64,000 nucleotides of DNA, taken from Myxococcales bacterium (GTDB lineage Bacteria; Myxococcota_A; Polyangia; Polyangiales; Polyangiaceae). The notes below the pieces were generated by a model. That model was not told the DNA's origin. It was given only the letters and a program-made list of their open reading frames with translations, and ran no database searches. Shown here piece by piece: positions 1 through 64,000 of the stretch. The translations under genes and the position numbers were made by a program. The stretch lies in assembly GCA_009692485.1 (NCBI GenBank), contig SHZB01000001.1, positions 48,960 to 112,959 on the forward strand. Direction: 5' to 3'. Positions within the stretch are counted from its first letter, which is position 1, and the number at the start of each line of letters is the position of its first letter.

Positions 1-451
1 CGTCGATGGCAGCTACGCCATAAGGCCATGGGAGTCCTTGGAAGGGCGCGCGTCCGAGCTGGCGTGGTTTCGACAAGCACCGCTCTGCATGTACGACGAA
101 GGCGTCGCGAACCCCGCGCTCGAGATGTCGAAGCTTGGCTGGGGAGCCTCGAGCGTGTCGGGCACGACCGTGATCCGGCGCTCGGCGATCGGACTCGACG
201 CGGACCGCAAGGTGTTGTTCGTGGGGATAGGCGACTTTCTCACCGGCAAGACGCTGGCGCATGCGATGCATCACGCGGGCGCGGCCTATGTGGCCCAGCT
301 CGACGTAAACTTCTCGTTTCCGAAGTTTGTGACCTACGACACGAACATGAAGGCCGTGCCACTCACCAAGCACTTCGAGTTCGACGAGGATGAATACGTG
401 GGCAAGCGGGCGGCGCGGGATTTCTTCTACCTCACGCGAACTGGCAATTAG
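1..451 (+). CDS. phosphodiester glycosidase-like protein, C-terminal fragment (5' end lies upstream of the window)
   Basis: The reading frame is open from nt 2 to TAG at 449-451. The peptide ...RRSAIGLDADRKVLFVGIGDFLTGKTLAHAMHHAGAAYVAQLDVNFSFPKF resembles the C-terminal part of NAGPA-type phosphodiester glycosidase domains. Family call from memory only. Confidence 0.45.
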   Translation, partial: VDGSYAIRPWESLEGRASELAWFRQAPLCMYDEGVANPALEMSKLGWGASSVSGTTVIRRSAIGLDADRKVLFVGIGDFLTGKTLAHAMHHAGAAYVAQLDVNFSFPKFVTYDTNMKAVPLTKHFEFDEDEYVGKRAARDFFYLTRTGN

Positions 452-558
452 CGCGTGATCGAGCCCATCCGTCGCCTCGCCCGCGTGCGCGAGGTCTTGG
501 TGCTCGGCGTCGCGGAGTAGCCCATGTATGGGGGTCTGCGCTTCGCGAGGCCCGCACG

Positions 559-1956
559 ATGAACGACTCGACGCACGCTCTCAGCGCCTATCTCGAACCC
601 GCGAGGTGCCCCGTTGCGCGCCCCGAAGTTGCGGCGATGCAAGCGCACACGCGCGCTCTTCACGATGGCGTCGACGCGCACATTCGCCGCGAAAAACAGG
701 CGTATTTGCACCCCGACAGCCGCACGGTGTTGCTCGATTTGTTCGGCTCGCGCGAGGTCATCGCGTGGCAAGAGGGCAAGGCCGCCTTCATGTTCATGGG
801 CGAGGGCTGCTGGTCGGAGCTGCCGCCGTTTTACGCGCGCTATGGCTCGGTCGAGACGCTCGCCTTGATCGCTCGCATGCGCCAGCTCGAGCAAGCGAAG
901 GCCGTGCTCTTGATGGAGAGCGGCATGCAAGCGAGCGCGCTCGTCATCGACGTCCTGATGCAGCCGGGCGCACACGCGATCGTCGGGCGGCAGATCTACA
1001 ACAAGACGCGCAGCTACCTCGAGCTGTGCGCGAAGAAGTGCGGCGGCGCGGTCACGGTCGTCGACGACGGCGACTGGGACGAGCTAGCAAGATCGATCGT
1101 GCCGGAGACGGCGCTCGTCTTGTGCGAGACCTTCACCAACCCGCTCGTACGCGCCCAAGATCCCGAGCGGCTCGGTCAGCTGGTGCTCGAGGCCAAGCGC
1201 CGCGCACGCTCGCTGAAGCTCGTCATCGACTCGACGATCGCGACCCCGTGGGGGATGAAGGTGCCGCTGCTTCGGACCCCCGGCGTCACCGCCGTCGTCG
1301 CCAGCGGTACGAAGGCGCTCGGCGGTCAGGACCGGGATGCGTGGGGATATCTCGCGACGAACGACATCGACCTGGCCAATGGCGTGATGGATTTGATGGC
1401 GATGCGCGGTGGGATCCTCGACTGGCGCCGCGCTGAGGTGATCCTCGCCGGGCTCGACGATGCGGAGCGACACCACGCGCGCCGGTGTCGATCGGCGGCG
1501 CAAATCGCGGCGTTTTTAGCGGCTCATCCGCGCGTCGAGCAGGTCAACCACCCGAGCCTCGCGGGCCATCCGGATGCCGATGTCGTGGCACGTCACTACG
1601 CGCGCCCGGGTTCGATGGTGAGCTTTCGCATTGCAGGCGCGGACGAAGAGCGCACGCGCCACTTCGCGGATGTGCTCGCGATGACCGTCGTCGTTCGCTA
1701 CGCGCCGAGCTTCGATGGGCTCACGACCAAGGTGAACCACCACAAGTCGGTGAGCGAATATTTCACGCCCCCCGAGCGGCTCGCGAAGGACGGCTTCGAC
1801 CGGCTCGTGCGGCTCGGCGTCGGAATCGAGGACGCGGGCGATCTGTGCGCGGCGCTGAATTGGATGCTGCACCACGGCGACTCGGTCACGGCGGGCGAAG
1901 TGCGCGCGTGGCAAGACCGGCGTCGCGCGGATTTGGGGCTAGCGGAGTCGGGCTAG
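559..1956 (+). CDS. Cys/Met-metabolism PLP-dependent enzyme (trans-sulfuration family, cystathionine gamma-synthase/lyase-like)
   Basis: 465-aa ORF with the PLP-lysine motif VASGTKALGG. Overall length and layout fit the family. Codon usage is coding-like. Confidence 0.8.
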   Translation: MNDSTHALSAYLEPARCPVARPEVAAMQAHTRALHDGVDAHIRREKQAYLHPDSRTVLLDLFGSREVIAWQEGKAAFMFMGEGCWSELPPFYARYGSVETLALIARMRQLEQAKAVLLMESGMQASALVIDVLMQPGAHAIVGRQIYNKTRSYLELCAKKCGGAVTVVDDGDWDELARSIVPETALVLCETFTNPLVRAQDPERLGQLVLEAKRRARSLKLVIDSTIATPWGMKVPLLRTPGVTAVVASGTKALGGQDRDAWGYLATNDIDLANGVMDLMAMRGGILDWRRAEVILAGLDDAERHHARRCRSAAQIAAFLAAHPRVEQVNHPSLAGHPDADVVARHYARPGSMVSFRIAGADEERTRHFADVLAMTVVVRYAPSFDGLTTKVNHHKSVSEYFTPPERLAKDGFDRLVRLGVGIEDAGDLCAALNWMLHHGDSVTAGEVRAWQDRRRADLGLAESG

Positions 1957-1993
1957 CGCGAAGTGTCGCGGCGCGCTTGTCGTTGACGGCGCG

Positions 1994-3169
1994 TCAATGG
2001 TCGACGGCGCGGGCGGCCTCGGTCCGTGGTGTCGTCCGCTCGCGCCAGCGAAAGCGCGGCAAAAAGCGGTTTTCTGCGCCGAGCACAGCGTCGGCGATGA
2101 GCTCTCCGAGGACCGGCGTGAACTTGAAGGCGTGGCCGCTGTCTCCCGCCGCGACGGTGACACCGGGCCGCTCGGGCACGCGCGCGATGATGAAGTCGCC
2201 GTCGAAGCTGTCGCCATAAAGGCACAGGCGGCTCGCATGCAGCGGGGCGTCCGCGAGGGCCGGGAGCGCCTCGGCGAGGAAGGACCGAAGGCGCGCCTCG
2301 AACGCGGCTGGCACGAGCCGCGGGGCGTCGAGCTCGACCGGAATTCCGGGGCCGTGGTGGGCGATCTTGACGAGGCCGTCGCGCGTGGCGGAGAAGCCGT
2401 ACCAACCGCTGCGTGCGATCTCGGCGGTGAAGGGAACGAAGTGCGGCGGACGAAATGGCGCGGGATCGGCGGGCCTCAACAAGAACACCGGCTGGCCAAT
2501 CGCGCGCACGCGGTCGGCGAGTTCGGGCAAGAGCTGACACACCCACGCACCGGTCGTGACCACGACGTGATCGGCCTCGATCGTCGTGCCGTCGGCGCAC
2601 TCGATGCCGGTGTGATCGAGGTGCGCGTGCCCTGGCAAGCGCCGCGCTCGAACACCCTCGCGTAGCTCGACGCCAAGGAGCCGGGCCTCCGCGATGAGCG
2701 CGCGCAGAACCTCGCCGCTCTCTGCCCAGCCGCCGACCGGATTGAAGTAGCCATCGAGGTAGCCACCTTCAGAAAACGCCGGAAAACGCGCCAAAATCGT
2801 GTCGCAATTGAGTCGCTCGAGGGGGTATCCGCGGGCCGATAGCAGCGTGAAGCTATCGTGCTCGAACTCGCCCGGCATCATCGCGGAGCGGGTCAGACAC
2901 ACGAGCCCGGTCTCGTGAAAGAGCGGACGCGGGCGCTCGGAAGTTTGCGCGCGCCATCGCGTGAGCGCGAGCTCCATCAGCTCGGTGTAGAGGACGTCAC
3001 CGCCGTAGTCGGCGCGGATCAATTTGCTGACGTCGTTCGAGGCGGCGTCGGCATGTGGAAGTGGCCCCGGGTCAACGAGCACCACCTCGTGACCGCGACG
3101 GCGAAGCTCGAGCGCGGCGCTCAGCCCGAACGCACCGGCGCCGACGACGAGAATGCGCGACGAGGCCAT
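1994..3169 (-). CDS. FAD-dependent oxidoreductase (DAO / sarcosine-oxidase-like)
   Basis: 391-aa ORF. N-terminal Rossmann motif ILVVGAGAFGLSAALELRRRGHEVVLVD. ATG at 3169. Confidence 0.8.
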   Translation of the reverse strand: MASSRILVVGAGAFGLSAALELRRRGHEVVLVDPGPLPHADAASNDVSKLIRADYGGDVLYTELMELALTRWRAQTSERPRPLFHETGLVCLTRSAMMPGEFEHDSFTLLSARGYPLERLNCDTILARFPAFSEGGYLDGYFNPVGGWAESGEVLRALIAEARLLGVELREGVRARRLPGHAHLDHTGIECADGTTIEADHVVVTTGAWVCQLLPELADRVRAIGQPVFLLRPADPAPFRPPHFVPFTAEIARSGWYGFSATRDGLVKIAHHGPGIPVELDAPRLVPAAFEARLRSFLAEALPALADAPLHASRLCLYGDSFDGDFIIARVPERPGVTVAAGDSGHAFKFTPVLGELIADAVLGAENRFLPRFRWRERTTPRTEAARAVDH

Positions 3170-3183
3170 ACCTACTTCTCTAG

Positions 3184-3295
3184 TGTGCCCATCACCCTGC
3201 GTCTTTCACGCTGTGCCCATCACATCGCGTCGTTCACGCAGTGCCCATCCCGCTGCGTCGTTCACGCAGTGCCCATCACATCGCGTCGTTCACAC
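3184..3295. repeat. 4 x 28-bp tandem direct repeat (consensus GTGCCCATCACATCGCGTCGTTCACGCA) in a divergent intergenic region
   Basis: Units at 3184-3211, 3212-3239, 3240-3267 and 3268-3295, read directly from the sequence. On the minus strand they parse as chained mini-ORFs (see findings). Confidence 0.95.
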
Positions 3296-3376
3296 TGCCT
3301 CTTGACGTTGGGCAATTGCCCGGAGGAGGGGCGCGCTGTAAGAGCCGACGCGAGGCTGAGGCGGACGGACGACAGC

Positions 3377-3781
3377 ATGACGAACGACAGCATGACGAAC
3401 GACACGAGCGACGGCGAAGTGCAAGAGGGCGCGACCGAGGGCGAAGTGCAAGAGGGCGCGACCGAGGGCATCAAGCCGGCGGGTCGCGAGCTGACCGGAA
3501 AACAGCGGCGGCACTTGCGCGCGCTCGGCCATCACCTCGTGCCGCTCGTGCAGGTGGGCAAGGGCGGCGTCACTTCGGGCGTGGTGGCCTCGGTGCGGGC
3601 GGCTCTCCTTACGCATGAGCTGGTGAAGGTGAAGCGTAGCGGCGAGTGTCCGGCGAAGCGGGCGGACATCGCGGTGGAGCTTGCGAGCGCGCTCGGCGCG
3701 GCGATCGCCCAGGAGCTTGGTCACACGATCTTGTTTTACAAGCGCCACCCGAAGAAACCCGTCATCGTCTTGCCGCGCTAG
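3377..3781 (+). CDS. yhbY: ribosome-assembly RNA-binding protein YhbY (CRM/CRS1-YhbY domain)
   Basis: The C-terminal ~97 aa are LTGKQRRHLRALGHHLVPLVQVGKGGVTSGVVASVRAALLTHELVKVK...GHTILFYKRHP, which is the YhbY fold. Start set at the first ATG (3377). The upstream part of the 307-aa track ORF lies in the repeat region. The N-terminus carries 15-bp x2 and 27-bp x2 in-frame repeats. Confidence 0.8.
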   Translation: MTNDSMTNDTSDGEVQEGATEGEVQEGATEGIKPAGRELTGKQRRHLRALGHHLVPLVQVGKGGVTSGVVASVRAALLTHELVKVKRSGECPAKRADIAVELASALGAAIAQELGHTILFYKRHPKKPVIVLPR

Positions 3782-3799
3782 CTCGCTGAGGTTTGCGCG

Positions 3800-6061
3800 A
3801 TGCTTCGAGCGAAACGAATCACCTGCGTCGGCGCGGGACCCGCGGGGCTGTATCTCGCGGCGCTCTTGAAGAAGCGTGCGCCCGAGCTCGACATCGAGGT
3901 GGTGGAGCGCAATCGCGCCGGCGAGACCTTCGGGTTTGGTGTCGTGTTTTCGGACGCGACGATGCACCACCTCGCGGCGGCCGATCCGGAGACGCACCAG
4001 GCGATCACGTCGTCCTTTTGGCACTGGGACGACATCGACACGTACTGGAAGGGAACGCGCCGGCGCTCTACCGGTCACGGATTTGCGGGTGTTTCGCGCA
4101 AGCGGCTGCTCGAGATCCTTGCTGGGCGTTGTCGAGAGCTTGGGGTCTCGCTCCGCTTCGGAGAAGAGGTGACCGACCTCGACGCGCTCGATGCTGAGTG
4201 TGACTTGCTGGTCGGCGCCGATGGTGCGGCGAGCCTCGTGCGCGCGCGCTGGGCCGAGGCCTTCGCGCCGACGGTGGACGAGCGGCCCAATCGCTTCGTG
4301 TGGCTCGGGACGACGTATCCCTTCGATGCGTTCACGTTCTATTTCAAAGAGAACGCGCACGGCTTGTTCCGCGTGCATGCGTACCGATACGAGCCGGGCC
4401 TCTCGACCTTCATCGTCGAGTGTACCGACGAGACCTTCGCCGCAGCGGGGCTCTCGGTCCATGACGAAGAGCGCACGGTCGCGTACATCAGCGAGCTCTT
4501 TCGTGAGGAGCTTGGCGGCCATCCGCTACAACGAAATCGCTCGATTTGGCGGCGATTTCCGACGATTTCGAACGAGCGTTGGCACGACGGCAAGCGCGTC
4601 CTCATCGGCGACGCCGTGCACACCGCGCATTTTTCGGTCGGCAGCGGCACGAAGCTCGCGATGGAGGATGCGATCGCGCTCGCGGACTGTCTGCACGAGG
4701 GCGGCACGCTCAAAGAGCAGCTCGACAGCTACGAGCAGCGGCGACGCGCGGACGTGGCGGCGGTGCAGCGGGCCGCGCAGCAGAGTCTCGAGTGGTTCGA
4801 GCACGTCGAGCGTTATCGCGAGATGGCCCCGGTGGAGTTCGAGTTCAGCATGCTGACGCGCAGCCTGCGGGTCACGCACGAGGGGCTGAAACAGCGCGAT
4901 CCGGCGCTCGTTCGCGAGCTCGACGCGTGGTTTGCGAAGCGCGCGGCCGACGCCACCGGACGCGACGTGCCGGCCGACACGCCGCCGATGTTCACGCCGC
5001 TTCGGCTGCGCGAGCTCGTCTTGGAGAACCGCGTCGTCGTGTCACCGATGTGCCAATACAGCGCGAACGACGGCCGCATCGACGACTGGCATTTGGTTCA
5101 CCTCGGGAGTCGCGCGGTCGGAGGCGCGGGCCTCATCGTCACCGAGATGACCGACGTGAGTCCCGAGGGTCGCATCACGCCGGGGTGCGCGGGCATGTAC
5201 CTCCCCGAGCACGTCACCGCTTGGCGGCGCGTCACCGAGTTCGTCCACGAGCACTCGTACGGCAAGCTCGCCATGCAGCTCGCGCACGCCGGTCGCAAAG
5301 GTGCCACCAAGCGCATGTGGGACGGTATGGACATGCCGCTCGACACCGAAGCGTGGCCGATCGCGTCGAGCTCGCCGATCCCGTATTTGCCCGTGAGCCA
5401 GGTGCCGCGTGAGCTCACGCGCGCGGACATGGTGCTCGTGCGAGACGACTTCGTGCGCGCCGCGGAGATGGCCGACGAGGCCGGGTTCGACATGCTCGAG
5501 CTCCACTTCGCGCACGGCTATCTGCTCGCGTGTTTTCTCTCGCCGCTCACGAATCGGCGCGAGGACGAGTACGGCGGCGCGGTCGAGAATCGCCTGCGAT
5601 TTCCGCTCGAGGTCTTCGATGCGGTGCGCGCTCGCTGGCCGGCGCACAAACCGATCAGCGTGCGCATCAGCGCGACGGACTGGGTCCACGGCGGCAACGA
5701 CGGGGACACGGCGGTGGTGATCGCGCGGACGCTGCATGCCCATGGCTGCGACATCCTCGACGTGTCCGCGGGCCAGACCGTGCGCGAGCAGCGGCCGAAA
5801 TATGGGCGATTGTTCCAAACGCCGTTCAGCGATCGGGTGCGTCACGAGGTCGGGATCCCGACGATGACGGTGGGCGCGATCTCGAGCTACGCGGACGTGA
5901 ACAGCATCTTGGCCGCGGGCCGCGCCGATCTCTGCATGCTCGCGCGCGCGCACCTCTTCGATCCGTACTGGACCCGCCACGCCGCGTACGAGCAGGGTCA
6001 CCGCCTGCCCTGGCCGAAGCAATACGCGAGCCTCGAGAAGTACACGCACCGCTTCAAGTGA
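3800..6061 (+). CDS. fused FAD monooxygenase / Old-Yellow-Enzyme flavin oxidoreductase (salicylyl-CoA 5-hydroxylase-type bifunctional protein)
   Basis: 753 aa. The N-half has [17 protein letters not shown] and [22 protein letters not shown] (aromatic-ring hydroxylase). The C-half has VVSPMCQY and [25 protein letters not shown] (OYE/NADH:flavin oxidoreductase). Confidence 0.75.
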
Positions 6062-6137
6062 CGGCCGCGTGCCGGTCGTCGCGGCGCGAGTTGCGCTACC
6101 CCAGAAACGCGATGGACGTGGCCTTGCGCGGGCAGTT

Positions 6138-6223
6138 GGTCCTCGATTCGCGCCGAGCGAAAAAGTAGAACCACGCGCATGGTCCTCGATTTGCGCGGCG
6201 CGAAAAAGTAGAACCACGCGCAT
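6138..6223. repeat. 2 x 43-bp tandem duplication ending on the start codon of the aldo/keto reductase gene
   Basis: Units 6138-6180 and 6181-6223 (GGTCCTCGAT(T)TCGCGC..GCGAAAAAGTAGAACCACGCGCAT). Each unit ends in ..CGCGCATG. The first ATG (6179) opens a 10-codon uORF, MVLDLRGAKK-TAG (6179-6211). Confidence 0.9.
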
Positions 6224-7067
6224 GACGGCTGCGAGCACACAGGAACACGGGCCGCTCCCGACCATGATGTACGGGACCGCGTGGAAAGAGGAGCGCACGG
6301 CGGGGCTCGTCCTTTTGGCGCTGCGCGAAGGCTTCGACGCCATCGACACCGCCAATCAGCGCAAGCACTACTTCGAGGCTGGAGTCGGGAGTGCGGTCGC
6401 GGAATACCTCGCGGAGACGGGTCGGACGCGCGGCGAGCTATTTCTCCAGAGCAAATTTACGTATGCGCGCGGACAAGGTCAGTGCCTGCCCTACGATCCG
6501 CGGGCGGAGGTCGGGGTGCAGGTTGCGCAGTCGTTCGCGAGCTCGCTCGAGCATCTCGGGACGAGCTACCTCGACTCGTTCGTGCTGCACGGGCCGGCGA
6601 CTGGCTACGGGCTCACCGACGATGACGTGGCCGTGTGGCGTGCGATGGAGGAGCTGCAGCGTGCGGGAAAGTGCCGTTTTCTCGGCGTCAGCAACGTGTC
6701 GCTCGAGCAGCTCAGGGCGCTTCTGCGCGCCTCCGAAGTGAAGCCCAGGTTCGTGCAGAATCGTTGTTTTGCGCGCAGCGGGTGGGACCGCGAGGTGCGC
6801 GCGATATGCCGAGCGCACGAGGTCGTGTACCAGGGTTTCTCGCTGCTCACGGCGAACCAGCGGGAGCTCGACAACGCGGAGATAAGGGCGCTCGCGGCAC
6901 GCCTCGGAGGCACCGTCGCGCAGCTGGTATTTCGCTTCGCCCAAGCGGTTGGGATGCTCCCGCTCACCGGCACTTCGCAGGCCGCGCACATGCGTGAAGA
7001 CCTCGCCGCGAGCGGGCTCGAGATTTCGCCGGCGGACCTGCGCATCATCGAGAGGCTCGCCGGCTGA
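6222..7067 (+). CDS. aldo/keto reductase
   Basis: 281 aa from ATG 6222. AKR-like motifs YGTAWKEE, IDTANQ, LDSFVLHGP and FSLLTANQ. The longer track ORF from 6069 runs through the repeat region. Confidence 0.8.
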   Translation: MTAASTQEHGPLPTMMYGTAWKEERTAGLVLLALREGFDAIDTANQRKHYFEAGVGSAVAEYLAETGRTRGELFLQSKFTYARGQGQCLPYDPRAEVGVQVAQSFASSLEHLGTSYLDSFVLHGPATGYGLTDDDVAVWRAMEELQRAGKCRFLGVSNVSLEQLRALLRASEVKPRFVQNRCFARSGWDREVRAICRAHEVVYQGFSLLTANQRELDNAEIRALAARLGGTVAQLVFRFAQAVGMLPLTGTSQAAHMREDLAASGLEISPADLRIIERLAG

Positions 7068-7120
7068 TCGGCACTTCGCCGCTCCTCCGGGGCCGCTCCT
7101 CCGGGGTTGTCGTCCGGCGC

Positions 7121-7198
7121 GGGCACGCTAACGTGACCTCTTTCCACCGCGTGCTCGACGGGCACGCTAACGTGACCTCTATCCACCGCGTGCTCGAC
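7121..7198. repeat. 2 x 39-bp tandem repeat upstream of the MopE-motif gene
   Basis: GGGCACGCTAACGTGACCTCT(T/A)TCCACCGCGTGCTCGAC at 7121-7159 and 7160-7198. It is preceded by a 14/15-bp x2 repeat (CCGCTCCTCCGGGG) at 7078-7106. Confidence 0.9.
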
Positions 7199-7228
7199 CC
7201 CCGCCGACCGTGCGCGCACGTCTCTCGA

Positions 7229-7744
7229 ATGGCTTTGCGGAGATTGCAAATGACGCCGAAAAAACAATTGCTGGCCGCTTTTGTGGGGTGTTTCGCGCTC
7301 ACCGGGACCGCGCATGGCTGCTACTTCAATCACCAACTGATCGGCTTCGACGCCGACGGAGACGGGTTCGACGAAGGCGCAGACTGCGATGACGAGGACG
7401 CGCGCGTGTTTCCCGGGGCAGGCGAGCAGTGCAAGGACGGCGTCGACAACGACTGTGACGGGTACCTCGATGCCGAAGATGCGGAGTGCGATCTTTCCGG
7501 CGCGGGCGGTGCTGGTTCCGGCGGCAGCGGCTCGGGCGGCAGCGGTTCGGATGGTGCGGGCTCGGGCGGCAGCGGCTCGGGCGGCAGCGGTTCCGGTGCT
7601 TCGGGCGCGGGCGGTGCGGGTGCCGGCGGCAGCGGCTCGGGCGGCAGCGGTTCCGGTGGTTCGGGCGCGGCCGGCAGCGGTTCGGGCGGCAGCGGCTCGG
7701 GTGGTTCGGGCTCGGGTGGTTCGGGCTCGGGTGGTTCGGGCTAG
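7229..7744 (+). CDS. secreted/lipoprotein with MopE-type putative metal-binding motif and Gly-Ser low-complexity tail
   Basis: N-terminus MALRRLQMTPKKQLLAAFVGCFALTGTAHGC (signal, lipobox-like). FDEGADCDDEDARVFPGAGEQCKDGVDNDCDG is the Cys/Asp motif common in myxobacteria. About 100 aa of GSGGSG repeats follow, ending at an in-frame TAG at 7742. Confidence 0.65.
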   Translation: MALRRLQMTPKKQLLAAFVGCFALTGTAHGCYFNHQLIGFDADGDGFDEGADCDDEDARVFPGAGEQCKDGVDNDCDGYLDAEDAECDLSGAGGAGSGGSGSGGSGSDGAGSGGSGSGGSGSGASGAGGAGAGGSGSGGSGSGGSGAAGSGSGGSGSGGSGSGGSGSGGSG

Positions 7745-8067
7745 GGCGGCAGCGGTTCCGGCGGCAGCGGTTCCGGCGGCAGCGGTGGAGGCTGATCCGG
7801 AAGGTCCCGAGGCGGCGCCTCGTGCGGCTGCGGCGGATTTGCGTGCTCGTGCGGCTGCAGCGAAGGTGTCGATCTTCCGTCGCAAGTCCGATGAGCTGGA
7901 GCGCTCATGGGCGCCGATTCGGGCCACCGAGTCACGCGAATCGCCTTTGAAGTTGCAATCTTTGCAAACTATGGCCCCAGCGGGCCCCGATGTTGCTATG
8001 GTCCCGCGCCCGCTCGGACTTTTATTCGGGCGGCTCAACGCAACGATCGATCAAGTAGGTGACTGGT

Positions 8068-8265
8068 ATGGCTGAAGGCACGATTAAGAAAATGACGGAC
8101 AAGGGATTCGGATTCATCACCACGGACAACGGTGCTGACATCTTTTTTCATATGTCGAATCTCGATGGGGTCCGCTTCGACGAGCTTCGTGAGGGCCAGC
8201 GAGTGACCTACACGGTTGGTCAAGGTCCGAAGGGCGCGCGCGCAGAGAACGTTCGCGTCGCTTGA
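8068..8265 (+). CDS. cold-shock protein (CspA family)
   Basis: MAEGTIKKMTDKGFGFITTDNGADIFFHMSNL... with RNP1/RNP2 motifs. ATG at 8068 is preferred over the upstream GTG at 8059. Confidence 0.95.
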   Translation: MAEGTIKKMTDKGFGFITTDNGADIFFHMSNLDGVRFDELREGQRVTYTVGQGPKGARAENVRVA

Positions 8266-8302
8266 CGACGAGAGCGCTCTAAAAGCGAAGCTCTTTTGCA
8301 GC

Positions 8303-8327
8303 GAAGCCGCCGGATTTCGGCGGCTTC
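8303..8327. terminator. GC-rich hairpin between convergent csp and ctaA genes (candidate bidirectional intrinsic terminator)
   Basis: GAAGCCGCCG-GATTT-CGGCGGCTTC forms a 10-bp perfect stem with a 5-nt loop. It is flanked by CTCTTTTGC upstream and CTGCGTTTGTGG downstream. Confidence 0.55.
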
Positions 8328-8354
8328 CTGCGTTTGTGGGCTCGAAATTCTGGG

Positions 8355-8420
8355 TGCTTCAGCTGGGAGCTCGCGATGCTTCAGCTGGGAGTTCGTGATG
8401 CTTCAGCTCGTGCTGAACTC
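8355..8420. repeat. 3 x 22-bp tandem repeat containing the ctaA stop codon
   Basis: TGCTTCAGCTGGGAG(C/T)TCG(C/T)GA units. The minus-strand TGA recurs at 8403-8405 (the real stop), 8381-8383 and 8359-8361, with a period of 22. Confidence 0.9.
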
Positions 8421-9446
8421 CGTCGCGTCGCGGTCGGGGTCGGGCTCGGCGAGCGCGGTCGCGATGAACAACACGAAGGCGATCCAGACGGCGTCGGCGA
8501 GCAAGAGGTGAACGAGCTGCATCCAGACTGGCGCGAGCATCATCATATTGAGGAAGCCGACGACGACCTGAGACACGACCGCGACCCGTAGCGTGACTCC
8601 GCGCCAGGCGACCCCGGGGGTAGGAACGCGGCTCGCGACGACATGGCGAATGAGCAGCAGCCCGAGCGCCGTGCCGATCGCCGCGAAGGGATGGATGTGG
8701 CGCATCCGGACCAACACGTGAGCCGTCGGCGAGAAATCTTCCGCGAGGGCCGCGCCGATGGTCTTGGGCGGAAATAGCGTATCTCCGAGCGCCGCGACGC
8801 CACCCGTCGCCGCCGTGAACAGAATGCCGAGCGTCCCCACGAGACCGAGGACGCTGACGACGACTCGGCCGGCAAAGCGCATCGGCCCGCGCGTCGTCGC
8901 ACAGTGCGCCGTGAGCGTCATGGCACCGACGAGCAGGAACGTGTTCACGAGGTGCACTCCCATCCAGAGCGCGCGACCCACGGACTTGTTCTCGGCGACG
9001 TACTCGAGCAGCACGATGCCGGCACCGAGGAGCACCTCGATCACCATCAGCGCCGCGCCTGCCGCTGCCCATCGTCCTGCGGGATGACCCGATGCAAATA
9101 CGCGCCGCGACCAAATAAACTGCACCAACACGGCCACCGCGGCGAGCCCGCTCGTCACGCGATGCGTGAACTCGATCATCGTCTTGAGGGCCGGAGCGCG
9201 TGGGATCACCTCGCCGTTGCACAGTGGCCAGTGACTGCCGCAGCCAGCGCCGGACCCGCTGGCGCGGACGAATGCGCCCCACAGAATGACGGCGAGCACG
9301 AACGCGAGCGCGAGCCATGAATAGCGCCGAAAGCGCGCAATTTCCGGCGTAGAAATGACAACGCCGTCATCCACCGCGGTCGGCGTTGAATTGTCAGCGC
9401 CGTCGTCCACCGCGGCCGGCGTTGAATTGTCAGCGTCGTCATTCAT
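8403..9446 (-). CDS. ctaA: heme A synthase (COX15/CtaA family)
   Basis: 347 aa, multi-pass membrane protein. Conserved His-containing helices HRVTSG, HLVNTF, HPFAAIG and HLLLAD. The N-terminus has 36-bp in-frame repeats. An alternative GTG start lies at 9374. Confidence 0.8.
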   Translation of the reverse strand: MNDDADNSTPAAVDDGADNSTPTAVDDGVVISTPEIARFRRYSWLALAFVLAVILWGAFVRASGSGAGCGSHWPLCNGEVIPRAPALKTMIEFTHRVTSGLAAVAVLVQFIWSRRVFASGHPAGRWAAAGAALMVIEVLLGAGIVLLEYVAENKSVGRALWMGVHLVNTFLLVGAMTLTAHCATTRGPMRFAGRVVVSVLGLVGTLGILFTAATGGVAALGDTLFPPKTIGAALAEDFSPTAHVLVRMRHIHPFAAIGTALGLLLIRHVVASRVPTPGVAWRGVTLRVAVVSQVVVGFLNMMMLAPVWMQLVHLLLADAVWIAFVLFIATALAEPDPDRDATEFSTS

Positions 9447-9518
9447 GGCGGGCGGGGGAGCGTTGCAGGCGGCTCATAGCGCAGGGCAGCGGAGCCTTCT
9501 AGCCTGTAGGCTTGCGCG

Positions 9519-10532
9519 ATGGTGCACGCTGAGCTGGCAGTGAGCGAACGGATCGTGTCGACCCACGACGGATGGGCGATCCATCTGCGGCGGACGGTCT
9601 CGCCAGCACACCTCGACCCTCGCGCGCGACCGCTCTTGATCGTGCCGGGCTACGGAATGAACAGCTTCATCTTCAGCTATCACCCGCGCAACACGAGCCT
9701 GGAGCGGTGGCTCGCCGAGGCCGGGTTCGAGGTGTGGGCGATGAACCTGCGCGCGCAAGGTGCATCGGTGCCGTGCAACGCCGCGCCCGGTCCGGTGACG
9801 CTCGCGAATTACGCCGGCATCGATCTGCCGCGCGCGATCGCGGGCGTGCGCGAAGGCACGACGCTGCGAGCGAAAGAGCTCACGCTGGTTGGATGCAGCC
9901 TCGGCGGCACCATCGTTTACGGCTACCTCGCGCTCCACGGTAGCGCCGGCATTGCCGACGTCGTCACGATGGGCGCGCCGCTCGTCTGGACCGAGGTGCA
10001 CCCGCTCTTGCGCGTCGCGTTCGCTTCGCCGAGGCTCGCAGGTGCGGTCGCGTTCACGGGGACGCGGGCCATGGTCGCGCGGGCATTTCCATTTTTGTCG
10101 CGCATGCCGTCGCTGCTCTCGCTCTACATGAACACGCGCACGATCGATCTCGAGCGCATCGACGAGCTCACGCGCACAGTGGAAGATCCGCACCCAGCCG
10201 TGAATCGAGACATCGCCCATTGGCTGAAACAGAAGGACCTCACCGTGCGCGGCGTGAACGTGACCCGGGCCCTCGCCGCCATCGATCTCCCGCTCCTCGT
10301 CGTCGTGTCCAACAAGGACGGCATCGTGCCCGAGTCGACGGCGACAAGCGTCGTCCGCGCGTGGGGCGGCGCCGACGTCGAGGTGCTGCGCGTCGGGACC
10401 GAAGACAACTGGTACGCGCACGCCAACCTCTTCATCGCCAACGACGCCCCGGCGCTCGTGTTCGAGCCGATGATCCGCTGGCTTTCGCGGGCAAGCGTGA
10501 CGGAATCCAACGTGACAAGGACCGGCGCCTGA
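9519..10532 (+). CDS. alpha/beta-fold hydrolase
   Basis: 337 aa with the nucleophile elbow GCSLGG. Typical alpha/beta hydrolase length. Confidence 0.7.
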   Translation: MVHAELAVSERIVSTHDGWAIHLRRTVSPAHLDPRARPLLIVPGYGMNSFIFSYHPRNTSLERWLAEAGFEVWAMNLRAQGASVPCNAAPGPVTLANYAGIDLPRAIAGVREGTTLRAKELTLVGCSLGGTIVYGYLALHGSAGIADVVTMGAPLVWTEVHPLLRVAFASPRLAGAVAFTGTRAMVARAFPFLSRMPSLLSLYMNTRTIDLERIDELTRTVEDPHPAVNRDIAHWLKQKDLTVRGVNVTRALAAIDLPLLVVVSNKDGIVPESTATSVVRAWGGADVEVLRVGTEDNWYAHANLFIANDAPALVFEPMIRWLSRASVTESNVTRTGA

Positions 10533-10547
10533 CCGACACTGCTCGGC

Positions 10548-11516
10548 ATGTTGAGCTCGCGCCTGAGCGCCTTGGCCGTCTGCGCGGTGCTCGGCCTTGC
10601 CGCTGGGCACGCGCGAGCCGGGAGCGGAACCGCCGCGGAGGACGCGGGAGCGCGCCTCGCCAACGAGGGCCTCGCGCACTTCGAGAAGGGCGAGTTCAAG
10701 GAGGCAGCGAATGCGTTCCGTCGAGCCGACGAACAACGCCATTCTCCCGTGATTTCCCTCTTTCGAGCGCGCTCGCTCGCGCAAGTGGGACAGCTGGTCG
10801 AGGCCCTGCATTTGTACGCCGTGACCGCGGCGGAGACGCCAACCCCCGACGCCTCCGACGCCGTTCGGCAGGCTGTCCTTGACGCGAAGAGCGAGCATGC
10901 GGCGCTGGTCGTGCGCGTTCCGCAAATCCGGCTCAAACTGGGCCCGCGCGTCGTGGACGTGACGATCGACGGCGTAGCGATCGCGGAGCCGAGCGCTACC
11001 GTGTTCCTCGACGCGGGCAAACACGAAGCCGCTGGAATGCAAGACGGCGCACGATTTTCGAAGCGCTTCGCGGCCGTGGTGGGTGAGCCCGCCGTGGTCG
11101 AGCTTGGAATTCCTGACGGCGCAGATGTGGCATCGACGAAGAACGCGGAAGCGGGGGGCTCGTGGCTCGGACCGGGCATCGTGCTCGGTCTCGGTGGCGC
11201 CACCGTGATTGCCAGCGTCGCGACGACGGTCGTGCTCGCGGGCAAGGCCAAGGACCTCGATGCGGCCTGCCCGGATACGCGCTGCCCGCAATCGGAGAGC
11301 GATGCGCTCGCCTCGGCCGCGACGCTGGGCGATGTCACGACCGCGCTGTGGATCATCGGCGGCGTGACGACAGCTGCCGGCCTCACATGGGGGCTCGTCC
11401 TTGGTTCCGGCAGTTCAGACTCGCACGCCTCGCCAGCCACCGACGAAGCGCCGGCTGCGTGGAGGCCCTCAATTCAAGTCGGCCTCGGCGGCGTGAAACT
11501 GAGCGCGAGATTCTAG
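10548..11516 (+). CDS. hypothetical secreted/membrane protein (TPR-like N-terminal region, C-terminal TM segments)
   Basis: Signal peptide MLSSRLSALAVCAVLGLAAGHARA. Two hydrophobic stretches near the C-terminus. No catalytic motif recognised. Confidence 0.55.
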   Translation: MLSSRLSALAVCAVLGLAAGHARAGSGTAAEDAGARLANEGLAHFEKGEFKEAANAFRRADEQRHSPVISLFRARSLAQVGQLVEALHLYAVTAAETPTPDASDAVRQAVLDAKSEHAALVVRVPQIRLKLGPRVVDVTIDGVAIAEPSATVFLDAGKHEAAGMQDGARFSKRFAAVVGEPAVVELGIPDGADVASTKNAEAGGSWLGPGIVLGLGGATVIASVATTVVLAGKAKDLDAACPDTRCPQSESDALASAATLGDVTTALWIIGGVTTAAGLTWGLVLGSGSSDSHASPATDEAPAAWRPSIQVGLGGVKLSARF

Positions 11517-11547
11517 GCGACTTCGCAGAGTGGCGCGGGCGGCAGGC

Positions 11548-13053
11548 TCAATACCACCTTGGCTTTTTCTTCGGCGATGCCTTGTCGCCGCCAGGGGAAG
11601 GCTTGGTGCCGGTTGCCTTCGACGCGCCACGCGTGCCCGCGCCGCCTGTCAATGTCGCCGGGCGATCTGGAGTTGCTGCCCGTGGCGCGACGGTCGCGAC
11701 GTCGCTGGGCACGGACCCAGTAGGCTCCGCACTCGGCACGGAAGCGGTGAATTCTGCCGGAACAGCGGCATTTCCCGGCTCGTTCGCGGATGCGGGAGGC
11801 TCGGCCATTGCCGCGGTCGTTGCGGCTTTGGACGTGTCCGGAGAGCTCGTCGGATAGGCCCAGAACGCACCGATGCCCAGCGTCGCGATGGTTGCGGCGA
11901 GAGCCAGATTTCGCAATCGCGATCGGCTCGACGGTCGGTTGTCGATCGGCGTTTGGGTGCCGGAGATCGTCGACGAAGTTGCAGCCTGGTTGAGCCTGTC
12001 GCCGCCCGGATCGGCCATCGTGTTCAGCTTGCCGATGGCCACGGACTGTGCCGGCGCCGAGCTCGAATTGCGTGCTTGTGGTGTGCTGGAAGATACGCGT
12101 GGGTCACCGATGTCGCCGGGCGTCGATTCTCGCGGCGTCGCCCAATTCACCATGCCGGGGCCGGTCCAATCTCCAAGACCCAAACCGGGCGAGGAGAGTC
12201 GCGCGGCGGCGAGGAAGGTGCCCGCGAACTGCTCGGCGGTTTGGAAGCGGTCGTCGGCGTTGCGTCCGAACGCGCGCATGAAAAAATCGTCGAGCGCTGG
12301 AGGAGCGCCGGGGAGATGTGTGCTCAGCCGCGGGAGCGCATCGCTGCAGATCTTGAGGACGAGGTCGCCCACCGTCGCGCCGCTGAAGGGGCTGACGCCG
12401 GAGAGCATTCGGAACGCGATCACGCCCGTCGCCCACAGGTCGGCGCGATGATCTACCTGACCAGCACCCCGAACCTGCTCCGGGCTCATGTACTGCGGCG
12501 TTCCGAGCAGCGTGCCCTCCGCCGTCACCTCGGACGAAAGCTCCGCGGGATCGTGTGAGTTCTTCACGATGCCAAAGTCGAGCAACTTAGCGACCTCGCC
12601 GTCGTCGCGGCGGACGAGGAAGACGTTGCCCAATTTCAAGTCGCGGTGCACGAGCCCGGCGTTGTGCGCGGCCTTCAGTCCTCGGCACATTTGCTCGAGG
12701 ATGACGGCGGTCTCGCGCAGCTCGAAGCGCTTGAGTCGCGCGAGTCGTTGATCGAGGCCCTCTCCCTCGAGCAGCTCCATCACCATGAATGGGGCGCCTT
12801 CATCGACGCCGTAGTCGTAAATTTCGACGATGTACGCGCTTCGTAGCTTCGCGGCCGCTTGTGCTTCGCGCTTGAATCGGCGCACGGCCGCGGGGCTAGC
12901 GGCGAGCGCCTCCGCGATGAGTTTCACCGCGACGAGGCGGTTGAGCTTCTGATCGCGCGCGACGCACACGCGGCCCATGCCACCGTGCCCAATCTCGCGC
13001 TCGATCCTATATCGAGCCGCGATGACGCGCGGCGTGTTGGGCTGGAGCGCCAT
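11548..13053 (-). CDS. serine/threonine protein kinase (Hanks type) with Pro/Ser/Ala-rich C-terminal region
   Basis: GHGGMGRVCVARD..VAVK, HRDLKLGNVFL, DFGI and GTPQYMSPE. Start set at ATG 13053 (MALQPNTPRVIAARYRIERE). Confidence 0.9.
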   Translation of the reverse strand: MALQPNTPRVIAARYRIEREIGHGGMGRVCVARDQKLNRLVAVKLIAEALAASPAAVRRFKREAQAAAKLRSAYIVEIYDYGVDEGAPFMVMELLEGEGLDQRLARLKRFELRETAVILEQMCRGLKAAHNAGLVHRDLKLGNVFLVRRDDGEVAKLLDFGIVKNSHDPAELSSEVTAEGTLLGTPQYMSPEQVRGAGQVDHRADLWATGVIAFRMLSGVSPFSGATVGDLVLKICSDALPRLSTHLPGAPPALDDFFMRAFGRNADDRFQTAEQFAGTFLAAARLSSPGLGLGDWTGPGMVNWATPRESTPGDIGDPRVSSSTPQARNSSSAPAQSVAIGKLNTMADPGGDRLNQAATSSTISGTQTPIDNRPSSRSRLRNLALAATIATLGIGAFWAYPTSSPDTSKAATTAAMAEPPASANEPGNAAVPAEFTASVPSAEPTGSVPSDVATVAPRAATPDRPATLTGGAGTRGASKATGTKPSPGGDKASPKKKPRWY

Positions 13054-13237
13054 CCGGAGAGTAGGGCTGGGCTTCCAGGTGGGCACTGCGAGCGATGCTA
13101 CGCAGATCGCCAAGCACACTCAACCGCACACTCCACCGCGCCGGCTCAACACTCTTCTCTTGCTGGCTCGGCACTGTTACCGACTCAACGATGTCGCGCC
13201 GGCTCAATGAACCGTACTCGTCAGGCGCGTTAGGGGC

Positions 13238-14014
13238 TTGCCGGGCGCCGCATTGTTGATGATCCTGGCTGCCATGGCGGGACGGACCTTCGCGACTGGG
13301 GACATTCACGGCGATCTCGACGCACTGCTGCGTGTCGAGGCCCTGCTGCCGCCGCTCGACTCGGGCGACACGCTCGTGTTCGTCGGGGACTACGTGGACC
13401 GGGGTCCGCACTCGGCGCAAGTCGTCGCGCACATTCGCAGCCTTTCGCGGCGCACCCCGGCGAAGGTCGTCGCGCTGCGCGGCAATCACGAGGATGCGTG
13501 GCTCTGCGCGATCGACGAGGGCTGGCCCGACTTCGTGATGCCGCCATCGCATGGCTGCATCGAGGCGATGGAGTCCTACCTCGGCAGGGTCGCCGAGCCG
13601 TACGTCGAGCCGTGGTTGACCATGCTCCTGCGGGGCAGGTTTTTTCCGTTGGATGTCGTGACGTGGTTCCGCTCCCTGCCCTTTCATTACGAGGACGAGC
13701 ACGCGATCTACGTCCACGCGGGGCTCATGTCCGACGGCGATGGCGGCTTCCTGCACCCGACAAAGACGAAAAAGAAGCAGGCCCTTTTGTGGTTGCGCGA
13801 TCAACGGTTTTTTCGGAATTACCGCGGAAAACGCGTCGTATTTGGCCACACCGTGACCGAGACGCTGCCCGCCGACCTCTCGTCGCACACGCCGGAAGAT
13901 CCCAGCGACATGTGGGCCGGACCATGCACCATCGGGCTCGATACCGGAGCGGGCAAGGCTGGGTTCTTGACCACGATCGAGCTACCGAGCCTGCGCGTCT
14001 ACGAATCTCGCTGA
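13238..14014 (+). CDS. metallophosphoesterase / PPP-family Ser/Thr phosphatase
   Basis: GDIHGD, GDYVDRG and GNHE motifs. 258 aa. Confidence 0.8.
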   Translation: MPGAALLMILAAMAGRTFATGDIHGDLDALLRVEALLPPLDSGDTLVFVGDYVDRGPHSAQVVAHIRSLSRRTPAKVVALRGNHEDAWLCAIDEGWPDFVMPPSHGCIEAMESYLGRVAEPYVEPWLTMLLRGRFFPLDVVTWFRSLPFHYEDEHAIYVHAGLMSDGDGGFLHPTKTKKKQALLWLRDQRFFRNYRGKRVVFGHTVTETLPADLSSHTPEDPSDMWAGPCTIGLDTGAGKAGFLTTIELPSLRVYESR

Positions 14015-14119
14015 TGTTCGTCGCGCGCGGTCCTGCGGCTTCACGGCGGCTGGCTCGCGGCATTCCGAGTTCGTGCCGGTCGCGGGCGAATCGAGCGGTG
14101 ACCCGTGAGCCGTGATGCC

Positions 14120-14860
14120 TCAGCCCGCTTGTTTGGCGACGGCCTCGGCCGCCTCGCGCGCGGAATTTTCGTCGCCGAGGTAGCGACTCTCGATGGGGAC
14201 GAGGTGCTCGTTCAGGCGGTAGACGCGCGGGATCCCCGTCGGAATATTCAGCGCCGGAATCGTTTCCTCCGAGACGCCGTCGAGGTGTTTCACGAGGGCG
14301 CGCAGACTGTTTCCGTGCGCTGCGACCAAGACGACGCCGCCCGCGAAGAGCTCCGGGACGATCGCATCGTACCAATAGGGCAGCATGCGAACGACGACGT
14401 CCGCGAGGCACTCGGAAGCTGGAACCGCGTCGGGTGCGAGTCCCGCGTAGCGAGCGTCGTGGCTGGGGTGCCGCTCATCGTGAGCCTCGAGCGCCGGTGG
14501 TCGTACGTCGTAACTTCGCCGCCACACGAAGACCTGCTCTTTGCCGTGCAGCTCGGCCGTCTGCTTCTTGTCGAGCCCCTGAAGCGCGCCGTAATGCCGC
14601 TCGTTCAGACGCCAGCTGCGACGCACCGGAAGCCACTCGAGGCCCATCTCTTCAAGCGCAAGATTGGCCGTCGTCACCGCGCGCTTGAGCAGCGACGTGT
14701 GTACGACGGTGGGGCGAATTCCGGCGTTTGCCATCATTCGACCTGCCTCGCGCGCCTCATCGCGGCCCTTGCTCGAGAGCGGCACATCGGTCCATCCGGT
14801 GAAGAGGTTCAGCGCGTTCCACTCGCTCTCGCCGTGCCGAAGAAGGATCAACGTGCTCAT
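14120..14860 (-). CDS. gpmA: 2,3-bisphosphoglycerate-dependent phosphoglycerate mutase
   Basis: [26 protein letters not shown] and [11 protein letters not shown]. 246 aa. Confidence 0.92.
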
Positions 14861-14890
14861 CGCGGCTTGAGAGCATGCTAGCGGTGCCTC

Positions 14891-15889
14891 GTGATCTCAA
14901 CCGCCTTCGTCTCGGCGCTGGCTCACGTTGCGGCACGGGCCCTGGTCGTGTTCGCAGCGTGCGGCGTGGCGGTGGGCTGCGGTCGCGAGCGCGATACGGC
15001 TGCAGTGCCGAGCGCGCAAAACACCGCGACCGCGCCGGCGCATGGATGGACCCATGGCGGCGTGCCGATCGCGACTCCGACGCTGCTCGCCATCGGAGCC
15101 GCGGGCGAGTCCACGTTGCGCGTCACCATGTCGAGCGGAGCGGCGGATTGCGCGAAGCTCCGCGCGACGTTTCCACACCACGAGGCTCTGAGCGGGGCGA
15201 CGGTCGTCGACTTCTGGCTGGTCGAGCCGATGCTTCCGGACGGGCGTCGCGGGCCTTACGAATTTCACAGCGCGCGCCGCATCGACGGCACTCCCGATGC
15301 AACACCGGGACGTGGTCTCGTGGCGCGAGCGGCGCTGCTCGACGAGCTGCGGCTCGAAGCGGATATTGTCGAGGTTGTCGGCCTCGAGCTCGCGCTGCAA
15401 GACCGTAGCGACCCTGAGCGGCTCATCGCACACTCGGGTGATCTGCGCGCGCAGAACTGCGGACGTGTGCCGCCGCGCCCGACCGCGACCGCGAAGCGCG
15501 AGGCCACGCTATCGCTCACCATTGCGGCAAAACGCTTCGGCGTAGAAGGCGCCACGCTCCGCAACAATCGCGGGCAAACTTACCTCCGGCTCTCGCGCGC
15601 GCCGCATCGCTGCGAGAGCGCGATGACCGAGGGCTACGACGTCTATCTCGACCTCGCGCTCGCTGGCGACCCGCCGGCTGTCACCCTGGCGACGCTGCTC
15701 GGCGACGCGATGCCGGGCGCGGCGGCCGGAGCGAAGGGCCGCGAGTCGTTCGTGATTCGCACGGTCGGAAAGCTCGCGGACGCGGGCCCGATCTCGTTCG
15801 TGTTCGATGGCAAGCTCGAGGTCGGCGGCTTCCCGATCGCGCTCGCGGGTGAGGTCGCTCCCGAGCGCTGCGTGTCGGCTTCGCCATGA
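14891..15889 (+). CDS. hypothetical lipoprotein
   Basis: GTG start. N-terminus ...[17 protein letters not shown] (lipobox-like). Coding-like composition. No recognised domain. Confidence 0.5.
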
Positions 15890-16045
15890 CCGCGCCGGTG
15901 CTTCGCGGGGACCTGCTTCGCACTCGACTGTGCAGCACCTGCTTCGCCGAGACCTGCTTCGCCGAGACCTGCTTCGCACTCGACTGCAGCACCTGCATCG
16001 CCGAGACCGCGCGCAGTGGGCCGATTGCGCCTAAGCTTCGAACGC

Positions 16046-16732
16046 ATGTGGCCATTCACGTCGACGACGCCTCGCATGCCGTCCGTGGCCGAGACGCTGA
16101 AAGGACGGACCGACGAGCTGCCGAGGCCCGAGCGGCACTTCGTCTTGGACGCGCCCCTCGCGTGCGTGAGCCGAGCGGCCGGCGAAGATCCATTCCAAGG
16201 GCTCGAGCGCGCGATGTTGGGGATCGGCTGTTTCTGGGGGGCGGAGCGAAAATTCTGGCAGCTTCCAGGCGTCGTCTCGACAGCGGTTGGTTACGCGGGC
16301 GGCTTCACCGAGAATCCGACCTACGAAGAAGTGTGTACGGGGCGGACCGGTCATAACGAGGTCGTTCTCATCGTCTTCGATCCCTCAGCGGTCGCCTACG
16401 TTGCGCTCCTCAAGGCGTTCTGGGAGTCGCATGACCCGACTCAGGGCATGCGCCAAGGCAACGACGTCGGAACCCAATATCGCTCGGGCCTCTACGTCTT
16501 CTCCGACGAGCAACGAGAGCTCGCGCTGCGGTCACTGGATGGGTACGCCGCAGCGCTCGACGCTGGCGGTTTTGGGATCATCACGACGGAGATCGTCCAA
16601 TCGCCAACGTTGTATTACGCCGAGGAGTACCACCAACAATACCTCGCGAAAAATCCCGGTGGCTACTGCGGCCTCGCGGGCACGGGCGTTCTGTGTCCAA
16701 GTGGACTTGCGGTCCTTGTGCCATCACCGTGA
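16046..16732 (+). CDS. msrA: peptide-methionine (S)-S-oxide reductase
   Basis: [28 protein letters not shown]. The N-terminal leader aligns by eye with E. coli MsrA (..[12 protein letters not shown]..). ATG 16046 chosen. Alternatives are 16016 (GTG) and 16076. Confidence 0.9.
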
Positions 16733-16793
16733 CGCGGCGGGGGCTAGCGCGCAGGGCTTGAGCAAACCGGATCGCGCTCGTAACAGCCGGCGC

Positions 16794-17645
16794 ATGGCCT
16801 TCGCGCTGGGCTTGACGCTGCTCTACATGATCGTGGAGATCGTCGGCGGCATCGCCTCGGGATCGCTCGCATTGCTCGCCGATGCTGGGCACATGCTCGC
16901 GGATGCGGGCGCGCTCGCCCTCGCGCTCTTTGCGATGTGGATCGCCCGCCGCCCCGCGACCGCACAGCGCACCTACGGGTACCTGCGCACCGAGATCCTC
17001 GCGGCGCTCGCCAACGGTGCAGCTCTCGCCGTGATCGCCGTCTCCATTTTCATCGAGGCCATCCAGCGCTTCGCCACTCCGACCGCGATCGCGGGGCCGA
17101 TGATGCTCGGCGTGGCGGCGGGCGGTCTCGTGATGAACGTCATCGCGCTCGCCATTCTCGGGCAAGGCCGCCACGAGAGCCTCAACGTGCACGGCGCATG
17201 GCTTCACGTCGTGAGCGACGCGCTCGGCAGCGTGGGCGCAATCATTTCGGGCGCGCTCGTGTGGGGATTTGGGTTCACGTGGGCCGATTCGCTCGCTTCC
17301 GTCGTCATCGCTGCCCTGGTCATTCGTTCGGCGTGGGGGCTCTTGAAAGAGGCTGTCGCAGTGCTCATGGAGAACGCGCCGGGACACCTCGACGTCGACG
17401 AGGTGCGGAAGGCGTTGGCCGCGTACCCGGAGGTCTCGGGCGTTCACGACCTTCACGTGTGGACGATCACGAGCGGGCTCGTTTGCCTGTCCGCGCACGT
17501 CGTGACGGGCTCGTCCGCCGAGACACAATCCGGCCTGCTCGCCGGGCTCACGCGGCTCTTGCGTGACCGCTTTCACATCGCCCACGTCACGCTTCAGGTC
17601 GAGCACGCGAATTTCTCCGCGGACGACTGCTCGCATTGCGAGTGA
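16794..17645 (+). CDS. cation diffusion facilitator family transporter (CzcD/ZitB-like)
   Basis: LTLLYMIVEIVGGIASGSLALLADAGHMLADAG (HxxxD), six TM segments and a C-terminal cytoplasmic domain. It is the 3' part of the long track ORF 16287-17645. A possible upstream TTG lies at 16758. Confidence 0.85.
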   Translation: MAFALGLTLLYMIVEIVGGIASGSLALLADAGHMLADAGALALALFAMWIARRPATAQRTYGYLRTEILAALANGAALAVIAVSIFIEAIQRFATPTAIAGPMMLGVAAGGLVMNVIALAILGQGRHESLNVHGAWLHVVSDALGSVGAIISGALVWGFGFTWADSLASVVIAALVIRSAWGLLKEAVAVLMENAPGHLDVDEVRKALAAYPEVSGVHDLHVWTITSGLVCLSAHVVTGSSAETQSGLLAGLTRLLRDRFHIAHVTLQVEHANFSADDCSHCE

Positions 17646-17648
17646 GTG

Positions 17649-18857
17649 TCAGGGGCAGGGGTCCGTCGGAACGCCGAGTGGGTTCGCGACGGCGCCGAAC
17701 TCGACTTCGAGAACGGTGAATCCGATGCCGATACTGATGGCGTTGCAGGTCTTGGTTGGATCTTGCGTGCCGCCGTCGAGGACGTCCGAGGTCGCGCGTA
17801 TGGAGTCGCCGAGCGGCGCCAAGAGCGTGCAGTAGTTTGGATCGATCGCCCCAGCGGCGTCGCGAACCGCCTCGACGAGCTCTTCGGTTTTTACGTAGCC
17901 ACCGAGCTGACCGAAGGCGCCGCCTTGGTGGCTCAGGTTGAGCTGGAGCGACATGCGCGCGTCGTAGACGGTGAGGGGCAGCGATTGGCCGAGGATGTTG
18001 AGCGGCAACGTGACGGTCGTCTTGCCATTCGACTGCCACACGTTCTTCACGAGGGTCGCGTCCGGAAACACGGTCTTGGCAGTCCCCGGATCTTTTGGAT
18101 CGAGGAGGTCTTCATGGGTCACGGGCCAGCAATCTTTGCCGCCCCACACGGGCGCCATGCCGAGCGGCGCGCCCCCGTAGATCTTGGTCACGACCGGCGC
18201 CTTGTCCGCCTCGGCGCCGAGTCCGTCGAAGCGCAGCATCATCGTGAAAGCGCCCGACTGGATGGACTCGTTCGCTTGCGTGTCGAGGCTCGGGATGAGC
18301 GACTCGAGCAGCGGCCGGACGTTGCGACCGAAAGAATTATCGCGTCCGAGGGTGCCGTCGGTGAACGCAGCGGTCGAGCCCCCGGGATGCGGAAGGCAGT
18401 GCGCCGAGTAGTCGCTCGTCGTCACGAGGCCGTCGATGTCGAAGCCGAAATCGGCCCACGCCGATGCGCTCTTCACACCTTGAAAACTGCGCTCACCAAG
18501 GTAGAGCCCGTCGATCGCGACGACGACGGCATCGACCGGCGCGCAAGTCGAGGCCGCCCCACCGCCTGCGCCGCCCGCACCGCCCGCACCGCCCGCGCCC
18601 CCGCTTCCGCTGGCGACGACACTCGTACCGCCGTTGCCGCCCGCGCCGCCGGCACCACCTGAGCCGCCCACGCCGCTGCTGCTTGGTGCGCCCGTGCTCG
18701 CGCTATCGGCTCCGCTTGTCGCACCGCACGCTGCACACGCGACGGCGGACACCAAGAGGGCGAGCCTATATCGTTCGGACGAGTGCTGACGTTGCGCGCG
18801 CTGCCGGCGTGTGGCGGTCTCGTGTGCTTTCACACCGCTGACCGTACCGCGCTGCAT
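17649..18857 (-). CDS. hypothetical lipoprotein with Gly/Ala/Ser linker
   Basis: Start set at ATG 18857 (MQRGTV...). Lipobox LLVSAVACAACG. The track N-terminal extension lies in the 40-bp repeat array. Confidence 0.55.
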   Translation of the reverse strand: MQRGTVSGVKAHETATRRQRAQRQHSSERYRLALLVSAVACAACGATSGADSASTGAPSSSGVGGSGGAGGAGGNGGTSVVASGSGGAGGAGGAGGAGGGAASTCAPVDAVVVAIDGLYLGERSFQGVKSASAWADFGFDIDGLVTTSDYSAHCLPHPGGSTAAFTDGTLGRDNSFGRNVRPLLESLIPSLDTQANESIQSGAFTMMLRFDGLGAEADKAPVVTKIYGGAPLGMAPVWGGKDCWPVTHEDLLDPKDPGTAKTVFPDATLVKNVWQSNGKTTVTLPLNILGQSLPLTVYDARMSLQLNLSHQGGAFGQLGGYVKTEELVEAVRDAAGAIDPNYCTLLAPLGDSIRATSDVLDGGTQDPTKTCNAISIGIGFTVLEVEFGAVANPLGVPTDPCP

Positions 18858-18960
18858 CCGTAGCTTGCCAAGCAAAAAACTTTTCGTGGCGCGTACGTAC
18901 TCACAAAACGAAAAACGCGGTCGGGTGCCGAAGCAACCCGTACCGCGCATCGAGTCATTC

Positions 18961-19092
18961 GCAGAAGCGGAGGGACCTCCAAGAAAACCGAGAGTCCTCC
19001 GCAGAAGCGGAGGGACCTCCAAGAAAACCGAGAGTCCTCCGCAGAAGCGGAGGGACCTCCAAGAAAATCGAGAGTCCTCCGCAGAAGCGGAC
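18961..19092. repeat. 3.3 x 40-bp tandem repeat; each unit junction forms a 7-bp hairpin
   Basis: GCAGAAGCGGAGGGACCTCCAAGAAAACCGAGAGTCCTCC at 18961, 19001 and 19041, plus a partial unit at 19081. The inverted repeat is CCTCCGC-AGAA-GCGGAGG. The array starts 4 nt after the stop of the Lys-rich mini-gene. Confidence 0.9.
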
Positions 19093-19096
19093 GAGC

Positions 19097-19201
19097 TCAG
19101 CTCTTCTTCGCAGCAGCCTTCTTGGCGACCTTCTTGGCAGGCGCCTTCTTTGCCTTGGGCTTTGCGGTTTCTTTCTTCGCTGCTTTTTTTGCCTTAGCCA
19201 T
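19097..19201 (-). CDS. 34-aa Lys/Ala-rich histone-H1-like basic mini-protein
   Basis: MAKAKKAAKKETAKPKAKKAPAKKVAKKAAAKKS. The ATG is preceded by AAAGAGGAACTC (SD-like AGAGGA at about -5). An alternative ATG at 19222 would add MRDKEEL. Confidence 0.6.
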   Translation of the reverse strand: MAKAKKAAKKETAKPKAKKAPAKKVAKKAAAKKS

Positions 19202-19586
19202 GAGTTCCTCTTTGTCGCGCATTGGCGCGAGGTGTTGGCGCCACAGTCGGCGCGGGTTGTGCGGGCCCTTCTTCAAGTCGCGTGCCAATTGTGAAACGCA
19301 CACGCGCGCGCTGCGTCTCGACGTGCGCGCCGTGTCACTCGAGTTGCTCGAAAGTGTGCAACGAAGCCGGCAGACCCGGGCGATTCGCACACGCACGATG
19401 ACGCGATCATTCGATCTCGCACGCGCGCGACGTCGCCGCTGCTCGGGTGCGACAGAGCGCATGCGTGCAAAGTGCGCGCACCGATGCGTGCAAGTCGTGC
19501 ACATCGTGCCGCGCGCGGATGACGTGTACGAGCCTCGCTGTCGATCGCTAGACGCGACGTGCCGTCTCGACCATGAGTAGAAATTC

Positions 19587-20150
19587 ATGGGGGACATCAG
19601 CGCACGCGATCTCTTGCTGCCGCCGTGCATCATGAGTTTGTTGCGGCTTCCACTCGCGGTCGTGTTCGTGACGTGTGCACGCGAACCGCAGATCGCATTT
19701 CTCGTGATGCTCGCGGCAGGGCTCTCGGACATCCTCGATGGTTGGCTCGCTCGCCGCTTCGACATGGCGACACCGACCGGCGCGCTCATCGACCCCATCG
19801 CTGACAAGCTCTTCATCGCGACGGTGCTCGTCACACTCGTCCTGCACGGAAAGGTCTCGCTGGCTGAAGCGCTGCTGCTCAGCACACGGGAGCTCGGTGA
19901 ACTTCCGCTCGTCCTCTGGATTGCCGTGAAGCGGCGCGTGCGGCCCGAGCCAGCGGTCATGCCGCGAGCCAACGTCGTCGGAAAAGTTGCGACGATCTTG
20001 CAGTTCGGCACCGTCGCCGTCGCGGTCTTCGGCGTCTCTGGGTTCTCGATGATGGTCTACGTGACGGCCCTCGGCGGTACAGTCGCGGCGCTGAGCTACT
20101 GGCTTCGTACGCTCCGCAATGCGGGCACTCGTAGTACGATGATCGCGTGA
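19587..20150 (+). CDS. CDP-alcohol phosphatidyltransferase family protein (PgsA-like)
   Basis: DILDGWLARRFDMATPTGALIDPIADK matches D-x2-DG-x2-AR-x8-G-x3-D-x3-D. Multi-TM. Confidence 0.85.
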   Translation: MGDISARDLLLPPCIMSLLRLPLAVVFVTCAREPQIAFLVMLAAGLSDILDGWLARRFDMATPTGALIDPIADKLFIATVLVTLVLHGKVSLAEALLLSTRELGELPLVLWIAVKRRVRPEPAVMPRANVVGKVATILQFGTVAVAVFGVSGFSMMVYVTALGGTVAALSYWLRTLRNAGTRSTMIA

Positions 20151-21001
20151 CGCGCGGCGATTCGGATCGTGGAGACCGACCAAAAACGGGGCCGAAATCC
20201 GGCCTCGACATGGAGCTCGAGCTCGGCAGAGCGAGCTCGCCGGTCTCGCGTGTTCGTCCGACGCCTGCCTCGGATCAACTGGGCGCGGGCGGCGACTTTG
20301 GCGGCGGGACCGGCGACACCGGCCTCGAGCTCGCCACCGATCAGCTGGACATCGAGCAACGCTACTCCGGACGGCGGTCGCGGGCGGCGCAAGGCCCACC
20401 GTCCGAGCGCACAAGCTCTCGCATCGTCGTGCGTCGCCACGATTCGGAGCGCCCGCCGTTCGCGGCGAATCTCAGTTTCGGCATCTTGCTCGTCATCCTC
20501 CTCGTGCTCGCGACGCCGTATTTCTCGGACCGCGGAGTCGCTCGCGTCGTAGAAATCCTCCGGGGCACGGCGCCGGCAGCGTTCGCCGCGCTCGGGGTGA
20601 CGCTCTTCGGGGCGTGGGCGTACATCTTTGGTCGCGCCTTCGCATTCGGCTCGAGTGCGCTCCACCTGGTGAGCCTCGCCATCGTGGTCGAAATGGCGGC
20701 GAGCGCGATTGTCGTCGGTGGGCTCTTGAGCAAATCGGTGGCAGCTCGCGTCCTGCAAAGCGTGATGCCGCTCTTCGTGCCGATCGCGAGCGCGGCGGTG
20801 ACGCTCGGGCTCGCCGTGTTCCTGCTCCGTTGCGCCAGGGTCGAGCTACGAAGCCAAGACCGCCGCGTTGGACTCGCCGTGCTCTTCATTTTCCTCGGGG
20901 TGCTCGCGCTGCCGATTGGCATCCGCGTCGCGCGCGTCGATCTGGCGCTACCTCTGCATGGAGACTCGCTCGACGTCCCGCTTTGGACGCCGCTGTTCTA
21001 G
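20147..21001 (+). CDS. hypothetical integral membrane protein
   Basis: The GTG start overlaps the upstream TGA (GTGA). Four to five hydrophobic segments in the C-terminal two thirds. An alternative ATG lies near 20210. Confidence 0.5.
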   Translation: MTRGDSDRGDRPKTGPKSGLDMELELGRASSPVSRVRPTPASDQLGAGGDFGGGTGDTGLELATDQLDIEQRYSGRRSRAAQGPPSERTSSRIVVRRHDSERPPFAANLSFGILLVILLVLATPYFSDRGVARVVEILRGTAPAAFAALGVTLFGAWAYIFGRAFAFGSSALHLVSLAIVVEMAASAIVVGGLLSKSVAARVLQSVMPLFVPIASAAVTLGLAVFLLRCARVELRSQDRRVGLAVLFIFLGVLALPIGIRVARVDLALPLHGDSLDVPLWTPLF

Positions 21002-21046
21002 CTGCGCGCCGCTTCTCGCACCTGCCAAGACCCGCGCGCCGCTAGC

Positions 21047-22135
21047 ATGCGAGCGATGCGCATCCTGTACGGCGTCGTCGGCGAAGGCATGGGGCACGCG
21101 ATTCGCTCGCGCGTCGTGCTCGAGCACCTCGTGCGGCAGAAACACGAGCTGCAGGTCGTCGCGTCCGCTCGCGCCGCGGATTTTCTGGCCAAGCACTTCG
21201 AGCGGGTGAAGCGCATTCGGGGCTTTCACATCATCTATGAGGACAACGCCGTCAGCCGGAACAAGACGCTCTGGTCGAACGTGGTCCACACCGCGCTCCG
21301 CGGCGTCCCGGCGAACGTGGCCGCATACTTCGAGCTGATCGAGACGTTTCGCCCCGACCTCGTCATCAGCGATTTCGAGTCGTGGACCTATCTCTATGCG
21401 CGCGCGCATCGCATTCCGGTGATCTCGATCGACAACATGCAGATCATCAACCGATGCGTGCATTCGGCGTCGATCAAGCGAGGCCACGAGACCGCGTTCG
21501 CCCTCACGCGCGCGTTCGTGAAGGGCAAGCTGCCCGGCTGCCGCCATTACCTGATCGCGACGTTTTTCAGGCCGGAGCTACGAAAGAAGCGGACGACGCT
21601 GGTGCCGCCGATCTTGCGTTCGGAGGTGCTCCTTACCAAGTCATCGCCGGGCGAGCACATCCTCGTCTACCAGACCGGTACGAGCAACGAGCCGCTCCTC
21701 GCCGCGCTCGCAAACAGCGGGCTACCGTGTCACGTCTACGGCATCCGTCGCGATCTCGAAGAGGACGTCGTTGAAGGCAATCTTCGGTTTCGGCCATTTT
21801 CGGAGGCCGGCTTCGTCGCCGATCTCGCGTCGTCGCGCGCCGTCATCGCCGGCGGCGGCTTCACGCTCATGGGAGAGGCCGTCTACTTGAAGAAGCCGAT
21901 GCTGAGCGTGCCGGTCGCGCGCCAATTCGAGCAGGTGATGAACGGCCGCTACTTGGCGAAGGCCGGCTTTGGGATGAGCGTCGATTCGCTCGACGACCCG
22001 GCGGCGGTCCACGCTTTCTTGAGGGGACTGCCCGCCTTCGAGTCGGCGCTCTCGCACTACGAACAGGACGGCAACACCGACCTCTACGCCGCGCTCGATG
22101 GACTCATGGACCGCGCGGAGGCCGGCGTTCTCTAG
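21047..22135 (+). CDS. glycosyltransferase (MJ1255/VC-type, GT-B fold)
   Basis: MRILYGVVGEGMGHAIRSRVVLEHL N-terminus, with GGGFTLMGEAVYLKKPMLSVP near the C-terminus. Confidence 0.65.
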   Translation: MRAMRILYGVVGEGMGHAIRSRVVLEHLVRQKHELQVVASARAADFLAKHFERVKRIRGFHIIYEDNAVSRNKTLWSNVVHTALRGVPANVAAYFELIETFRPDLVISDFESWTYLYARAHRIPVISIDNMQIINRCVHSASIKRGHETAFALTRAFVKGKLPGCRHYLIATFFRPELRKKRTTLVPPILRSEVLLTKSSPGEHILVYQTGTSNEPLLAALANSGLPCHVYGIRRDLEEDVVEGNLRFRPFSEAGFVADLASSRAVIAGGGFTLMGEAVYLKKPMLSVPVARQFEQVMNGRYLAKAGFGMSVDSLDDPAAVHAFLRGLPAFESALSHYEQDGNTDLYAALDGLMDRAEAGVL

Positions 22136-22150
22136 CTCGGCATCACGCAC

Positions 22151-23404
22151 ATGCAACGGCGCGCAGATCGCATTTTGATCGTCATGGTCGGGCTCCCCGC
22201 GCGGGGAAAATCGTTCCTTGCGCGCAAAATCTGCCGGTATTTGCGCTGGCTCGGGCACGCGGCCCGCATTTTCAACGTCGGCAGCTACCGTCGCGAACGA
22301 CTCGGCGATCACAAGCCCGCGGCGTTCTTCGATCCGAACAACCCTGAGGGCTCGGAGGCCCGGCAGCTGGTCGCGGATGCCGCGCTCGATGACGCCCTTC
22401 GGTGGCTCAAGACCGAGGGCACGGTCGCTCTCTACGACGCGACCAACTCGACGCGGGCGCGGCGCGCGCATCTCTTGGAGCAGGCCACGCGCGTGGACGT
22501 TCGTGTCCTCTTCGTGGAGAGCATTTGCCACGATGAGGGGATCGTCGAAGCGAACATCTCCGAGACGAAGCTGCGCTCCCCCGACTACGTGGGCGTGCCG
22601 GCAGACATCGCCCTCGCGGACTTTCGCAGACGCATCGAGCTGTATGAGCAGGCGTACGAGTCCGTGAGCGATCCGCTCCTCAGCTTCGTGCAAGTGATCG
22701 ACGCCGGCAGGCAGGTCGTGGTCAATCGCGTGGAGGGACCGCTGCTCGCGCGCATTGTGGCGCTGCTCCTCAACTCGCGGCTCACGCGTCGCACGATCTG
22801 GCTCACGCGGCACGGCGAGAGCGTGTTCAACATGCGTGGGCGCATCGGCGGTAATTCGGTCTTGAGTCCGCGCGGCGAAGACTATGCGCTCGCCCTGGGC
22901 CGACACTTCGAGCCTCCACCGGCAGGACTCGTCGTGTGGACGAGTACCCTCGCGCGCGCGATGGCGACGGCGCGCCATTTCCTCGTCCCGCGGACCGAAT
23001 GGCGGCAGCTCGACGAGATCGATGCGGGCGTCTGCGACGGCATGACCTACGAAGAGATCGCCCGCAATTCGCCTGAGCTCGCGTCCGCTCGTGCTGCCGA
23101 CAAGCTGCGCTTTCGGTATCCGCAGGGCGAGTCTTACCTCGACGTCGTGCGCCGGCTCGAGCCGCTGATCCTCGAGCTAGAACGGCAGACGACGCCGACC
23201 TTGATCGTGTCGCACCAAGCCGTGTTGCGCGCGCTCTACGCCTATCTCGTGGGCGAGCCCGTGGAGCATTGTCCGCACGTGGCGATGCCGCTCCACACCT
23301 TGCTCGAGCTCGTACCGAACGCCTACGGCTCCGACGAGCGGCGCACCCTGCTCACCTCGCGCATCGAAGAGCGTCCCAGCATGATGCCCCCTTCGGGCGC
23401 GTGA
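22151..23404 (+). CDS. bifunctional 6-phosphofructo-2-kinase / fructose-2,6-bisphosphatase (eukaryote-type)
   Basis: ILIVMVGLPARGKSFLARKICRYLRWLGHAARIFNVGSYRR (6PF2K Walker A region). IWLTRHGESVFNMRGRIGGNSVLSPRG and VSHQAVLRALYAY (His-phosphatase domain). Confidence 0.85.
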   Translation: MQRRADRILIVMVGLPARGKSFLARKICRYLRWLGHAARIFNVGSYRRERLGDHKPAAFFDPNNPEGSEARQLVADAALDDALRWLKTEGTVALYDATNSTRARRAHLLEQATRVDVRVLFVESICHDEGIVEANISETKLRSPDYVGVPADIALADFRRRIELYEQAYESVSDPLLSFVQVIDAGRQVVVNRVEGPLLARIVALLLNSRLTRRTIWLTRHGESVFNMRGRIGGNSVLSPRGEDYALALGRHFEPPPAGLVVWTSTLARAMATARHFLVPRTEWRQLDEIDAGVCDGMTYEEIARNSPELASARAADKLRFRYPQGESYLDVVRRLEPLILELERQTTPTLIVSHQAVLRALYAYLVGEPVEHCPHVAMPLHTLLELVPNAYGSDERRTLLTSRIEERPSMMPPSGA

Positions 23405-23490
23405 AGCCGTCGCCGATTGCAGAAGCCGTGACCGCGGCAAACGCCGGAGGCCGACGGACTTGAATGGCAGCCTCATCGCGTTACACCGCG

Positions 23491-24477
23491 TCACGCGTCG
23501 AGGCCGAGGTCGTGCGCCGTCCGGTCGTCGATGAGCCCCTGTCGCCGGGCACGTGCGAGCACCACGCGATCGACGCGGTCGGTCGCGCGGTCGGCCATCC
23601 GCCCGTGGATCATCAGCGCGCCCACGCCCCGCTGCTCGGCATCGCGGTAGGCACGCACGCGCACGAGCGCCGCGTCGAGCTGCTCTTTCACGGGCGAGAA
23701 GACGCTGTTGGTCACCGCAAGCTGCGCCGGAATTCCGCACCATTTGCCTGCGAAGCCCAGCTCGAGCGCATGCACGGCGTCGCGTCGACACTCGACGAGG
23801 GCCGCTTCACGGTCCGACTCTGTCTTTTCTTTGGTGGGGTAATTGAGCGTCATTTCCGCGATGGCTGGCACGTTCACGGAGGCCGCGGCCTTGGCGATGC
23901 GGATGCGGGCATGGTCGACGAGCGGGTGATCGAAACGATACGGAACCTGCGCGCCGAGGCTGCTCCAGTAATCGAAGGCCCCAAAGACCAGCGCGAAGAG
24001 CCTGGTCCCGGCGGCGGCGATCGCGAAGGCACGCTCTTCGGCGAGCACGCTCTCGATGAGGACGGCGACGCGGATCTGGCCCGCGGGCAATCCAAGCGTC
24101 CGTTCGAGCGCCGTGAGCTGAAGGTCGAGCCGAATGACCTCGTCTTCGTGCTCGACCTTCGGATAGACGAGACCCTCGAGCTGGGCACCCGCCGCCGTGA
24201 CGACTGCGCGCACGTCCTCGAGCTCGGGATCGAGCGCATGGCCACGAGGCCGGAAGCAGCGCTTTCGTGTTCCCCAGTCGAGGGTCGTGAGCGCCTTCGC
24301 GATGTTGTCACGAGCGCAATCGAGCAGCGCTCCGTCGTCCTTCGGGATCGAGTCCTCGAGATCGAGCATCACGAGGTCGGCCTCGCTCTCTTGGCACGCG
24401 CCGACGACGTATTTCCAATTCGTCGCGGGGCACGTGAGATGCGTGCGCTGCAATTGCCATCGCTCTAAAAGGCCCAT
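23491..24477 (-). CDS. HpcH/HpaI aldolase / citrate-lyase beta (CitE)-like protein
   Basis: DLVMLDLEDSIP motif. Start set at ATG 24477 (MGLLERWQ...). The upstream track extension looks non-coding. Confidence 0.7.
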   Translation of the reverse strand: MGLLERWQLQRTHLTCPATNWKYVVGACQESEADLVMLDLEDSIPKDDGALLDCARDNIAKALTTLDWGTRKRCFRPRGHALDPELEDVRAVVTAAGAQLEGLVYPKVEHEDEVIRLDLQLTALERTLGLPAGQIRVAVLIESVLAEERAFAIAAAGTRLFALVFGAFDYWSSLGAQVPYRFDHPLVDHARIRIAKAAASVNVPAIAEMTLNYPTKEKTESDREAALVECRRDAVHALELGFAGKWCGIPAQLAVTNSVFSPVKEQLDAALVRVRAYRDAEQRGVGALMIHGRMADRATDRVDRVVLARARRQGLIDDRTAHDLGLDA

Positions 24478-24541
24478 GTCACACTCCACGACCGGCGTTG
24501 TCGTCGTCCACGATGGCAAGGATTCGAGGCGCAGGCAGCAC

Positions 24542-24868
24542 TCACGCGCTCGCGGCCGGAGCCTCTTTGACGATGTGAATGCCGACCTTCTTGAGCCACC
24601 AGATCGCACCGACCACGAGCTGGCGCCGGTCCTCGACGAAGCTTGGCTTTTTTCCCTCGAACGCGTGTCCGACGAACTGAAATGTCCAACCAACCGTGAA
24701 CATCGCCGCTGCGAGCGGCAGCCCGACGATGGTCGCGCCGACCGGCAACGAGCCTGCAATAAGCGGAATGCCGACCGCATGGCACGCCTGGTTTCTCGGG
24801 TCTTGGTGATCGGCGCGGTACTTCTCGAGGAGGTCCGTCCACTCTTGATTCAATTGAATGAGGCTCAT
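24542..24868 (-). CDS. DUF962 (Mpo1/YGL010w-like) small membrane protein
   Basis: MSLIQLNQEWTDLLEKYRADHQDPRNQACHAVGIPL...GWTFQFVGHAFEGKKPSF. The ATG overlaps the TetR stop as ATGA. Confidence 0.7.
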   Translation of the reverse strand: MSLIQLNQEWTDLLEKYRADHQDPRNQACHAVGIPLIAGSLPVGATIVGLPLAAAMFTVGWTFQFVGHAFEGKKPSFVEDRRQLVVGAIWWLKKVGIHIVKEAPAASA

Positions 24869-25716
24869 TTTCGTTCCTTTGGCTGCTTGAGGGGCTTTGC
24901 GTTTTTGCCGGCTCGCGGCTGTTTGAGGGTCATTGGGTTCTTGGCGGCCTTCGACCGCTTGAGGGTCGTCGCGCCTCCGGCGGTCTTCTCGTGTCTTGGG
25001 GCGCCCTTCCGCTTGATGACTGCCAGTTCGGGGCGCTCTCTGTCCGAGAGGACGATGCGAACGAGCACCCGAATGAGCGTCTCGCGCAAGCATGCGTCCG
25101 TGAGGATGGGCCGACCGAGCACGTGCGCGTGCACCGAGCCCTCGACCATCCCGAACAGCACGAAGGCTGTACCTTCAAGCGCGTCCCGTTGTCCAAGCTC
25201 AGCGAGCAGGCCGGCGATCTGCGTGACGAGCGCGCGCTCTGCGTGGGACGTCAGCTCGTCGAGTTGGGGGTCGGCGTGGCGACGCTCGGTCAGGACCGCG
25301 TGGAGACCGGGGTCGTCGCGATGCGCCGCGAGCACGACGTCGACGACGTGCCCCATGAGCTGCTCGACGACCTCGCGTCGTGCTCGCGCGGCTGGCAGAA
25401 CCGCGAGGCGCACCGAGCGAAGCGCAGCGGCTCGTGGAACGGCTACGCGTGGCGCGGATGCGCTCAAGCTGCCGAACGCGTCCTTGGCGAGCTGTGAGAG
25501 GCGAGCCGCGGCGAGCTCCCGCAAGAGCGCGTCCTTGTCGGCGAAGTACTGGTAGAAGCTGCCGGTCGCGACGCCCGCGCGGGTGGCGATCGATTTGCTT
25601 GTCGTGGTTGCGTAGCCGGAGCGCGAAAACTCGATCGCACCAGCGAGCAGCAGCCCCTCGCGCGTGCGAACGGCCCGGCTCTGCGAGGGCGTTCTGAGAG
25701 CGGTCGGGTCAGGCAC
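24865..25716 (-). CDS. TetR/AcrR family transcriptional regulator with Lys-rich C-terminal tail
   Basis: HTH region GYATTTSKSIATRAGVATGSFYQYFADKDALL. The tail is KRKGAPRHEKT...KQPKERK. Confidence 0.85.
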   Translation of the reverse strand: MPDPTALRTPSQSRAVRTREGLLLAGAIEFSRSGYATTTSKSIATRAGVATGSFYQYFADKDALLRELAAARLSQLAKDAFGSLSASAPRVAVPRAAALRSVRLAVLPAARARREVVEQLMGHVVDVVLAAHRDDPGLHAVLTERRHADPQLDELTSHAERALVTQIAGLLAELGQRDALEGTAFVLFGMVEGSVHAHVLGRPILTDACLRETLIRVLVRIVLSDRERPELAVIKRKGAPRHEKTAGGATTLKRSKAAKNPMTLKQPRAGKNAKPLKQPKERK

Positions 25717-25773
25717 GGGCAGAGGCTCTCAAAAACTGAACTCGACGTCAAGTTCAGAATCTCTGACGCCTCG

Positions 25774-28389
25774 TCATCGCGCTCTTTCCGCGCTGAAGTC
25801 GCGCGCGACGCCACCCGGCTCGGCGGGAAGGCCGAAGAGAGCCGTGTCGTAATACTCGGTGCGTGGCGGCGTCTCGCTCCCCGCGCGGTGGAGAAATCCG
25901 GGCGCGTCGTCGCCGCGGTCGAGCGAAACGACCCGCGTGCAACCGGCACCGACGAGCTCGAGCGCGAGCGGCTCCGAGTTGTCGAGATAGCCTTCCGCGA
26001 CGAGCAGCGTGTCATCGCGCATCAAGCACGCCGCCATGCGAACGCGCGGTGCGCCAAGCTCGCGGGCTTCACGACGCACCTTCCCATCTGCGACGAGCAG
26101 GACGAGCTCCGTCTGGTCGCCGCGCGGAACATGGTGTTCGGCCGCGACCTCGAGCGTGAGCGCGCCTTCGCGTGGACTCGCCGAAACGACCCCGAGATCC
26201 GCGCGAATCGGCCACAGCACCGCTCCGTCTTTCACGAGACCGCGGCGATTTTCGAGGCGCGACGTGCCGAGGCCGATCGCCACCAGCGCGCGCTGCTGCT
26301 CGCTTCCATCTCGCGCGCCTCCGGTCGTGCGGCCTGCGGACTCGCGCGTTCCAGGCCGGATTTCCCACGCGTAGCGACCGCTCGTGAAGCTCCAGAGCGT
26401 GATGGGTTCTCCATGCCGTTCGCGAACGACGCGATGGAGGGCAGGGAGCGACAGCGGGTCGGGTGCGCCCTCGCCGACCGGGCTCCACGAGCTTGGAGCT
26501 TGCGTGCGTGGGGCTCCGGTTTTCGCGAGAAGAAAAAAACGCTCCTCGCGCGAGCCTTCGAGGATGGAGTGCGCTCGGCCCGACATGCGAGCGTCGAGGA
26601 GGCCGCCGCGCTCGGAGCCATCGTGCGCCGGAGCGAGCGCGAAGCTGATTCCATCCGCGGCATCGAGTCGCACGGCGGCATCGCAATCCGCCAAGCCAAG
26701 CGCGCGCGTGAGGGTGGCCTCGACCGCGCGGTGACTCCACGCGAAGACGAGCTGCCCGCGCTTCGTGCGGCACAGCGCGGCCCGCTCCTCGAGCGCGTTC
26801 GACCGAGGCGCGAGCAGGTCTGATGCGAGCAGGTCCGACGCGAGGCTCGGCAGCGGTGACGCTCCGGCGGCGAGCAGTGGCACGAACCCCTGGCGAATTG
26901 AGCGGAAGTGTTCGGGCGTGCGCGTGCCATACGGCCATGCTCCGAGCCACGTTCGTCCGCTTCGATCGAGCGCGATGGTCGTCCTTGCTGCGATCGGAGG
27001 CGCGAGCACGCGGTCTTCGTCGAGCACTCCTGCGTTCGGAATGGCGACACGCGCGCCCGTGAAGGACGCAACGACGCGCGCCTGCTCCGAAGCCGGGAGC
27101 ATGCCGCTGCCTCCGGGTCCAGTGAGCGCATGCGGCGAGTCATACCCGGGCACGTAGCGGAGCTCGAGCTGACGCGTATCGAGCGCGACCAGTCGCACGC
27201 TCTCGTGGGCACGGTCGGCATCGGGTCGCAGCGAAGTCTCGAACATCGCGGCCGGACGCGGCGAAGTCTCGAACATCGCGGCCGGACGCGGCGAAGTCTC
27301 GAACATCGCGGCCGGACGCGGCGATTCCGTCTCGCCGAGCGCCCGCCATTGCCCTTCACCGGGAAGGGACTTGCGGCACGCCGTCGCGAGTGCGCCTGGC
27401 CAAACGCGCGGCACGGACACCTCCGCATCGGTGCCGCGCCCGTAGTCCGACGGAGCGGCTGCGCCGATGTTGGGCGCGCAGCGGCTGCCCGCGAGTGCGT
27501 CGACACATGCGTCTCGGGCGACGCGAAAAACTGCGGCGACGCGTGAGACTGCGACGGCTCTGATGCTCGAGCTGCGTACGCGCACGACGTCTCCGAACAG
27601 CTCCGTCCACGATCGCTGCGACGCCAAGCGCCACGCAGCTGCGTTGTGCCCGGCCGACGGCGTGTGAACGAGCCGCGTGGGCTCGAGCTCGACCGCGAGC
27701 GAATGGGAACGTGACGCGATCTCGAGCCTGCCGTCCTTGAGCGACAACCGCGCATCGACCCACCCCGCTCCGAGGGCGACGACCGTGCGAACGAGAGTCG
27801 CCGAGTCCGCGCGGCAAGCTGCAACTTCGAACATGCGGCGTGCAGCGCTCGAGGCATTGTCCGCGCGACCAACGGGACCACCGAATGCGAGCACCGTCGC
27901 CCCGGTCGCCTCGTCGCCGCGCCGCGACAGAACCGCGAGCGTGAAGCCCCGCGTCGTGAGCGGTCCTTCGTCTGCGAGCGGCGTCTCCGTCAGGTTTTCG
28001 ACCGCGAGCACCCGCGCCGCACGGCCCTCAGCCGAGACGCGAACGCACGCGCGGAAGACGTCGCGCATCCCCGGCTCCCCTCGCCCTCCCGCGCCGCTCG
28101 CATCTTCCGCAGCGATCGCGCCGAGGAACACGACTCCACGGCCGAGCGTCGCATCGATGAGCGCGCCGTGGCTCGGCTCCCAGACGACGTCCTCGGGTAG
28201 GACGGTGCTGCGCGTGGCGTGGCCGAGCAGGTCCGCGACTTCAGCGAGCGATGCGCCCCCTCTTCGCGCGCTTGGCTCAAGCCAGGATGTGCCGGAAATA
28301 CCGGCAAATAACGCAACCATGCCGATCCACGGCGCGCGTGCCAGCGAGGCCTTCACGATTCGGACGAGCAACGGCGTTCGCGCGAACAA
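25774..28389 (-). CDS. large hypothetical membrane-anchored protein (possible tandem phosphodiester-glycosidase-like regions)
   Basis: 871 aa. TTG start with an N-terminal hydrophobic segment (WIGMVALFAGISGTSW). Internal 30-bp x3 repeat (PRPAAMFETS x3, 27231-27320). Segments such as RGQLVFAWSHRAVEATLTRALGLADCDAAVRLDAADGISF loosely resemble the partial gene at 1-451. Confidence 0.45.
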   Translation of the reverse strand: MFARTPLLVRIVKASLARAPWIGMVALFAGISGTSWLEPSARRGGASLAEVADLLGHATRSTVLPEDVVWEPSHGALIDATLGRGVVFLGAIAAEDASGAGGRGEPGMRDVFRACVRVSAEGRAARVLAVENLTETPLADEGPLTTRGFTLAVLSRRGDEATGATVLAFGGPVGRADNASSAARRMFEVAACRADSATLVRTVVALGAGWVDARLSLKDGRLEIASRSHSLAVELEPTRLVHTPSAGHNAAAWRLASQRSWTELFGDVVRVRSSSIRAVAVSRVAAVFRVARDACVDALAGSRCAPNIGAAAPSDYGRGTDAEVSVPRVWPGALATACRKSLPGEGQWRALGETESPRPAAMFETSPRPAAMFETSPRPAAMFETSLRPDADRAHESVRLVALDTRQLELRYVPGYDSPHALTGPGGSGMLPASEQARVVASFTGARVAIPNAGVLDEDRVLAPPIAARTTIALDRSGRTWLGAWPYGTRTPEHFRSIRQGFVPLLAAGASPLPSLASDLLASDLLAPRSNALEERAALCRTKRGQLVFAWSHRAVEATLTRALGLADCDAAVRLDAADGISFALAPAHDGSERGGLLDARMSGRAHSILEGSREERFFLLAKTGAPRTQAPSSWSPVGEGAPDPLSLPALHRVVRERHGEPITLWSFTSGRYAWEIRPGTRESAGRTTGGARDGSEQQRALVAIGLGTSRLENRRGLVKDGAVLWPIRADLGVVSASPREGALTLEVAAEHHVPRGDQTELVLLVADGKVRREARELGAPRVRMAACLMRDDTLLVAEGYLDNSEPLALELVGAGCTRVVSLDRGDDAPGFLHRAGSETPPRTEYYDTALFGLPAEPGGVARDFSAERAR

Positions 28390-28416
28390 GACCGTAGGCC
28401 CCCAGTCACGTCAACC

Positions 28417-28461
28417 CGCGTTGATTTCGGCCGCGTTGATTTCGGCCGCGTTGATTTCGGA
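28417..28461. repeat. 3 x 15-bp tandem repeat (GCGTTGATTTCGGCC) in a divergent intergenic region
   Basis: Units 28417-28431, 28432-28446 and 28447-28461. Located between the 871-aa gene start and uppS. Confidence 0.9.
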
Positions 28462-28493
28462 GTCCGGCTCGGGGATAAGACTGGCCGAGAGCC

Positions 28494-29219
28494 GTGCCGC
28501 TGATCGAAGCCAGAAATCTGCCGCGCCACGTCGGCATCATCATGGACGGAAACGGCCGTTGGGCCGAGCGCCGCCGCGAGGATCGAAGCGCGGGTCACCG
28601 GGCGGGCAGCAGCTCCGTGCGTCGCATCGTGCGCGTCTCGCGTCGCATCGGGATCGAGGCGTTGACCCTCTACGCCTTCAGCTTTCAAAACTGGGCACGC
28701 CCCGGCGAGGAGGTCGACTCGCTCATGGCGCTCTTGCACGACTACCTCCTCAGCGAACGCGCCGAGATCCTCGAACAGGGGATCCGGCTCGCTGCCGTGG
28801 GGGAGCTCGATAGCCTCCCCGAACCGGTTCGCATGCTGCTCGACGCGTTGTGCGCGGCGTCGGCACACAACTCCCGTATGACCCTCACTCTCGCGCTCTC
28901 TTACGGCGGCCAAGAAGAGATCGCCTGCGTTGCGCGCCAGTTCGCACGCGAAGCACGGGCCGGGACGCTCGATCCGGAGCACATCGACGCCCACCTCTTT
29001 GCATCACGCCTCCCGAGCCAGCGAGTTGGCGCGCCCGACCTCATCATTCGCACCGGCGGCGAGACGCGGCTGAGCAACTTCTTGCTTTTTGGCAGTGCCT
29101 ATGCAGAGCTGTTTTTCAGTGATCGGCTGTGGCCCGAGTTCAGCGAGGCCGACCTCTTCGAGGCGATCGCAAGCTACCAAGGTCGGCAGCGTCGCTTCGG
29201 CCAAGTCGTCGAGTACTGA
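28494..29219 (+). CDS. uppS: isoprenyl transferase (undecaprenyl-diphosphate synthase)
   Basis: HVGIIMDGNGRWA, LTLYAFSFQNWARP and DLIIRTGGETRLSNFLL. Confidence 0.93.
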   Translation: MPLIEARNLPRHVGIIMDGNGRWAERRREDRSAGHRAGSSSVRRIVRVSRRIGIEALTLYAFSFQNWARPGEEVDSLMALLHDYLLSERAEILEQGIRLAAVGELDSLPEPVRMLLDALCAASAHNSRMTLTLALSYGGQEEIACVARQFAREARAGTLDPEHIDAHLFASRLPSQRVGAPDLIIRTGGETRLSNFLLFGSAYAELFFSDRLWPEFSEADLFEAIASYQGRQRRFGQVVEY

Positions 29220-29231
29220 GCCTTCATTCGC

Positions 29232-30053
29232 ATGGCCGCATCGAACCTGACGCTCCGCTTCTTGACCGCCGTGGTCGCGGTTCCGCCGCTCCTTGGGCTC
29301 TTGTTTTTCGGTCCCGACTGGGCGTGGCTCATCTTCTTGACGGTCGCCGGCGCGGTGCCCAGCGCGCTCGAGATCTTCGGCATGGCGTTCCCCGGAGATC
29401 GCCGCGCCAAGCTCGTCGGCGTCGCCTTTACCTGCGCCGTGGTTCTCTCGATCTATGCGTGGCCATCGAGTCCGCGCGTGCTCGTCACGACGCTGCTCGT
29501 GCTGCCCTTCGCGTCGATCGTCTTTGCCCTGTGGCGACTGCGCGACATTCAGGCGTCGGCCGTTCAACTCGCGCTCACGACCTTCGGCCCCTTGTGGATC
29601 GGCACGGGTGTCGGCTCCGTCGCGCTCATCCGCGTGGTCGGCGGGACCGACGGTCCGGCCTACGCGCTGGTGAGTCTCGTGCTCGCGTGGCTCGGCGACA
29701 CGGGCGGCTATTTCGCGGGGCGATTTTTCGGCAAGCACAAACTCTTCGAGCGCGTGAGTCCGAAGAAGACCGTTGAGGGCGCGATCGGCGGGATGGTAGC
29801 GGTGGTCCTCGGTGTGCTCGGCTTGCGCGCGTGGCTCTTGCCCTCGATGCCGGTGCGCGACGCCGTCGTCCTCGCCGTGCTCGGCAGCGTGCTCGGCACC
29901 CTCGGCGATCTCGGCGAGTCCCTTCTCAAGCGCTCGGTCGGTGTCAAGGACTCGGGCGGGATCGTCCCTGGCCATGGCGGGATGCTCGACCGCATCGACG
30001 CCGTTCTACTGACCGGGCCGCTCACGCTCTTGTACCTCGTTTGGAACCGTTGA
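29232..30053 (+). CDS. cdsA: phosphatidate cytidylyltransferase
   Basis: SLLKRSVGVKDSGGIVPGHGGMLDRIDA signature. Multi-TM. Confidence 0.9.
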   Translation: MAASNLTLRFLTAVVAVPPLLGLLFFGPDWAWLIFLTVAGAVPSALEIFGMAFPGDRRAKLVGVAFTCAVVLSIYAWPSSPRVLVTTLLVLPFASIVFALWRLRDIQASAVQLALTTFGPLWIGTGVGSVALIRVVGGTDGPAYALVSLVLAWLGDTGGYFAGRFFGKHKLFERVSPKKTVEGAIGGMVAVVLGVLGLRAWLLPSMPVRDAVVLAVLGSVLGTLGDLGESLLKRSVGVKDSGGIVPGHGGMLDRIDAVLLTGPLTLLYLVWNR

Positions 30054-30080
30054 AGACTGGCGCAAACCCCCGGAGTCCGC

Positions 30081-31403
30081 ATGAACGATTCGCTAGTCCC
30101 CAGGCAGTCTTCGCCCAATTTGTCTTCGACCGGAGCGCCGGCAGCCGAACGCTACGATTTTTTCGGCGTGGTCCAGGGCTACCTTCGCGAAGCGGCGGCG
30201 CTCGTCGAGATGCCGGCAGAGACCCTCGCGATTCTGAGCCAGCCGAAGCAAGAGATCATCATCCACTTTCCGGTGCGGCTCGATGACGGAACGGTGAGCA
30301 TGTTCAAGGGCTACCGCATCCAACACAACAACATCCTCGGGCCCTACAAGGGCGGTCTTCGTTACCACGCGGCCGTGACCCTCGACGACTGCAAGGCGCT
30401 CGCGTCGATGATGACGTGGAAGTGCGCGCTCATGAATTTGCCCCTCGGCGGTGGCAAGGGCGGCATCAAATTCGACCCGCGCAAATTTTCGCAGAACGAG
30501 CTCGAGCGCATCACGCGCCGCTTCATCCACGCGCTCGGCTCGAACATCGGCCCATGGCACGACATCCCGGCGCCGGACGTCGGCACCAACGCGCAGACGA
30601 TGGCGTGGGCCATGGACACCTACGTCAATACCGTCGGCTACCTCGCGCACACGAGCGCGAAGGGCGTCGTCACCGGCAAGCCGCTCGCATCCGGCGGCAC
30701 CCTCGGTCGTCCGAAGGCCACCGGCCAGGGGCTCGTCCACTGCATCCGCTATTGGGCCGAAGAAAAGGGCTTTGCGCTCGAAGGCGCGACCGTGGCCATT
30801 CAGGGCTACGGCAACGTCGGGTCCTACTCTGCCGCGCTCTTGTCGAAGCTAGGCGTGTCGATGATCGCGGTCGGCGATCACGGTGGGTATCTCCACAGTC
30901 CCGAGGGTTTCAACCCACACAAGCTGCACGAGCACGTTCGCAAGAACGGCAGCGTCTTGGGCTATCCATCGGGCGAGCCGATCACGCGGGAGCAGTTCTT
31001 TCGCATCAAGTGCGACATCTTCGTTCCAGCTGCGCTCGAGAATCAGATCGGTGTTGCCGAGGCGCGCGCGCTCGACACGAAGCTCGTGGCCGAAGGTGCG
31101 AACGGTCCCTGCAGCCCCGACGGCGAGCGCATCCTGCTCGAGCGCGGCATCGACATTTTGCCCGACGTGCTCGCCAACAGCGGCGGCGTGACCGTCAGCT
31201 ATTACGAGTGGGTGCAGAACAACCGCTCGGAGTCGTGGACGCTCGAAGAGGTGGACGAGCGGCTCGAGGTGGCGATGAAGCGCGCCTACCGCAAGACGAT
31301 GGAGATGGCGCGGCAGAAGAACACGACCGCGCGCATCGGCGCTTATTGCGTCGCGCTGCAGCTGCTCATGACCGTGTACGCCGAGCGGCAAATCTGGCCG
31401 TAG
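30081..31403 (+). CDS. gdhA: Glu/Leu/Phe/Val-family dehydrogenase (glutamate dehydrogenase)
   Basis: MTWKCALMNLPLGGGKGGIKFDP and IQGYGNVGSYSA (NAD(P) binding). 440 aa. Confidence 0.9.
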   Translation: MNDSLVPRQSSPNLSSTGAPAAERYDFFGVVQGYLREAAALVEMPAETLAILSQPKQEIIIHFPVRLDDGTVSMFKGYRIQHNNILGPYKGGLRYHAAVTLDDCKALASMMTWKCALMNLPLGGGKGGIKFDPRKFSQNELERITRRFIHALGSNIGPWHDIPAPDVGTNAQTMAWAMDTYVNTVGYLAHTSAKGVVTGKPLASGGTLGRPKATGQGLVHCIRYWAEEKGFALEGATVAIQGYGNVGSYSAALLSKLGVSMIAVGDHGGYLHSPEGFNPHKLHEHVRKNGSVLGYPSGEPITREQFFRIKCDIFVPAALENQIGVAEARALDTKLVAEGANGPCSPDGERILLERGIDILPDVLANSGGVTVSYYEWVQNNRSESWTLEEVDERLEVAMKRAYRKTMEMARQKNTTARIGAYCVALQLLMTVYAERQIWP

Positions 31404-31491
31404 CGGCCCAAGCTCGAGCAGGCCAAGGGGCCTTCGACGCGCGGTTGTGCGTGGGCGCGCGGGCGGGCCGCGAGCTGGCGGGCCGCGAGCG

Positions 31492-31515
31492 AATTGTAGT
31501 CAATCGACTACAGTT
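31492..31515. other. AT-rich 10-bp-stem palindrome between convergent gdhA and ygfZ
   Basis: AATTGTAGTC-AATC-GACTACAGTT. It is preceded by a GGCGGGCCGCGAGC x2 direct repeat (31462-31490). Confidence 0.5.
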
Positions 31516-31521
31516 GAGGCG

Positions 31522-32499
31522 TCACTCCGCGTGGGCGTCCAGGCAGCTGACGACGAAGGGTGCGCCTTCGATGAGAAGCTCGGTGCCGCTCAGGGTTTGC
31601 TTGTAGCGCACCATGCCGATGGCGAGGACGCGCTCGCCGTCCGTGACGACGCTCGTGACCTTACCGACGGACTCCCCAGAGCTCGTCGTGATCTCGCTGC
31701 CGGCGCGCGGAGGCGTCGCGCTCGCGGAGCCGATCAGTCGCACCAGGCGCTTCTGCACGTGACCACGCTTCTCGAGCATGAACACCGCCTCTTGCCCGAC
31801 GTAGCAGCCCTTCTCGAAGGACACCGCCAAGGACTCGAGCGTCGCCTCTTGCGGAAAGCAGCCAACCTCGAAATCGACACCGAAGCGCGGCAGCATCCGC
31901 TCGATTCGGATTCGGTCCCAGCCCATCGGCGTGGCGAGCACGACGCCCGGCGCACGGCACAAACTATCGGCAAGACTCGGCGCCGCATGTCGCGGGAGCA
32001 CCATCAACGCCGTAGTCAGCTCGCCGAGCACGCCCATCGTGCCGACCCCTCCGAGAGCGCGCGCAGCGGCTGCGACGGCTTCGGACTCAGGGCCGTGTGC
32101 GAGCCACCATACGAGCGAGTCGTCGACCGAAAACTCCGCGTCTTCCATCACGAGATAAAACTCGAGATGTTCCCGCACCTTGGCCAAGAGATCGCGTCGT
32201 ACCCCAACGAGCGCGCGGGTCTCGTCGAGCGCGATCCACGCTTCGGCCTGGATTCGGCCGGTCTTCGAGGTCATCAACGCGTAGGCGCCATTTCCAGGTC
32301 CGAGCGGCGCGAGATTGCAGGTCACCAGGCCCCCGAGCCAGCTCTGCCGATCGCTTCCGGTGACTTCAATCGTGGCAAGCTCGGGCATCGGACGGACGAG
32401 CGCGCCACGCTCGATCGCGCCCAGCTCGGCGGCGTACTTCGAGGTTTGGTTGTGCTCGCTCATGTCTCGCCTCCGGGCGGCGTGTCGAGCTTCATCCAC
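31522..32499 (-). CDS. ygfZ: folate-binding YgfZ/GcvT-like protein
   Basis: FEKGCYVGQEAV (K-G-C-Y-x-G-Q-E motif). Aminomethyltransferase-like fold length. Confidence 0.75.
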   Translation of the reverse strand: MDEARHAARRRDMSEHNQTSKYAAELGAIERGALVRPMPELATIEVTGSDRQSWLGGLVTCNLAPLGPGNGAYALMTSKTGRIQAEAWIALDETRALVGVRRDLLAKVREHLEFYLVMEDAEFSVDDSLVWWLAHGPESEAVAAAARALGGVGTMGVLGELTTALMVLPRHAAPSLADSLCRAPGVVLATPMGWDRIRIERMLPRFGVDFEVGCFPQEATLESLAVSFEKGCYVGQEAVFMLEKRGHVQKRLVRLIGSASATPPRAGSEITTSSGESVGKVTSVVTDGERVLAIGMVRYKQTLSGTELLIEGAPFVVSCLDAHAE

Positions 32500-32966
32500 A
32501 CGGCGGTCTGCTCACCCTCGTAGCAGACCTCTCCTTCGTGTTTGAATTCAAACTCGTAGCGCACGAACTTGCGGCCCTTCAAGACGCGCGTGCGTGCCGC
32601 GCGGGCGACGCACTCGATCGGCGTGCCCGGCGTGACGAGCTTGCGAAATACGACGCGATGGATGTGCGTGCCATAGCCAACCCAGCCCTCGGAGTGCCGC
32701 AAGCCGAAGATGTAATACGCGTGCACGAAGCCGAGCATTCCCGTTGCGTGGACCATCAACCCGCCTGCCACGTGGCGCGGGTGCCGGATCGGGTGCGTTC
32801 GTTGCGATCGCGTCAGCGGCATCTCGTCCGTCGTCGGCCAGCTGCAGCGCACCAAGCTTTTGTCGTGATCGATCTCGAGGAGGCGGTCGAGGAGCAGTGC
32901 CTCCGGGTGATACGGGCAGTCGTCGCGGAACGCCTGCTCGAAGGGGCGTGGCAAAGGAGCGTCCAT
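32460..32966 (-). CDS. hotdog-fold (FabA/FabZ-like dehydratase) protein
   Basis: IRHPRHVAGGLMVHATGMLGF resembles the His-containing dehydratase motif. Start set at ATG 32966. Low-specificity call. Confidence 0.45.
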   Translation of the reverse strand: MDAPLPRPFEQAFRDDCPYHPEALLLDRLLEIDHDKSLVRCSWPTTDEMPLTRSQRTHPIRHPRHVAGGLMVHATGMLGFVHAYYIFGLRHSEGWVGYGTHIHRVVFRKLVTPGTPIECVARAARTRVLKGRKFVRYEFEFKHEGEVCYEGEQTAVWMKLDTPPGGET

Positions 32967-33099
32967 CGCGTGCACGCATAGCTTGGCCGGTCCGCCGCTC
33001 GCCACCGAAATGAACACCGCCAGCTCAACGCTTCCACTTCCGTCGGCGAAGGCCTCGCTGCGCCTGGCCCAGTTCGCCGAAAGTTACGCTCTTCTCGCC

Positions 33100-34305
33100 T
33101 CAGTCGGCGAAGAGCTGCGTGACCCAGAGGGTCCCGTCGTGGTCGCGGGCAGTGCCGATGCCGATGCGCCGAAAGCCAGCGAATACGAGGTTTTCGCGAT
33201 GCGACGGGCTCAGCGAGAGTGCGCGGTGCGCGGCTGCGGGGTCGGCTGCGTGCGCGACGTTTTCACCTACCTGCGTGTGCACGACCCCCGCCTCGCGGAC
33301 GCGATCTCGAGGGGAGCCGTCGCCGGTATCGTGTGCCACCTGGCGACGCTGTCGCATCGCGCGCGCGTGGGTGAGGGCGAGGACGTCGAGCGCGGGATCG
33401 CGGCGAAGCGCTGGGACTTTCGCGCCGGAGCGCGACCTTGCCACGAGGCGAGCGAGAGCGTCTGCATCGCCGTGATCGCCGGCGGATCGGGGCGCAGCCG
33501 GGGCGGACTGCGGGGGCGAGTCGGATGGCTCGACGCCCGCGAAAATCCGCGCTTCGAGCACCGGAAGCGGACCCGAGTCGAGGGTCGCCAGCACTTGGAT
33601 CGTCCACGCCCCCGCGCGATCGAGGTTGAAGCGCGAGCGCACGCGGCCGCGCGAGAGACTGGTCGGGACACGCTTCGGAGACCCGGTCGGATCGAGTAGG
33701 ACGACCTTCGCATCGCTCGCATCGGCATGGATGAGCGCCGAGAGATCGACCCATCCATATTGGCGAACCGTGCGCGGCAAGGGCGAGAGCTCGGCGAGCA
33801 CATCGACCGTCGCTGCCGTGATCATCGTGCGGCCGGCGGCGTCGATTTCCTCGGCGAGGCCGCAGCGTCTCAGGTTCACGCCCGGCGGCGGTGCCTTCGT
33901 CCCGCGCTCGAGCCATGCATCGAATTTCTCTTCGAGCACACGCGGGCTCTCGGATGCGAGTGACCACACGCGTGGCCACGGTTGCGCGACGCCTCGAGCT
34001 TGGGCAAGCTCGGCGATGGCGGCGGCGGCGGGCCGAGCCTCGCCTCGGGCGCGCGCAGTCGCAAGCGCGAGCGCGACCCCATCGAGCGCGAGCGACCGAG
34101 AGCCGCAGCGTGCGTAGAGTTTTCCGAGGAGTCCGTCTTTCGGAGGCAGCGCAAGGTCGGCCCCACCAACTTCATGCGACCACCGCAACGGAGCGCTCGG
34201 CGACCCTGCGTCCGCCGTCCCCGAAGCGAGCACGGGTGCCAGCGTCAATGCCAGCGTCCATGCGAGCGGCCACGCACGAATTGCTGCGACGCGACGCACG
34301 GGCAC
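33100..34305 (-). CDS. secreted CAP/SCP (PR-1-like) domain protein
   Basis: Signal peptide. The C-terminal region HARAMRQRRQVAHD...ENVAHAADPAAAHRALSLSPSHRENL..RIGIGTARDHDGTLWVTQLF is typical of bacterial CAP domains. GTG start. Confidence 0.65.
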   Translation of the reverse strand: MPVRRVAAIRAWPLAWTLALTLAPVLASGTADAGSPSAPLRWSHEVGGADLALPPKDGLLGKLYARCGSRSLALDGVALALATARARGEARPAAAAIAELAQARGVAQPWPRVWSLASESPRVLEEKFDAWLERGTKAPPPGVNLRRCGLAEEIDAAGRTMITAATVDVLAELSPLPRTVRQYGWVDLSALIHADASDAKVVLLDPTGSPKRVPTSLSRGRVRSRFNLDRAGAWTIQVLATLDSGPLPVLEARIFAGVEPSDSPPQSAPAAPRSAGDHGDADALARLVARSRSGAKVPALRRDPALDVLALTHARAMRQRRQVAHDTGDGSPRDRVREAGVVHTQVGENVAHAADPAAAHRALSLSPSHRENLVFAGFRRIGIGTARDHDGTLWVTQLFAD

Positions 34306-34311
34306 AACCTA

Positions 34312-34377
34312 GCTCCCGTGCCCCGGCGGGTACAAGAAACCGTGGCTCCCGTGCCCCGGCGGGTACAAGAAACCGTG
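34312..34377. repeat. 2 x 33-bp perfect tandem repeat in a divergent promoter region
   Basis: GCTCCCGTGCCCCGGCGGGTACAAGAAACCGTG at 34312-34344 and 34345-34377. Confidence 0.95.
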
Positions 34378-34396
34378 GTAGCTTCCGCCGCGGGCG

Positions 34397-35872
34397 ATGG
34401 CGGAAGTCGGCGACGCAGCGAAGGTGGGTGCGATGACCGTCGGCCTTTGTGCCGCGCTTTTCGCAGGCTACCGCTTCGTGTCGCGCGCCTCCGACACCGG
34501 CAGCGGTTACACCGTGTGGGCCCACCTCCCGGACGTCACCGGCGTCGCGCCGCGCTCGCGCGTGATGGTGTCCGGAGTGCAGGTCGGCGTCGTGGATGAC
34601 ATCGCGCTCGCGGACGGAAAGCCGCGTGTCGACATCCGCATGCGGCCCGAATATCCGCTCTACGCCGACGCGGCGATCGGCAAGCGGGCGACGAGCCTGA
34701 TCGGCGAATACTTCATCGTGCTCACGCCGGGTACGCGCGGACTCGAGCGCATCCCGGACGGCGGTGAGGTCACGCACCTGATGCAGGACGCCACCTTCGA
34801 GAGCTTGCAAAATCAGCTCAAGGACATCCTCCTCGACGTCAAGGGGATCACCAAAAGCCTGCACGACACGGTGGGCAGCGACACCGGGCAGAAGAAGCTC
34901 GAGTCGGTCCTCGATCATCTCGCGTCCATGACCGAGCAGCTCGACAAGACCGTCACCGAGAATCGCGAAAACGTGCGTGCGACCTTGGAGAGTATGCGCG
35001 GCATCTCCGCGGACACGCGCCCCGAGCTTGCGGCCATCCTCGCCAACATCCGCGATGTCACCGCCTTCGTGAAGGCGACGACGCAGCCGTCCGACCCCGG
35101 AAAACCTGGCGGCGAGCTGCGACGTTCGATCGAGCGCGTGGACCGTGCGAGCGCCAGCCTCGAGTCCGTGCTCGGGCATGCCAACAGCGTGGCCGAGCGC
35201 ATCGACAAAGGTCAAGGCACGCTCGGAAGACTCTCCAAGGACGAGGCGCTCATCGACGAGGTAGAAGAGGTCGTCGAGGGCGTGGGCGATCTCGTCGGTG
35301 GCCTCAAGCGCACGCAGACGATCGTCGGGCTGCGCAGTGACTACAACTTCCTTGCCAACACGCTCAAGGCCTACGTCGCGTTGCGGCTGCAGCCGACCGA
35401 GGACAAGTACTACCTCATCGAACTCGTCAACGATCCGCGCGGCAAGCTCAGCATCGAGCAGATCGACGTCGACACCACGAATCCCAATGATCCGCCGCAT
35501 TATCGTGAGATCCGCACGGTCACGACGAATGCCTTTCGCTTCAGCTTTCAGTTCGCGAAGAGGCTCGGTCCCGTTACCGGTCGCTTCGGCGTGAAGGAGT
35601 CGACCGGTGGCCTCGGCATCGACTTGCACCTGCTCGGAGACCGGCTCGAGCTGAGCCAAGATCTCTTCGGCTTCGGCGAGCAAGTCACGCCTCGATGGCG
35701 CGTCGCGCTCGGTTACGAGTTCGTGCGATCGCTCTGGCTGCTCGGCGGCGTCGACAACCTCTTGAACGCAGATCGGCGCGACTATTTTTTCGGGTTGCAG
35801 CTGCGTTTCAACGACGAAGATCTCAAGACCGTGCTGCCGTTTTCGGGCAACGCGTTCGGCGCTGGCCACTGA
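34397..35872 (+). CDS. MlaD/MCE-domain protein
   Basis: N-terminal TM segment. GYTVWAHLPDVTGVAPRSRVMVSGVQVGVVDDIAL is the MCE core. Long helical and C-terminal region. No adjacent mlaE/mlaF. Confidence 0.75.
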   Translation: MAEVGDAAKVGAMTVGLCAALFAGYRFVSRASDTGSGYTVWAHLPDVTGVAPRSRVMVSGVQVGVVDDIALADGKPRVDIRMRPEYPLYADAAIGKRATSLIGEYFIVLTPGTRGLERIPDGGEVTHLMQDATFESLQNQLKDILLDVKGITKSLHDTVGSDTGQKKLESVLDHLASMTEQLDKTVTENRENVRATLESMRGISADTRPELAAILANIRDVTAFVKATTQPSDPGKPGGELRRSIERVDRASASLESVLGHANSVAERIDKGQGTLGRLSKDEALIDEVEEVVEGVGDLVGGLKRTQTIVGLRSDYNFLANTLKAYVALRLQPTEDKYYLIELVNDPRGKLSIEQIDVDTTNPNDPPHYREIRTVTTNAFRFSFQFAKRLGPVTGRFGVKESTGGLGIDLHLLGDRLELSQDLFGFGEQVTPRWRVALGYEFVRSLWLLGGVDNLLNADRRDYFFGLQLRFNDEDLKTVLPFSGNAFGAGH

Positions 35873-35983
35873 GCTCGCCGCCTCGCGCCGCAGTTTGCAT
35901 CATGAGCACCCGAGCGCTCTGTTAGCTTCAGCGCCGTACGCCAACACCACGCAGCGCGGCGATTGAGCGCCCACTGGAGTTTC

Positions 35984-37267
35984 ATGAAGCATCCCTCGAA
36001 GGTCCCGGCCGGGGCCGTGTCGCTCGCGCTCGTTCTCGTCGGTTGCGGCGATGGCCAGGGTGGCTCCCCGAGCCAGCCCGACGTCACGGGAACTACCTAT
36101 TACCAAGCGGCGAAGCCCATCCTCGATGGCCGCTGCGGCAAGTGCCATCACGAAGGCGGCATTGGCCCCTTCACGCTCGACTCCTTCGCCGGTGCCAAAG
36201 AGGTCGCCCTCGCGGTCAAGAGCGCCGTCGAGCAGCGCACGATGCCGCCGTGGTTGGCGAGCGATGGCTGTGCCGAATACGTCGGCGATCCCTCGCTCTC
36301 CGACGAGCAAATCGCGACGATCTCCGCCTGGGTTGACGAGGGCGCGCGCGAGGGCGATCCGCTCACCGAGGCCGCGAAGCTAGCGCCGGTCGTGAACACC
36401 GGGCTGAGCCGCACGGACCGCACGCTCGAGATGCCGGTCGACTACGTCGCGCAGGTCGAGCCCGACGACTACCGCTGTTTCGTCATCGATTGGCCTGAGA
36501 CCGAGACGACGTACGTCACCGGATTCCGCGCAAATCCGGGCACGTCCGAGGTCGTGCACCACGTGATCGCGTTCCTCATCGAGCCTGCGGATGTCGCCGC
36601 GATCGAGAAGCTTGACGCCGGCGAAGAGGGCGCTGGGTATACCTGTTACGGGGGCCCGGGGAACAACGAGGCACGCTGGATCGGCTCGTGGGCTCCTGGC
36701 GGACTCGGCTACGACTTCGTCCCCGGCACCGGCATCGAGATCGTGGCTGGCGCGAAGGTCGTCTTGCAGGTTCACTACAACACGCTGAATTCTGGCGCGC
36801 TGCCGGACCGCACCTCAATCGAGTTGAAGCTCGATGCGACCGTCGAGCGAAAGGCCTGGGTGCAGCCATGGGCGAATCCAAGTTGGCTCGACGGCGGCAA
36901 GATGATCATCCCGGCCATGACGGATGGCGTCGGCCACGAATTCGGCTTCGATCCGACGCCGTTCTTATCGGATGGCAAGCCGCTGCGGCTCTACTCGGCG
37001 GCGCTCCACATGCATGTCCTCGGACAGACCGCGCGCACCGAGATCCGACGCGCCGACGGCTCTACCGAGTGCCTGCTCGACATTCCGCGCTGGGACTTTC
37101 ATTGGCAGGGCGCCTACCGGTTCGCCGAGTCGAAGCTGCTCTCGCCGGGCGATGAACTGCACCTCCAGTGCACGTGGGACAACCCCACGAACAAGGACGT
37201 CGACTGGGGCGAGGGAACGACCGACGAGATGTGTCTCGGTGCGTACTACCTCGCGATCGACGAGTAG
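35984..37267 (+). CDS. lipoprotein with N-terminal cytochrome-c (PSCyt1-like CxxCH) module and PHM/DBH-like copper type II monooxygenase domain
   Basis: MKHPSKVPAGAVSLALVLVGCG lipobox. PILDGRCGKCHHEGG...MPPW. His/Met ligand pattern EVVHHV, LQVHYN, LHMHVL and TTDEMC, with spacings of about 71, 78 and 72 aa. Confidence 0.7.
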   Translation: MKHPSKVPAGAVSLALVLVGCGDGQGGSPSQPDVTGTTYYQAAKPILDGRCGKCHHEGGIGPFTLDSFAGAKEVALAVKSAVEQRTMPPWLASDGCAEYVGDPSLSDEQIATISAWVDEGAREGDPLTEAAKLAPVVNTGLSRTDRTLEMPVDYVAQVEPDDYRCFVIDWPETETTYVTGFRANPGTSEVVHHVIAFLIEPADVAAIEKLDAGEEGAGYTCYGGPGNNEARWIGSWAPGGLGYDFVPGTGIEIVAGAKVVLQVHYNTLNSGALPDRTSIELKLDATVERKAWVQPWANPSWLDGGKMIIPAMTDGVGHEFGFDPTPFLSDGKPLRLYSAALHMHVLGQTARTEIRRADGSTECLLDIPRWDFHWQGAYRFAESKLLSPGDELHLQCTWDNPTNKDVDWGEGTTDEMCLGAYYLAIDE

Positions 37268-37299
37268 CGCGGAGTCAGCGTCAGCGGCCAAACGCGCTC

Positions 37300-39087
37300 T
37301 TATTTCGCGATCGACGGATAGCGCGGAGATAGCGGCCAAACGACCTTGCCGCCCTCGACGACCGCCGGCCATGCATCGACGTAGCGCGAGGGATGGCCGG
37401 GCGCGGAGTCGTCGACCCATACGGCGCTTCCGGTGCTGCGCGGGCGCACGTCGATGTGCACGAATTTACTGTTCGGGTAATAGCCGCAACCCGTGTCCGA
37501 CAATGCCCAGCATGCCGCCAAGAGATCTTCGTTCGTGACACCCTCGATCGCGATGTCGAGCGCACGACCGCTCGCGTGCAGGCTCTGATGCCCTCGCGCG
37601 GAGCCTCGGATCGCGGGTCGGTAGCCGCTGTAGAGATAAACGGGGCGCGCATGGAATCTGCGCGAAAGCTGGCTCAATACCCACACGAGCCTCGGCTCCA
37701 AGAGACGCACGCCTGGCACCCACTCGCCGCGCTCCGTATGCGGCGCCGGCTCATCGGGAAGCTTCGACACCGCCGCGGCGTCGACGGGGCGCGCGAGGAT
37801 GCTGAGCTCTGCGAGGGCGTCGTCGGCGAGTGATCCGTCGCAACGCACGAGCAAGATCTCGCGCTGTTCTTGCCCAAGTCTTCGTACGATCGTGGCGCGC
37901 TCACGGCACTGCCACGCTGGGATTGGATAGGCCAGCGGCGCGAGCGCAGTCCACAACGATTCGAACGCGAACGATGGAAACGAGGCCCCCAGCGTGCACC
38001 CACCGACTCTGCAGCCCGTGAGCCTCAGGACCGACTCGGCCCAGCTCGGCTCGAGTCTTCGAAGCCAGGGCGGCACCAACGCATCATCGACGCGGAGCGC
38101 TTCTTCGCGCGCGCTTCGCACGAACCAGTGCCGTTCATCGCCCAGCAGCGGGAACCCTCGCGGCTCGTCGAGCTGCCGCGAAAGCCAGGCATCTTCGCTC
38201 GGCATTTGTGACGAAACGCCCGTATTTTCCGCCCAATCGAGCGTACTCAAGAGGCGGAAGCGCCAGCGACCGTAGTCGCCGTGACGGTAAGTCGCGTAGA
38301 AAGTATCGGGCCTTCCCTCCGGACGCCGAGAAGGCTCGAGCAGCGCGAGGCCGGGTGCTTCGTCGAGCCGCAGTGGCAACGCCCGCTTCTCCGGCGGCGG
38401 CCATGCCCACGCAGAGGAAGTCACCATCGACGGCGCGAGCGCAAACGCGAGCCCGACCATCGCGAGGCGAATGAATCGTGCGAGCTCATCGCGGCGAACG
38501 GCTCCCTCGCGCAGCACCCGCGCCGGCCCTCGGGGAGCCGTCAAATCCACAATCGTCGAGGGCGATGCGGCTCCCGTGACTCCGCCATCCACGACGTAAG
38601 CCAAGCGTCCGTCGAGCCCGAGCAGCACCTCATCGGCTGAGCGCGCTGGCGGCTCGCCCGAGAGGTTGGCGCTGGGCGCGGCGATCGCGAACGGGCAGAG
38701 CGCGAGCAGCCGCATCGCGACCGGATGCGAAGGCGCACGCACCGCCACGCTGCTCCCTCCGGCGGCGACGGATTCGAGGACATGCGCCGCCTTCGGCAAG
38801 ACCAGCGTGAGCGGACCTGGCCAGAACGCCTCCGCGAGACGCGCGGCCTCATCGGGCCAGTGAGCGACGAACCCTCGCGCCTGCGCCACGTCTCGCACGT
38901 GCACGATGAGCGGCTTGGTCTCCGGTCGCCCCTTCGCGCTGAAGATCGCGCGGACCGCGGCATCGTCATCCGCGCGCGCGCCGAGGCCGTAAACCGTCTC
39001 GGTCGGAAACGCTACGAGCTTGCCCTCCGCGAGCGCCGACGCCGCAAGCCCGAGCGACGCGTCACTGTCGTCGAGCCGAACGGTCAA
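37300..39087 (-). CDS. tsaC: continuous ORF: L-threonylcarbamoyladenylate synthase (TsaC/YrdC) domain, then a signal-peptide-like segment and a DUF882/peptidase M15A-like domain
   Basis: The N-terminal 200 aa include GKLVAFPTETVYGLGARADDD..KGRPETKPLIVHV..GPLTLVL. Residues 210-230 are MVGLAFALAPSMVTSSAWA. The C-terminus is VYLYSGYRP..GHQSLHASGRALDIAI..KFVHIDVR. The TTG start overlaps the dnaB stop (TTGA). An internal ATG lies at 38460. Confidence 0.7.
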   Translation of the reverse strand: MTVRLDDSDASLGLAASALAEGKLVAFPTETVYGLGARADDDAAVRAIFSAKGRPETKPLIVHVRDVAQARGFVAHWPDEAARLAEAFWPGPLTLVLPKAAHVLESVAAGGSSVAVRAPSHPVAMRLLALCPFAIAAPSANLSGEPPARSADEVLLGLDGRLAYVVDGGVTGAASPSTIVDLTAPRGPARVLREGAVRRDELARFIRLAMVGLAFALAPSMVTSSAWAWPPPEKRALPLRLDEAPGLALLEPSRRPEGRPDTFYATYRHGDYGRWRFRLLSTLDWAENTGVSSQMPSEDAWLSRQLDEPRGFPLLGDERHWFVRSAREEALRVDDALVPPWLRRLEPSWAESVLRLTGCRVGGCTLGASFPSFAFESLWTALAPLAYPIPAWQCRERATIVRRLGQEQREILLVRCDGSLADDALAELSILARPVDAAAVSKLPDEPAPHTERGEWVPGVRLLEPRLVWVLSQLSRRFHARPVYLYSGYRPAIRGSARGHQSLHASGRALDIAIEGVTNEDLLAACWALSDTGCGYYPNSKFVHIDVRPRSTGSAVWVDDSAPGHPSRYVDAWPAVVEGGKVVWPLSPRYPSIAK

Positions 39088-40574
39088 TTCCGGTCCTCTT
39101 CGTATTCACCCGGCGCAAGGTTTTCGAAGCGCGTGTAGCTGTTGAAGAAGCGCACCTTCACGGTCCCGGTCGGCCCGTTGCGCTGCTTGCCGACGATGAG
39201 CTCGGTGATCGACGAATCGCCCGCATTTTCCGCGTAATAATCATCGCGGTAGATGAACACGATCGCGTCCGCATCTTGTTCGATCGCGCCCGACTCGCGC
39301 AGATCGCTGAGCATCGGCCGCTTGTCGGTGCGGCTCTCGACGCCGCGATTGAGCTGCGACAGCGCGATCACCGGCACGCTCAGCTCCTTGGAGATCTCTT
39401 TGAGCCCGCGCGATATTTCGCTGATCTCTTGCTCGCGGCTCTGCGCGCCGGCCCGTCCGCGCATGAGCTGCAGGTAGTCCACGATGACGAGCCCCAGCCC
39501 TGCTGCGTTCGCGTCCTCGGCTTGGCGCTTGCGACGCTCCGCCTGAAGACGGCGCACCTTCGCCCTGACCTCGAGGATGGTCACGCCGGGTGAGTCGTCG
39601 ATCCAGATTGGCAGGTTCGACAAGAGCGCCGCCGCGCCGGTGAGCTTGCTCCAGTCTTGCGGCGTCGTGAACGCTCCGCGCACCTTGCCCACGTCGACTC
39701 TCGCCTCCGCGCACAACAAGCGCAACGCCACCTGATCTTTGGGCATCTCGAGCGAGAAGATCACCACGCCGTGTCCCGGATGCTCGGTGATGGTCTCGCC
39801 GTAGCCGTCCTCGCCGGGGCCCGGAGCCGCGGTTCGTGTCGACTGCGCGACGTTGGCCGCGACATTCAAGACGAAGCTGGTCTTGCCCATGCCCGGCCGC
39901 GCCGCCACGATGATGAGCTCGCCCTCGTGCAAGCCCGAGGTCTTTCGGTCCAGATCGTAGAAGCCGGTCGGTACGCCCGTGATGCCATCGCCCCGTGACT
40001 TGGCGCGCACGAGCTTGTCGAAGGTGTCGGTGAGCACGTCGCGAACGTGCAACACGGTCGAGGTCTCGGGCGTCCTCGCGATGTCGTAGATCGCCTGTTC
40101 GGCCGCATCGATATAGTCCTGCGCCTCGCCGACGTCGCCGTAGCCCTGCGCAGAATATTGCTGGCACACGGCGATCACGCGACGAAGGCGCCACTTCTCT
40201 TTCACGGTGCGCGCGTGGTGCTCCACGTTGAACACCGCCGGCGTCGCGTCGGTGAGCTGCGCCAAATATGCCACACCGCCGACTCGCTGGAGCAGCTCGC
40301 GATCGCGCAGCCAGCTCGCCACCGCCACCGGCTCGACCTGCGTCTTCCGCGAGACTTCGAGGCAGCCGCGAAAAATGATCCCGTTCGCCTCGCTATAGAA
40401 ATGATCCGGATCGAGCAGCTCCGTGACGCGGTCGAGCGCCTCGCGGTCGAGCATGCACGCGGACAGGACGGTGGCCTCCGCATCGAGATTGTGCGGCGGC
40501 GTGCGGCCTGCCACGACCGGCGGCTCCGGCGGCTTTTCGTCGCTCCAGCGCTTGCGCTTGCTCGGCGTGCTCAC
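39084..40574 (-). CDS. dnaB: replicative DNA helicase
   Basis: PPHNLDAEATVLSACML, ARPGMGKTSFVLNVA (Walker A), IVDYLQLM and SQLNRGVESRTDKRP. Confidence 0.95.
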   Translation of the reverse strand: MSTPSKRKRWSDEKPPEPPVVAGRTPPHNLDAEATVLSACMLDREALDRVTELLDPDHFYSEANGIIFRGCLEVSRKTQVEPVAVASWLRDRELLQRVGGVAYLAQLTDATPAVFNVEHHARTVKEKWRLRRVIAVCQQYSAQGYGDVGEAQDYIDAAEQAIYDIARTPETSTVLHVRDVLTDTFDKLVRAKSRGDGITGVPTGFYDLDRKTSGLHEGELIIVAARPGMGKTSFVLNVAANVAQSTRTAAPGPGEDGYGETITEHPGHGVVIFSLEMPKDQVALRLLCAEARVDVGKVRGAFTTPQDWSKLTGAAALLSNLPIWIDDSPGVTILEVRAKVRRLQAERRKRQAEDANAAGLGLVIVDYLQLMRGRAGAQSREQEISEISRGLKEISKELSVPVIALSQLNRGVESRTDKRPMLSDLRESGAIEQDADAIVFIYRDDYYAENAGDSSITELIVGKQRNGPTGTVKVRFFNSYTRFENLAPGEYEEDRN

Positions 40575-40596
40575 GCTGGATTCTCGACCGAAGTGC

Positions 40597-41052
40597 TCAG
40601 GCGCGCGGGACGACCTCGACCTCTACCGTGGCATCGACGCCGGCAGCGATCTTGATGGGAACCTGATGCGTGCCGAGCTCTTTGATCGCGTCCATGATGA
40701 TCTTGCGACGATCGACCACGTGCCCCAGCAACGCCAGCGCCTGCTCTACGTCGCGCGAGGTGATCGAGCCATAGAGCTTGCTCCCTTCACCGACCTGCGC
40801 CTGGATGCTCACCTTCACGCCGGCTAGCTTCTGCGCGACGGCTTGCGCCTCGGCACGCTGCTTTTGGGTACGCGCCACGGCGACGCGCTTCTCGTGCTCG
40901 ACGCGGCGGACATTTTCTTTCGACGCCATCGACGCGAGCCCGCGCGGGAGCAGGAAGTTGCGGGCGTAACCAGGCTTGACCTTCACCAGCTCACCGCTGG
41001 CGCCCACGTTGGAAAGGTCTTCGCTAAGGATGACTTGCAAGTTGCGAGGCAT
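40597..41052 (-). CDS. rplI: 50S ribosomal protein L9
   Basis: LQVILSEDLSNVGASGELVKVKPGYARNFLLPRGLA. Confidence 0.95.
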   Translation of the reverse strand: MPRNLQVILSEDLSNVGASGELVKVKPGYARNFLLPRGLASMASKENVRRVEHEKRVAVARTQKQRAEAQAVAQKLAGVKVSIQAQVGEGSKLYGSITSRDVEQALALLGHVVDRRKIIMDAIKELGTHQVPIKIAAGVDATVEVEVVPRA

Positions 41053-41062
41053 GGAGTCTCCG

Positions 41063-41332
41063 TCAGTCCGTCATGGTGAAGGGCAAGAGCGCGATGATGC
41101 GCGCCCGCTTGATCGCGATGGCAAGCTCCCGCTGGTGGAGGCTGCAAGCTCCGCTCACGCGCCGCGGAACGATCTTGCCGCGCTCCGTGATGAAGTATGC
41201 GAGCGCCTGCGGATCTTTGTAGTCGATCAGCATGGCCTTGTCCGAGCAGTAGCGGCAGATCCGTTTGCGGCCGCGCCGGCGTAGCCCGTCGCCCTTGTCA
41301 TCGCCACGATCGAAGTCGTCGTTCGTTTCCAC
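41063..41332 (-). CDS. rpsR: 30S ribosomal protein S18
   Basis: [57 protein letters not shown]. The GTG start is 3 nt after the rpsF stop. Confidence 0.95.
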
Positions 41333-41335
41333 GGC

Positions 41336-41881
41336 TCAGTTCTCCTCCCAGCGGTTGCGTGCGCCGGCGGCCGCGCCTTCTTCGTCATTCAGTCCGTCGA
41401 ATTCTTCGGGATCGGTATCGCGGTCGCGGCGGCGACGCTCGGCGGCCTGGGCGTCGAGGCCAAGCTCTCGCTCGACCGTGAACTCTGGCTCGTCGGGTTC
41501 GAACGCGACCTCGAAGCTGACGCTCGCGAGGTCCGCCCGCTCAGTCACGGTCTCGAGCAGAACGTTGTTGCGGAGCTGGATCGTCTGATAGCGCAGCACG
41601 CTGTCCGACAAGCGCAGCTGCCGCTCGATCTCGGCCACGGTGTCACCCTTGCCGAGGTACTTCATGAACACGTAGACGCCGCGGTGATGCTTCGCGATGG
41701 GATACGCGAGACGCCGCTGCCCCCACAGCTCGACCGTCGTCAAGACGCCCTTCGTGGTGGTGATCGCGTCGTTGAGCTTGCCGGCAACGTCGGTTGCCTT
41801 TTCACGCTCGATGTTGGGCCTGAGAATGTAGATCGTCTCGAACTCTCGGGCGTGGCCCTGCGCCAATGCTACTCGGCTCAT
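41336..41881 (-). CDS. rpsF: 30S ribosomal protein S6 with acidic C-terminal extension
   Basis: EFETIYILRPNIEREK...WGQRRLAYPIAKHHRGVYVF. ATG 41881 is preceded by CCAGGAGGATTC (SD). Confidence 0.92.
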   Translation of the reverse strand: MSRVALAQGHAREFETIYILRPNIEREKATDVAGKLNDAITTTKGVLTTVELWGQRRLAYPIAKHHRGVYVFMKYLGKGDTVAEIERQLRLSDSVLRYQTIQLRNNVLLETVTERADLASVSFEVAFEPDEPEFTVERELGLDAQAAERRRRDRDTDPEEFDGLNDEEGAAAGARNRWEEN

Positions 41882-41986
41882 GAATCCTCCTGGACTAACG
41901 GCCCCGTGGCTTCCGTCATGAGGCGCAGCGGCCTCGTGATTGCCATGGAGCGAGGGATCGAAAAAGTCCGTCAACCCTGTTGCTCT

Positions 41987-42025
41987 GCGCGTTCGCTCAG
42001 CGCGTTCGCTCAGCGCGTTCGCTCA
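41987..42025. repeat. 3 x 13-bp tandem repeat starting on the pth stop codon
   Basis: GCGCGTTCGCTCA x3. The minus-strand TGA is at 42023-42025 (the real stop), 42010-42012 and 41997-41999. Confidence 0.9.
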
Positions 42026-42661
42026 ACCAGTCGGCGGGGCTTCGGGGGGGCGGCTCTTTTTCGGTCGAGTGTTGCTTGTTTTCATTGCGGCTTCGGGGCC
42101 GCGGGCGGCGATGTCTAGCACACTCTTCATCGCAGATTGCAAGCAATGATCGAGCTCGGCGCACTCTCCTGCGCTGAAGTCCGAGAGCACCCAATCGGCG
42201 ACGTCCCCGCGGAAATCTGCGGCGGGCCGTCCGATGCCAATCCGCACGCGGAGGAAGTCTCCGGTGCCGAGGCGCTGCATGATCGACCGCAAACCGTTGT
42301 GCCCCGCGTGCCCGCCGCCAAGCTTGAGCCGCACCTCGCCGAACGGCACATCGAGCTCGTCGTGCACCACGATGATCGAGCCGGGCTCGATCTTGTGAAA
42401 CACCGCGCACGGCTGCACTGCGTCACCCGACAGGTTCATGTACGTCTGCGGCTTGAACAGCCACGCCTCTTCTTTGCCGAGCGACGCGCGTGCAAGCTCA
42501 CCGGAAAATTTGCCGCGAAACGCCTCCGCGCGGGCGCCCCGGGCGAGCTCGTCCACCACCATGAAACCGACGTTGTGCCGGTTGGCCGCGTACTTCTTCC
42601 CGGGGTTGCCGAGGCCGACGACGAGCAGCATGAGCGTGAAGCCGAGGGGCCTTGCCGTCAC
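42023..42661 (-). CDS. pth: peptidyl-tRNA hydrolase
   Basis: LLVVGLGNPGKKYAANRHNVGFMVVDELA and GHNGLRSI. An alternative start lies at 42631. Confidence 0.92.
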   Translation of the reverse strand: MTARPLGFTLMLLVVGLGNPGKKYAANRHNVGFMVVDELARGARAEAFRGKFSGELARASLGKEEAWLFKPQTYMNLSGDAVQPCAVFHKIEPGSIIVVHDELDVPFGEVRLKLGGGHAGHNGLRSIMQRLGTGDFLRVRIGIGRPAADFRGDVADWVLSDFSAGECAELDHCLQSAMKSVLDIAARGPEAAMKTSNTRPKKSRPPEAPPTG

Positions 42662-42702
42662 GCGAGCTCAGCGAGTCAGCGGACCAGATTGGCCCGCGCG
42701 GC

Positions 42703-43449
42703 TCACTTCTTCTTGTCGCCCTTCGCCGGTGCCGCTGCCGCGCCCTTCGCGGGAGCTGCTGCCGCGCCCTTCGCAGGTGCCGCTGCCGCGCCCTTCGCAG
42801 GTGCTGCTGCCGCGCCCTTTCCGGCCACAGCGGGTGGTGCCCCGGCGGCGGGAGCTACGGCCGCGGCCGTCTCCGCGACGGCTGCTTCTTCCGCGGCGCG
42901 CGGTGCCTTCACGGACACGATGCGTTGCTCTGCCGGAAGGAGCACCACGACCCCAGCGGGGAGCATGAGATCCTTGACGCGGAACGAGTCCCCCATTTCA
43001 AGCGGAGTGACGTCGAGCTCGAAACCAGCCGGGATGAGCGGCGGAAGACAGCGCACATGAAGCGTGCGTGAGGCCACGAGCACCACGCCGCCGTCGGCTT
43101 CGCCCTTGGCCTTGCCGATCGCACGGAACGGGACCTCGACCTCGATCGGCGCGTTCACATCGACCGTGATGAAGTCGGCGTGCAGCAGCTTTCGCGTGAT
43201 GGGGTGCACGCTGAAGTCGCGCACCATGACGGGGAGCGAGCCGCTGTCAAGCTGGAGATGCACGAGCGCGTTACGGCCTTTCGGCGAGCCGAGCGCCTTA
43301 CGCAGCTCGTTGTGGCCGACCATCAGCGCGAGATTCTTCTCTCCCTTGCCGTAGGCGATCGCGGGGACCTGACCGGTGATGCGAAGTCGGCGCGAGCCGG
43401 CCGAACCGAGCACCGTGCGGGGAGTGGCTTTGAGCGTGATCTGTTCCAT
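42703..43449 (-). CDS. rplY: 50S ribosomal protein L25 / general stress protein Ctc
   Basis: GQVPAIAYGKGEKNLALMV...HPITRKLLHADF. The C-terminal tail has 21-bp in-frame repeats encoding (KGAAAAPA) x4. Confidence 0.9.
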   Translation of the reverse strand: MEQITLKATPRTVLGSAGSRRLRITGQVPAIAYGKGEKNLALMVGHNELRKALGSPKGRNALVHLQLDSGSLPVMVRDFSVHPITRKLLHADFITVDVNAPIEVEVPFRAIGKAKGEADGGVVLVASRTLHVRCLPPLIPAGFELDVTPLEMGDSFRVKDLMLPAGVVVLLPAEQRIVSVKAPRAAEEAAVAETAAAVAPAAGAPPAVAGKGAAAAPAKGAAAAPAKGAAAAPAKGAAAAPAKGDKKK

Positions 43450-43474
43450 GACGTGTCCTCGGGTGCGGTGCGAC

Positions 43475-44404
43475 TCACACGAATAGCGAGCTGACCGAGT
43501 CGGAGTGATGAATGCGGCGAATAGCTTCGGCCAAGAGCGGGGCGACGCTCACGACTTTGATTTTTTTGCAGGCCTTGCCGGCTTCCGACAACGGCACCGT
43601 GTTGCTGACGATGACCTCTTCGAGCGGTGACTCTTCGATGCGGGCGATCGCCGGTCCGGAGAGCACCGGATGGGTCACGCTCGCCGAGACGCTGGCCGCG
43701 CCTGCTGCGATGAGCGCGCGCGCCGCATTGCACATCGTTCCGGCGGTGTCGAGGATGTCATCGACCACGACGCAGCGCTTGCCGGCCACGTCGCCGATGA
43801 TGTTCATCACCTCGGACTCGTTGGCGCGCTCGCGGCGCTTGTCGATGATCGCGAGGGTCCCGTTGAGGCGCTTGCTGTAGGCGCGCGCGCGCTCCACACC
43901 GCCAGCGTCCGGCGAGACGACCACCGCACCTTTGTAGTGCTCCATCAAGTGGCTCTGCAGCATCGCCGGCATGGCGAAGAGATGATCGAATGGAATGTCG
44001 AAAAACCCCTGGATTTGCCCCGCGTGGAGATCGACCGAGAGCACGCGGTCTACCCCCGATGCCTCGAGCAGGGACGCGACCAGCTTCGCGCTGATCGGTG
44101 TGCGGGGCGCGACCTTTCGGTCCTGGCGCGCGTAGCCGTAATACGGAATGACGGCCGTGATGGAGCTTGCCGAGGCGCGGCGCAACGCGTCCACCATGAT
44201 CAATAGTTCCATCACCCGGTCGTTCACCGGAGCGCAGGTCGGTTGCACGACGAACGCGTCCACGCCGCGCACGTTCTCTTCGATGACCGCGAAGGTCTCG
44301 AAATCCGAGAACTGCGTCACCCTCGAACGGCCAAGTGGACAGTCCAAGTACTTGCAAATCTCAACGGCCAACGCGGGGTTCGCGTTGCCTGTGAAGATGC
44401 TCAT
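43475..44404 (-). CDS. prs: ribose-phosphate pyrophosphokinase
   Basis: [33 protein letters not shown] and [15 protein letters not shown] at 44404. Confidence 0.93.
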
Positions 44405-44497
44405 GCTCTTACCGAACACGACTGCGACTGCGTCCTCTCGGAAATGGGGCGTGTGGACCAGGGCGTGCGGAGCCGCCCCGAGGGGAAAGGGGCCGCG

Positions 44498-44527
44498 CTT
44501 ATAGTTGCAGCCCCCAAGCCACGTCAA
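44498..44527 (-). promoter_or_regulatory. candidate sigma70-type promoter for prs-rplY-pth
   Basis: Minus strand TTGACG (44527-44522), an 18-nt spacer, then TATAAG (44503-44498). About 90 nt upstream of the prs ATG. Sequence-pattern call only. Confidence 0.35.
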
Positions 44528-44649
44528 CGAACTCGTGGCGTGCCCTTTCGTTAGGGCCTCCGCTCACCGTGGCCCTATAGTGCCGGGCCCCGTCACTCTG
44601 GCACGGTCGCGCGAACCACGATGCACGCTGACACGCGATCGATTCGTCC

Positions 44650-45564
44650 ATGAACACGTTGTTCGCCGCGCTCAGCGACGTGGGGATGGTCCGCGAGCGC
44701 AACGAGGACTCGTTCGTCATCTACCCGCGCCACCGCGTCGCGGTCGTGGCGGACGGCATGGGCGGCCATAGCGCTGGCGATCTCGCAAGCGCGCTGGCTG
44801 TCACCGCGTTCGAGGGTTTTTTTCGCCAGTCCGCGAGCGGCGGACGAGCCCGGCCGATGCCCTACGATCACGAGCTCTCGGAGGAGGAGAACTTGATCGT
44901 CACGGGGGTCCGGCTCGCCAATCATCGCGTGTTCGAGCGCGCGCGCGAGATCGCTTCGGACACCGGAATGGGTACCACCATCGTCGTCCTTGTGTTCACG
45001 CCCGACGGTCGCCAGGTCGTGATCGGGCACGTAGGCGATAGCCGCTGTTATCGGCTGCGCGAGGGCCAGCTCACACAGCTGACCGCCGACCATTCGCTTG
45101 CAAACGACATGAGTGAGGTCGCGCCGTGGATGAGCGCGGAGCAAGTTCGCGAGCTGCCTTCGAACTACATCACGCGGGCGCTCGGCGTCGGGCCGGATGT
45201 TCTCGTCGACATCCTGACCCTTGAAACCGAGCCTGAAGATCTCTACCTGCTGTGCTCGGATGGCTTGTCGGGAATGCTCAGCGATGAGGCGATCCAGGTC
45301 ATCCTGGAAGGTCACACGGATCTCGAAGGCTGCTGCGACCAGCTCGTCGCCGGCGCCAATCAGGCTGGCGGTACGGACAACATCACCGTGGCCATCGCCC
45401 GCGTCGAGTCGGCGGCAAGCCGCGAAGAACGCGATCTCCTCGGCGAGGACGAGATCGTTCCCGTCAGCCAGCGCGATGGGCTCGGTGCCGTAGAGGGCGG
45501 GGCCGTCCTTTGCTTGCGCAAAACCGCGAGCGGCAAATCAAGGCTCGGCGACTTCGACGACTGA
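44650..45564 (+). CDS. PP2C-family Ser/Thr protein phosphatase
   Basis: LSDVGMVRERNEDSF, VADGMGGHSAGDLAS, LLCSDGLS and GGTDNITVAIA. Confidence 0.9.
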   Translation: MNTLFAALSDVGMVRERNEDSFVIYPRHRVAVVADGMGGHSAGDLASALAVTAFEGFFRQSASGGRARPMPYDHELSEEENLIVTGVRLANHRVFERAREIASDTGMGTTIVVLVFTPDGRQVVIGHVGDSRCYRLREGQLTQLTADHSLANDMSEVAPWMSAEQVRELPSNYITRALGVGPDVLVDILTLETEPEDLYLLCSDGLSGMLSDEAIQVILEGHTDLEGCCDQLVAGANQAGGTDNITVAIARVESAASREERDLLGEDEIVPVSQRDGLGAVEGGAVLCLRKTASGKSRLGDFDD

Positions 45565-45565
45565 T

Positions 45566-45621
45566 TTCAGAAAACGAAGTTCAGAAAACGAAGTTCAGAA
45601 AACGAAGTTCAGAAAACGAAG
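45566..45621. repeat. 4 x 14-bp tandem repeat (TTCAGAAAACGAAG) between convergent genes, containing the stop and last codons of the minus-strand gene
   Basis: Units at 45566, 45580, 45594 and 45608. The minus-strand TGA is at 45609-11 (the real stop), 45595-97, 45581-83 and 45567-69. The array begins 2 nt after the PP2C TGA. Confidence 0.95.
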
Positions 45622-46376
45622 CGATCGTCGAGGGCAAGCACGTGGAAATTCGAGCGCGCTAGCTTCGCGCATTCGCGCTCGATCTCGGCCTGACACGGTG
45701 GCTTCATGTGATAGAGCATCGTCGGCAAATCCGCTGGCGCGTTGAGCTTGCGGAGGTCCGCGGCGAGCGTCTGCGGCGTGTGATGGCCGCTCGCGCTGGC
45801 GAGGTGTTGCTGCCCGTTCGGAAAGCTCACCTCGATGAGCAGGGCGCGCAGATTTGCCGTTTGGTTCAGGACCTCGAAGAGCCGGTCCGTCGGGCCGGTG
45901 TCACCGCTCACCGCGATCACGCTCTTGCCGTCATCGACGAGGAAGCCGCAGGTATCGACCGTGTGGCTCACCGCGACGGCCGTCACCTGATGGCGCCCAA
46001 TGAGCGTCGGCGCCTCGAGCGCCAGCTCGCGGTAAACGATCGTCGGCTCAGTCGGCGAAGGAATGCGCGTGAAGTCGGGCCACAGCCGGTCATTGAAGAA
46101 GTGTCGGCGCAGGCTGTCGAGCGTCTCGCGCGTGCCGCAAACCGAGAGCGGCGGATGGCCAAGCTGGCAGCGATTGTCCGCAAGCGTCGCGAGATCTCGC
46201 ACGTGATCGAGGTGCGAATGGGTGACGAGCACAAACTCAAGACGCCCCTGCTCGGCGAGCTCGAGGCGGCTCGTGAGCGCGCCAGCATCGAGCGCGAGGC
46301 GTTCGTCGATGAGGAACGAGGTTGTGCGGTGCCGCGGCGACTCACCGCCGTGACAGCCGAGAACCCTAAGCTCCAT
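45609..46376 (-). CDS. MBL-fold class II 3',5'-cyclic-nucleotide phosphodiesterase-like protein
   Basis: MELRVLGCHGGES... and THSHLDHVRDLATL, matching the class II PDE signature H-x-H-L-D-H-[LIVM]. Start ATG 46376, alternative 46412. Confidence 0.65.
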   Translation of the reverse strand: MELRVLGCHGGESPRHRTTSFLIDERLALDAGALTSRLELAEQGRLEFVLVTHSHLDHVRDLATLADNRCQLGHPPLSVCGTRETLDSLRRHFFNDRLWPDFTRIPSPTEPTIVYRELALEAPTLIGRHQVTAVAVSHTVDTCGFLVDDGKSVIAVSGDTGPTDRLFEVLNQTANLRALLIEVSFPNGQQHLASASGHHTPQTLAADLRKLNAPADLPTMLYHMKPPCQAEIERECAKLARSNFHVLALDDRFVF

Positions 46377-47064
46377 GCCTGCTCGATTCCATGCTCGCGT
46401 CGTGACCGTCACCGCCGCCCGAAGCGCGCGCGGAACGGGACTTCACCCACTCATATATCCGCGCGACCTCGGGCACCAGTAGCCCATTGTTGCGGATGCG
46501 AATGAGCCGCGCCCGCACGAGCTCCGTGCCAACCGCCGCGAGCGCGCTGACCTCGACGCCAGCGAGCGCCCCAAGCTCGCCGAGCCGCCGCGTGATGAGC
46601 CGTCCCTCCGGCGTCTGCGTTGCGCTTTCGGCATGCCCCGCGATCAACAGCGCGACCCGTGTGACGTCCTCGCGCACGGCTCTCGCCACGACGCGCTCAT
46701 GACCGCGAGCTACGTGTACGGCCAGCGTCTGCACGAGGCGGACGGTGAGCTCCATGTCGCCCGCGAGCATGGCCTCGAGCGTGCCGCCGTCGACTGCGAG
46801 GCACCGGGTCGCGCACGTCGCCGTCGCGGTCGTGGCATGCGGCTGGTTGCAGAGGACGCCGACCTCGCCGACGAGCTCACCCGGCCCGAACTCTGCCACG
46901 ATCACCTCGGCCGAACCGGCGCGCTTCGACAGCTTCACCGCGCCATCCTCGATGAAGAACACCGTCTCGCCCGCGTCCCCCTCGCGAAAAAGCACGGCTC
47001 CGATCTCGACCGTGACTTCGCGCGCGCCCTGGGCGTCCGCTCTGCGTTGCGGGGGCGACGGCAT
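46366..47064 (-). CDS. cyclic-nucleotide-binding domain protein (Crp/Fnr-like)
   Basis: FREGDAGETVFFIEDGAVKL...FGPGELVGEVGVL is a cNMP-binding beta-roll. The C-terminal region may be an HTH. Confidence 0.7.
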   Translation of the reverse strand: MPSPPQRRADAQGAREVTVEIGAVLFREGDAGETVFFIEDGAVKLSKRAGSAEVIVAEFGPGELVGEVGVLCNQPHATTATATCATRCLAVDGGTLEAMLAGDMELTVRLVQTLAVHVARGHERVVARAVREDVTRVALLIAGHAESATQTPEGRLITRRLGELGALAGVEVSALAAVGTELVRARLIRIRNNGLLVPEVARIYEWVKSRSARASGGGDGHDASMESSRHGA

Positions 47065-47155
47065 CCGCGCTGAGTGTAGCCGCGCAAGTGAATGCAGGTC
47101 AAAACTGGCGCGCGCCGTACCTTCCGCGCCCCTTCCGCGCGCCCCTTCCGCGCGC

Positions 47156-47183
47156 TTGACTTGCCGTCATCGTCGATTAGATT
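47156..47183 (+). promoter_or_regulatory. candidate sigma70-type promoter upstream of the tRNA pair
   Basis: TTGACT (47156-61), a 16-nt spacer, then TAGATT (47178-83). About 75 nt upstream of tRNA-Gln. It is preceded by a CCTTCCGCGCGC x3 repeat (47120-47155). Confidence 0.35.
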
Positions 47184-47258
47184 CCACCGCCGTTCGTGGC
47201 CAAGGCGCCATGAACGCTCTTTCGCGCGTCGCTCGGGGGGCGTCGCTTGACAGCCCGC

Positions 47259-47329
47259 TGGGGAATCGTCTAACGGCAGGACACAGGTCTCTGGATCCTG
47301 TTATCTAGGTTCGAATCCTAGTTCCCCAA
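47259..47329 (+). tRNA. tRNA-Gln (anticodon CTG)
   Basis: Manual cloverleaf. Acceptor TGGGGAA/TTCCCCA. Anticodon stem CAGGT/TCCTG with loop CTCTGGA. T-arm CTAGG-TTCGAATC-CTAG. Close to E. coli tRNA-Gln by eye. CCA is not encoded. Confidence 0.85.
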
Positions 47330-47336
47330 CCCTGAA

Positions 47337-47411
47337 GGTCCCATCGTCTAGCGGTTAGGACACCGGCCTCTCACGTCGGTAACGCGGGTTCAATTCCCGC
47401 TGGGATCGCCA
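47337..47411 (+). tRNA. tRNA-Glu (anticodon CTC), CCA encoded
   Basis: Acceptor GGTCCCA/TGGGATC. Anticodon stem CCGGC/GTCGG with loop CTCTCAC. T-arm GCGGG-TTCAATT-CCCGC. Ends in GCCA. Confidence 0.85.
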
Positions 47412-47526
47412 TCTTTCCCCGGGTTTTCCGGCGTTTCACGAAGCAGCTCTGTTCGTGAGAGAAGCAGCGCTCTGTTCCTCAGGAACGCTTCGCTTCCGCG
47501 AAGTGCGTGCGTGCTACCGTTCGGGC

Positions 47527-48915
47527 ATGCGGCTCGGGCGTCGCTTCTCGGAACTCGCGCTCTTGGGGCTCGTTAGCTGTATCGAGCCGGGCTTGCATGC
47601 ACGAAGCTCGCTCACAGAAGCGCCGCTTCAGATCCCGTATGACCACGAGGACGCACTGGCTCCCGCGTTGGAACGCGAACTTGGCAAAGACCAACTGCGA
47701 ACGGGTCACGCGAGTCGACTGAGAAGCGAGGGCTCCGCGAGCGTTGGTGATGTTCGCTTGACCCGCGCCCGGTCGCTCCTGGGCGAGCGCATCGAGCTTG
47801 GGCTTGAGCAGGACTCGCTCACGTTGCTACCCGGCCGCTGGACCGTGCACGTCGCCGTCCCGGCGCGGCACCATGTGACCATCGGCGTTCGCGGGCCGGC
47901 TGGGGCGCTCCGCAAGCTCACGATCATCGGCGGGCCTGGGCTCACGCGGCTGCGCTCCGGCGCACTCGCGGACGACGGCCGCTTGCCCGCATTCGTGTCG
48001 TTCGAGACGCCGCGCCGGACCGCGGAAGTCCTCGTCGTCATCGACGTCGACCATTCCGTGCAAGTGCTGCGCGCCGTCGCGGAACGCTTTCCATCGATCG
48101 ACGGAGCTGCCGCCGAAGCGCTTCCGCTCGTGGGCTTTCCATCGCCGACCGAGGGGCGTGCCGGCTATCAGCTCGAGACGCCGCCGCGGTACTCGTTCGT
48201 GCGTGCCGACGTGGCTGCCGCGCTCAAGCGTGCGTTCAAGCGAACGAAGCGGCGCTTTCGGCGCAACGCGATCACCATCGGGGACGCCAGCCAGTGGAAC
48301 GGCGGACGGCCGGCGACCGACCTCGGCCATCGCCGCCACATCAGCCACGAAGGCGGGCGCGACGTGGATCTCGGCCTGCCGTCGATGCAAGGCAGCTCGC
48401 GGATCTGGACGCGCTGCCGCGTCGTCCGCACGCCGCCGGATCGCGCGGAGTGCGCCGAGGACAGCGTCGTGGCTTTCGATGCCGAGCGGATGGCGTATTT
48501 TCTCGCGACGCTCATCGACGGGCCGCGGCGCGCTGAAGACGACGCGAGCCGGCATCGGCCGAAGGCGGTGAGCCCGAGCGGCCACGGGCCAAGGCCCCAC
48601 GCGGAAATCGAGGCAATCCTGCTCGATCGGGCGTACATCGCCGAAGTGCGGGAGGCATTGGCCAAGCTCTACGAGCGGGGTCTCGTGGGCGCCGCGACGT
48701 TTGCGCAGCTCTCCGAGGGTCGCCTCTTGCGTCACTCGCCGTGGCACGTCGATCACGTGCACCTGCGCTTCGCCGGCGCTTCCGCGGTCACACCCGAGGC
48801 GCTCGACTTCGAGGTGCTCCCATCGAACACGGGCATGGTGGCCGCCGACGATCCGAGCGATGCCCGCAGCGGCCCAAGAGGGAGCACTCCCGCTGGCTCT
48901 GCTGCGCCCGATTGA
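47527..48915 (+). CDS. LAS-family metallopeptidase (penicillin-insensitive murein endopeptidase MepA/M74-like)
   Basis: Signal-like N-terminus MRLGRRFSELALLGLVSC. HRRHISHEGGRDVDLGL and WHVDHVHLRF (H-x-x-x-D and H-x-H zinc motifs). Confidence 0.55.
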   Translation: MRLGRRFSELALLGLVSCIEPGLHARSSLTEAPLQIPYDHEDALAPALERELGKDQLRTGHASRLRSEGSASVGDVRLTRARSLLGERIELGLEQDSLTLLPGRWTVHVAVPARHHVTIGVRGPAGALRKLTIIGGPGLTRLRSGALADDGRLPAFVSFETPRRTAEVLVVIDVDHSVQVLRAVAERFPSIDGAAAEALPLVGFPSPTEGRAGYQLETPPRYSFVRADVAAALKRAFKRTKRRFRRNAITIGDASQWNGGRPATDLGHRRHISHEGGRDVDLGLPSMQGSSRIWTRCRVVRTPPDRAECAEDSVVAFDAERMAYFLATLIDGPRRAEDDASRHRPKAVSPSGHGPRPHAEIEAILLDRAYIAEVREALAKLYERGLVGAATFAQLSEGRLLRHSPWHVDHVHLRFAGASAVTPEALDFEVLPSNTGMVAADDPSDARSGPRGSTPAGSAAPD

Positions 48916-48974
48916 TTGCGCGACGACGATCGAACTGAGATCGAGAGGACACCATGAAGAAGCTGTTTCGACAA

Positions 48975-49094
48975 ATCGGCAATCGTGAACTTGCCAATCT
49001 CTCCATGAGCAATCGCGAAGTTGGTGATCGGCAAATGGGCAATCGTGAACTTGCCAATCAGCCAATGAGCCGTCGCGAAGTTGCCGTTCGCGAA
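48975..49094. repeat. 4 x 30-bp imperfect tandem repeat; three units begin with ATG, immediately upstream of the lipoprotein start
   Basis: Units 48975, 49005, 49035 and 49065, of the form AT(C/G)(G/A)GC(A/C)(A/G)TCG(T/C)GAA(C/G)TTG(C/G).... In frame with the downstream CDS they read IGNRELANLS / MSNREVGDRQ / MGNRELANQP / MSRREVAVRE. Confidence 0.8.
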
Positions 49095-49169
49095 CTTGCT
49101 CATGGACAAGTGACCAGTCGGCTCATTGGCAATCAAGGCAAGCGCAATCCCGCCGCGAGCAGTCGGATC

Positions 49170-49748
49170 ATGGCTAGTGCCATGGGCTCATTCGTCGTCG
49201 CTGCGGGACTCGCCCTCGTCGGGGGTTGCAAAGATCCCGAGCCATCTTGCTACTTCGATGGACGCAAGTACGGCCCCGGCGATAGCTACGAAAATGGCTC
49301 TACCGAGTGCATCTGCAACGAGGACGGCTCGATCACGTGCAGCGAGAAACCCGCGTGCGCGACCGGCGCTTGTTGCTCCGGCGGCAAGAGCTACCAAGTG
49401 GGTGAAGATTGGCCGAACAACGACGCCGGAACTTGCGGCACTTGCGCCTGCATCGCCGCGGGCGCAATTCAGTGCTTCTCTCAAAGTTGCGCGACCAGCT
49501 GTCTCTACGGCGGCGTGAAGTACCCAATCGGCGAGTCGTTCCCGACCAGCGACGGCTGCAACACCTGCACCTGCGCCGGCACGAACGCGGGCGCGCAGGT
49601 CGTATGCACCGAGCTACCTTGCTTCGGCTGTACCTACGCGGGCAAGAGCTACAACACCGGCGATTCGTTTCCTGCGACGGACGGCTGCAACACCTGCACC
49701 TGCAATGAAGACGGAGTCGTCTCCTGCACCGAGATCGCCTGCCCGTGA
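49170..49748 (+). CDS. lipoprotein composed of four VWC/chordin-like (pacifastin-like) cysteine-rich repeats
   Basis: MASAMGSFVVAAGLALVGGC lipobox. Four repeats of about 40 aa, e.g. CTYAGKSYNTGDSFPATDGCNTCTCNEDGVVSCTEIACP. Confidence 0.7.
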   Translation: MASAMGSFVVAAGLALVGGCKDPEPSCYFDGRKYGPGDSYENGSTECICNEDGSITCSEKPACATGACCSGGKSYQVGEDWPNNDAGTCGTCACIAAGAIQCFSQSCATSCLYGGVKYPIGESFPTSDGCNTCTCAGTNAGAQVVCTELPCFGCTYAGKSYNTGDSFPATDGCNTCTCNEDGVVSCTEIACP

Positions 49749-49764
49749 GCGTGTGACGTAGCCG

Positions 49765-50412
49765 TTATTCGAACAGAAGGCGCACGAGCCACGGCGAGGC
49801 GAGCAGTCGCTCGAGCAGCAGCGTGACGACCGCCATCGGCACGATGAGCCCGAGGGCGGAGCCGATCGCGAAGTCGACGTAGCGCACGCGGCTCATCGCC
49901 AGCGCGGTATTGAGCGGCGGCGAAACGAACGCGATGGTTCTGAGCGCAAGGACGGCGAGGATGGGCCGCTCATCGACGTAGCGAAGCAACCTTTGCAGGC
50001 GCGGGCTCTTGATCGCAGAGAGCTGTTGCCCAGCGACGAGTCGCGTCGTAAAAAAATTGGCCGACACGCCGATGAGCGCGCCGATCAGGCTCAATACGAA
50101 GCCAAGCTCTGGCCCATACGCCAGCACGCCGGCACTCACGAAGATCGCGCCGGGCACGTGAAGCGTCACGCCGAGGCCGAACGCGCCGATGAATCCGAGC
50201 GCGCCCCAAGCCCCCGCTCCCTGTGCCTTCGCGCGAAGGACCGCGGCATCGAGCCCCTGTGTCTTGATGAGGTATCGGCCAAGGAGGATGAGCCCGACAA
50301 TCACGCACACGAGCGCGACCAGCCGCGCGACGTTGAGCCGCGGGGGTTCGTCCGAAACGTGCGACGCCTCGCTGCTCATGGGGCCGCCGCGGTGCTCACG
50401 GCAGAGGCTCAT
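49765..50412 (-). CDS. TVP38/TMEM64 (DedA-related) family membrane protein
   Basis: VTLHVPGAIFVSAGVLAYGPELGFVLSLIGALIGVSANFFTTRLV. Multi-TM. 215 aa. Confidence 0.7.
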   Translation of the reverse strand: MSLCREHRGGPMSSEASHVSDEPPRLNVARLVALVCVIVGLILLGRYLIKTQGLDAAVLRAKAQGAGAWGALGFIGAFGLGVTLHVPGAIFVSAGVLAYGPELGFVLSLIGALIGVSANFFTTRLVAGQQLSAIKSPRLQRLLRYVDERPILAVLALRTIAFVSPPLNTALAMSRVRYVDFAIGSALGLIVPMAVVTLLLERLLASPWLVRLLFE

Positions 50413-50436
50413 AGCTCATGGCAATACCGCCGCCGC

Positions 50437-51465
50437 TCAGGGCTTCGGGTGCGCGAGGAAGAAGTCGAACAAGGCAGCCTTGAACTCACCCTTGAAGCCC
50501 GGCAAATGCTGGCTTCCGACGAGCTTCCACTGCTCGACGAGGCTCGCGCCCTCGCAGCCGATGTCCCAGCGCGTCACCTTCGTCTCGCTGCCCACGATGA
50601 CCGTGAGATCTTTGTCCGCGGGCGTCTCGTCGGCCGTGAGCGAGCAGCCGTTCAGCATGGCCCAGGTCTCCGAAGTCTCGAGCGCGCCCGGGTACTCCCC
50701 GCCGAAGAGCTTGCCGCCTCCATAGAGGATCGTCGGATCGAGCGAGCCATGGACGACGAGGGCAGTGACCGGCTCGCTGGGCTTGCATTGCGTCTCGTCT
50801 TTGTACGTCGCGCCCGCGAGCGAGCCGAAGGCGGCGATGGCGTCGGCATGTTCACACGCCATGCGATGGGACATGAAGCCGCCGTTCGAGTGGCCGAAGA
50901 AATAGACGCGCTTGGCATCGACCGTGTACGCCTGCTTGATCTCGTCGATGACCTGACGCAGGTAGCCGGAGTCGTCCACGTCACTGCCGTTGAAGTTGCA
51001 GCATGCGTCGGTGGCATTCCAGAATCGCTGTCCGCGCTTGTCGAAGGTGCCATCGGGATACGCGTACAAAAAGCCGTGTTTGTCGGCCATTTCGGTGAAG
51101 CCGAGGTAAATCTCCTGCACCTTGCCGCTGGCCGTGTAGCCGTGCAGCAAGATCAACAGCGGCGCGGGCTCGGCTGGATCGTAGCCGGGCGGAACGTGCA
51201 CCGTGACCGGCCGGTCGCCGCCGATCACGCCGTCGAAGCCGCTGCCCGAGCTCGGATTCGAGGCACCCGCGCCGCCAGTGCCCGTGCCGTTCGCATTCGT
51301 GCCGTTCGTGCCCGAGCTTGCCCCTTGCCCAGCGCTGCCGCCGCCCGCGCCGCCCGCACTCGTGTGCGTCTCGAACCCGGTCGTCGTGTCCGTCCCGCAG
51401 CCGAGAATGCCGGCCGCCAGAAGTGCGGCCGCGAGTGTCTGAAATGCCAGTCTCGGTAATGCCAT
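50437..51465 (-). CDS. secreted esterase, PHB-depolymerase/LpqC-like alpha/beta hydrolase (lipoprotein)
   Basis: MALPRLAFQTLAAALLAAGILGCG lipobox. PLLILLHGYTASG and VYFFGHSNGGFMSHRMA (GxSxG). The track ORF extends in frame to ATG 51609 through 15-bp repeats. Confidence 0.7.
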   Translation of the reverse strand: MALPRLAFQTLAAALLAAGILGCGTDTTTGFETHTSAGGAGGGSAGQGASSGTNGTNANGTGTGGAGASNPSSGSGFDGVIGGDRPVTVHVPPGYDPAEPAPLLILLHGYTASGKVQEIYLGFTEMADKHGFLYAYPDGTFDKRGQRFWNATDACCNFNGSDVDDSGYLRQVIDEIKQAYTVDAKRVYFFGHSNGGFMSHRMACEHADAIAAFGSLAGATYKDETQCKPSEPVTALVVHGSLDPTILYGGGKLFGGEYPGALETSETWAMLNGCSLTADETPADKDLTVIVGSETKVTRWDIGCEGASLVEQWKLVGSQHLPGFKGEFKAALFDFFLAHPKP

Positions 51466-51589
51466 TGTTGGAATTGCCCTAATAGGTAATGCCCTAATCG
51501 GGAATGCCATAGTCGGGAATGCCATAGTCGGGAATGCCATAGTCGGGAATGCCATTGGCGGTAATCCGAGCCTCGGTATTGCCACCTTC
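51455..51589. repeat. about 9 x 15-bp tandem repeat (GG(G/T)AATGCCATAGTC) covering the start-codon neighbourhood of the esterase gene
   Basis: Units every 15 bp from 51455 to 51589. Three are perfect copies (51500-51544). On the minus strand in frame they read PTMAF repeats with ATGs at protein positions 19, 24, 29, 34 and 49 of the long ORF. Confidence 0.9.
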
Positions 51590-51617
51590 GTCGGTCGCGT
51601 ACGGGACATGGGCCGAG

Positions 51618-52901
51618 CTACATATCAGACTTCGCGGACGGCGCGGCTCGGCGTTCGGCGGCGCGGGCGTGGGCTTCGAGCCCTTCGAGGCGGGCCAGAA
51701 TAGCGGCGTCGCGTGCGAGTTCGCGATCATTGCCAGTACCGTCGAGACGCAAGAAGGTGCGGACACGAAGAAAGGTCATCACCGAGAGTCCGCCGGTGTA
51801 GCGCGCCGTTCCGCCCGTGGGCAGCACGTGATTGGGACCGGCACCGTAGTCTCCGAAGACCTCCGCGGAGCCCGGGCCGATGAAGATGGCGCCGTAATGA
51901 GAGAGCCGCTTCGAGCGCTCGTGTGCGTCGGCGGTCATGACCTCGAGGTGCTCGGGCGCGAGCTTGTCCGACGCGGCGATGCCTTCATCGGGCGTGCACA
52001 CCAACGCGAAGCCGTTTTCGAGCGCGCGGGCCGCGAGTTCCCGAGTCGAGAGCCCTTCGAGCTGAGTCGCGAGCGCACGATTGACCGCTTCGGCATGCGC
52101 CCGCGTGGTCGTGATCACGATCGGCAAGGCGTCGCTCGCATGCTCGGCTTGCGCCAGCAGATCGGCGGCGATCAGCTCGGGATCAGCGGCCTCGTCCGCG
52201 AGCACGACCAGCTCGCTTGGACCGGCGAGCATATCGATCGCGACGCGGCCATGGACGAGCTTCTTGGCGGCGGTGACCCAGCGATTTCCGGGGCCGACGA
52301 TGATGTCGACGGCCGGGATCGAGGCCGTGCCGTAAGCCAGCGCGGAGATGGCGTGGGCACCACCTGCGGCGAGCAAACTATCGGCGCCCGCGAGCGCGGC
52401 GGCGGCCATCGTGACTTGTGTAGGCCGGGGGCTCGCGACCCACACCGACCGAACGCCGGCGACGCGCGCGGTGATCGCGGTCATGAGCACGCTCGAGGGC
52501 AGGGGATAGCCGCCGCCGGGCGCATAACATCCCGCGCGCTCGACCGGGGCTATCGTGTGGCCCGCGCTGCCACCCGCGACGGCGAGCTCGAGTGGGGCGA
52601 GCGACGCGCGTTGGGCCTCGGCAAATCGCGTGATTCGCGCTGCTGTACGCTCGAGCACGCCGCGCGCATCGGAGCCGAGTGACGCGAGCGCATAGATGAG
52701 CTGTGCTCGCGGAATGACGAGCGCATCGGTGTCGCCGAGGCCGTCGTGCTGGCATGCGTAGCGACGAAGCGCGGCATCACCCCCGGCGTGAACGTCGTTC
52801 ACGATTTGGCTAGCAGCCGCGAGCGTGTCGGTGTCGATGGCCGCGCGCCGCTCGACGAATCGCTCGAGCTCCGCAAGCGCGATGAGCTTCAAGCCACTCA
52901 C
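51618..52901 (-). CDS. hisD: histidinol dehydrogenase
   Basis: GCYAPGGGYPLPSSVLM, IIVGPGNRWVTAAKK, LLAQAEHASDA and GDYGAGPNHVLPTGGTARY. The GTG start at 52901 overlaps an upstream TGA. The rest of the 725-aa track ORF is an upstream shadow. Confidence 0.92.
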   Translation of the reverse strand: MSGLKLIALAELERFVERRAAIDTDTLAAASQIVNDVHAGGDAALRRYACQHDGLGDTDALVIPRAQLIYALASLGSDARGVLERTAARITRFAEAQRASLAPLELAVAGGSAGHTIAPVERAGCYAPGGGYPLPSSVLMTAITARVAGVRSVWVASPRPTQVTMAAAALAGADSLLAAGGAHAISALAYGTASIPAVDIIVGPGNRWVTAAKKLVHGRVAIDMLAGPSELVVLADEAADPELIAADLLAQAEHASDALPIVITTTRAHAEAVNRALATQLEGLSTRELAARALENGFALVCTPDEGIAASDKLAPEHLEVMTADAHERSKRLSHYGAIFIGPGSAEVFGDYGAGPNHVLPTGGTARYTGGLSVMTFLRVRTFLRLDGTGNDRELARDAAILARLEGLEAHARAAERRAAPSAKSDM

Positions 52902-52972
52902 TTCGCGTCTCCCTCGCGCCGCTCGACGAATCGCTCGAGCTTCGCGATCGCGATGAGCTTCAAGCTGCTCAC
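52827..52972 (-). repeat. 71-bp tandem duplication of the hisIE-stop/hisD-start junction, creating a 24-codon chimeric mini-ORF
   Basis: TCACTTCGCGTC occurs at 52898 and 52969. CGCGCCGCTCGACGAATCGCTCGAGCT.CGC...CGCGATGAGCTTCAAGC is present twice. The mini-ORF 52898-52972 reads VSSLKLIAIAKLERFVERREGDAK. Confidence 0.9.
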
Positions 52973-54222
52973 TTCGCGTCCCCGGGCCGGCGCGTGATCT
53001 TGCGTGCGCGTGCCTCGAGGATCTGCTCGACCTCGGTGAGCGAGACGCCGGCCTTCGCCATCCGGACGAGCGTGAAATAGAGGACATCGGCCGCCTCGTG
53101 CGCGACCTCGTCGTGACTCGCCGCAAGACCAAGCTCGCCCGCCTCTTCGATGAGCTTCTTGCGGAGCAGCTCGGGCTCGTGGAGGAGCCGCGCGGTGTAC
53201 GAGCCCGCTGGTGCGTCGGTGGCGCGGCCGCGCAGCACCTCAGCGAGCGCGGGCATGCCGCCGAGCGCACCCCAACAGCTCGTTGTGCCGGTGTGGCAAA
53301 AGCCCGGGCCTGCCTGCACGACGGTGAAGCGCAGCGCGTCTCTGTCGCAGTCGAGGTCCACGCGCACGAGCCGTTGTGTGGCGCCGCTCGATGCGCCCTT
53401 GTGCCAGAGGCCGCGTTGGCGCGAATGGTAGATTCCGGTGCGGGTCGCGATCGCAGCACGCAGACTCTCGCGACTCGACCAGCATTGTCCGAGCGCGCGC
53501 CCGTGCTCATCGACGACGACCGTCGCAAAGAGGCCGTCCGCGCGATCGCTGACGAGCGGTGCCGCGAACGCATCGCCGAGCTCCATGTGGCCTTGGTAGA
53601 GCGCCATGCCGACTTGCGCGTCGATGCCGAGTTTGTCGAGCGCAGCGACTTCCGCGACCGTGGTGACGCCTCCGGCGATCGTGAGCGAAGCGTCTCCGGC
53701 GGCGTCGCGCAGCTCTCTTGCGCGCTCGAGATCGGTGCCTCCGAGCCGGCCCTCGCGCTCGACGAAGGTGACGAGAAACCCGCCGACGACATCACGCAAT
53801 TCGCGCATCCGCTCGGGCACGCTCGCGCCGGTCTTGGTGCGCCAGCCCTCGACGACGACCTCTCCGTCGAGCGCGTCGAGCGCCGCGATCAGCCGTGATT
53901 TCGGCAATTGACGCAGCAGCTCCGGAGTTGCGGCGGTGCCGAGGATGAGCTTCTCCGCGCCGGCATCGAGCGCTTCGACAGCACGCGCGACGCTGCGGAT
54001 CCCGCCTCCGACGCGGCAGCGTGCGACCCGGCACACTCGCTCGACCAGCGCGCGGTTGTCACCCGTGCCGAGCGCCGCATCGAGATCGATCAACGCCAGC
54101 TCGCCGATGACCCCGAAGCGCTCCGCGATCGGCAGCGGGCAGCCGGCCTCGAGCGCCAAGTCGCGCCCCCCGACGAGCTGCACGGTCTGGCCGCCCATCA
54201 AATCGATTGAAGGAATAATCAC
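52969..54222 (-). CDS. hisA-hisIE: trifunctional fusion HisA (ProFAR isomerase) - HisI (PR-AMP cyclohydrolase) - HisE (PR-ATP diphosphatase)
   Basis: N-terminal IIPSIDLMGGQTVQLVGG...GGGIRS...TIAGGV (HisA barrel). Middle YHSRQRGLWHKGASSGATQRLVRVDLDCDRDALRFTV..CHTG (HisI). C-terminal SYTARLL..KKLIEEAGE...EAADVLYF (HisE). The GTG start overlaps an upstream TGA. Confidence 0.85.
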   Translation of the reverse strand: MIIPSIDLMGGQTVQLVGGRDLALEAGCPLPIAERFGVIGELALIDLDAALGTGDNRALVERVCRVARCRVGGGIRSVARAVEALDAGAEKLILGTAATPELLRQLPKSRLIAALDALDGEVVVEGWRTKTGASVPERMRELRDVVGGFLVTFVEREGRLGGTDLERARELRDAAGDASLTIAGGVTTVAEVAALDKLGIDAQVGMALYQGHMELGDAFAAPLVSDRADGLFATVVVDEHGRALGQCWSSRESLRAAIATRTGIYHSRQRGLWHKGASSGATQRLVRVDLDCDRDALRFTVVQAGPGFCHTGTTSCWGALGGMPALAEVLRGRATDAPAGSYTARLLHEPELLRKKLIEEAGELGLAASHDEVAHEAADVLYFTLVRMAKAGVSLTEVEQILEARARKITRRPGDAK

Positions 54223-54288
54223 ATTCGCACCGGGCTCTGTTCCGGCGTCGAGTACGGCGCCGCAAGGATCACATTCGCACCGGGATTT
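54219..54288 (-). repeat. 50-bp-spaced duplication of the hisF-stop/hisA-start junction (CCCGGTGCGAATGTGAT x2), creating a 17-codon mini-ORF
   Basis: TCACATTCGCACCGGG occurs at 54219 and 54269. The mini-ORF 54219-54272 reads VILAAPYSTPEQSPVRM. Confidence 0.9.
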
Positions 54289-55027
54289 CCGCGGCGGCGA
54301 GCGCGCGCTTCAGATCGCCGACGGTGACTTCGCCGTCGTGAAGGATCGATGCCGCGAGCACTGCGCTTGCCCCCGCGCGCACGGCCTCGAGCATGTGCTG
54401 TGCGTGTGCGGCGCCGCCCGACGCGACCACCGGGATGCGTACCGCGCTCGTGACAGCCCCGATCAACTCGATGTCGTAACCGGCGCGCGTGCCGTCGCGA
54501 TCCCAGCTCGTCAGCACGATCTCTCCGGCGCCGCGTGACGCCGCCTCTCGTGCCCACGCGACCGCGCAGCGCGAGGTTCGCTCTTTGCCAGAGCGCACGA
54601 CCAGCTCCCAGCCCGCGCCATCTTGGCGGCGCGCGGCATCGAGCGCGAGCACCGTGCATTGACTGCCGAAGGTCCTGGCGAGTCGGTCGAGCAGCGACGG
54701 CTCGAGCGCCGCTGCCGTGTTGCTCGCGACCTTGTCGGCCCCCGCCTCGAGCAGAGCGCGCGCATCTTCGATGGTGCGCACGCCGCCGCCCACCGTGAGC
54801 GGAATTCCGAGGACCGCGCGCACCCGACGCACCGTCTCGGTGGCATTGCCGCGCCCTTCCGGCGTCGCCGAGACATCGAGCATCACGAGTTCGTCGGCAC
54901 CTTGCGCCTCGTACGCGAGGGCACGCTCGGTCGGATCACCCGCATCGCGCATCCCGCTGAAGCGCACGCCCTTCACGACGCGACCGGCGTCGATGTCGAG
55001 GCACGGGACGACGCGAATCGTCAGCAC
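54269..55027 (-). CDS. hisF: imidazole glycerol phosphate synthase cyclase subunit
   Basis: VLTIRVVPCLDIDAGRVVKGVRF, GADELVMLD, IPLTVGGGVRT and IPVVASGGA. The GTG at 55027 overlaps the hisH stop (GTGCTGA). Confidence 0.93.
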   Translation of the reverse strand: MLTIRVVPCLDIDAGRVVKGVRFSGMRDAGDPTERALAYEAQGADELVMLDVSATPEGRGNATETVRRVRAVLGIPLTVGGGVRTIEDARALLEAGADKVASNTAAALEPSLLDRLARTFGSQCTVLALDAARRQDGAGWELVVRSGKERTSRCAVAWAREAASRGAGEIVLTSWDRDGTRAGYDIELIGAVTSAVRIPVVASGGAAHAQHMLEAVRAGASAVLAASILHDGEVTVGDLKRALAAAEIPVRM

Positions 55028-55632
55028 GCGCGCACCTTCGCGAGCCAGCGCCCGAGCAGCGCGTGTCCCCATGCGCCGCTCAGCTCGGGATGAAATTGAC
55101 ACGCGAGCAACGCCCCCTTTTCGAGCGCGGCGACGAAGGGACTTCCGTGCACGGCGAGCGCCCCCGAGTAGCCAGCGGGGAGCGCATCGAGCCGATACGA
55201 GTTCGCGAAATAGGCATGCCCGCTCGCGAGCAGCGTCGAGTCCAGGGCGGGCTCGACCAGGTTCCAGCCGAGCTGCGGCACGACCAGCCCCGCGCGATCT
55301 TCAAATCGTCGCACCGCCGCGTCGATCACGCCGAGGCCGGAAATTCCGGGACTTTCTTCGCTTTCGCGACACAAGAGCTGAAGGCCGAGACACACGCACA
55401 ACAGGGCTCGGCCCTCACGCGCGCGCTTCGTGAGCGCCACGGCGAGCCCCGTCGCCTCGAGCCGCGCCATGCCCGCACCGAACGCGCCGACCCCCGGCAA
55501 CACCACGCGCTCGGCGGCGGCGACGACGCTCGCATCGGTCGACAGCCGGGGCGCGGCACCGACGCGAACGAGGGCGGCGCACACCGAGGCGAGGTTCGCC
55601 GTGCCGGTATCGACGACGATGACCTCGCTCAC
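55021..55632 (-). CDS. hisH: imidazole glycerol phosphate synthase glutamine amidotransferase subunit
   Basis: VIVVDTGTANLASV, LPGVGAFG, LCVCLGLQLL and FHPELS. The GTG at 55632 overlaps the stop of the last mini-ORF. Confidence 0.9.
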   Translation of the reverse strand: MSEVIVVDTGTANLASVCAALVRVGAAPRLSTDASVVAAAERVVLPGVGAFGAGMARLEATGLAVALTKRAREGRALLCVCLGLQLLCRESEESPGISGLGVIDAAVRRFEDRAGLVVPQLGWNLVEPALDSTLLASGHAYFANSYRLDALPAGYSGALAVHGSPFVAALEKGALLACQFHPELSGAWGHALLGRWLAKVRAC

Positions 55633-55775
55633 GAGAGCGCCTCGCCGCTCGGAGCGAACGCGCATGTCTTCATCGCAAGCACCGCGTCATCGAAGGCACC
55701 GCGTCATTGCAAGCACCGCGTCATCGCAAGCACCGCGTCATCGAAAGCACCGCGTCATCGAGAGCACCGCGTCAC
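55629..55775 (-). repeat. six 17-bp tandem units plus one 45-nt ORF forming seven chained mini-ORFs between hisB and hisH
   Basis: Plus-strand CATCG(C/A)A(A/G)GCACCGCGT units. The minus-strand stops at 55772, 55755, 55738, 55721, 55704, 55687, 55670 and 55629 each overlap the next GTG/ATG by 4 nt. Confidence 0.95.
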
Positions 55776-56371
55776 AAGACGCCCTTCGTGCTGGCGATGT
55801 CCGTGCCGGTGATCGCCACGGCTTGCCGCAGCGCGACTGCCAACGCTTTGAACGCGGCCTCGGCCCGGTGATGATCGTGCTCGCCCTTGAGGACCTCGAC
55901 GTGCAGCGCCGAGCGCGACGCCATCGCGAGCGACTGCATGACGTGGGTCACACACTCGCACGAGAGGTTGCCGAGCTTCTCGCGACGCAGCCCGAGATTG
56001 ATCGCCGGCCACGGGCGCCCCGACAGATCGATCACCGCGCGGGCCAGCGCCTCGTCGAGCGGCGCATACCCATGACCGAAGCGCGCGATCCCGACCCGCT
56101 CGCCCAGCGCTTGATCGAGCGCCTTTCCGAGCGCGATCCCGCAGTCTTCGCTCGTGTGGTGATCGTCCACCTCGAGATCCCCCTGGCAGCTCAGCTCGAG
56201 ATCGAAGCGCGCGTGTTTGACGAGGGTCGTGAGCATGTGATCGAGAAACCCAATCCCGGTCGCGATGCGGCTCACGCCGGTGCCGTCGAGGTTCAGCGAC
56301 AAGGCCACGCTCGTCTCGTTGGTCTTGCGCGCGATCGTGGCCTGTCGTGGCGGGGTGGCGATGGCGTTCAT
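55772..56371 (-). CDS. hisB: imidazoleglycerol-phosphate dehydratase (monofunctional)
   Basis: ARKTNETSVALSLNLDG, GIGFLDHML, DDHHTSEDCGIALG and GEHDHHRAEAAFKA. ATG 56371 overlaps the mini-ORF stop as ATGA. The upstream TTG at 56392 is less likely. Confidence 0.93.
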   Translation of the reverse strand: MNAIATPPRQATIARKTNETSVALSLNLDGTGVSRIATGIGFLDHMLTTLVKHARFDLELSCQGDLEVDDHHTSEDCGIALGKALDQALGERVGIARFGHGYAPLDEALARAVIDLSGRPWPAINLGLRREKLGNLSCECVTHVMQSLAMASRSALHVEVLKGEHDHHRAEAAFKALAVALRQAVAITGTDIASTKGVL

Positions 56372-56430
56372 GATTCGTCGATGGTGCTCCAAAAACTGAA
56401 GTCGAGCGCTCGGTGTGCGATGGCGTTCAT
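56368..56430 (-). repeat. 59-bp-spaced duplication of the hisC-stop/hisB-start junction (ATGAACGCCATCGC x2), giving a 20-codon mini-ORF
   Basis: The mini-ORF MNAIAHRALDFSFWSTIDES starts on the ATGA overlapping the hisC-HAD stop (56427-29). It ends on the ATGA overlapping the hisB start (56368-71). Confidence 0.9.
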
Positions 56431-58133
56431 AGCCTCGTCGAGCCCGCTCCGCGAAGGGAAGTCAGCCGCTCTAGCTCATCGAGCGTGGACAAGAGTCGTC
56501 CCGCGCCGGCCGCGACGAGTCCATCGCCGTTGTAGCCGAGCGGCACGACCCCGGCCGCGCGGGCTGCGAGCACGTCATCGCGGGTGTCGCCCACCAGCCA
56601 CGCAGAGCTCACGTTGAGCAGGGCGAGCGCGCGCAGCACCGGCTCGGGGCTTGGCTTCAGCGGCGCGTCCTCCATGCACACCAGCGTCTTGAACAAGGGC
56701 GCGAGCTCGAAGCGCGCGAGGAAGCGTTCGGCGTCGGCGCGCGGTCGGCCGGTGACGATGCCAAGCGGCAGACGGGCGGCGAGGCGCTCGAGCAATTCAC
56801 GCGCACACAAGAGCGTCTCTTGTTCGTGAAGTCCCGCAATTCCCTGCGTTTCGTCGCCTTGGTAGAGCAACTCGAAGCGCGCCTTCACGTCCGCGAACGC
56901 CGCTGTGACCCCGTGCTCAAGGAGCAGCGCGTGGGTCAGGTGCCAGTCGTTGTTCGCGTCGCCCGCGGCCTTTTTTCGCGCCACGTCTTCGTGTGTCACG
57001 ACTGCGCCGAAGCTCGCTGCGGTCGCAATGATCGCCTCCCGATACGACCCGCGCACGTCGGCGAGCACACCGTCCATATCGAAGAGCAGCGCCTCGGGGG
57101 CGAGCACCGCATCGAGCGCCGCCGAGAGCCGCGCGAAGGCTGGTTCATCCGACGGACACGTGATGCGCGCCATGCCGTCGAGCTTGCCGTGGCCCGGCCA
57201 GATGCGCACGGCGATCCCAAGTCCCGCGAGCCCGTCGCAGAACCACTCGGCGTCCCTCGGCCGCGCGAGGACGAAGTTTGCCTGCGACGGGTGCGCCACG
57301 CATCCGAGCCTCTCGAGTCGCTCGCCGAGCCGCGTTCGCTCGATCTTTACCTGCGCGACATGGCGGCGCATGTGCGGCTCACCCTCGTCGAGCCATCGCA
57401 TCGCGAGCGCCACCGCCGGCGAGCTGACGGCATACGGTTGCCCCGTCCCACGCAGCCAGTCGATGACCAAGGGCTGCGCGATGACGTAGCCGACCCGCAG
57501 TCCGGCGAGGCCCCACGCTTTCGACAGCGTGCGAAACACGAGCGCGTTTTCGTATGCGAGCGCCGTGTGCGTGAGGTCTTCGTCGGCGAACTCGGCATAC
57601 GCGAGATCGACGAACAGCGCCGCATCGCCCGCGGCCTCGGCCACGCGCCGAAGCTCGCCCGCGGTGATCGCCGCGCCGGTAGGATTGTTCGGCGTGACGA
57701 GCGCGACCGCCCCCGTGTTTGCGTTCAGCTCGCGCAGGACCGCATCCACGGGATACGCGCCCGTTGGCCACGGCACCTCGCGCACCGTCGCGCCCGCGAG
57801 CGCCGCGTAGCGCGGAAGCATCTCGAAGGTGGGCACCGGCAACACGAGCTCGCGACCCGGCCACAACAGCGCTTGGCATGCCCGCGCGAGCGCATCGTCG
57901 GCGCCGCAGGTCGTCAAGACGCAGTCGGGCCCGACTCCGAGGCGAGCCGCGAGCTTGCGTTCGAGCGCGCGCGCGTCGGGATAGCGCCGCAACAGCTCTG
58001 CTGACTCCAGCGCAGCGAGCAAGCCCACGGGTGGCAGCGGCCCCTCGTTGCTGTCGAGCTTCAAGTCGATGGGCGCACCGTGCCGCGGCACGTGATAGCT
58101 GCCCTGGCGCGCGATGACGGGATTCGGCTTCAT
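56427..58133 (-). CDS. hisC: histidinol-phosphate aminotransferase fused to a C-terminal HAD-superfamily phosphatase domain
   Basis: The N-terminal ~355 aa have DLKLDSNEGP, NPNNPTG and FRTLSKAWGLAGLRVGY (PLP Lys). The C-terminal ~210 aa have LLFDMDGVLADV, GIVTGRPR and LVGDTRDDVLAARAAG (HAD motifs I-IV). An alternative GTG start at 58154 overlaps the hisG stop. Confidence 0.88.
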   Translation of the reverse strand: MKPNPVIARQGSYHVPRHGAPIDLKLDSNEGPLPPVGLLAALESAELLRRYPDARALERKLAARLGVGPDCVLTTCGADDALARACQALLWPGRELVLPVPTFEMLPRYAALAGATVREVPWPTGAYPVDAVLRELNANTGAVALVTPNNPTGAAITAGELRRVAEAAGDAALFVDLAYAEFADEDLTHTALAYENALVFRTLSKAWGLAGLRVGYVIAQPLVIDWLRGTGQPYAVSSPAVALAMRWLDEGEPHMRRHVAQVKIERTRLGERLERLGCVAHPSQANFVLARPRDAEWFCDGLAGLGIAVRIWPGHGKLDGMARITCPSDEPAFARLSAALDAVLAPEALLFDMDGVLADVRGSYREAIIATAASFGAVVTHEDVARKKAAGDANNDWHLTHALLLEHGVTAAFADVKARFELLYQGDETQGIAGLHEQETLLCARELLERLAARLPLGIVTGRPRADAERFLARFELAPLFKTLVCMEDAPLKPSPEPVLRALALLNVSSAWLVGDTRDDVLAARAAGVVPLGYNGDGLVAAGAGRLLSTLDELERLTSLRGAGSTRL

Positions 58134-58150
58134 GGCAGCGCGCTGCCCGC

Positions 58151-59023
58151 TCACGGCACGATCTGCATCAGGCGCGACACCACGATATCGGTGCCGCCGC
58201 GGGCCTTGAGCTCGGGGATGAGCCGCGGGAGCAACTCGCGTGGAACCGCGGCTTTTACGGCAAATGCGTCCGAACCGGCGAGCGGCGACACGGTCGGCTG
58301 GCGCATGCAAGGCAAGGCCGCAATCACGCTCGCGAGCGCGCTCGCCGCCACGTTCACTTCGAGCATGACGCGCTTCCTTGCGTCGAGCACCGACCGCAAG
58401 ACCAGCACCAGCTCTTCCAGCGCGGCGCGTTTGTGCGGCACCTCGAGCGCCCGGCGACTGGCATAGAGGCGCGTGGAAGAACGCAGCAGCTCATCGATGA
58501 TCGCCAGCCCGTTCTGCGCCAGCGTCGCGCCCGTGGCGGTGTTGTCGACGATGCAGTCGGCGTCCTCCGGCGGAAACACCTCGGTCGCGCCATACGAGCG
58601 CACGAAGGTCGCATCGAGCCCGCGCCGCGCGATCCATCCGCGCGCGAGCCGTTCGTACTCGGAGGCGACGACGACCCGGCGGGTCGGCAGCGCGCCATCG
58701 ACGAGCAGCTCTTCGGGTGCTGCCGCCACGATCCGCACCGGATCGAGCTCGGTGTCGAGCAGCTCCACGACGTCGGCCTCCAGCTCTTCTACCCAGTCGG
58801 CCCCGCCAAACCCGACATCGCGCGTGCCGATATGCAGCATCTCGATGATGTTCTGCGGCTTCAGCACCTTGGTGACCGTGTCCGGCAGCGACACCACCGG
58901 TCGATAGCCGCGCTCCGCGAGCCGCACGCCGATCCCCGCGTCCTCGAGCAGCGTGACGACGCCGCGTTGCATATGCCCCTTCGGCAGGGCGAGCTTGAGA
59001 GTGGGATCGAATGAACTAGGCAT
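58151..59023 (-). CDS. hisG: ATP phosphoribosyltransferase (long form)
   Basis: LKLALPKGHMQ, DVGFGGADWV and a C-terminal regulatory domain. ATG at 59023. Confidence 0.9.
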   Translation of the reverse strand: MPSSFDPTLKLALPKGHMQRGVVTLLEDAGIGVRLAERGYRPVVSLPDTVTKVLKPQNIIEMLHIGTRDVGFGGADWVEELEADVVELLDTELDPVRIVAAAPEELLVDGALPTRRVVVASEYERLARGWIARRGLDATFVRSYGATEVFPPEDADCIVDNTATGATLAQNGLAIIDELLRSSTRLYASRRALEVPHKRAALEELVLVLRSVLDARKRVMLEVNVAASALASVIAALPCMRQPTVSPLAGSDAFAVKAAVPRELLPRLIPELKARGGTDIVVSRLMQIVP

Positions 59024-59163
59024 GAACGCGGGGACCCTAATCGCGCGATCTGCCCGAATCGAGGACCAATTGAACCGCGTGATCACGTGTCGCAGAATCA
59101 CGGTGCCGTGCGCCGGGCAGGGGAGGCAGTCGTGCTTGCCTGGCGTGCTACCGTTCGGCACCT

Positions 59164-60846
59164 ATGAGCCTTACCAAGAAAGTTGCGCGCGCTCCTTTCG
59201 GCCTACCTCGCCCCGGCGCTTCCCGTCTCGCGTGCACACGGACATTGGCATTGGCCACTACCGCCCTCGCGGTGCTCGCGTGCTCATTGTCCGACACGAT
59301 GCCAGTGGGCGCGGGCGGCGCGGGCCCAGGTGGCAGCGGCGGCGCTGTAGCCAGCGGCGGTAGCGGTGGTCAGCCGATCGTAAAGCTCGAGAGCGTCGCG
59401 TTTGCCCAGGCCATCGACGGCGCGATGTTCGCGAGCCGCAGCGTCTATGCGGAAGTGCCCATTCACCTCGCGGTCACGGGCATCGCCGAGAAGGTGACGC
59501 TCGTCAGCGGCGGCACGGAATTCGCGGCCAGCGACGCGGACGGCGACGGCACCTGGACGGCGGCGTTGCCGATCGCGGCCCTCCCCGACGGCGCGCTCGA
59601 GCTCTTGGTAAAGGCCGACGGCGACGGCATCAACGTCCAGAGCTCGGCGGCGCTCGTCGTTGGCGAGGCCGGCATTCGCTTCACCGATTTCGATAAGGTC
59701 GGCTATGGCGGTTCGCCGCTGCTCCACCGGGATGGCGACAAACTTTATGTCACCTGGCATGACCGCTCTCTGCCGCTCGCCGAGGTTTATCTGCAACGGC
59801 TCGACGGCGCGTTTCGCCCGGTGGAAGACCGCGTCAAGCTCGTCGGCTCCGACGTAGAGACGCTGCATTCTCGGATTGCCATTCACGGCGGCGTGCTCGG
59901 CATCCTCTATCAACAGCTCGGCGTTCCTTATAAGAACTACTTCAAGGTCACGGACCTCGCCGGCAAAGAGCTCGTCGCACCCATCGCGCTCGATCCGGCC
60001 GGCACCAATGGCGCTCCGGGTGGCGCGGTCGCCTTCGACGGAACCGGCTTCGTGTTCAGCTGGCGCAGCCGCGACGGTGGCCTCCCCAGCCACATCCACT
60101 GGGGCCGCGTCGTCCTCGAGACTGGCAAGTTCACGGGGCCCATCACCGTCGCGACCGCCGGCGCCGGCGACGCGGTGGATCCCATCGGACCCTTTCAATC
60201 GTTCACGTCGCTCTCGATAGCTCCGCTCGCGGACAGGTCCGCTGTCAGCTTCGTGCGGGACCTCTATTTGCCATTGCTCGAGACCACGATCCCGAAGGCC
60301 CAATTGGCCATTATCGGCACCGACGGCGAGCTCCTCAGTGAGGAGTACGCGGGCACCAAGACGGATTTTCTCTTTCACTGGGACTCGCGTGTCTACCCGC
60401 ACGGGGACACCTTCTTATCGGTCTATCCCGCCGTCGATCTGAACTCCGATCTCATCCCGCCGTGGACCGTGTTTCATGGCAAGACCGCCGACGCCGCGGG
60501 CCTGACCGCTGGGACGAAGGGCGCCGGCGTGAAGATGGTAAACGCCGTCGACGATCGCGGCTTCGGCTTCTACTTGCCACACCCCAAGCACCACGCCGTG
60601 ATGGGCTGGCTCGATCACCGAACCTATGTCGACATCTCTACCGGTCGCATCGAGCTCTACGTAGCCCCGGTCGGCGCGGATCTCGTCGCGTCCAATTCCG
60701 CCACGGTCTTCGAGCACGCCAAATTGAGCACGCTCTCGCAGCTCACCGGAGTGCTCGCCGGCACCAACGTCCCGATGGTGTGGCGCGACGCGCGAATAAA
60801 CGGCTACGACAAACTCGAGCTTTGGTTCGACACCGCCTGGTATTGA
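59164..60846 (+). CDS. hypothetical secreted lipoprotein
   Basis: 560 aa. LAVLACSLSD lipobox followed by a Gly-rich linker. No recognised domain. Coding-like composition. Confidence 0.55.
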   Translation: MSLTKKVARAPFGLPRPGASRLACTRTLALATTALAVLACSLSDTMPVGAGGAGPGGSGGAVASGGSGGQPIVKLESVAFAQAIDGAMFASRSVYAEVPIHLAVTGIAEKVTLVSGGTEFAASDADGDGTWTAALPIAALPDGALELLVKADGDGINVQSSAALVVGEAGIRFTDFDKVGYGGSPLLHRDGDKLYVTWHDRSLPLAEVYLQRLDGAFRPVEDRVKLVGSDVETLHSRIAIHGGVLGILYQQLGVPYKNYFKVTDLAGKELVAPIALDPAGTNGAPGGAVAFDGTGFVFSWRSRDGGLPSHIHWGRVVLETGKFTGPITVATAGAGDAVDPIGPFQSFTSLSIAPLADRSAVSFVRDLYLPLLETTIPKAQLAIIGTDGELLSEEYAGTKTDFLFHWDSRVYPHGDTFLSVYPAVDLNSDLIPPWTVFHGKTADAAGLTAGTKGAGVKMVNAVDDRGFGFYLPHPKHHAVMGWLDHRTYVDISTGRIELYVAPVGADLVASNSATVFEHAKLSTLSQLTGVLAGTNVPMVWRDARINGYDKLELWFDTAWY

Positions 60847-60982
60847 GGCGGCCCAGCTTGGAGAGCCTATCGGGCGTTCATGAGCGCGGCCTATTTCAGC
60901 TCTTGGAGGCGGCCTCCGCGCTTCGCGTCCGCAAAGAAGGTTCGAGGGGCGTTGAAGCCGCGCTCGGCCGCGAGGAAGCGCG

Positions 60983-62302
60983 CTACTCGTACTCGACGAA
61001 GAGCCCGTACTCGAAGCGGCAGGTCGCGCAGTACTTCGAGTTTGCTCTCACTCGAAGCAGGTGTTTGCCCGGAGTCAGGTCGATTGGCCGGAGTGCGTCG
61101 CAGCCGTCGAACAGCGAAGTCGACTTGATGACAGTCGTCCCATCTGCAGCGAAGAGAGTCAGCTCCGAGTTGACGGCAGCCAGCTCAGTGCTGCTCGTCT
61201 TGGTGAAATTGCAGTTTCCGCCGAAGACTGGGTAGGCAATAGCTGTCAGCTTTGTCTTACCGGCCGGCACGGTGAGTACGAAGTAGTCGGCATCCCCGCT
61301 TGGATCGACCGTTGCGAGCGTGTCGTGCACGTAGAGGCTGGCCGTCTTGGCTGTATCGTTGGGCTCTTGCTCGACGGCGATGAGCTCGGGAATGCACTGC
61401 GAGCTGCAGCCGTCGCCATCCGCGTCGTTGCCGTCGTCGCAGAGCTCTCCAAAAGGATGAGCCACCACCCCATCTCCGCAGGCGGCATGTTGGGTCACGC
61501 GAAGCTCGTAGGTTCCCGCGCCGACACCGGACACGACGAGGTACAGCGTCGAATTCTTGGGCACGTGGGCGTTGAAGCCCGAGATCGAGTTGATCAAATC
61601 CAGATCGTCGGAGCATACGAAGGGGGTCGCAGGAGCGAGGCAGTCCAAGTAGGCGCGCAGGACGGTATCGCTCAAGGTGCCGGAGGGGACCGTCTCGAAT
61701 GTGTAGGCACCCGACGCCGGTGCCGTGAAGCGATGAAGTCGCGCCGGGCCGAGGGTCTTGGCCGTGCACGCTGCGGTACCGAAGGCTTTGAGCGACGAGC
61801 CTACGGTCGTGGATTTGAACGAAGTCACGCCTTTCACCTGTGTGACCACCTTCGGATCGTTCAGATCGACGGCTCCGGCACAAATGCCACCCGGCGGAAA
61901 CGTACATTGCGCCGTGCACAGGGCGCCGTTCTTGTCGTCGCACAGCTCCCCCGGCTCGATCTTCGAGTTGCCGCACACGGGCTCGACGAGCGTGCAGTTC
62001 GACTCGCAGCCATCGCCGGCCGTGACGTTCTTGTCGTCGCACTTCTCGGGTATCTCGATGACGCCGTTGCCGCACACCGCGTTGGAAGCCGCGCCGCCGG
62101 TGCCTCCGTCACCGCCTTGGCCGGTGCCTCCGTCAGCGCCTTGGCCGTCGCCGCCCTGCGCCGCCCCACCGCCCTGAGCCGCACCGCCCTGCCCCGTGGT
62201 GGATGCTGCGGGGGCCGGCACCTCGTCGTCGCCGCAACTAGCCAGCGCCGCAATGAGTGCGACTAAGGTCCCGAGAGCCCCGCGTGAATTGCCTGTTGCC
62301 AT
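60983..62302 (-). CDS. secreted lipoprotein with Myxococcus-type cysteine-rich repeats and a pre-peptidase C-terminal (PPC)-like domain
   Basis: LIAALASCGDD lipobox. CGNGVIEIPEKCDDKNVTAGDGCESNC, CGNSKIEPGELCDDKN and CGDGVVAHPFGELCDDGNDADGDGCSSQC. C-terminal ...DPSGDADYFVLTVPAGK.... Confidence 0.7.
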   Translation of the reverse strand: MATGNSRGALGTLVALIAALASCGDDEVPAPAASTTGQGGAAQGGGAAQGGDGQGADGGTGQGGDGGTGGAASNAVCGNGVIEIPEKCDDKNVTAGDGCESNCTLVEPVCGNSKIEPGELCDDKNGALCTAQCTFPPGGICAGAVDLNDPKVVTQVKGVTSFKSTTVGSSLKAFGTAACTAKTLGPARLHRFTAPASGAYTFETVPSGTLSDTVLRAYLDCLAPATPFVCSDDLDLINSISGFNAHVPKNSTLYLVVSGVGAGTYELRVTQHAACGDGVVAHPFGELCDDGNDADGDGCSSQCIPELIAVEQEPNDTAKTASLYVHDTLATVDPSGDADYFVLTVPAGKTKLTAIAYPVFGGNCNFTKTSSTELAAVNSELTLFAADGTTVIKSTSLFDGCDALRPIDLTPGKHLLRVRANSKYCATCRFEYGLFVEYE

Positions 62303-62320
62303 GAGAGTTCGACTTGCAGC

Positions 62321-62746
62321 TCAGCCCGGCGCAACGCAGGACGACCCGCAACCACTCCCCAGAGTCCTGAACTCAACTGCGCCGTAGCACGCGAGGCAAC
62401 AAGCTTGGCATGCGAGTACGCCGTTGCCGCCGCCTATATCGTTGCCCAACTGGTTGCAATCGCCCTCATCGGGTCCGTTGCCGTTTTGATCGTACATGGA
62501 ACACGCAATGGTATTGGCGAACGGCGCAGGCGGCTTTCCGTACACTTCACAAAGGATCATCCCCCGCCCTTTGTTCGGGCACCAGTAGCCAACTGCCTCT
62601 TCCGCGCCCATCACGACGGGCGTATTGTCGCGTTCCAACGCGCTGTCCGGCTCACCCTCATCGAGCTCGGGGTCGTACTCGACCGCGCAACCGACGCCGA
62701 AGGCCAACCCGAGTGACGCCACCGCGACTACCCATGCGAGCTTCAT
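62321..62746 (-). CDS. small cysteine-rich lipoprotein, hypothetical
   Basis: MKLAWVVAVASLGLAFGVGC lipobox. 141 aa with 11 Cys including the lipobox Cys and a terminal CQACCLACYG cluster. Confidence 0.5.
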   Translation of the reverse strand: MKLAWVVAVASLGLAFGVGCAVEYDPELDEGEPDSALERDNTPVVMGAEEAVGYWCPNKGRGMILCEVYGKPPAPFANTIACSMYDQNGNGPDEGDCNQLGNDIGGGNGVLACQACCLACYGAVEFRTLGSGCGSSCVAPG

Positions 62747-62925
62747 GCGGCGTAGCTCATCATGACGTCGGCGTCGGTGTCAACGCACGGTGACACTTTT
62801 TTCGCACCGGCCTTTCAGCTCTTCGCGTGTGCCGCATTCATCGACGCGATTCGACGTCGACGCGATTCGATATCGCCGCGATTCGCAATTGACCTGTTTC
62901 GGTCCCGCCTGTAACAGCGGTCGCC

Positions 62926-64000
62926 ATGCGTCACCTCATGCGCTTGGGCCTGCTCGGCATTGTTGCGGGATGTGGCGGTATTTCCGCCGATCCCGGCACC
63001 GGCACAGGCTCCGTCACTGGCACGGGCACGGGCACTGGCAGCGGCGGCGGGGTGCCCTTGGGTGGCGTAACCGTGGAGCTTGTTGCGAGCGCCGATGGCA
63101 CGCGGTTTTCGAGCACGGCGGTCAAGGTCAGCTGGCCCGCGAGCGAAGGCGCCGACCATTCACGCGTGACCGCGACCGAGTCGGTCGGAGGGACCTCGGT
63201 GGTCGCAGATACCAAGACAGCGGAGGTCAAGCTTGCGGGCTTGAAGAGCAGCACGGCCTATTCCGTATCGGTGGAGACGTGCTTCGACGCCGGCTGCTCG
63301 GCGCCGGTCGCGCTCGGAAGTGCCAATACGACGACGCCCGAAGAGGTTTGGCACTTGCAGGGGACGGGCGCCGGCATATCCCAGCTTGCCAACGTCGTAT
63401 CCGACGGCAACGCAAAGATCTGGGGAATTTGGTACGGCCCGGATGCCCCTCCTTCGCTCGCGGGGCGCGTGCAGCTCTATTACGGAATGCTGCAGAGCAT
63501 GTCCGTCATGGGTCAAAACCTCGGCGTGGGATTGGCCAGTTCAGCCGCGGACGCAAAGGACTTATCGACCCTCATCCCGCTCACCGGCACCGCCGGAAAG
63601 GCCGGGCTCATCTCTCCGACGGCAGCGGGCGCGCTCATCGGCAGCATCATGACCGGGCAGGCGGTGCCGCTCGCGAGCGGGAAAATGCGCCTCTATTTCG
63701 AGACGAATGGCAGCGACTCCCATGCGCGCATCGCATCGATCGACTCGGTCGATGGCCTGGTGGGTCAGGACTTCAATGCTGGCGCCTCGACGATCTGCAA
63801 AGAGACTGCCGATTACGCACCCGCTGGCGGATGCGCCCCGACGGTGGTGCTCGGGGTAGACGGCGATGCGGTGCAGCCCGTGGCCCGCGTGGCCAATGTT
63901 CGGCAATTCAAGATTGCCTATCCCACGCTCGATTCCTGGGCCTGGGATGAGGCCCCCGGCACGTTCATGTTCTTCACGATCGATAAGGGCGGCCAATGCG
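62926..64000 (+). CDS. lipoprotein with fibronectin type III-like domain, N-terminal fragment (continues past the window end)
   Basis: Not in the ORF track because it has no stop. I translated the frame of ATG 62926 by hand and it stays open to nt 64000. N-terminus MRHLMRLGLLGIVAGCGG (lipobox), then a GTG linker. VKVSWPASEGADHSRVTATE...LKSSTAYSVSVETC is FN3-like. Confidence 0.65.
   Translation, partial: MRHLMRLGLLGIVAGCGGISADPGTGTGSVTGTGTGTGSGGGVPLGGVTVELVASADGTRFSSTAVKVSWPASEGADHSRVTATESVGGTSVVADTKTAEVKLAGLKSSTAYSVSVETCFDAGCSAPVALGSANTTTPEEVWHLQGTGAGISQLANVVSDGNAKIWGIWYGPDAPPSLAGRVQLYYGMLQSMSVMGQNLGVGLASSAADAKDLSTLIPLTGTAGKAGLISPTAAGALIGSIMTGQAVPLASGKMRLYFETNGSDSHARIASIDSVDGLVGQDFNAGASTICKETADYAPAGGCAPTVVLGVDGDAVQPVARVANVRQFKIAYPTLDSWAWDEAPGTFMFFTIDKGGQC

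Follow-up and report, generated by a model that had tools for sequence, protein, structure and literature searches.

Local tandem duplications in a Polyangia core chromosome and a possible frame rule at duplicated his operon junctions

Tandem arrays in the window and in a relative

The window, by which we denote the entire 64 kb stretch analysed, is part of the core chromosome of an uncultured member of the Polyangia (Myxococcota) represented by a MAG. Its tandem arrays are distributed over protein-coding genes, their spacers and the junctions of a his operon (Table 1). Array units in this lineage measure about 12 to 105 bp, and the copies within an array range from 100% identical to diverged. 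Each repeat named in the original prediction was recovered at or near its reported position by TRF, repeat search and reading of the sequence, and the gene names given there agree with Pfam. Twenty clean tandem arrays correspond to 0.31 per kb, compared with 0.012 per kb across 1.85 Mb of control sequence drawn from some 150 other genomes; the control loci stem from metagenome assemblies, in which repeats may be under-represented. Markov-simulated window sequence contains none. The claim of an unusual repeat density is thus strongly supported, the excess over other genomes being about 25-26-fold. Arrays whose period is not a multiple of 3 number nine in the window versus four in the 1.85 Mb of other genomes. 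Since the sequence analysed amounts to 64 kb from this genome and 22.5 kb from its nearest sampled relative (R), any genome-wide pattern is an extrapolation.

Table 1. Position and composition of tandem arrays in the window (unit length x copy number).
Feature	Position	Strand	Description
DAO/yhbY divergent spacer	3184-3297		28-nt unit x4.1, 56-nt higher order; between DAO oxidoreductase start (3169, minus) and yhbY; no start codon included
yhbY start	3364-3404	+	15-nt unit x2.7 with two in-frame yhbY ATGs (3377, 3392)
YhbY N-terminal tail	3405-3469	+	27-nt unit x2.4, in frame
AKR leader	6137-6224	+	43-nt unit x2.05; right end is AKR ATG 6222-6224
Post-AKR array	7078-7106		14-nt unit x2.1, 11 nt past AKR stop
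MopE-type lipoprotein leader	7120-7198	+	39-nt unit x2.0; gene start 7250
Lipoprotein Gly/Ser tail	7495-7785	+	In-frame array, periods 15, 45, 60, 105
ctaA stop	8355-8408	-	22-nt unit x2.5; includes stop codon 8403-8405
ctaA start	9344-9446	-	36-nt unit x2.8, in frame; units open with ATG, GTG, GTG, the first being ctaA ATG at 9446
msrA upstream spacer	15899-16008		56-nt unit x2 with 15-nt sub-repeat; intergenic, stop at 15889 to msrA
Hairpin array	18952-19091		40-nt unit x3.5; hairpin CCTCCGC-AGAA-GCGGAGG per unit (read from consensus)
In-CDS array	27227-27324	-	30-nt unit x3.3, 98-100% identical, in frame; 866-aa ORF 25774-28371
uppS upstream	28416-28460		15-nt unit x3.0, perfect; divergent spacer, uppS start 28494
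Upstream of start 34397	34312-34378		33-nt unit x2.0, perfect; 19 nt before start
pth stop	41982-42025	-	13-nt unit x3.4; first base exactly on stop codon 42025-42023
Ribosomal protein L25 C-terminal tail	42717-42819	-	24-nt unit x4.3, in frame; 12 nt from stop
PP2C/phosphodiesterase convergent spacer	45566-45621		14-nt unit x4.0, perfect; PP2C stop 45562-45564; contains phosphodiesterase stop 45609-45611
tRNA upstream	47125-47155		13-nt unit x2.4, upstream of tRNA-Gln/tRNA-Glu pair
Pacifastin-type (Cys-rich) lipoprotein leader	48968-49085	+	30-nt unit x3.9 (60 x1.9); in-frame ATG in most units; in frame with the lipoprotein gene, upstream of its signal peptide
Esterase N-terminus	51438-51587	-	15-nt unit x7-9, in frame; between conserved ATG (51609) and signal-peptide core
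hisA-IE/hisD junction	52841-52982	-	71-nt unit x2, 90-92% identical; duplicates GTGA overlap of hisA-IE stop and hisD start
hisF/hisA-IE junction	54218-54284	-	GTGA overlap duplicated at 50-nt spacing; 17-nt perfect core, diverged flanks
hisB/hisH junction	55629-55775	-	17-nt unit x6.2, then final 41-nt segment
hisC-HAD/hisB junction	56358-56430	-	ATGA overlap duplicated at 59-nt spacing; 14-nt perfect core, diverged flanks
In-CDS array	62096-62147	-	24-nt unit x2.2, in frame; CDS 60983-62302
Upstream of start 62926	62839-62885		16-nt unit x2.9, intergenic; 41 nt before start

R shares about 77% nucleotide identity with the window and harbours 0.27 clean arrays per kb, at sites which differ from those of the window; most window arrays are missing at its orthologous sites. 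The arrays 28x4, 15x2.7, 43x2, 13x3.4, 30x4, 15x9, 17x6 and 71x2 lack a counterpart at orthologous sites in relatives, and in these relatives seven sites have either a single copy or a compact arrangement, as expected for local tandem duplication: hisB/hisH, hisA/hisD, the AKR leader, the pth stop, the esterase, the pacifastin leader and the DAO/yhbY spacer. In R, the DAO/yhbY spacer lacks the 28-nt array and measures 70 nt, the AKR spacer lacks the 43-nt array and measures 23 nt versus 160 nt in the window, just 10 nt separate the two genes at the pacifastin-type locus, and the esterase 15-nt array is absent; the pth array, whose insertion is flanked by GGTTGA on either side, is absent in relative L168. 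Some sites, however, are hit in the window and in R alike: hisF/hisA, hisC/hisB, the YhbY tail, which in R carries a different array of a 21-nt unit, and the region just past the AKR stop, where R has a different array (16-nt x2.9) at a distance of 8 nt. Copy number in R varies among samples (65-mer 2 or 3; 18-mer 2.7 or 8.7), and in an independent assembly of the same species as the window the interval containing the yhbY 15-mer is, judged from interval length alone, exactly 15 nt shorter.

An all-against-all blastn comparison of 31 unit consensus sequences revealed no shared sequence beyond two chance GC-rich matches of 12-13 nt, and an Rfam search of the arrays matched no known RNA family. 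In six clean two-copy arrays the total length departs from two periods by just -1 to +2 nt, so that microhomology is absent.

Placement and period of the arrays

Of the 32 arrays, 12 include a start or stop codon, another 12 are confined to intergenic sequence and the remaining 8 fall within a CDS, so that the original prediction, according to which only a few repeats are located off a gene boundary, is not borne out as worded. The array in the leader of the DAO (FAD-oxidoreductase) gene, which had been regarded as start-anchored, lies 15 nt off the start codon. Compared with uniform random placement, overlap with start or stop codons is modestly enriched (8 observed, 3.9 expected, p = 0.04), and this enrichment vanishes once positions within CDS are excluded.

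Coding tandem repeats generally have periods which are multiples of 3. As predicted, this applies to every in-CDS array of the window (8/8, (1/3)^8 = 1.5e-4), and these arrays, mostly situated in protein tails, are all in frame. As far as frame switching is concerned, this sets them apart from phase-variable contingency loci, in which simple sequence repeats turn a particular gene on or off when their copy number alters its frame or its promoter spacing. Arrays with other periods are found outside CDS, or they duplicate a boundary in such a way that one intact gene copy is left. The converse expectation that a stop-containing repeat never has a period divisible by 3 is contradicted by the period-15 Gly/Ser array, which contains a TAG stop at 7742-7744 while its frame remains open to the TGA at 7793-7795. 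That none of the three simple stop-spanning arrays (periods 13, 14 and 22) has a period divisible by 3 does not reach significance, (2/3)^3 being 0.30. In none of nine start-spanning arrays could translation from a decoy start enter the gene in the wrong frame, as would happen in about 45% of cases at random ((0.55)^9 = 0.005); the decoy ATG in the first copy of the AKR leader, for instance, opens a 10-codon ORF closed by TAG upstream of the true start.

We simulated uniformly placed duplications, discarded those strictly inside CDS and compared the remainder with the 24 arrays outside CDS. The expectation of 15.5 intergenic, 4.0 start, 3.8 stop and 0.7 junction arrays compares with 12, 4, 5 and 3 observed. 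Of the two explanations originally proposed, filtering by selection is thereby supported, as the simulation reproduces the class counts, while nothing requires a boundary-targeted process; uniform duplication plus purifying selection matches the placement. A lineage with a high input of short tandem duplications, passed through a purifying-selection filter, probably explains the repeats and where they are located. The sole class in mild excess is that of operon junctions (3-4 observed versus 0.7 expected), so that a hotspot or positive selection may also be involved. At the affected junctions the loci of the relative exhibit overlaps or spacers of 10-23 nt, representing the ancestral state; since ancestral junctions were compact, a duplication tolerated there must span the boundary. 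The PP2C and phosphodiesterase genes would be 2 nt apart if the 14-nt unit were single-copy.

A duplication process directed to boundaries, in which breaks or polymerase slippage favour gene starts and stops, e.g. at transcription or translation boundaries, might account for the junction excess, for the recurrent hits at the same junctions in the window and in R, and for array ends lying 0-3 nt from a boundary codon (pth, hisB, PP2C and ctaA stops, AKR and ctaA ATGs). We consider it unlikely, however, as so many arrays lie in spacers or inside CDS, the codon enrichment is modest and disappears outside CDS, the units lack a common motif, and recurrent junction hits are equally expected from a filter that leaves few permissive sites. 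We know of no boundary-targeted duplication mechanism in bacteria.

That selection filters repeats has precedent. According to van Passel and Ochman, as cited in PMC2621210, disruptive prokaryotic repeats are biased to gene termini and non-coding DNA, for which selection against disruption is the explanation accepted in that source. The arrays described here agree with this pattern in that gene interiors are repeat-poor, repeats being found at 5' and 3' gene ends and in spacers, and in frame inside genes. They differ from it in that the earlier work dealt mainly with mono- and oligonucleotide runs present at ordinary density, whereas here the units measure 12-105 nt, the density is about 26-fold higher, and in many arrays the start or stop codon is itself part of the repeat.

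Duplicated overlaps in the his operon

Four of the six junctions of the his operon are duplicated NTGA stop/start overlaps, with periods of 59, 17, 50 and 71 nt, all of which equal 2 mod 3. This regularity, absent from the original prediction, is sharper than "not divisible by 3". A period of 2 mod 3 is shared by 4/4 junction arrays and 3/28 other arrays (Fisher p = 0.001), on the basis of 4-5 events in a single operon, for which (1/3)^4 = 0.012. As a consequence of these periods each duplication yields a relay of mini-ORFs connected via NTGA overlaps, and all four duplications indeed close as NTGA-linked predicted mini-ORFs. The hisA-IE/hisD duplication contains one mini-ORF of 24 codons (52972-52898), with R possessing a plain GTGA overlap without duplication. 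One mini-ORF of 17 codons is present at hisF/hisA-IE, where R harbours a 65-nt duplication whose unit fits a closed relay in the 2-copy and 3-copy alleles alike; the 50-nt and 65-nt duplications may derive from a single ancestral event. At hisB/hisH, where R has a plain TTGA overlap, a chain of seven consecutive mini-ORFs, the first six 6 codons long and the last 14 codons, with an NTGA overlap at each link, bridges the distance between the hisB stop and the hisH GTG at 55632, and this relay remains closed at any copy number of the 17-mer. We would like to note that hisH may start either at GTG 55632 or at ATG 55665; in the latter case the final link would be a 5-nt gap instead of an overlap. 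The hisC-HAD/hisB duplication gives rise to one mini-ORF of 20 codons. As a closed relay is not formed in the hisC-hisB spacer of R, the relay is not obligatory.

Termination-reinitiation at -4 overlaps (ATGA or TGATG) is experimentally established to couple translation (PMC6728339, PMC10666635, PMC12548453). The same NTGA overlap occurs at every link of the his chains, here known from sequence. Known coupling, however, either joins a pair of real genes directly or links a single short upstream ORF to a gene, in contrast to up to seven consecutive mini-ORFs here; no relay of this length arising from tandem duplication turned up in the literature searched. In the his duplications, a mini-ORF opened at the decoy start of each upstream copy terminates at the TGA of the copy that follows, and this TGA overlaps the next start in the chain, so that a ribosome arriving from the upstream gene could pass by termination-reinitiation along the mini-ORFs to the real downstream start. 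If the mini-ORFs are translated in this manner, the chains could keep translation of the neighbouring genes linked, and selection would presumably act on the period at these junctions.

With 4/6 his junctions affected, it may be asked whether the arrays are positively selected variable repeats whose copy number tunes expression, be it via the efficiency of his coupling, via the spacing of promoters or operators, or via signal-peptide N-regions of different length. The copy-number polymorphism in R, the position of the 28x4 array in a divergent promoter region and the closure of the 17-mer relay whatever its copy number would suit such a role, which is nevertheless rather improbable given that at most sites the window and R do not have an array in common, that the neighbours are unrelated housekeeping genes without functional theme, and that no array matches a known RNA family.

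The architecture of the his junctions also recalls the MIRU-VNTR elements of Mycobacterium (Supply et al. 1997, as summarised in passages of PMC12548453, PMC3184786 and PMC4213456). These are described there as tandem units of 40-100 bp between co-directional operon genes, each containing a small ORF which overlaps the neighbouring stop and start at -4 spacing and through which coupling can pass on; about 40-50 dispersed loci with polymorphic copy number share a common consensus and are thought to be mobile. The senX3-regX3 units of 77 and 53 bp equal 2 mod 3, an arithmetic common to the periods of 17, 50, 59, 65 and 71 nt observed here. The likeness, i.e. a co-directional junction and a small ORF with -4 overlaps, applies to the four his junctions and not to the other about 28 arrays, and, in contrast to MIRU loci, the present loci have no consensus in common.

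A dispersed mobile family (MIRU-, REP- or MITE-like) inserting at gene junctions with target-site duplication is very improbable. Short ORFs coupled at -4 spacing (PMC12548453, PMC3184786), the resemblance of the 50-nt and 59-nt cases to direct repeats of 14-17 nt around dissimilar sequence, and the GGTTGA flanks at pth could be taken in its favour; yet the unit consensus sequences share nothing, similarity in the alignment with R reaches past the perfect cores, and no terminal inverted repeats were noticed on reading the his-junction units. Insertion of a foreign MIRU with target duplication is contradicted in this Polyangia host by units that carry N- and C-terminal codons of the flanking genes themselves: N-terminal codons of HisD, HisA and HisB are present in the his junction units, including the 65-nt unit of R, and the 71-, 65- and 59-nt units contain the codons of the adjoining genes. 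REP/BIME elements or MITEs, which are palindromic or bounded by terminal inverted repeats and recur throughout a genome, do not fit either, in view of the lack of common sequence and of Rfam matches; a clear hairpin is seen in the 40-mer array at 18952-19091, within a long stretch without a confident gene call.

That the arrays are assembly or polishing artefacts is hardly credible: although the source is a MAG, and a Logan contig ending within the 17-mer array indicates that the repeats are hard to assemble, the independent Logan assembly of SRR8561391 agrees with the window at 100% identity across 1071 nt, a segment that takes in the 59-nt duplication together with the first 2.6 copies of the 17-mer, gene spacing, including the 160-nt AKR leader, is the same in a second independent assembly of this species, substitutions distinguish the copies, every array respects reading frames, and like arrays of R recur in more than 5 independent assemblies.

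Proposed origin and implications

Frequent duplication filtered by purifying selection, the reading we prefer, would operate as follows. The lineage would duplicate whatever local sequence is struck at an unusually high rate, without common motif and in an essentially blunt manner, copies being gained or lost later. Within genes in-frame units alone would persist, mostly in tolerant N- or C-terminal tails. Spacers would tolerate every period, and at compact junctions a tolerated duplication would include the start or stop codon such that one intact gene copy is left. Such a filter would make the arrays look anchored to CDS boundaries and would tie their period to their context. A further filter appears to act at co-directional NTGA overlaps, where only periods of 2 mod 3 are seen. 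From the density of arrays we infer an elevated mutational input, for which fill-in and end-joining of staggered breaks is one possible source. More tentatively, a hyperactive, blunt and microhomology-free duplication process in this Polyangia clade might pry overlapping genes apart, with the survivors obeying a frame rule in which the period equals the start-to-stop offset modulo 3 and ribosomes are relayed.

If this frame-rule reading is true, MIRU-like coupling units would be born locally and de novo, a possible origin of such elements, and the his operon would provide a natural experiment on the strength of selection for termination-reinitiation coupling. The data suggest ordinary local duplication as a route to MIRU-type coupled intergenic units. 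The reading predicts that duplicated ATGA junctions persist only with periods of 2 mod 3, which can be counted in any repeat-rich genome. Should the pattern be genome-wide, the lineage would constitute a natural mutation-accumulation screen for the tolerance of short insertions along a bacterial chromosome as well as a natural test of translational coupling. The arrays point to a replication or repair difference in one myxobacterial clade. In practical terms, gene callers will misplace starts at these loci and metagenome assemblers break contigs there.

Repeat load of the window and of its nearest relative

The window has a G+C content of 66% and, according to a gene model derived from codon usage, contains 58-61 genes which cover 89% of its length. 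Pfam upholds the gene names of the original prediction, backing a DAO-type FAD oxidoreductase, YhbY, an aldo/keto reductase (AKR), a MopE-type Cys lipoprotein, CtaA, Pth, PP2C, a metallo-beta-lactamase/phosphodiesterase and an esterase. The his operon is located on the minus strand in the order hisG, hisC-HAD, hisB, hisH, hisF, hisA-IE, hisD; among species-representative genomes the closest HisF loci are those of Polyangia or Polyangiaceae MAGs with 75-76% amino-acid identity. Fused his ORFs and some unusually long stretches devoid of a confident gene are listed in the table together with the other features located.

TRF applied to the window yielded 95 rows which reduce to 36 non-overlapping arrays (period of at least 10, score of at least 50). 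Clean arrays, defined by a score of at least 80 and a match of at least 85%, number 20 in these 64 kb (0.31/kb) versus 22 in 1.85 Mb (0.012/kb) made up of about 150 his-operon neighbourhoods from other bacteria, further Myxococcota among them. When the window was simulated with a third-order Markov model, no clean array arose (density 0). Periods which are not multiples of 3 occur in nine arrays of the window compared to four of the 1.85-Mb control set. Every repeat named in the original prediction is present, and its claim of an abnormal density is borne out. It is unlikely that the arrays are assembly artefacts since over 1071 nt the Logan assembly of SRR8561391 matches the window at 100% identity, in a contig which spans the 59-nt duplication and runs 2.6 copies into the 17-mer array before it stops, since the copies carry substitutions, since no reading frame is broken by an array and since arrays of the nearest sampled relative, referred to as R, are seen again in more than five assemblies.

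R, which is represented by several independent assemblies, shares the gene order of the window at about 77% nucleotide identity (HisB 78%), and a metagenome scan with HisB returned no nearer relative. At hisB/hisH and hisA-IE/hisD, where the window has arrays, R has a plain TTGA and a plain GTGA overlap, respectively. Its spacers measure 23 nt versus 160 nt in the window before AKR, 70 nt versus 208-222 nt between DAO and yhbY, and 10 nt versus about 250 nt before the pacifastin lipoprotein gene. Similarly, the 15-mer array of the esterase is absent from R and the 13-mer array at the pth stop from another relative. Conversely, R harbours six clean arrays of its own at other sites of 22.5 kb (0.27/kb). 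Its arrays include 15x6.6 immediately beyond the DAO stop, 26x4.8 in the spacer that follows yhbY, 16x2.9 downstream of the AKR stop, a duplication of 65 nt at the hisF/hisA ATGA junction and, in the spacer between hisC and hisB, an array of 18-nt units. The copy number varies between samples, being 2 or 3 for the 65-mer and 2.7 or 8.7 for the 18-mer, the long allele of which shows a nested higher-order duplication. Since R lacks most arrays of the window at orthologous sites, has its own and varies in copy number, the high repeat load is a property of a small clade comprising the window and R, and the arrays are young and subject to fast turnover. Both the repeats and the abnormal density they reach are real and clade-specific.

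Within the species, a contig from an independent ENA assembly (ERZ1305449, 5364 nt) shows the same gene lengths and spacings as the window apart from the distance between the DAO and yhbY starts, which is 15 nt shorter, corresponding to one 15-mer unit as judged by lengths only. At the gene level, R possesses an additional alpha/beta-hydrolase gene between the esterase and a VTT-domain gene, which constitutes an indel in an otherwise syntenic region.

Positions of features in the window, in R (L082, L084, L085) and in a further Polyangia MAG (L001)
Feature	Position	Remark
Interval matching ERZ1305449	window 1015-6380	
Divergent promoter region DAO oxidoreductase/yhbY	window 3184-3297	filled by 28-nt unit x4, TGTGCCCATCAC..CGCGTCGTTCACGC
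Period-15 Gly/Ser array	window 7495-7785	contains TAG stop of MopE-type lipoprotein
TAG stop of lipoprotein	window 7742-7744	adjoining repeat units read TCG
TGA ending the same frame	window 7793-7795	reached after 16 further Gly/Ser codons
Stretches without confident gene (about 450-700 nt)	window 7745-8402; 33940-34396; 47065-47757	
Arrays in gene-poor stretches	window 34237-34268; 34312-34378	
40-nt unit x3.5	window 18952-19091	perfect 7-bp stem and 4-nt loop per copy
Gap around 40-nt array	window 18672-19586	roughly 900 nt without confident gene
13-nt x2.4 array	within window 47125-47183	upstream of tRNA pair
Sigma-70-like promoter match	window 47156-47183	upstream of tRNA pair
tRNA-Gln(CTG)/tRNA-Glu(CTC) pair	window 47259-47411	
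Site without hydrolase gene of R	window, about 50412-50437	
Alpha/beta-hydrolase gene of R	L082 8993-9889	
Fused ORF HisA + HisI (PRA-CH) + HisE (PRA-PH)	window 52969-54222	417 aa
Fused ORF aminotransferase (HisC) + HAD hydrolase	window 56427-58133	
Single ORF covering hisA-IE and hisD equivalents	L001 10750-13275	841 aa
Mini-ORF opened at hisC stop of R	L082 2940-3195; L084 2931-3081; L085 2854-3109	ATG overlaps stop (TGATG)

Placement of the arrays relative to coding sequences

The original prediction had the repeats anchored on CDS boundaries. This applies to a part of them, as 12 of 32 curated arrays touch a start or stop codon while 12 are purely intergenic and eight lie inside a CDS. Compared to uniform random placement in the window, overlap with boundary codons is observed eight times versus 3.9 expected (p = 0.04). 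The claimed restriction of periods within coding sequences to multiples of 3 holds for all eight arrays there ((1/3)^8 = 1.5e-4); protein tails harbour in-frame arrays in at least five cases (YhbY N-tail, CtaA N-tail, N-region of the esterase signal peptide, pacifastin leader, L25 C-tail), some of which are classed as start-spanning or leader instead of inside CDS in the class counts. The companion claim that repeats containing a stop codon never have a period divisible by 3 fails at the Gly/Ser array of the MopE-type lipoprotein with its period of 15. The TAG in question looks like a recent nonsense change within an in-frame array.

To what extent a selective filter explains this placement was assessed by a simulation in which duplications of the observed periods were placed uniformly and only those strictly inside CDS were removed. 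For the 24 non-CDS arrays it predicts 15.5 intergenic, 4.0 start-spanning, 3.8 stop-spanning and 0.7 junction arrays (comprising start and stop), compared to 12, 4, 5 and 3 observed. These counts and the in-frame arrays of the coding sequences fit the second alternative offered in the original prediction, namely filtering by selection. Moreover, as the ancestral junctions are overlaps or spacers of a few nucleotides, any duplication tolerated there must include the boundary. A mechanism directing duplication to gene boundaries could draw on the mild excess of duplicated junctions and on the same junctions having been struck repeatedly and independently in both lineages, but it is not needed as the filter already accounts for the class counts. 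For the most part, the boundary rule is what purifying selection leaves behind when random local duplications arise in large numbers. The placement reflects the known tendency of disruptive repeats to gather at gene termini (cited in PMC2621210), in the window at a very high repeat density.

Duplicated stop/start overlaps in the his operon

At four of the six his-operon junctions an NTGA overlap, shared by the stop and start of co-directional genes, is duplicated. The period is 59 nt at hisC/hisB, 50 nt at hisF/hisA and 71 nt at hisA/hisD, which creates one mini-ORF of 20, 17 and 24 codons, respectively, while hisB/hisH contains six copies of 17 nt followed by a 41-nt segment, i.e. six mini-ORFs of 6 codons and one of 14. 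All these lengths are 2 mod 3, so that the start in an upstream copy opens a mini-ORF which terminates at the TGA within the following copy, a codon that overlaps the next start. Codon-by-codon inspection confirmed closure of all four chains; the start of hisH is ambiguous. The 65-nt duplication of R obeys the same arithmetic in its two-copy and three-copy alleles, and may share ancestry with the 50-nt duplication at the same junction of the window. In the hisC-hisB spacer of R the relay is not closed. There, the mini-ORF overlapping the hisC stop comprises 30 codons in L084, the short allele, and includes the 18-nt array in frame.

A period of 2 mod 3 is found in 4/4 junction arrays versus 3/28 others (Fisher p = 0.001; simple binomial 0.012), figures which refer to few events in a single operon. 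None of nine start-spanning arrays provides a decoy start from which the gene would be entered in the wrong frame, as four are in frame and five close at or before the true start, whereas an overrun is expected in about 45% of random start-spanning duplications ((0.55)^9 = 0.005). Termination-reinitiation at -4 overlaps has been shown by experiment (PMC6728339, PMC10666635, PMC12548453). From the sequence we infer that selection would have kept only those junction duplications which preserve ribosome hand-over, and we predict the mini-ORFs to be translated.

Among described systems, the mycobacterial interspersed repetitive unit (MIRU) comes closest. According to PMC12548453 and PMC3184786, which both cite Supply et al. 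1997, MIRUs occupy operon junctions as tandem units of 40-100 bp, and their internal ORF is coupled to the adjoining gene at -4 spacing; those of senX3-regX3 measure 77 and 53 bp (PMC4213456), both 2 mod 3. The his-junction arrays share this architecture and arithmetic. Unlike MIRUs, the units of the window have no consensus common to dispersed loci and are local duplications instead of an inserted foreign unit, for which reason they would work like MIRUs without being MIRUs. Within the literature searched we found no description of overlapping-junction duplication or of a period rule, and searches for Myxococcota tandem repeats and for VNTRs overlapping stop/start codons brought up no precedent but MIRUs. 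The most interesting element of the region is the 2 mod 3 relay found where genes of the operon adjoin. It represents a variant, generated locally, of the known MIRU-type architecture; it is statistically suggestive and simple to test across the whole genome.

Further cases were sought in three ways. A scan of all 168 sequences for tandem arrays bridging two long same-strand ORFs gave just four candidates outside the window and R, which turned out to be spurious ORFs or purine-rich low complexity. Counting relay mini-ORFs between long ORFs was dropped as evidence, since in high-GC DNA spurious ORFs often produce them by chance (0.14/kb in the controls), so that their number tells little as long as real gene calls are lacking. 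At the other co-directional gene pairs of the window no hidden duplication was detected beyond the four his junctions, bar a weak match of 14 nt (p = 0.015) that connects the AKR start with the stop of the gene at 3800-6061 and is unconvincing.

Nature and origin of the repeat units

A dispersed mobile element is ruled out, as comparison of the window units revealed no common sequence and none matches an Rfam family. Instead, the 71-mer holds the codons of the HisD N-terminus, the 59-mer the HisB codons MNAIA and the 65-mer of R the HisA codons MIIPAI. The tRNA search of the window provided nothing relevant to an explanation of the arrays, and promoter and terminator counts between 40 and 59.5 kb do not differ from those in shuffled sequence. 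Six clean two-copy arrays have a length of two periods (-1 to +2 nt) and hence lack flanking microhomology. Judging from only six clean events, such blunt, motif-free duplications would fit fill-in/end-joining of staggered breaks, slippage between short direct repeats being the poorer fit; slippage or unequal exchange would fit subsequent shifts in copy number. As copy identity ranges from 100% (arrays 33x2, 14x4, 15x3 and 30x3) over 92-98% down to an identical core of only 14-17 nt, the process looks continuous through time.

Two arrays may have functions of their own. The 28-nt units between the DAO oxidoreductase and yhbY may represent iterated operator or promoter elements, and the 40-nt array, each copy of which contains the hairpin CCTCCGC AGAA GCGGAGG, could act as a repeated hairpin that resembles a terminator or binds a protein.

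Follow-up and report, generated by a model that had tools for sequence, protein, structure and literature searches.

The closest described counterparts of the repeats reported here are the MIRUs of Mycobacterium. In the articles that summarise Supply et al. (1997) (PMC12548453 and PMC3184786), MIRUs are described as tandem units located in operon junctions, which serve as VNTR markers. They form a family that is dispersed over about 40-50 loci and has one consensus, and their insertion is proposed to be transposition-like, with 4-nt direct repeats; the ends of the internal ORF overlap the neighbouring ORFs at -4 nt (PMC12548453). Of 12 MIRU loci, 9 have a unit size in the class 2 mod 3 (53 or 77 bp). 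No intergenic distance is more frequent in prokaryotes than an overlap of -4 nt with the sequence ATGA or GTGA, and it supports efficient coupling by termination-reinitiation (Huber et al. 2019, 2023; PMC6728339, PMC10666635), which is almost abolished by an untranslated spacer of 20-38 nt (PMC10666635). It has also been described that a short upstream ORF can hand ribosomes on to the downstream gene to which it is coupled (PMC12548453).

The locus analysed in this study belongs to a metagenome-assembled genome (MAG) of Myxococcota, annotated as Myxococcales, in contrast to the Mycobacterium hosts of MIRU. The whole stretch of DNA that was analysed, 64 kb in length, is referred to as the window. 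As in MIRU, short tandem units were found inside an operon: a 71-nt unit is present twice at the hisA-IE/hisD junction, and the ORF of the unit is joined to its neighbours at -4 nt at both ends. The periods found here, 71, 65, 59, 50, and 17 nt, are all 2 mod 3, as are the 53 and 77 bp of MIRU. The copy number of MIRUs differs between strains; among the present repeats such variation was seen for the analogous 65-nt unit of a sister lineage (L082-L084), and the 71-nt unit comes from a single genome. However, unlike MIRU, each unit copies the ends of its own flanking genes; there is no shared consensus, and none of the units is dispersed within the 64-kb window. No description of an in-situ junction duplication was found in the searchable literature.

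The operon is encoded on the minus strand and carries genes for histidine biosynthesis in the order hisG, hisC/HAD, hisB, hisH, hisF, hisA-IE, and hisD. No terminator- or promoter-like site was found on its coding strand. The arrangement in which the hisA-IE fusion is followed directly by hisD is kept in nearly all of 80 related loci from species-representative genomes. The features of the hisA-IE/hisD junction are as follows.

52969..54222, minus strand: hisA-hisIE fusion gene, 417 aa (ORF list; NCBIfam HisA at residues 2-220 and HisIE at residues 226-407)
51618..52901, minus strand: hisD, 427 aa, GTG start at 52901 (TIGR00069, 414 bits; N-terminal alignment with P0002 and others)
52913..52983, minus strand: copy A of the 71-nt unit; the hisIE tail GGGGACGCGAAG is followed by the GTGA overlap and by 19 codons copied from the start of hisD
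52842..52912, minus strand: copy B of the 71-nt unit; a duplicate of the hisIE tail is followed by the GTGA overlap and by the genuine 5' end of hisD
52898..52972, minus strand: chimeric 24-codon mini-ORF VSSLKLIAIAKLERFVERREGDAK (ORF list; frame walk)
52909..52915, minus strand: GAGGGAG, an SD-like sequence located 7 nt ahead of the GTG of hisD

Two gene fusions are present in this operon, HisA-HisIE (52969..54222, minus strand) and aminotransferase-HAD phosphatase (56427..58154, minus strand). The HisA-HisIE fusion is conserved across MAGs of Myxococcota, Planctomycetota, and Acidobacteriota. The other fusion, between a class I/II aminotransferase and a HAD phosphatase, is probably hisC plus histidinol-phosphatase.

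The preliminary description of this DNA had claimed a 71-bp tandem duplication at the hisIE/hisD junction, and the duplication was borne out by several comparisons. TRF gave one array at 52844..52980 with a period of 71, 1.9 copies, 92% matches, no indels, and a score of 239. When the sequence was compared position by position at an offset of 71, 65 of 72 positions were identical (52983..52912 against 52912..52841), including 61 of 66 in the core, and alignment of the hisA-IE/hisD spacer against the 5' end of hisD gave a z of 33.8; the two copies are thus clearly homologous, far above chance. A 32-nt probe taken from the unit had exactly 2 matches in the window and none in 100 shuffles. The limits of the repeat had been placed at 52827..52972, whereas its actual span is 52842..52983. 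In addition, the upstream gene had been called hisIE; its tail, ...RRPGDAK-TGA, was read correctly, but the gene is the hisA-hisIE fusion of 417 aa and not hisIE alone.

The 71-nt unit is made of local gene ends: it covers about five codons at the end of hisA-IE, the overlapping stop and start (GTGA), and codons 1-19 of hisD. The copies stand head to tail in tandem and differ at about 6-7 positions, with about three non-synonymous and two synonymous differences, a number too small to show constraint on the peptide of the mini-ORF. Polarisation with the outgroup indicated changes in each of the two copies: the mini-ORF copy keeps Ser3 and the AGC of codon 2, and hisD keeps Glu11. A Logan assembly of run SRR8561391 is identical to the window over 53258..51526. 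The two-copy state is a real tandem duplication of the local gene junction.

A frame walk reproduced exactly the chain of ORFs proposed earlier, which runs from the hisIE stop through the mini-ORF to hisD. The stop codon of hisA-IE, at the end of ...RRPGDAK-TGA, is the TGA at 52971..52969, which is overlapped by the GTG at 52972. From this GTG the mini-ORF is read to the TGA at 52900..52898, which in turn overlaps the hisD GTG at 52901, giving GTGA at both ends. The mini-ORF had been regarded as a copy of the N-terminus of HisD joined to a copy of the C-terminus of HisIE, and it indeed carries the GDAK tail and a HisD head homologous to that of the outgroup. The period of 71, which is 2 mod 3, was likewise confirmed by TRF, and the NTGA chain is unbroken.

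The protein encoded from the GTG at 52901 has the N-terminus VSGLKLIALAELERFVERRAAID. This start codon, rather than one further downstream, agrees with the N-termini of the homologues, and it was also called by another gene caller on Logan contig L001. The SD-like GAGGGAG pairs with the anti-SD at -8.5 kcal/mol, compared with -5.7 kcal/mol for the equivalent stretch of copy A. The presence of an SD-like sequence belonging to hisD itself does not contradict the duplication, because GAGGGAG sits within the duplicated copy. The copy of the hisIE tail in copy B, which holds this SD, is now non-essential. Two substitutions suggest that the SD of copy B may have improved after release from the constraint of the HisIE C-terminus.

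Subsequently, the junction was compared with those of relatives. The nearest relative, with 76% HisD identity, was a single lineage among 5.8 billion proteins searched, all others showing at most 68%; the best HisD identity in a scan of genome contigs was 67%, and a metagenome scan with an invariant 26-mer found nothing. P0121, the second member of the cluster and a candidate for a closer relative, turned out to be the over-extended hisD annotation of the window itself. The nearest relative has the same gene order with a single GTGA overlap at hisA-IE/hisD (L082-L085), and its HisD starts with MSSLKLAAFSELD; the N-terminus of the window HisD is homologous to this outgroup sequence (MSSLKL...). 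A direct 4-nt NTGA overlap at hisA-IE/hisD was found in 44 of 76 related loci, and the R-x-GDAK motif at the C-terminus of HisIE is conserved and present in many relatives. A duplication at the hisA-IE/hisD junction occurred in no other locus among the 76, and the relatives with long hisA-IE/hisD spacers had no trace of an old duplication (z at most 2.9). The 71-nt unit is carried by one genome only. Given the single 4-nt overlap of the nearest relative and of 44 of the 76 loci, it is the two-copy state that is derived, and the duplication spans an overlapping gene junction, as had been proposed.

The same junction has expanded differently in a Bradymonadales MAG (L016), where the hexamer ACGACC in 10.5 copies fills the hisA-IE/hisD spacer at 3912..3974. 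In five related loci (L044, L057, L064, L068, and L078; about 2600..5300 in each), the hisA-IE frame runs without a stop codon to the end of hisD, which suggests a triple HisA-HisIE-HisD fusion in some MAGs of Polyangia, Phycisphaerales, and Planctomycetales.

An unbiased scan for short-range direct repeats containing NTGA yielded exactly four junction repeats in the his operon, one of which is the 71-nt repeat. The other three are as follows.

54219..54272, minus strand: hisF/hisA-IE 17-codon candidate relay ORF VILAAPYSTPEQSPVRM, flanked by exact 17-mer repeats
55629..55775, minus strand: hisB/hisH array of 17 nt x 6 (TGACGCGGTGCTNNCGA) (TRF; sequence; frame chain)
56368..56430, minus strand: hisC-HAD/hisB 20-codon candidate relay ORF MNAIAHRALDFSFWSTIDES, with the repeat ATGAACGCCATCGC

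At hisB/hisH, TRF gave a 17-nt period in 6.2 copies at 55670..55774, and each unit contains ATGA. The chain leads from the hisB stop through six 6-codon ORFs (MTRC[FL]R) and a 14-codon ORF to the hisH GTG at 55632, with NTGA at every step; an alternative hisH start, the ATG at 55665, lies 4 nt past the stop of the last unit. The corresponding junction in the nearest relative is a 4-nt overlap. The copy number of this array was taken from the window assembly, as the Logan contigs break inside the array. The 17-mer unit has 6 matches in the 64 kb, all in this one array, and is not dispersed.

At hisF/hisA-IE, the exact 17-mer CCCGGTGCGAATGTGAT occurs at 54284..54268 and 54234..54218 (offset 50) and brackets a short ORF whose head resembles HisA and whose tail resembles HisF. 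At hisC-HAD/hisB (junction 56358..56430), two copies of ATGAACGCCATCGC, at 56430 and 56371 (offset 59), enclose a short ORF that begins with MNAIA, which is the N-terminus of HisB. This head points to the ATG at 56371 (199 aa) as the start of hisB, and not to that of a longer TTG ORF. This junction was also found in Logan contig L089. The operon junction repeats other than the 71-nt repeat each had p < 1/3000. The interiors of the 50-nt and 59-nt cases had no significant homology to the flanking genes, and these two are therefore treated as probable older events and not as proven ones.

Taken together, four of the six junctions of the his operon are expanded, with spacings of 59, 17, 50, and 71 nt. 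All of them are 2 mod 3, and every link is therefore still an NTGA overlap. The four units are unrelated to one another in sequence. With a filter for coding-like flanks, these four were the only such chains in the 64-kb window. A naive scan for NTGA chains between any long ORFs gave 24 against a null mean of 29; spurious long ORFs are so frequent at this GC content that the scan carried no information. A gene map from GC3 alone was too strict or too noisy. When the 65-nt repeat described below is included, the chance that all five spacings (71, 65, 59, 50, and 17) are 2 mod 3 is p of about 0.004, or 0.03 among non-multiples of 3, values that presuppose an independence of the five that may be incomplete. 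Among all short-range repeats in the scan, classes 1 and 2 mod 3 were about equal (17 vs 20). The window is rich in repeats, with 37 TRF rows in 64 kb, mostly intergenic, and this density is unusually high.

The nearest relative (including NCBI GCA_005778345.1) carries a duplication of its own at the hisF/hisA-IE junction. It has a period of 65 nt, which is 2 mod 3, with about 92% identity, and it encodes MIIPAINRMDGLAAAAELPVRT, in which the N-terminus of HisA is joined to the C-terminus of HisF. The repeat spans are as follows.

L082, 3537..3670: 65-nt repeat at the hisF/hisA-IE junction
L084, 3472..3670: 65-nt repeat at the hisF/hisA-IE junction

L082 and L083 have one extra 65-nt unit and L084 has two, whereas the 1.5 kb on each side is 99.93% identical; this copy-number variation is VNTR behaviour. 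The analogous 65-nt repeat is present in four separate assemblies of the sister species. About 700 kb of sequence from some 80 other lineages yielded no additional junction duplication, and the one candidate, in L045, was an in-frame repeat inside a Cys-rich protein. A spacer upstream of hisB in the sister lineage also differs between assemblies (L082 1380..1575 vs L083 1485..1575). It holds an 18-nt repeat, CCCGACACTTCGCCTGCG, which reads PDTSPA; its ORF starts on a TGATG overlap, and the assemblies differ by 105 nt, so that it is a VNTR with no chain to hisB.

How could the duplication at hisA-IE/hisD have arisen and persisted? We consider it probable that a 71-nt tandem duplication formed in situ and persisted by preserving termination-reinitiation coupling, with the peptide of the mini-ORF as a by-product. 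A lineage-specific event, probably slippage or unequal exchange, would have copied 71 nt across the ancestral 4-nt hisA-IE/hisD overlap. From the old hisD start in the upstream copy, a frame of 24 codons would then run to the duplicated hisIE stop; because 71 = 3 x 24 - 1, this frame ends exactly on that stop, which again overlaps the real hisD start. The duplication, its derived state, the geometry of the overlaps, the recurrence, and the variable copy number in the sister species are established; we infer that the mini-ORF is translated, that it acts as a relay, and that junction duplications are filtered by selection according to their period. Ribosomes finishing hisA-IE would reinitiate on the mini-ORF, and a second termination-reinitiation would deliver them to hisD, where reinitiation may be aided by the GAGGGAG SD that now lies in dispensable sequence. 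Since coupling fails beyond about 20-38 nt of untranslated sequence, the 67-nt gap would uncouple hisD if there were no relay ORF.

With any period of 3n-1, a start in the upstream copy would be read to a duplicated stop that overlaps the real start. With a period of 1 mod 3, out-of-frame ribosomes would cross the hisD start, and with a period of 0 mod 3 the N-terminus of HisD would be extended. The duplication could thus have persisted because a spacing of 2 mod 3 neither breaks the coupling nor lets ribosomes cross the hisD start in the wrong frame. Other NTGA junctions of the operon and of the sister lineage would have been affected in the same way, resulting in MIRU-like arrays. A relay function of the mini-ORF is plausible. 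At hisB/hisH, however, seven serial reinitiations are probably inefficient, so the relay cannot be the whole story there.

Every link of these chains is the canonical -4 overlap known from termination-reinitiation pairs, and such an overlap is ancestral at these his junctions. Unlike in such pairs, however, coupling here would be indirect, with at least one intermediate ORF without a function of its own between the two genes. In plasmid R1, the 24-codon tap ORF upstream of repA is an upstream ORF that delivers ribosomes. The mini-ORF is likewise small, and no role is proposed for it other than to terminate at the start codon of the gene that follows. In contrast to tap-type ORFs, which lie in 5' leaders and rely on de novo initiation, it is located between operon genes, is coupled upstream in the proposed mechanism, and can be traced back to the duplication of a junction. 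The head-to-tail copies, the decay of identity with age, and the variation in copy number are features of ordinary VNTRs and slipped-strand duplications. What sets the present repeats apart from ordinary VNTRs is that they are placed exactly across the stop/start overlaps of essential biosynthetic genes, with a period class that keeps the frame chain.

Several other explanations were weighed against the proposed preservation of coupling. It is exceedingly improbable that the repeat is an artefact of assembly or a chimera of strains, even though the source is a metagenome-assembled genome: the joint between copy A and copy B needs reads of its own, the Logan assembly is identical over 1.7 kb, and four separate assemblies of the sister species carry the analogous 65-nt repeat. 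As the two copies differ at 7 positions, they do not represent a simple expansion error. An equally slight chance is left to the reading of the public annotation, MSP23646.1 (489 aa), in which hisD truly starts upstream and the repeat lies within the coding sequence. In this annotation hisD begins at the ATG at 53087, 62 codons upstream of the start supported by homology, and its frame is indeed open over these codons. The extension (52901..53087, minus strand), however, crosses both repeat copies, overlaps hisA-IE by 119 nt, is rich in Arg and Ser, and is off-frame and present in no homologue. Furthermore, the family model begins at residue 31 of the 427-aa form, and the other gene caller chose 52901. 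Because the extension is Arg/Ser-rich, off-frame, and without a homologue, the start of MSP23646.1 was almost certainly miscalled as a consequence of the duplication. That the mini-ORF is functional in itself, as a micropeptide or as a histidine-sensing leader or attenuator, is very unlikely. In its favour, its frame has stayed intact despite about 8% divergence between the copies; yet this frame was open by construction at birth and has received few substitutions since. The mini-ORF contains no His codons as read from the sequence, and the RNA fold of the junction was no better than those of shuffles (z = 0.08). There was no Rfam match across the his operon, no Pfam match for three relay peptides including that of the mini-ORF, and no terminator, and its identity as a histidine leader or attenuator was rejected on the absence of a His codon, the fold z of 0.08, and the absence of an Rfam match.

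It is similarly hard to maintain that a mobile or dispersed element of the MIRU type was inserted at the hisD start codon, a reading with only a very small probability. It draws on the location of MIRUs, which lie at start codons and whose internal ORF is coupled at -4 nt (PMC12548453), and on their units of 53 and 77 bp, which also belong to the class 2 mod 3. The 71-nt unit, however, consists of the local GDAK tail of HisIE and the N-terminus of HisD, it occurs only twice in the window, and the four junction units are unrelated, so that an insertion is already largely refuted. More serious, though still doubtful, is the reading of the duplication as a neutral relic. According to this reading, translation of hisD starts from the SD of that gene, the mini-ORF either plays no part or is not translated at all, and the spacing of 2 mod 3 arose by coincidence in a repeat-prone genome. 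Because hisD has a good SD of its own, independent initiation is possible, and the pairing at -8.5 kcal/mol fits such a relic. The same is true of the 37 TRF rows in 64 kb, mostly intergenic, and of the overall near equality of classes 1 and 2 mod 3 (17 vs 20), and the substitutions are too few for power to detect constraint on the mini-ORF. Against mere coincidence stands the finding that the four operon junction repeats and the independent 65-nt repeat are all 2 mod 3, with every NTGA link kept. The preferred reading remains that the duplication probably persisted by preserving the coupling.

The 71-nt case alone is a small evolutionary curiosity. However, a single frame rule is followed throughout the junction duplications of two sister lineages, of which at least three are well supported and five are probable. 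If coupling passes through the intermediate ORFs as proposed, overlapping bacterial genes could separate without losing translational coupling, and intermediate stages of this separation are still readable. Coding sequence would then be a source of intercistronic spacers and small ORFs. The rule predicted from the mechanism is that the periods of surviving junction duplications are 2 mod 3. The junction duplications also offer a concrete model for an in-situ origin of MIRU-type repeats, which are usually described as mobile. A wider generalisation, which we regard as improbable, is a 'junction stutter', an evolutionary process of its own that recurs and in which NTGA overlaps are duplicated in situ and only 2-mod-3 periods survive; the copy-variable relay arrays would be heritable rheostats of downstream translation and the origin of MIRU-like intercistronic repeats before their dispersal. 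Since the duplication misled the public annotation, making hisD 62 codons too long, similar cases are probably hidden in other genomes.

Two other repeats of the window were noted. At 3184..3297, a 28/56-nt tandem repeat (GCGTGAACGACGCGATGTGATGGGCACT x 4, minus strand) lies in a divergent promoter region, with a YhbY-like gene on one side and a gene for an FAD-type oxidoreductase on the other. It has 9 nt in common with the 17-mer but, given its place in a divergent promoter region, was rejected as a junction repeat; the repeats could be binding sites for a regulator. The other is a 15-nt repeat in 6.9 copies at 51453..51584, which encodes MAFPT repeats in the N-terminal region of an esterase-like gene just downstream of hisD.

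Follow-up and report, generated by a model that had tools for sequence, protein, structure and literature searches.

Translational coupling by termination-reinitiation at 4-nt or 1-nt overlaps has reportedly been described by Huber et al. in 2019 and 2023. MIRUs (mycobacterial interspersed repetitive units), found in mycobacteria only, form a dispersed family that shares one consensus and is presumed mobile, and they have reportedly shown promoter activity. MIRU units lie between the cistrons of operons, often in tandem and in variable copy number, and carry a small ORF coupled to the next gene at -4 (PMC12548453), while their lengths are 77 and 53 bp (PMC4213456). A further related arrangement is that of ribosome-delivering short upstream ORFs and the synthetic bicistronic design, in which the stop codon overlaps the target start and the sole role of the ORF is to deliver ribosomes (PMC12548453). 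As an untranslated spacer of ~20 nt is reported to abolish termination-reinitiation coupling (PMC10666635), an untranslated insert at a coupled junction would be costly.

The his operon considered here lies on the minus strand of a 64,000-nt stretch (the window) of a Myxococcota MAG and is ordered hisG, hisC-HAD, hisB, hisH, hisF, hisA-I-E and hisD, with stop/start overlaps throughout (Table 1). HisB (199 aa) matches NCBI protein P0001, listed as HisB from a Myxococcales MAG, at 100% identity, exact-protein look-ups with HisF and HisA-IE gave no match, and the hisA-hisI-hisE fusion is also kept among relatives. At four junctions the overlap is passed on by mini-ORFs, and every link is ATGA or GTGA, within the stop/start spacing of termination-reinitiation coupling. 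Such a relay is thus a chain of the same overlaps, yet the known cases join two real genes directly, whereas the his relays interpose up to seven mini-cistrons that appear non-functional. The stop of a his mini-ORF overlaps the next gene's start as in the bicistronic design; there, however, the ORFs are 5' on the transcript with their own SD, while the his mini-ORFs are intercistronic, fed by the upstream overlap and born by duplication. The closest known analogue is the MIRU, as seen at MIRU-VNTR loci such as the senX3-regX3 intergenic region. All four inserts are placed between co-oriented his cistrons, the start and stop of the insert ORFs overlap their neighbours at -4, and both MIRU lengths are 2 mod 3, like the 17, 41, 50, 59, 65 and 71 nt of this operon and its closest relative. 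Tandem arrays of variable copy number are likewise found (17 nt × 6.2 in the window, and 2 or 3 units in the relative, where assembly collapse is possible). Unlike MIRUs, the inserts are local junction copies rather than members of a dispersed family, as far as the 64 kb of this genome extends, and they occur in a Myxococcota MAG. No sigma-70-type promoter-like site and no terminator-like site was found on the minus strand within the operon. No description of locally derived junction-duplication relays was found in the literature.

Table 1 Features of the his operon and its relays, in window coordinates
Feature	Position	Strand	Basis or remark
hisG, long-form ATP phosphoribosyltransferase	58151..59023	-	Pfam HisG + HisG_C
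hisC fused to HAD phosphatase domain	56427..58154	-	Pfam Aminotran_1_2 + HAD_2
20-codon relay mini-ORF, hisC-HAD/hisB	56368..56430	-	ATGA overlap at each end; 59-nt junction duplication
hisB, imidazoleglycerol-phosphate dehydratase only	55772..56371	-	Pfam IGPD
17-nt tandem array, ~6.2 units	55670..55775	-	TRF: period 17, 6.2 copies, 90% matches, 0% indels
14-codon mini-ORF MKTCAFAPSGEALS	55629..55673	-	Joins last array unit (ATGA) to hisH GTG 55632 (GTGA)
hisH, glutamine amidotransferase subunit	55021..55632	-	Pfam GATase
hisF	54269..55027	-	Pfam His_biosynth
17-codon relay mini-ORF VILAAPYSTPEQSPVRM, hisF/hisA	54219..54272	-	GTGA overlap at each end; 50-nt junction duplication
hisA-hisI-hisE triple fusion	52969..54222	-	Pfam His_biosynth, PRA-CH and PRA-PH within one 417-aa ORF
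71-nt tandem duplication over hisIE stop and hisD start	52841..52982	-	TRF: period 71, 1.9 copies, 92% matches
hisD, histidinol dehydrogenase, final gene of the operon	51618..52901	-	Pfam Histidinol_dh

All six junctions, four of them with mini-ORFs (20, six times 6 plus 14, 17 and 24 codons), agreed in every detail with their description in the initial annotation. At the first, GTG 58154 overlaps the hisG stop (TGA 58153-58151) and shares its frame with ATG 58133; the GTG is the probable start of hisC-HAD, and the ATG an in-frame alternative. A start overlapping the hisG stop is present in 51 relatives and is in frame and open with hisC in 45 of these. This frame comparison is the better evidence for GTG 58154, because a candidate 21-nt in-frame duplication at the junction (TGCCGTGA versus TGCCATGA) was rejected as so short that it is indistinguishable from chance. 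The hisC-HAD stop (TGA 56429-56427) is overlapped by ATG 56430, which begins the 20-codon ORF (MNAIAHRALDFSFWSTIDES), and the TGA of this ORF overlaps the hisB start, ATG 56371. The 59-nt insert is bounded by exact 14-nt copies at 56417-56430 and 56358-56371, while its interior aligns with the 3' end of hisC at 27 of 38 positions (p = 0.018).

The junction following hisB is the most elaborate, with eight overlaps in total. The 17-nt array begins on the hisB stop codon (55774-55772) and, with ATGA in every unit, gives six successive 6-codon mini-ORFs in rotating frames (VTRCSR, MTRCFR, MTRCLR, MTRCLQ, MTRCLR and MTRCLR), after which the 14-codon mini-ORF adds a step of 41 nt, also 2 mod 3. The start of hisH is ambiguous between GTG 55632 and ATG 55665, the latter in frame with hisH and 4 nt past the last 6-codon stop; the HisH N-terminus VSEVIVVDTG agrees with relatives. 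The hisH/hisF junction is a 7-nt overlap (GTGCTGA, with the hisF GTG inside) and has no mini-ORF. At hisF/hisA, exact 17-nt copies at 54268-54284 and 54218-54234 delimit the 50-nt insert. The two copies of the 71-nt duplication at hisA-IE/hisD are 90% identical and contain the 24-codon mini-ORF (VSSLKLIAIAKLERFVERREGDAK, 52972-52898), composed of the first 19 hisD codons and EGDAK, of which GDAK is the HisIE C-terminus (VSSLKLIAIAKLERFVERR plus EGDAK and stop, compared with HisD VSGLKLIALAELERFVERR and HisIE ending in GDAK and stop).

Each of the four inserts repeats its own junction, directly or in tandem, at periods of 59, 17 (six units), 50 and 71 nt, and the mini-ORFs are chimeras in which the opening codons of the next gene are followed by the closing codons of the previous one. 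The relay inserts are tandem or direct duplications of ancestral 4-nt-overlap junctions. The mini-ORFs had been taken as inserted; the relays themselves are real, yet it had been missed that each is a local duplicate of its junction. A copied junction thus comes with its start codon already on the upstream stop and its stop codon already on the downstream start, leaving only the period modulo 3 free. All insert periods are 2 mod 3; in no other class would reading from the copied start end at the copied stop. The ancestral state of the junctions was evidently a plain overlap, to judge from relatives. Direct overlaps are the majority at each junction type but hisH/hisF across about 160 related operons; the hisF/hisA junction has a 4-nt overlap in 119 of 138 related loci and a 7-nt overlap in eight, and at hisH/hisF the 7-nt overlap is the commonest state (68/131). 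The window has four further 4-nt overlaps, none of them duplicated. Tandem repeats are dense here: 4.2 per 10 kb, about nine times the median of 93 related loci (0.47).

In the closest relative, the hisF/hisA junction contains a 65-nt repeat in three copies (65 = 2 mod 3) with two 22-codon ORFs (MIIPAIDRMGGLAAAAELPVRT). Its unit boundaries are unlike those of the window, and it is an independent recurrence. Assemblies of this relative from different samples have 2 or 3 copies of the unit, and the relative's 18-nt array differs by 105 nt between assemblies, with assembly collapse possible in both cases. This array belongs to a 254-nt hisC/hisB spacer with an 18-nt repeat, whose ORF ends 60 nt short of hisB, so coupling is not always kept. 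The inserts are lineage-specific and differ in position, length and sequence between these two closest genomes. A single 6-codon mini-ORF of 17 nt (MTDWAR and stop) is located at hisB/hisH of a related locus, L002; 6 of 13 interior positions equal those of the 17-nt unit of the window, and the two may share ancestry or have converged.

Relays occupy four of six his junctions and one of the 27 other same-strand junctions of the window (Fisher p = 0.0017), and the sole non-his case is weak, relying on TTG and having no repeat. The his relay pattern exceeds chance, and in about 160 related his operons some 2-3% of junctions carry a relay. Of the remaining non-coding tandem repeats of the window, six, seven and two have periods of 0, 1 and 2 mod 3, respectively, and the frame bias is specific to the duplicated his junctions. 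A shuffle test had been proposed for such mini-ORFs, but it was judged non-discriminating because insert length and boundary contexts are preserved; random-length inserts that keep both NTGA contexts were simulated in its place. These yield a relay in 25-27% of trials, and the insert frames therefore argue for selection with a strength of about 0.26^4 to 0.26^6, suggestive but not overwhelming. Among all related operons, relays make up ~8% of junctions without direct overlap, against a context-averaged chance of ~9%, and selection for relays is therefore not demonstrated beyond this lineage.

As for translation signals, SD-like pairing is no better at gene starts (median -2.9 kcal/mol) than at random positions (-2.5 kcal/mol) and is at background in the 17-nt units, while hisD has the strongest signal of the operon (-9.0 kcal/mol). 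With pairing so near background, the internal his cistrons plausibly depend on translational coupling. RNA structure in the inserts is not notable (z-scores -0.6 to +0.5); the 17-nt array folds less than its shuffles do (z = +2.97).

The explanation we favour, and consider probable, is that slippage duplications are frequent and have passed a filter that preserves ribosome termination on the following start codon. The ancestral operon would have been dense with stop/start overlaps of 4 nt (ATGA/GTGA) and 7 nt, in a lineage unusually prone to short tandem duplications; in an essential operon, only duplications spanning a junction would leave both genes intact. Such a duplication would copy the overlapped start and stop, so that the upstream gene ends in the first copy and the downstream gene begins in the last, while a short ORF begins at the start codon of the first copy, its opening codons taken from the downstream gene and its closing ones from the upstream gene. 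With a period of 2 mod 3, this ORF would run to the copied stop that overlaps the real start. A ribosome ending the upstream gene could then reinitiate, read the mini-ORF, terminate at the next start and reinitiate once more, passing the coupling on stepwise whatever the copy number. With a period of 1 mod 3, ribosomes would instead cross the real start out of frame, and one of 0 mod 3 would extend the downstream protein at its N-terminus. The mini-ORFs are thereby presumed to be translated, their peptides would have no function of their own, and the frame bias would reflect purifying selection for coupling, or against harmful alternatives. The inserts seem to evolve by drift of the VNTR type within a frame filter rather than by tuned design.

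The same inserts could be neutral by-products, with junction duplications frequent and harmless in any frame, downstream genes using their own initiation sites, and the run of 2 mod 3 due to luck. The high genome-wide density of tandem repeats fits this reading, as do the relays of relatives, no commoner than context-averaged chance, and some SD-like signal at hisD and hisH. The frame bias also comprises only 4-6 independent events; yet the probability of four of four to six of six is about 0.005-0.001, and frame-agnostic scans of about 2 Mb of related DNA, with robust junction duplications in only two lineages, revealed none with a period of 0 or 1 mod 3. Moreover, the old, diverged 59-nt and 50-nt inserts keep intact frames and exact cores of 14-17 nt, and SD is absent from most starts, making neutrality unlikely. 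The initial annotation had rightly argued against independent accidents, and a common mechanism combined with selection is the best account. It had further suggested, as an example, stoichiometry tuning by stepwise reinitiation loss. Each step would then lose ribosomes, and the number of steps would set the stoichiometry of the His enzymes and could be heritably tunable through copy number. Copy numbers do vary (six units in the window, 2 versus 3 in the relative's assemblies), and the HisH/HisF heterodimer pair retains a direct overlap in most genomes. However, neither position, length nor sequence of the inserts is conserved between the two closest genomes, most of the about 160 related operons have no relay, and it is not obvious why enzymes of one linear pathway should need a six-step drop ahead of hisH but none ahead of its partner hisF; the suggestion is left without support, and we regard it as improbable.

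A mobile, MIRU-like dispersed element targeting stop/start overlaps would share the MIRU geometry, with an ORF coupled at -4, units of 2 mod 3 and tandem arrays in operons. In blastn searches against the window and 160 loci, however, each insert matched only itself and its adjoining copy, and no sequence common to the four was found; with nothing matched beyond their own flanks, this origin was rejected as highly improbable. Spurious tandem copies are conceivable in a MAG, as short-read assemblers handle repeats poorly, and an independent Logan assembly (SRR8561391), identical to the window over 56800-55730 and thus covering the 59-nt insert and the first part of the 17-nt array, terminates within that array. 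Yet the 59-nt insert is exactly the same there, the copies have diverged (90% for the 71-nt pair, with the 50-nt and 59-nt inserts identical in their cores only), and an analogous repeat is found in several assemblies of another organism, so that an assembly or sequencing artefact is extremely unlikely. Scarcely credible, too, is a function of the mini-ORFs as small peptides or as a His-sensing leader: they are open and well placed for translation, but the peptides are chimeras of neighbouring gene ends, unconserved among relatives. They contain no or one His codon and no His-codon run, and no attenuator hairpin is present, nor any terminator on the minus strand.

Under the favoured account of frame-filtered duplication, the locus offers a natural experiment on coupling, in which four junctions, and one in a sister genome, were expanded and ribosome termination on the next start would have been retained each time. 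It could be speculated, though we think it rather unlikely, that junction duplications whose period is 2 mod 3 represent a widespread and evolvable kind of intercistronic VNTR that leaves coupling intact. As any copy number preserves the chain of overlaps, such arrays would be free to grow and shrink, possibly acting as heritable, reversible dials on downstream translation, with locally born units maybe the source of MIRU-like families. For annotation, what looks like an untranslated spacer of 50-140 nt between cistrons may, in a repeat-rich genome of high GC, be a relay translated throughout. If the frame bias holds genome-wide, it would provide comparative evidence of strong selection on termination-reinitiation in SD-poor bacteria, imply that this process limits the structural mutations tolerable in operons, and indicate that MIRU-type relay repeats can arise locally at any overlapped junction.

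The his operon, at 59023-51618 on the minus strand of the window (local G+C ~68%), comprises seven ORFs identified by Pfam as hisG, hisC-HAD, hisB, hisH, hisF, hisA-hisI-hisE, and hisD, in the same gene order as in relatives, which are Myxococcota/Polyangia-type MAGs. HisB is 100% identical to NCBI protein P0001, which comes from a Myxococcales MAG. Given that hisB is IGPD only (Pfam), the HAD domain on hisC probably supplies the missing histidinol-phosphatase. This fusion is present in most relatives, L003, L023, L025, and L026 being among the related loci that align only to about residue 350, and the hisA-I-E fusion is conserved, with more than 400 hits in MAGs labelled Myxococcota, Planctomycetota, Alphaproteobacteria, and others. 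On the coding strand of the operon interior, no promoter-like or terminator-like site was found. The initial annotation had described genes joined by stop/start overlaps, with relays (mini-ORFs between two genes, overlapping at both ends) at four of six junctions, and a base-by-base reading of all six bore out every statement on this layout. A start codon on the hisG stop is present in 51 relatives, and in 45 of these it shares an open frame with hisC, where one third was expected; the true hisC start is therefore probably GTG 58154.

Features of the his operon and its junctions
Feature	Position or layout	Strand	Evidence
hisC fused to C-terminal HAD phosphatase domain	56427-58154	-	Pfam
hisA-hisI-hisE triple fusion, one 417-aa ORF	52969-54222	-	Pfam
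hisG/hisC junction	GTGA, in frame with ATG 58133	-	base-by-base reading
hisC/hisB junction	ATGA, 20 codons, ATGA	-	base-by-base reading
hisB/hisH junction	eight overlaps: six 6-codon ORFs and one 14-codon ORF	-	base-by-base reading
hisH/hisF junction	GTGCTGA	-	base-by-base reading
hisF/hisA junction	GTGA, 17 codons, GTGA	-	base-by-base reading
hisIE/hisD junction	GTGA, 24 codons, GTGA	-	base-by-base reading
17-nt unit, 6-7 copies	hisB/hisH, first copy on hisB stop codon	-	repeat finding
71-nt tandem duplication, copies 90% identical	across hisIE/hisD	-	repeat finding
Exact 17-nt copies, spacing 50 nt	across hisF/hisA	-	repeat finding
Exact 14-nt copies, spacing 59 nt	across hisC/hisB	-	repeat finding

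Repeat finding revealed four repeats, one across each relay junction, which the initial annotation had overlooked, and every mini-ORF insert is a direct or tandem repeat of its own junction. The 24-codon peptide, for example, opens with the first 19 HisD codons and closes with EGDAK*, the GDAK* part of which is the same as the HisIE C-terminus. The interior of the 59-nt insert can still be aligned to the last ~40 nt of hisC, with 27 of 38 positions matching (p = 0.018 relative to shuffled sequence), indicating that this insert is an older, diverged tandem duplication and not foreign DNA. Copies of a dispersed element were ruled out as a source, as neither the rest of the window nor 160 related loci contained any other match to the inserts. 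An assembly artefact is unlikely, since L161, a Logan assembly made independently for the same organism, reproduces window positions 56800-55730 exactly, including the 59-nt insert.

In ~160 related operons, each junction type most often has a direct stop/start overlap, which is taken as the ancestral state. The cleanest case is hisF/hisA, as the N-terminus of HisA leaves no ambiguity there; 119 of 138 loci have a 4-nt overlap and 8 a 7-nt overlap. At hisH/hisF, a -7 overlap is most frequent in relatives (68/131). Short relays are seen in some relatives, among them L002 (hisB/hisH, 6 codons), L010 (7), L081 (3), and L160 (15). The closest relative (L001/L082 and further assemblies L162-L166; HisA-IE identity ~80%) has its own hisF/hisA junction repeat, with a 65-nt unit (2 mod 3) giving 22-codon ORFs, MIIPAIDRMGGLAAAAELPVRT*, that join the HisA N-terminus to the HisF C-terminus. 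Because the unit boundaries differ, this repeat is independent of the 50-nt insert of the window. The 65-nt unit occurs in two or three copies in assemblies from different samples, and an 18-nt array in the hisC/hisB spacer shows a 105-nt difference between assemblies; these copy-number differences are VNTR-like or, less probably, the result of assembly collapse. The spacer of this sister organism is 254 nt long, and its array of 8.7 copies (L082 2876-3029, equivalent to L162 2962-3115, shorter in L164, and without 105 nt in one assembly) is contained in an ORF of 66 codons, which opens at TGATG on the hisC stop and whose peptide is (PD)TSPA-rich.

At the relay junctions the window has periods of 17, 41 (for the final step into hisH), 50, 59, and 71, all of which are 2 mod 3. 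If a segment of length L were duplicated across an ATGA overlap, the upstream gene would end in copy 1 and the downstream gene would begin in the last copy, both remaining intact for any L. The start in copy 1 would read the first codons of the downstream gene and then copy 2, where the frame of the upstream gene would be entered only when L = 2 mod 3, and only such lengths would yield a mini-ORF stopping on the copied TGA that overlaps the real start. A length of 0 mod 3 would produce an N-terminal extension, and one of 1 mod 3 would make ribosomes cross the real start out of frame.

Relays occupy 4/6 his junctions versus 1/27 other same-strand junctions in the window (Fisher p = 0.0017), and the sole non-his relay is weak, being TTG-dependent and without a repeat. 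Once the duplication origin is known, the proper null is that of the period, and simulating random-length inserts between real boundary contexts gave a relay rate of 25-27% with both contexts NTGA (ATGA or GTGA) and at most 1.6% otherwise. For four to six events, a small number, all being relays corresponds to p ~0.005-0.001. Of 15 further non-coding tandem repeats in the window, six have a period of 0 mod 3, seven of 1 mod 3, and two of 2 mod 3; the period bias is specific and not general to the window's repeats. Frame-agnostic searches of ~2 Mb found no junction-spanning duplications with a period of 0 or 1 mod 3. With all relatives pooled, the short-relay frequency approximates the context-averaged chance rate, so the case for selection rests on the window's lineage, and the evidence is still thin. 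The initial annotation had seen independent accidents as less likely than a mechanism or selection, with stoichiometry tuning by stepwise reinitiation loss as an example, and this is partly supported: a mechanism common to the junctions is likely, as is a selective filter, while stoichiometry tuning is unsupported.

The filter would most likely act through termination-reinitiation coupling, which in reported experiments is abolished by an untranslated spacer of ~20 nt and for which short 3' regions of the upstream ORF are enough (PMC10666635). SD-like pairing at the 57 called gene starts in the window had a median of -2.9 versus -2.5 kcal/mol at random positions, and most genes of the organism appear to start SD-independently, with imprecise start calls possibly contributing; the 17-nt units are also at background level. 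As this pairing is near background, the internal his cistrons would plausibly depend on coupling. At hisC/hisB, an SD-like GAGG inside hisC, upstream of the mini-ORF start, has been lost from the copy upstream of hisB, and the first 14 nt of the 20-codon mini-ORF are still identical to hisB, which fits initiation at the mini-ORF and subsequent hand-over to hisB. The RNA of the 17-nt array is unusually unstructured, which would favour reinitiation. The same frame filter would come from avoiding long untranslated RNA (Rho polarity) or out-of-frame translation into the next gene, and sequence alone cannot tell these apart from coupling.

The window contains 27 non-redundant tandem repeats with a period of at least 7 in 64 kb (4.2 per 10 kb), versus a median of 0.47 per 10 kb in the 93 related loci that span at least 10 kb. 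Given this high density and the repeats on other gene ends, short-segment duplication is frequent in this lineage, and in a compact operon duplications would be tolerated only at junctions or in-frame positions. Many window repeats are intergenic or at gene ends. Around the predicted GTG start of the gene at 7133, 39 nt are duplicated in frame (x2, 97% identical, 7120-7198, plus strand), so that 13 N-terminal residues would occur twice. A 13-nt x3.4 array, TGAGCGAACGCGC (41982-42025, minus strand), starts exactly on the stop codon of the 42023-42661 gene, has a period of 1 mod 3, and forms no relay. Directly downstream of hisD, a 15-nt x6.9 repeat (51453-51555, minus strand) codes for MAFPT repeats in the N-terminal signal-peptide region of an esterase-like gene. 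A 43-nt x2 duplication (6137-6224, plus strand) takes in the ATG of an aldo/keto-reductase-like gene at 6222 together with sequence upstream of it; the result is an upstream ORF of 10 codons, MVLDLRGAKK*, whose stop lies 12 nt before the real ATG. Within this duplication fall two copies of an exact 15-mer, TTGGTCCTCGATTCG (6136-6150, plus strand, and 6179-6193), which is also found ~45 nt before the hisG ATG (59055-59069, minus strand). At either site, a hexamer that contains TAG comes 24 nt after TTGGTC. The hisC/hisB spacer of L082 has GGTCCAATTCGCG, which resembles the 15-mer, and the 15-mer could serve as a promoter or operator motif.

The closest analogue of the his relays is the mycobacterial MIRU, whose overlapping small ORFs were reportedly first described by Supply et al. 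(1997). MIRUs are short units between operon genes, often in tandem and variable in copy number, with an ORF linked by -4 coupling to the next gene (PMC12548453). The senX3-regX3 units measure 77 and 53 bp (PMC4213456), both 2 mod 3, as are the his periods. Their origin differs, however, as MIRUs constitute a dispersed, presumably mobile family, whereas each his insert was copied locally from its own junction. The relays also resemble ribosome-delivering upstream ORFs and synthetic bicistronic design. No account of relays derived by local duplication of a junction turned up in literature searches; the his inserts would be MIRU-like relay repeats of local origin, in Myxococcota. The his operon offers a tidy natural experiment, together with a testable genome-wide prediction.
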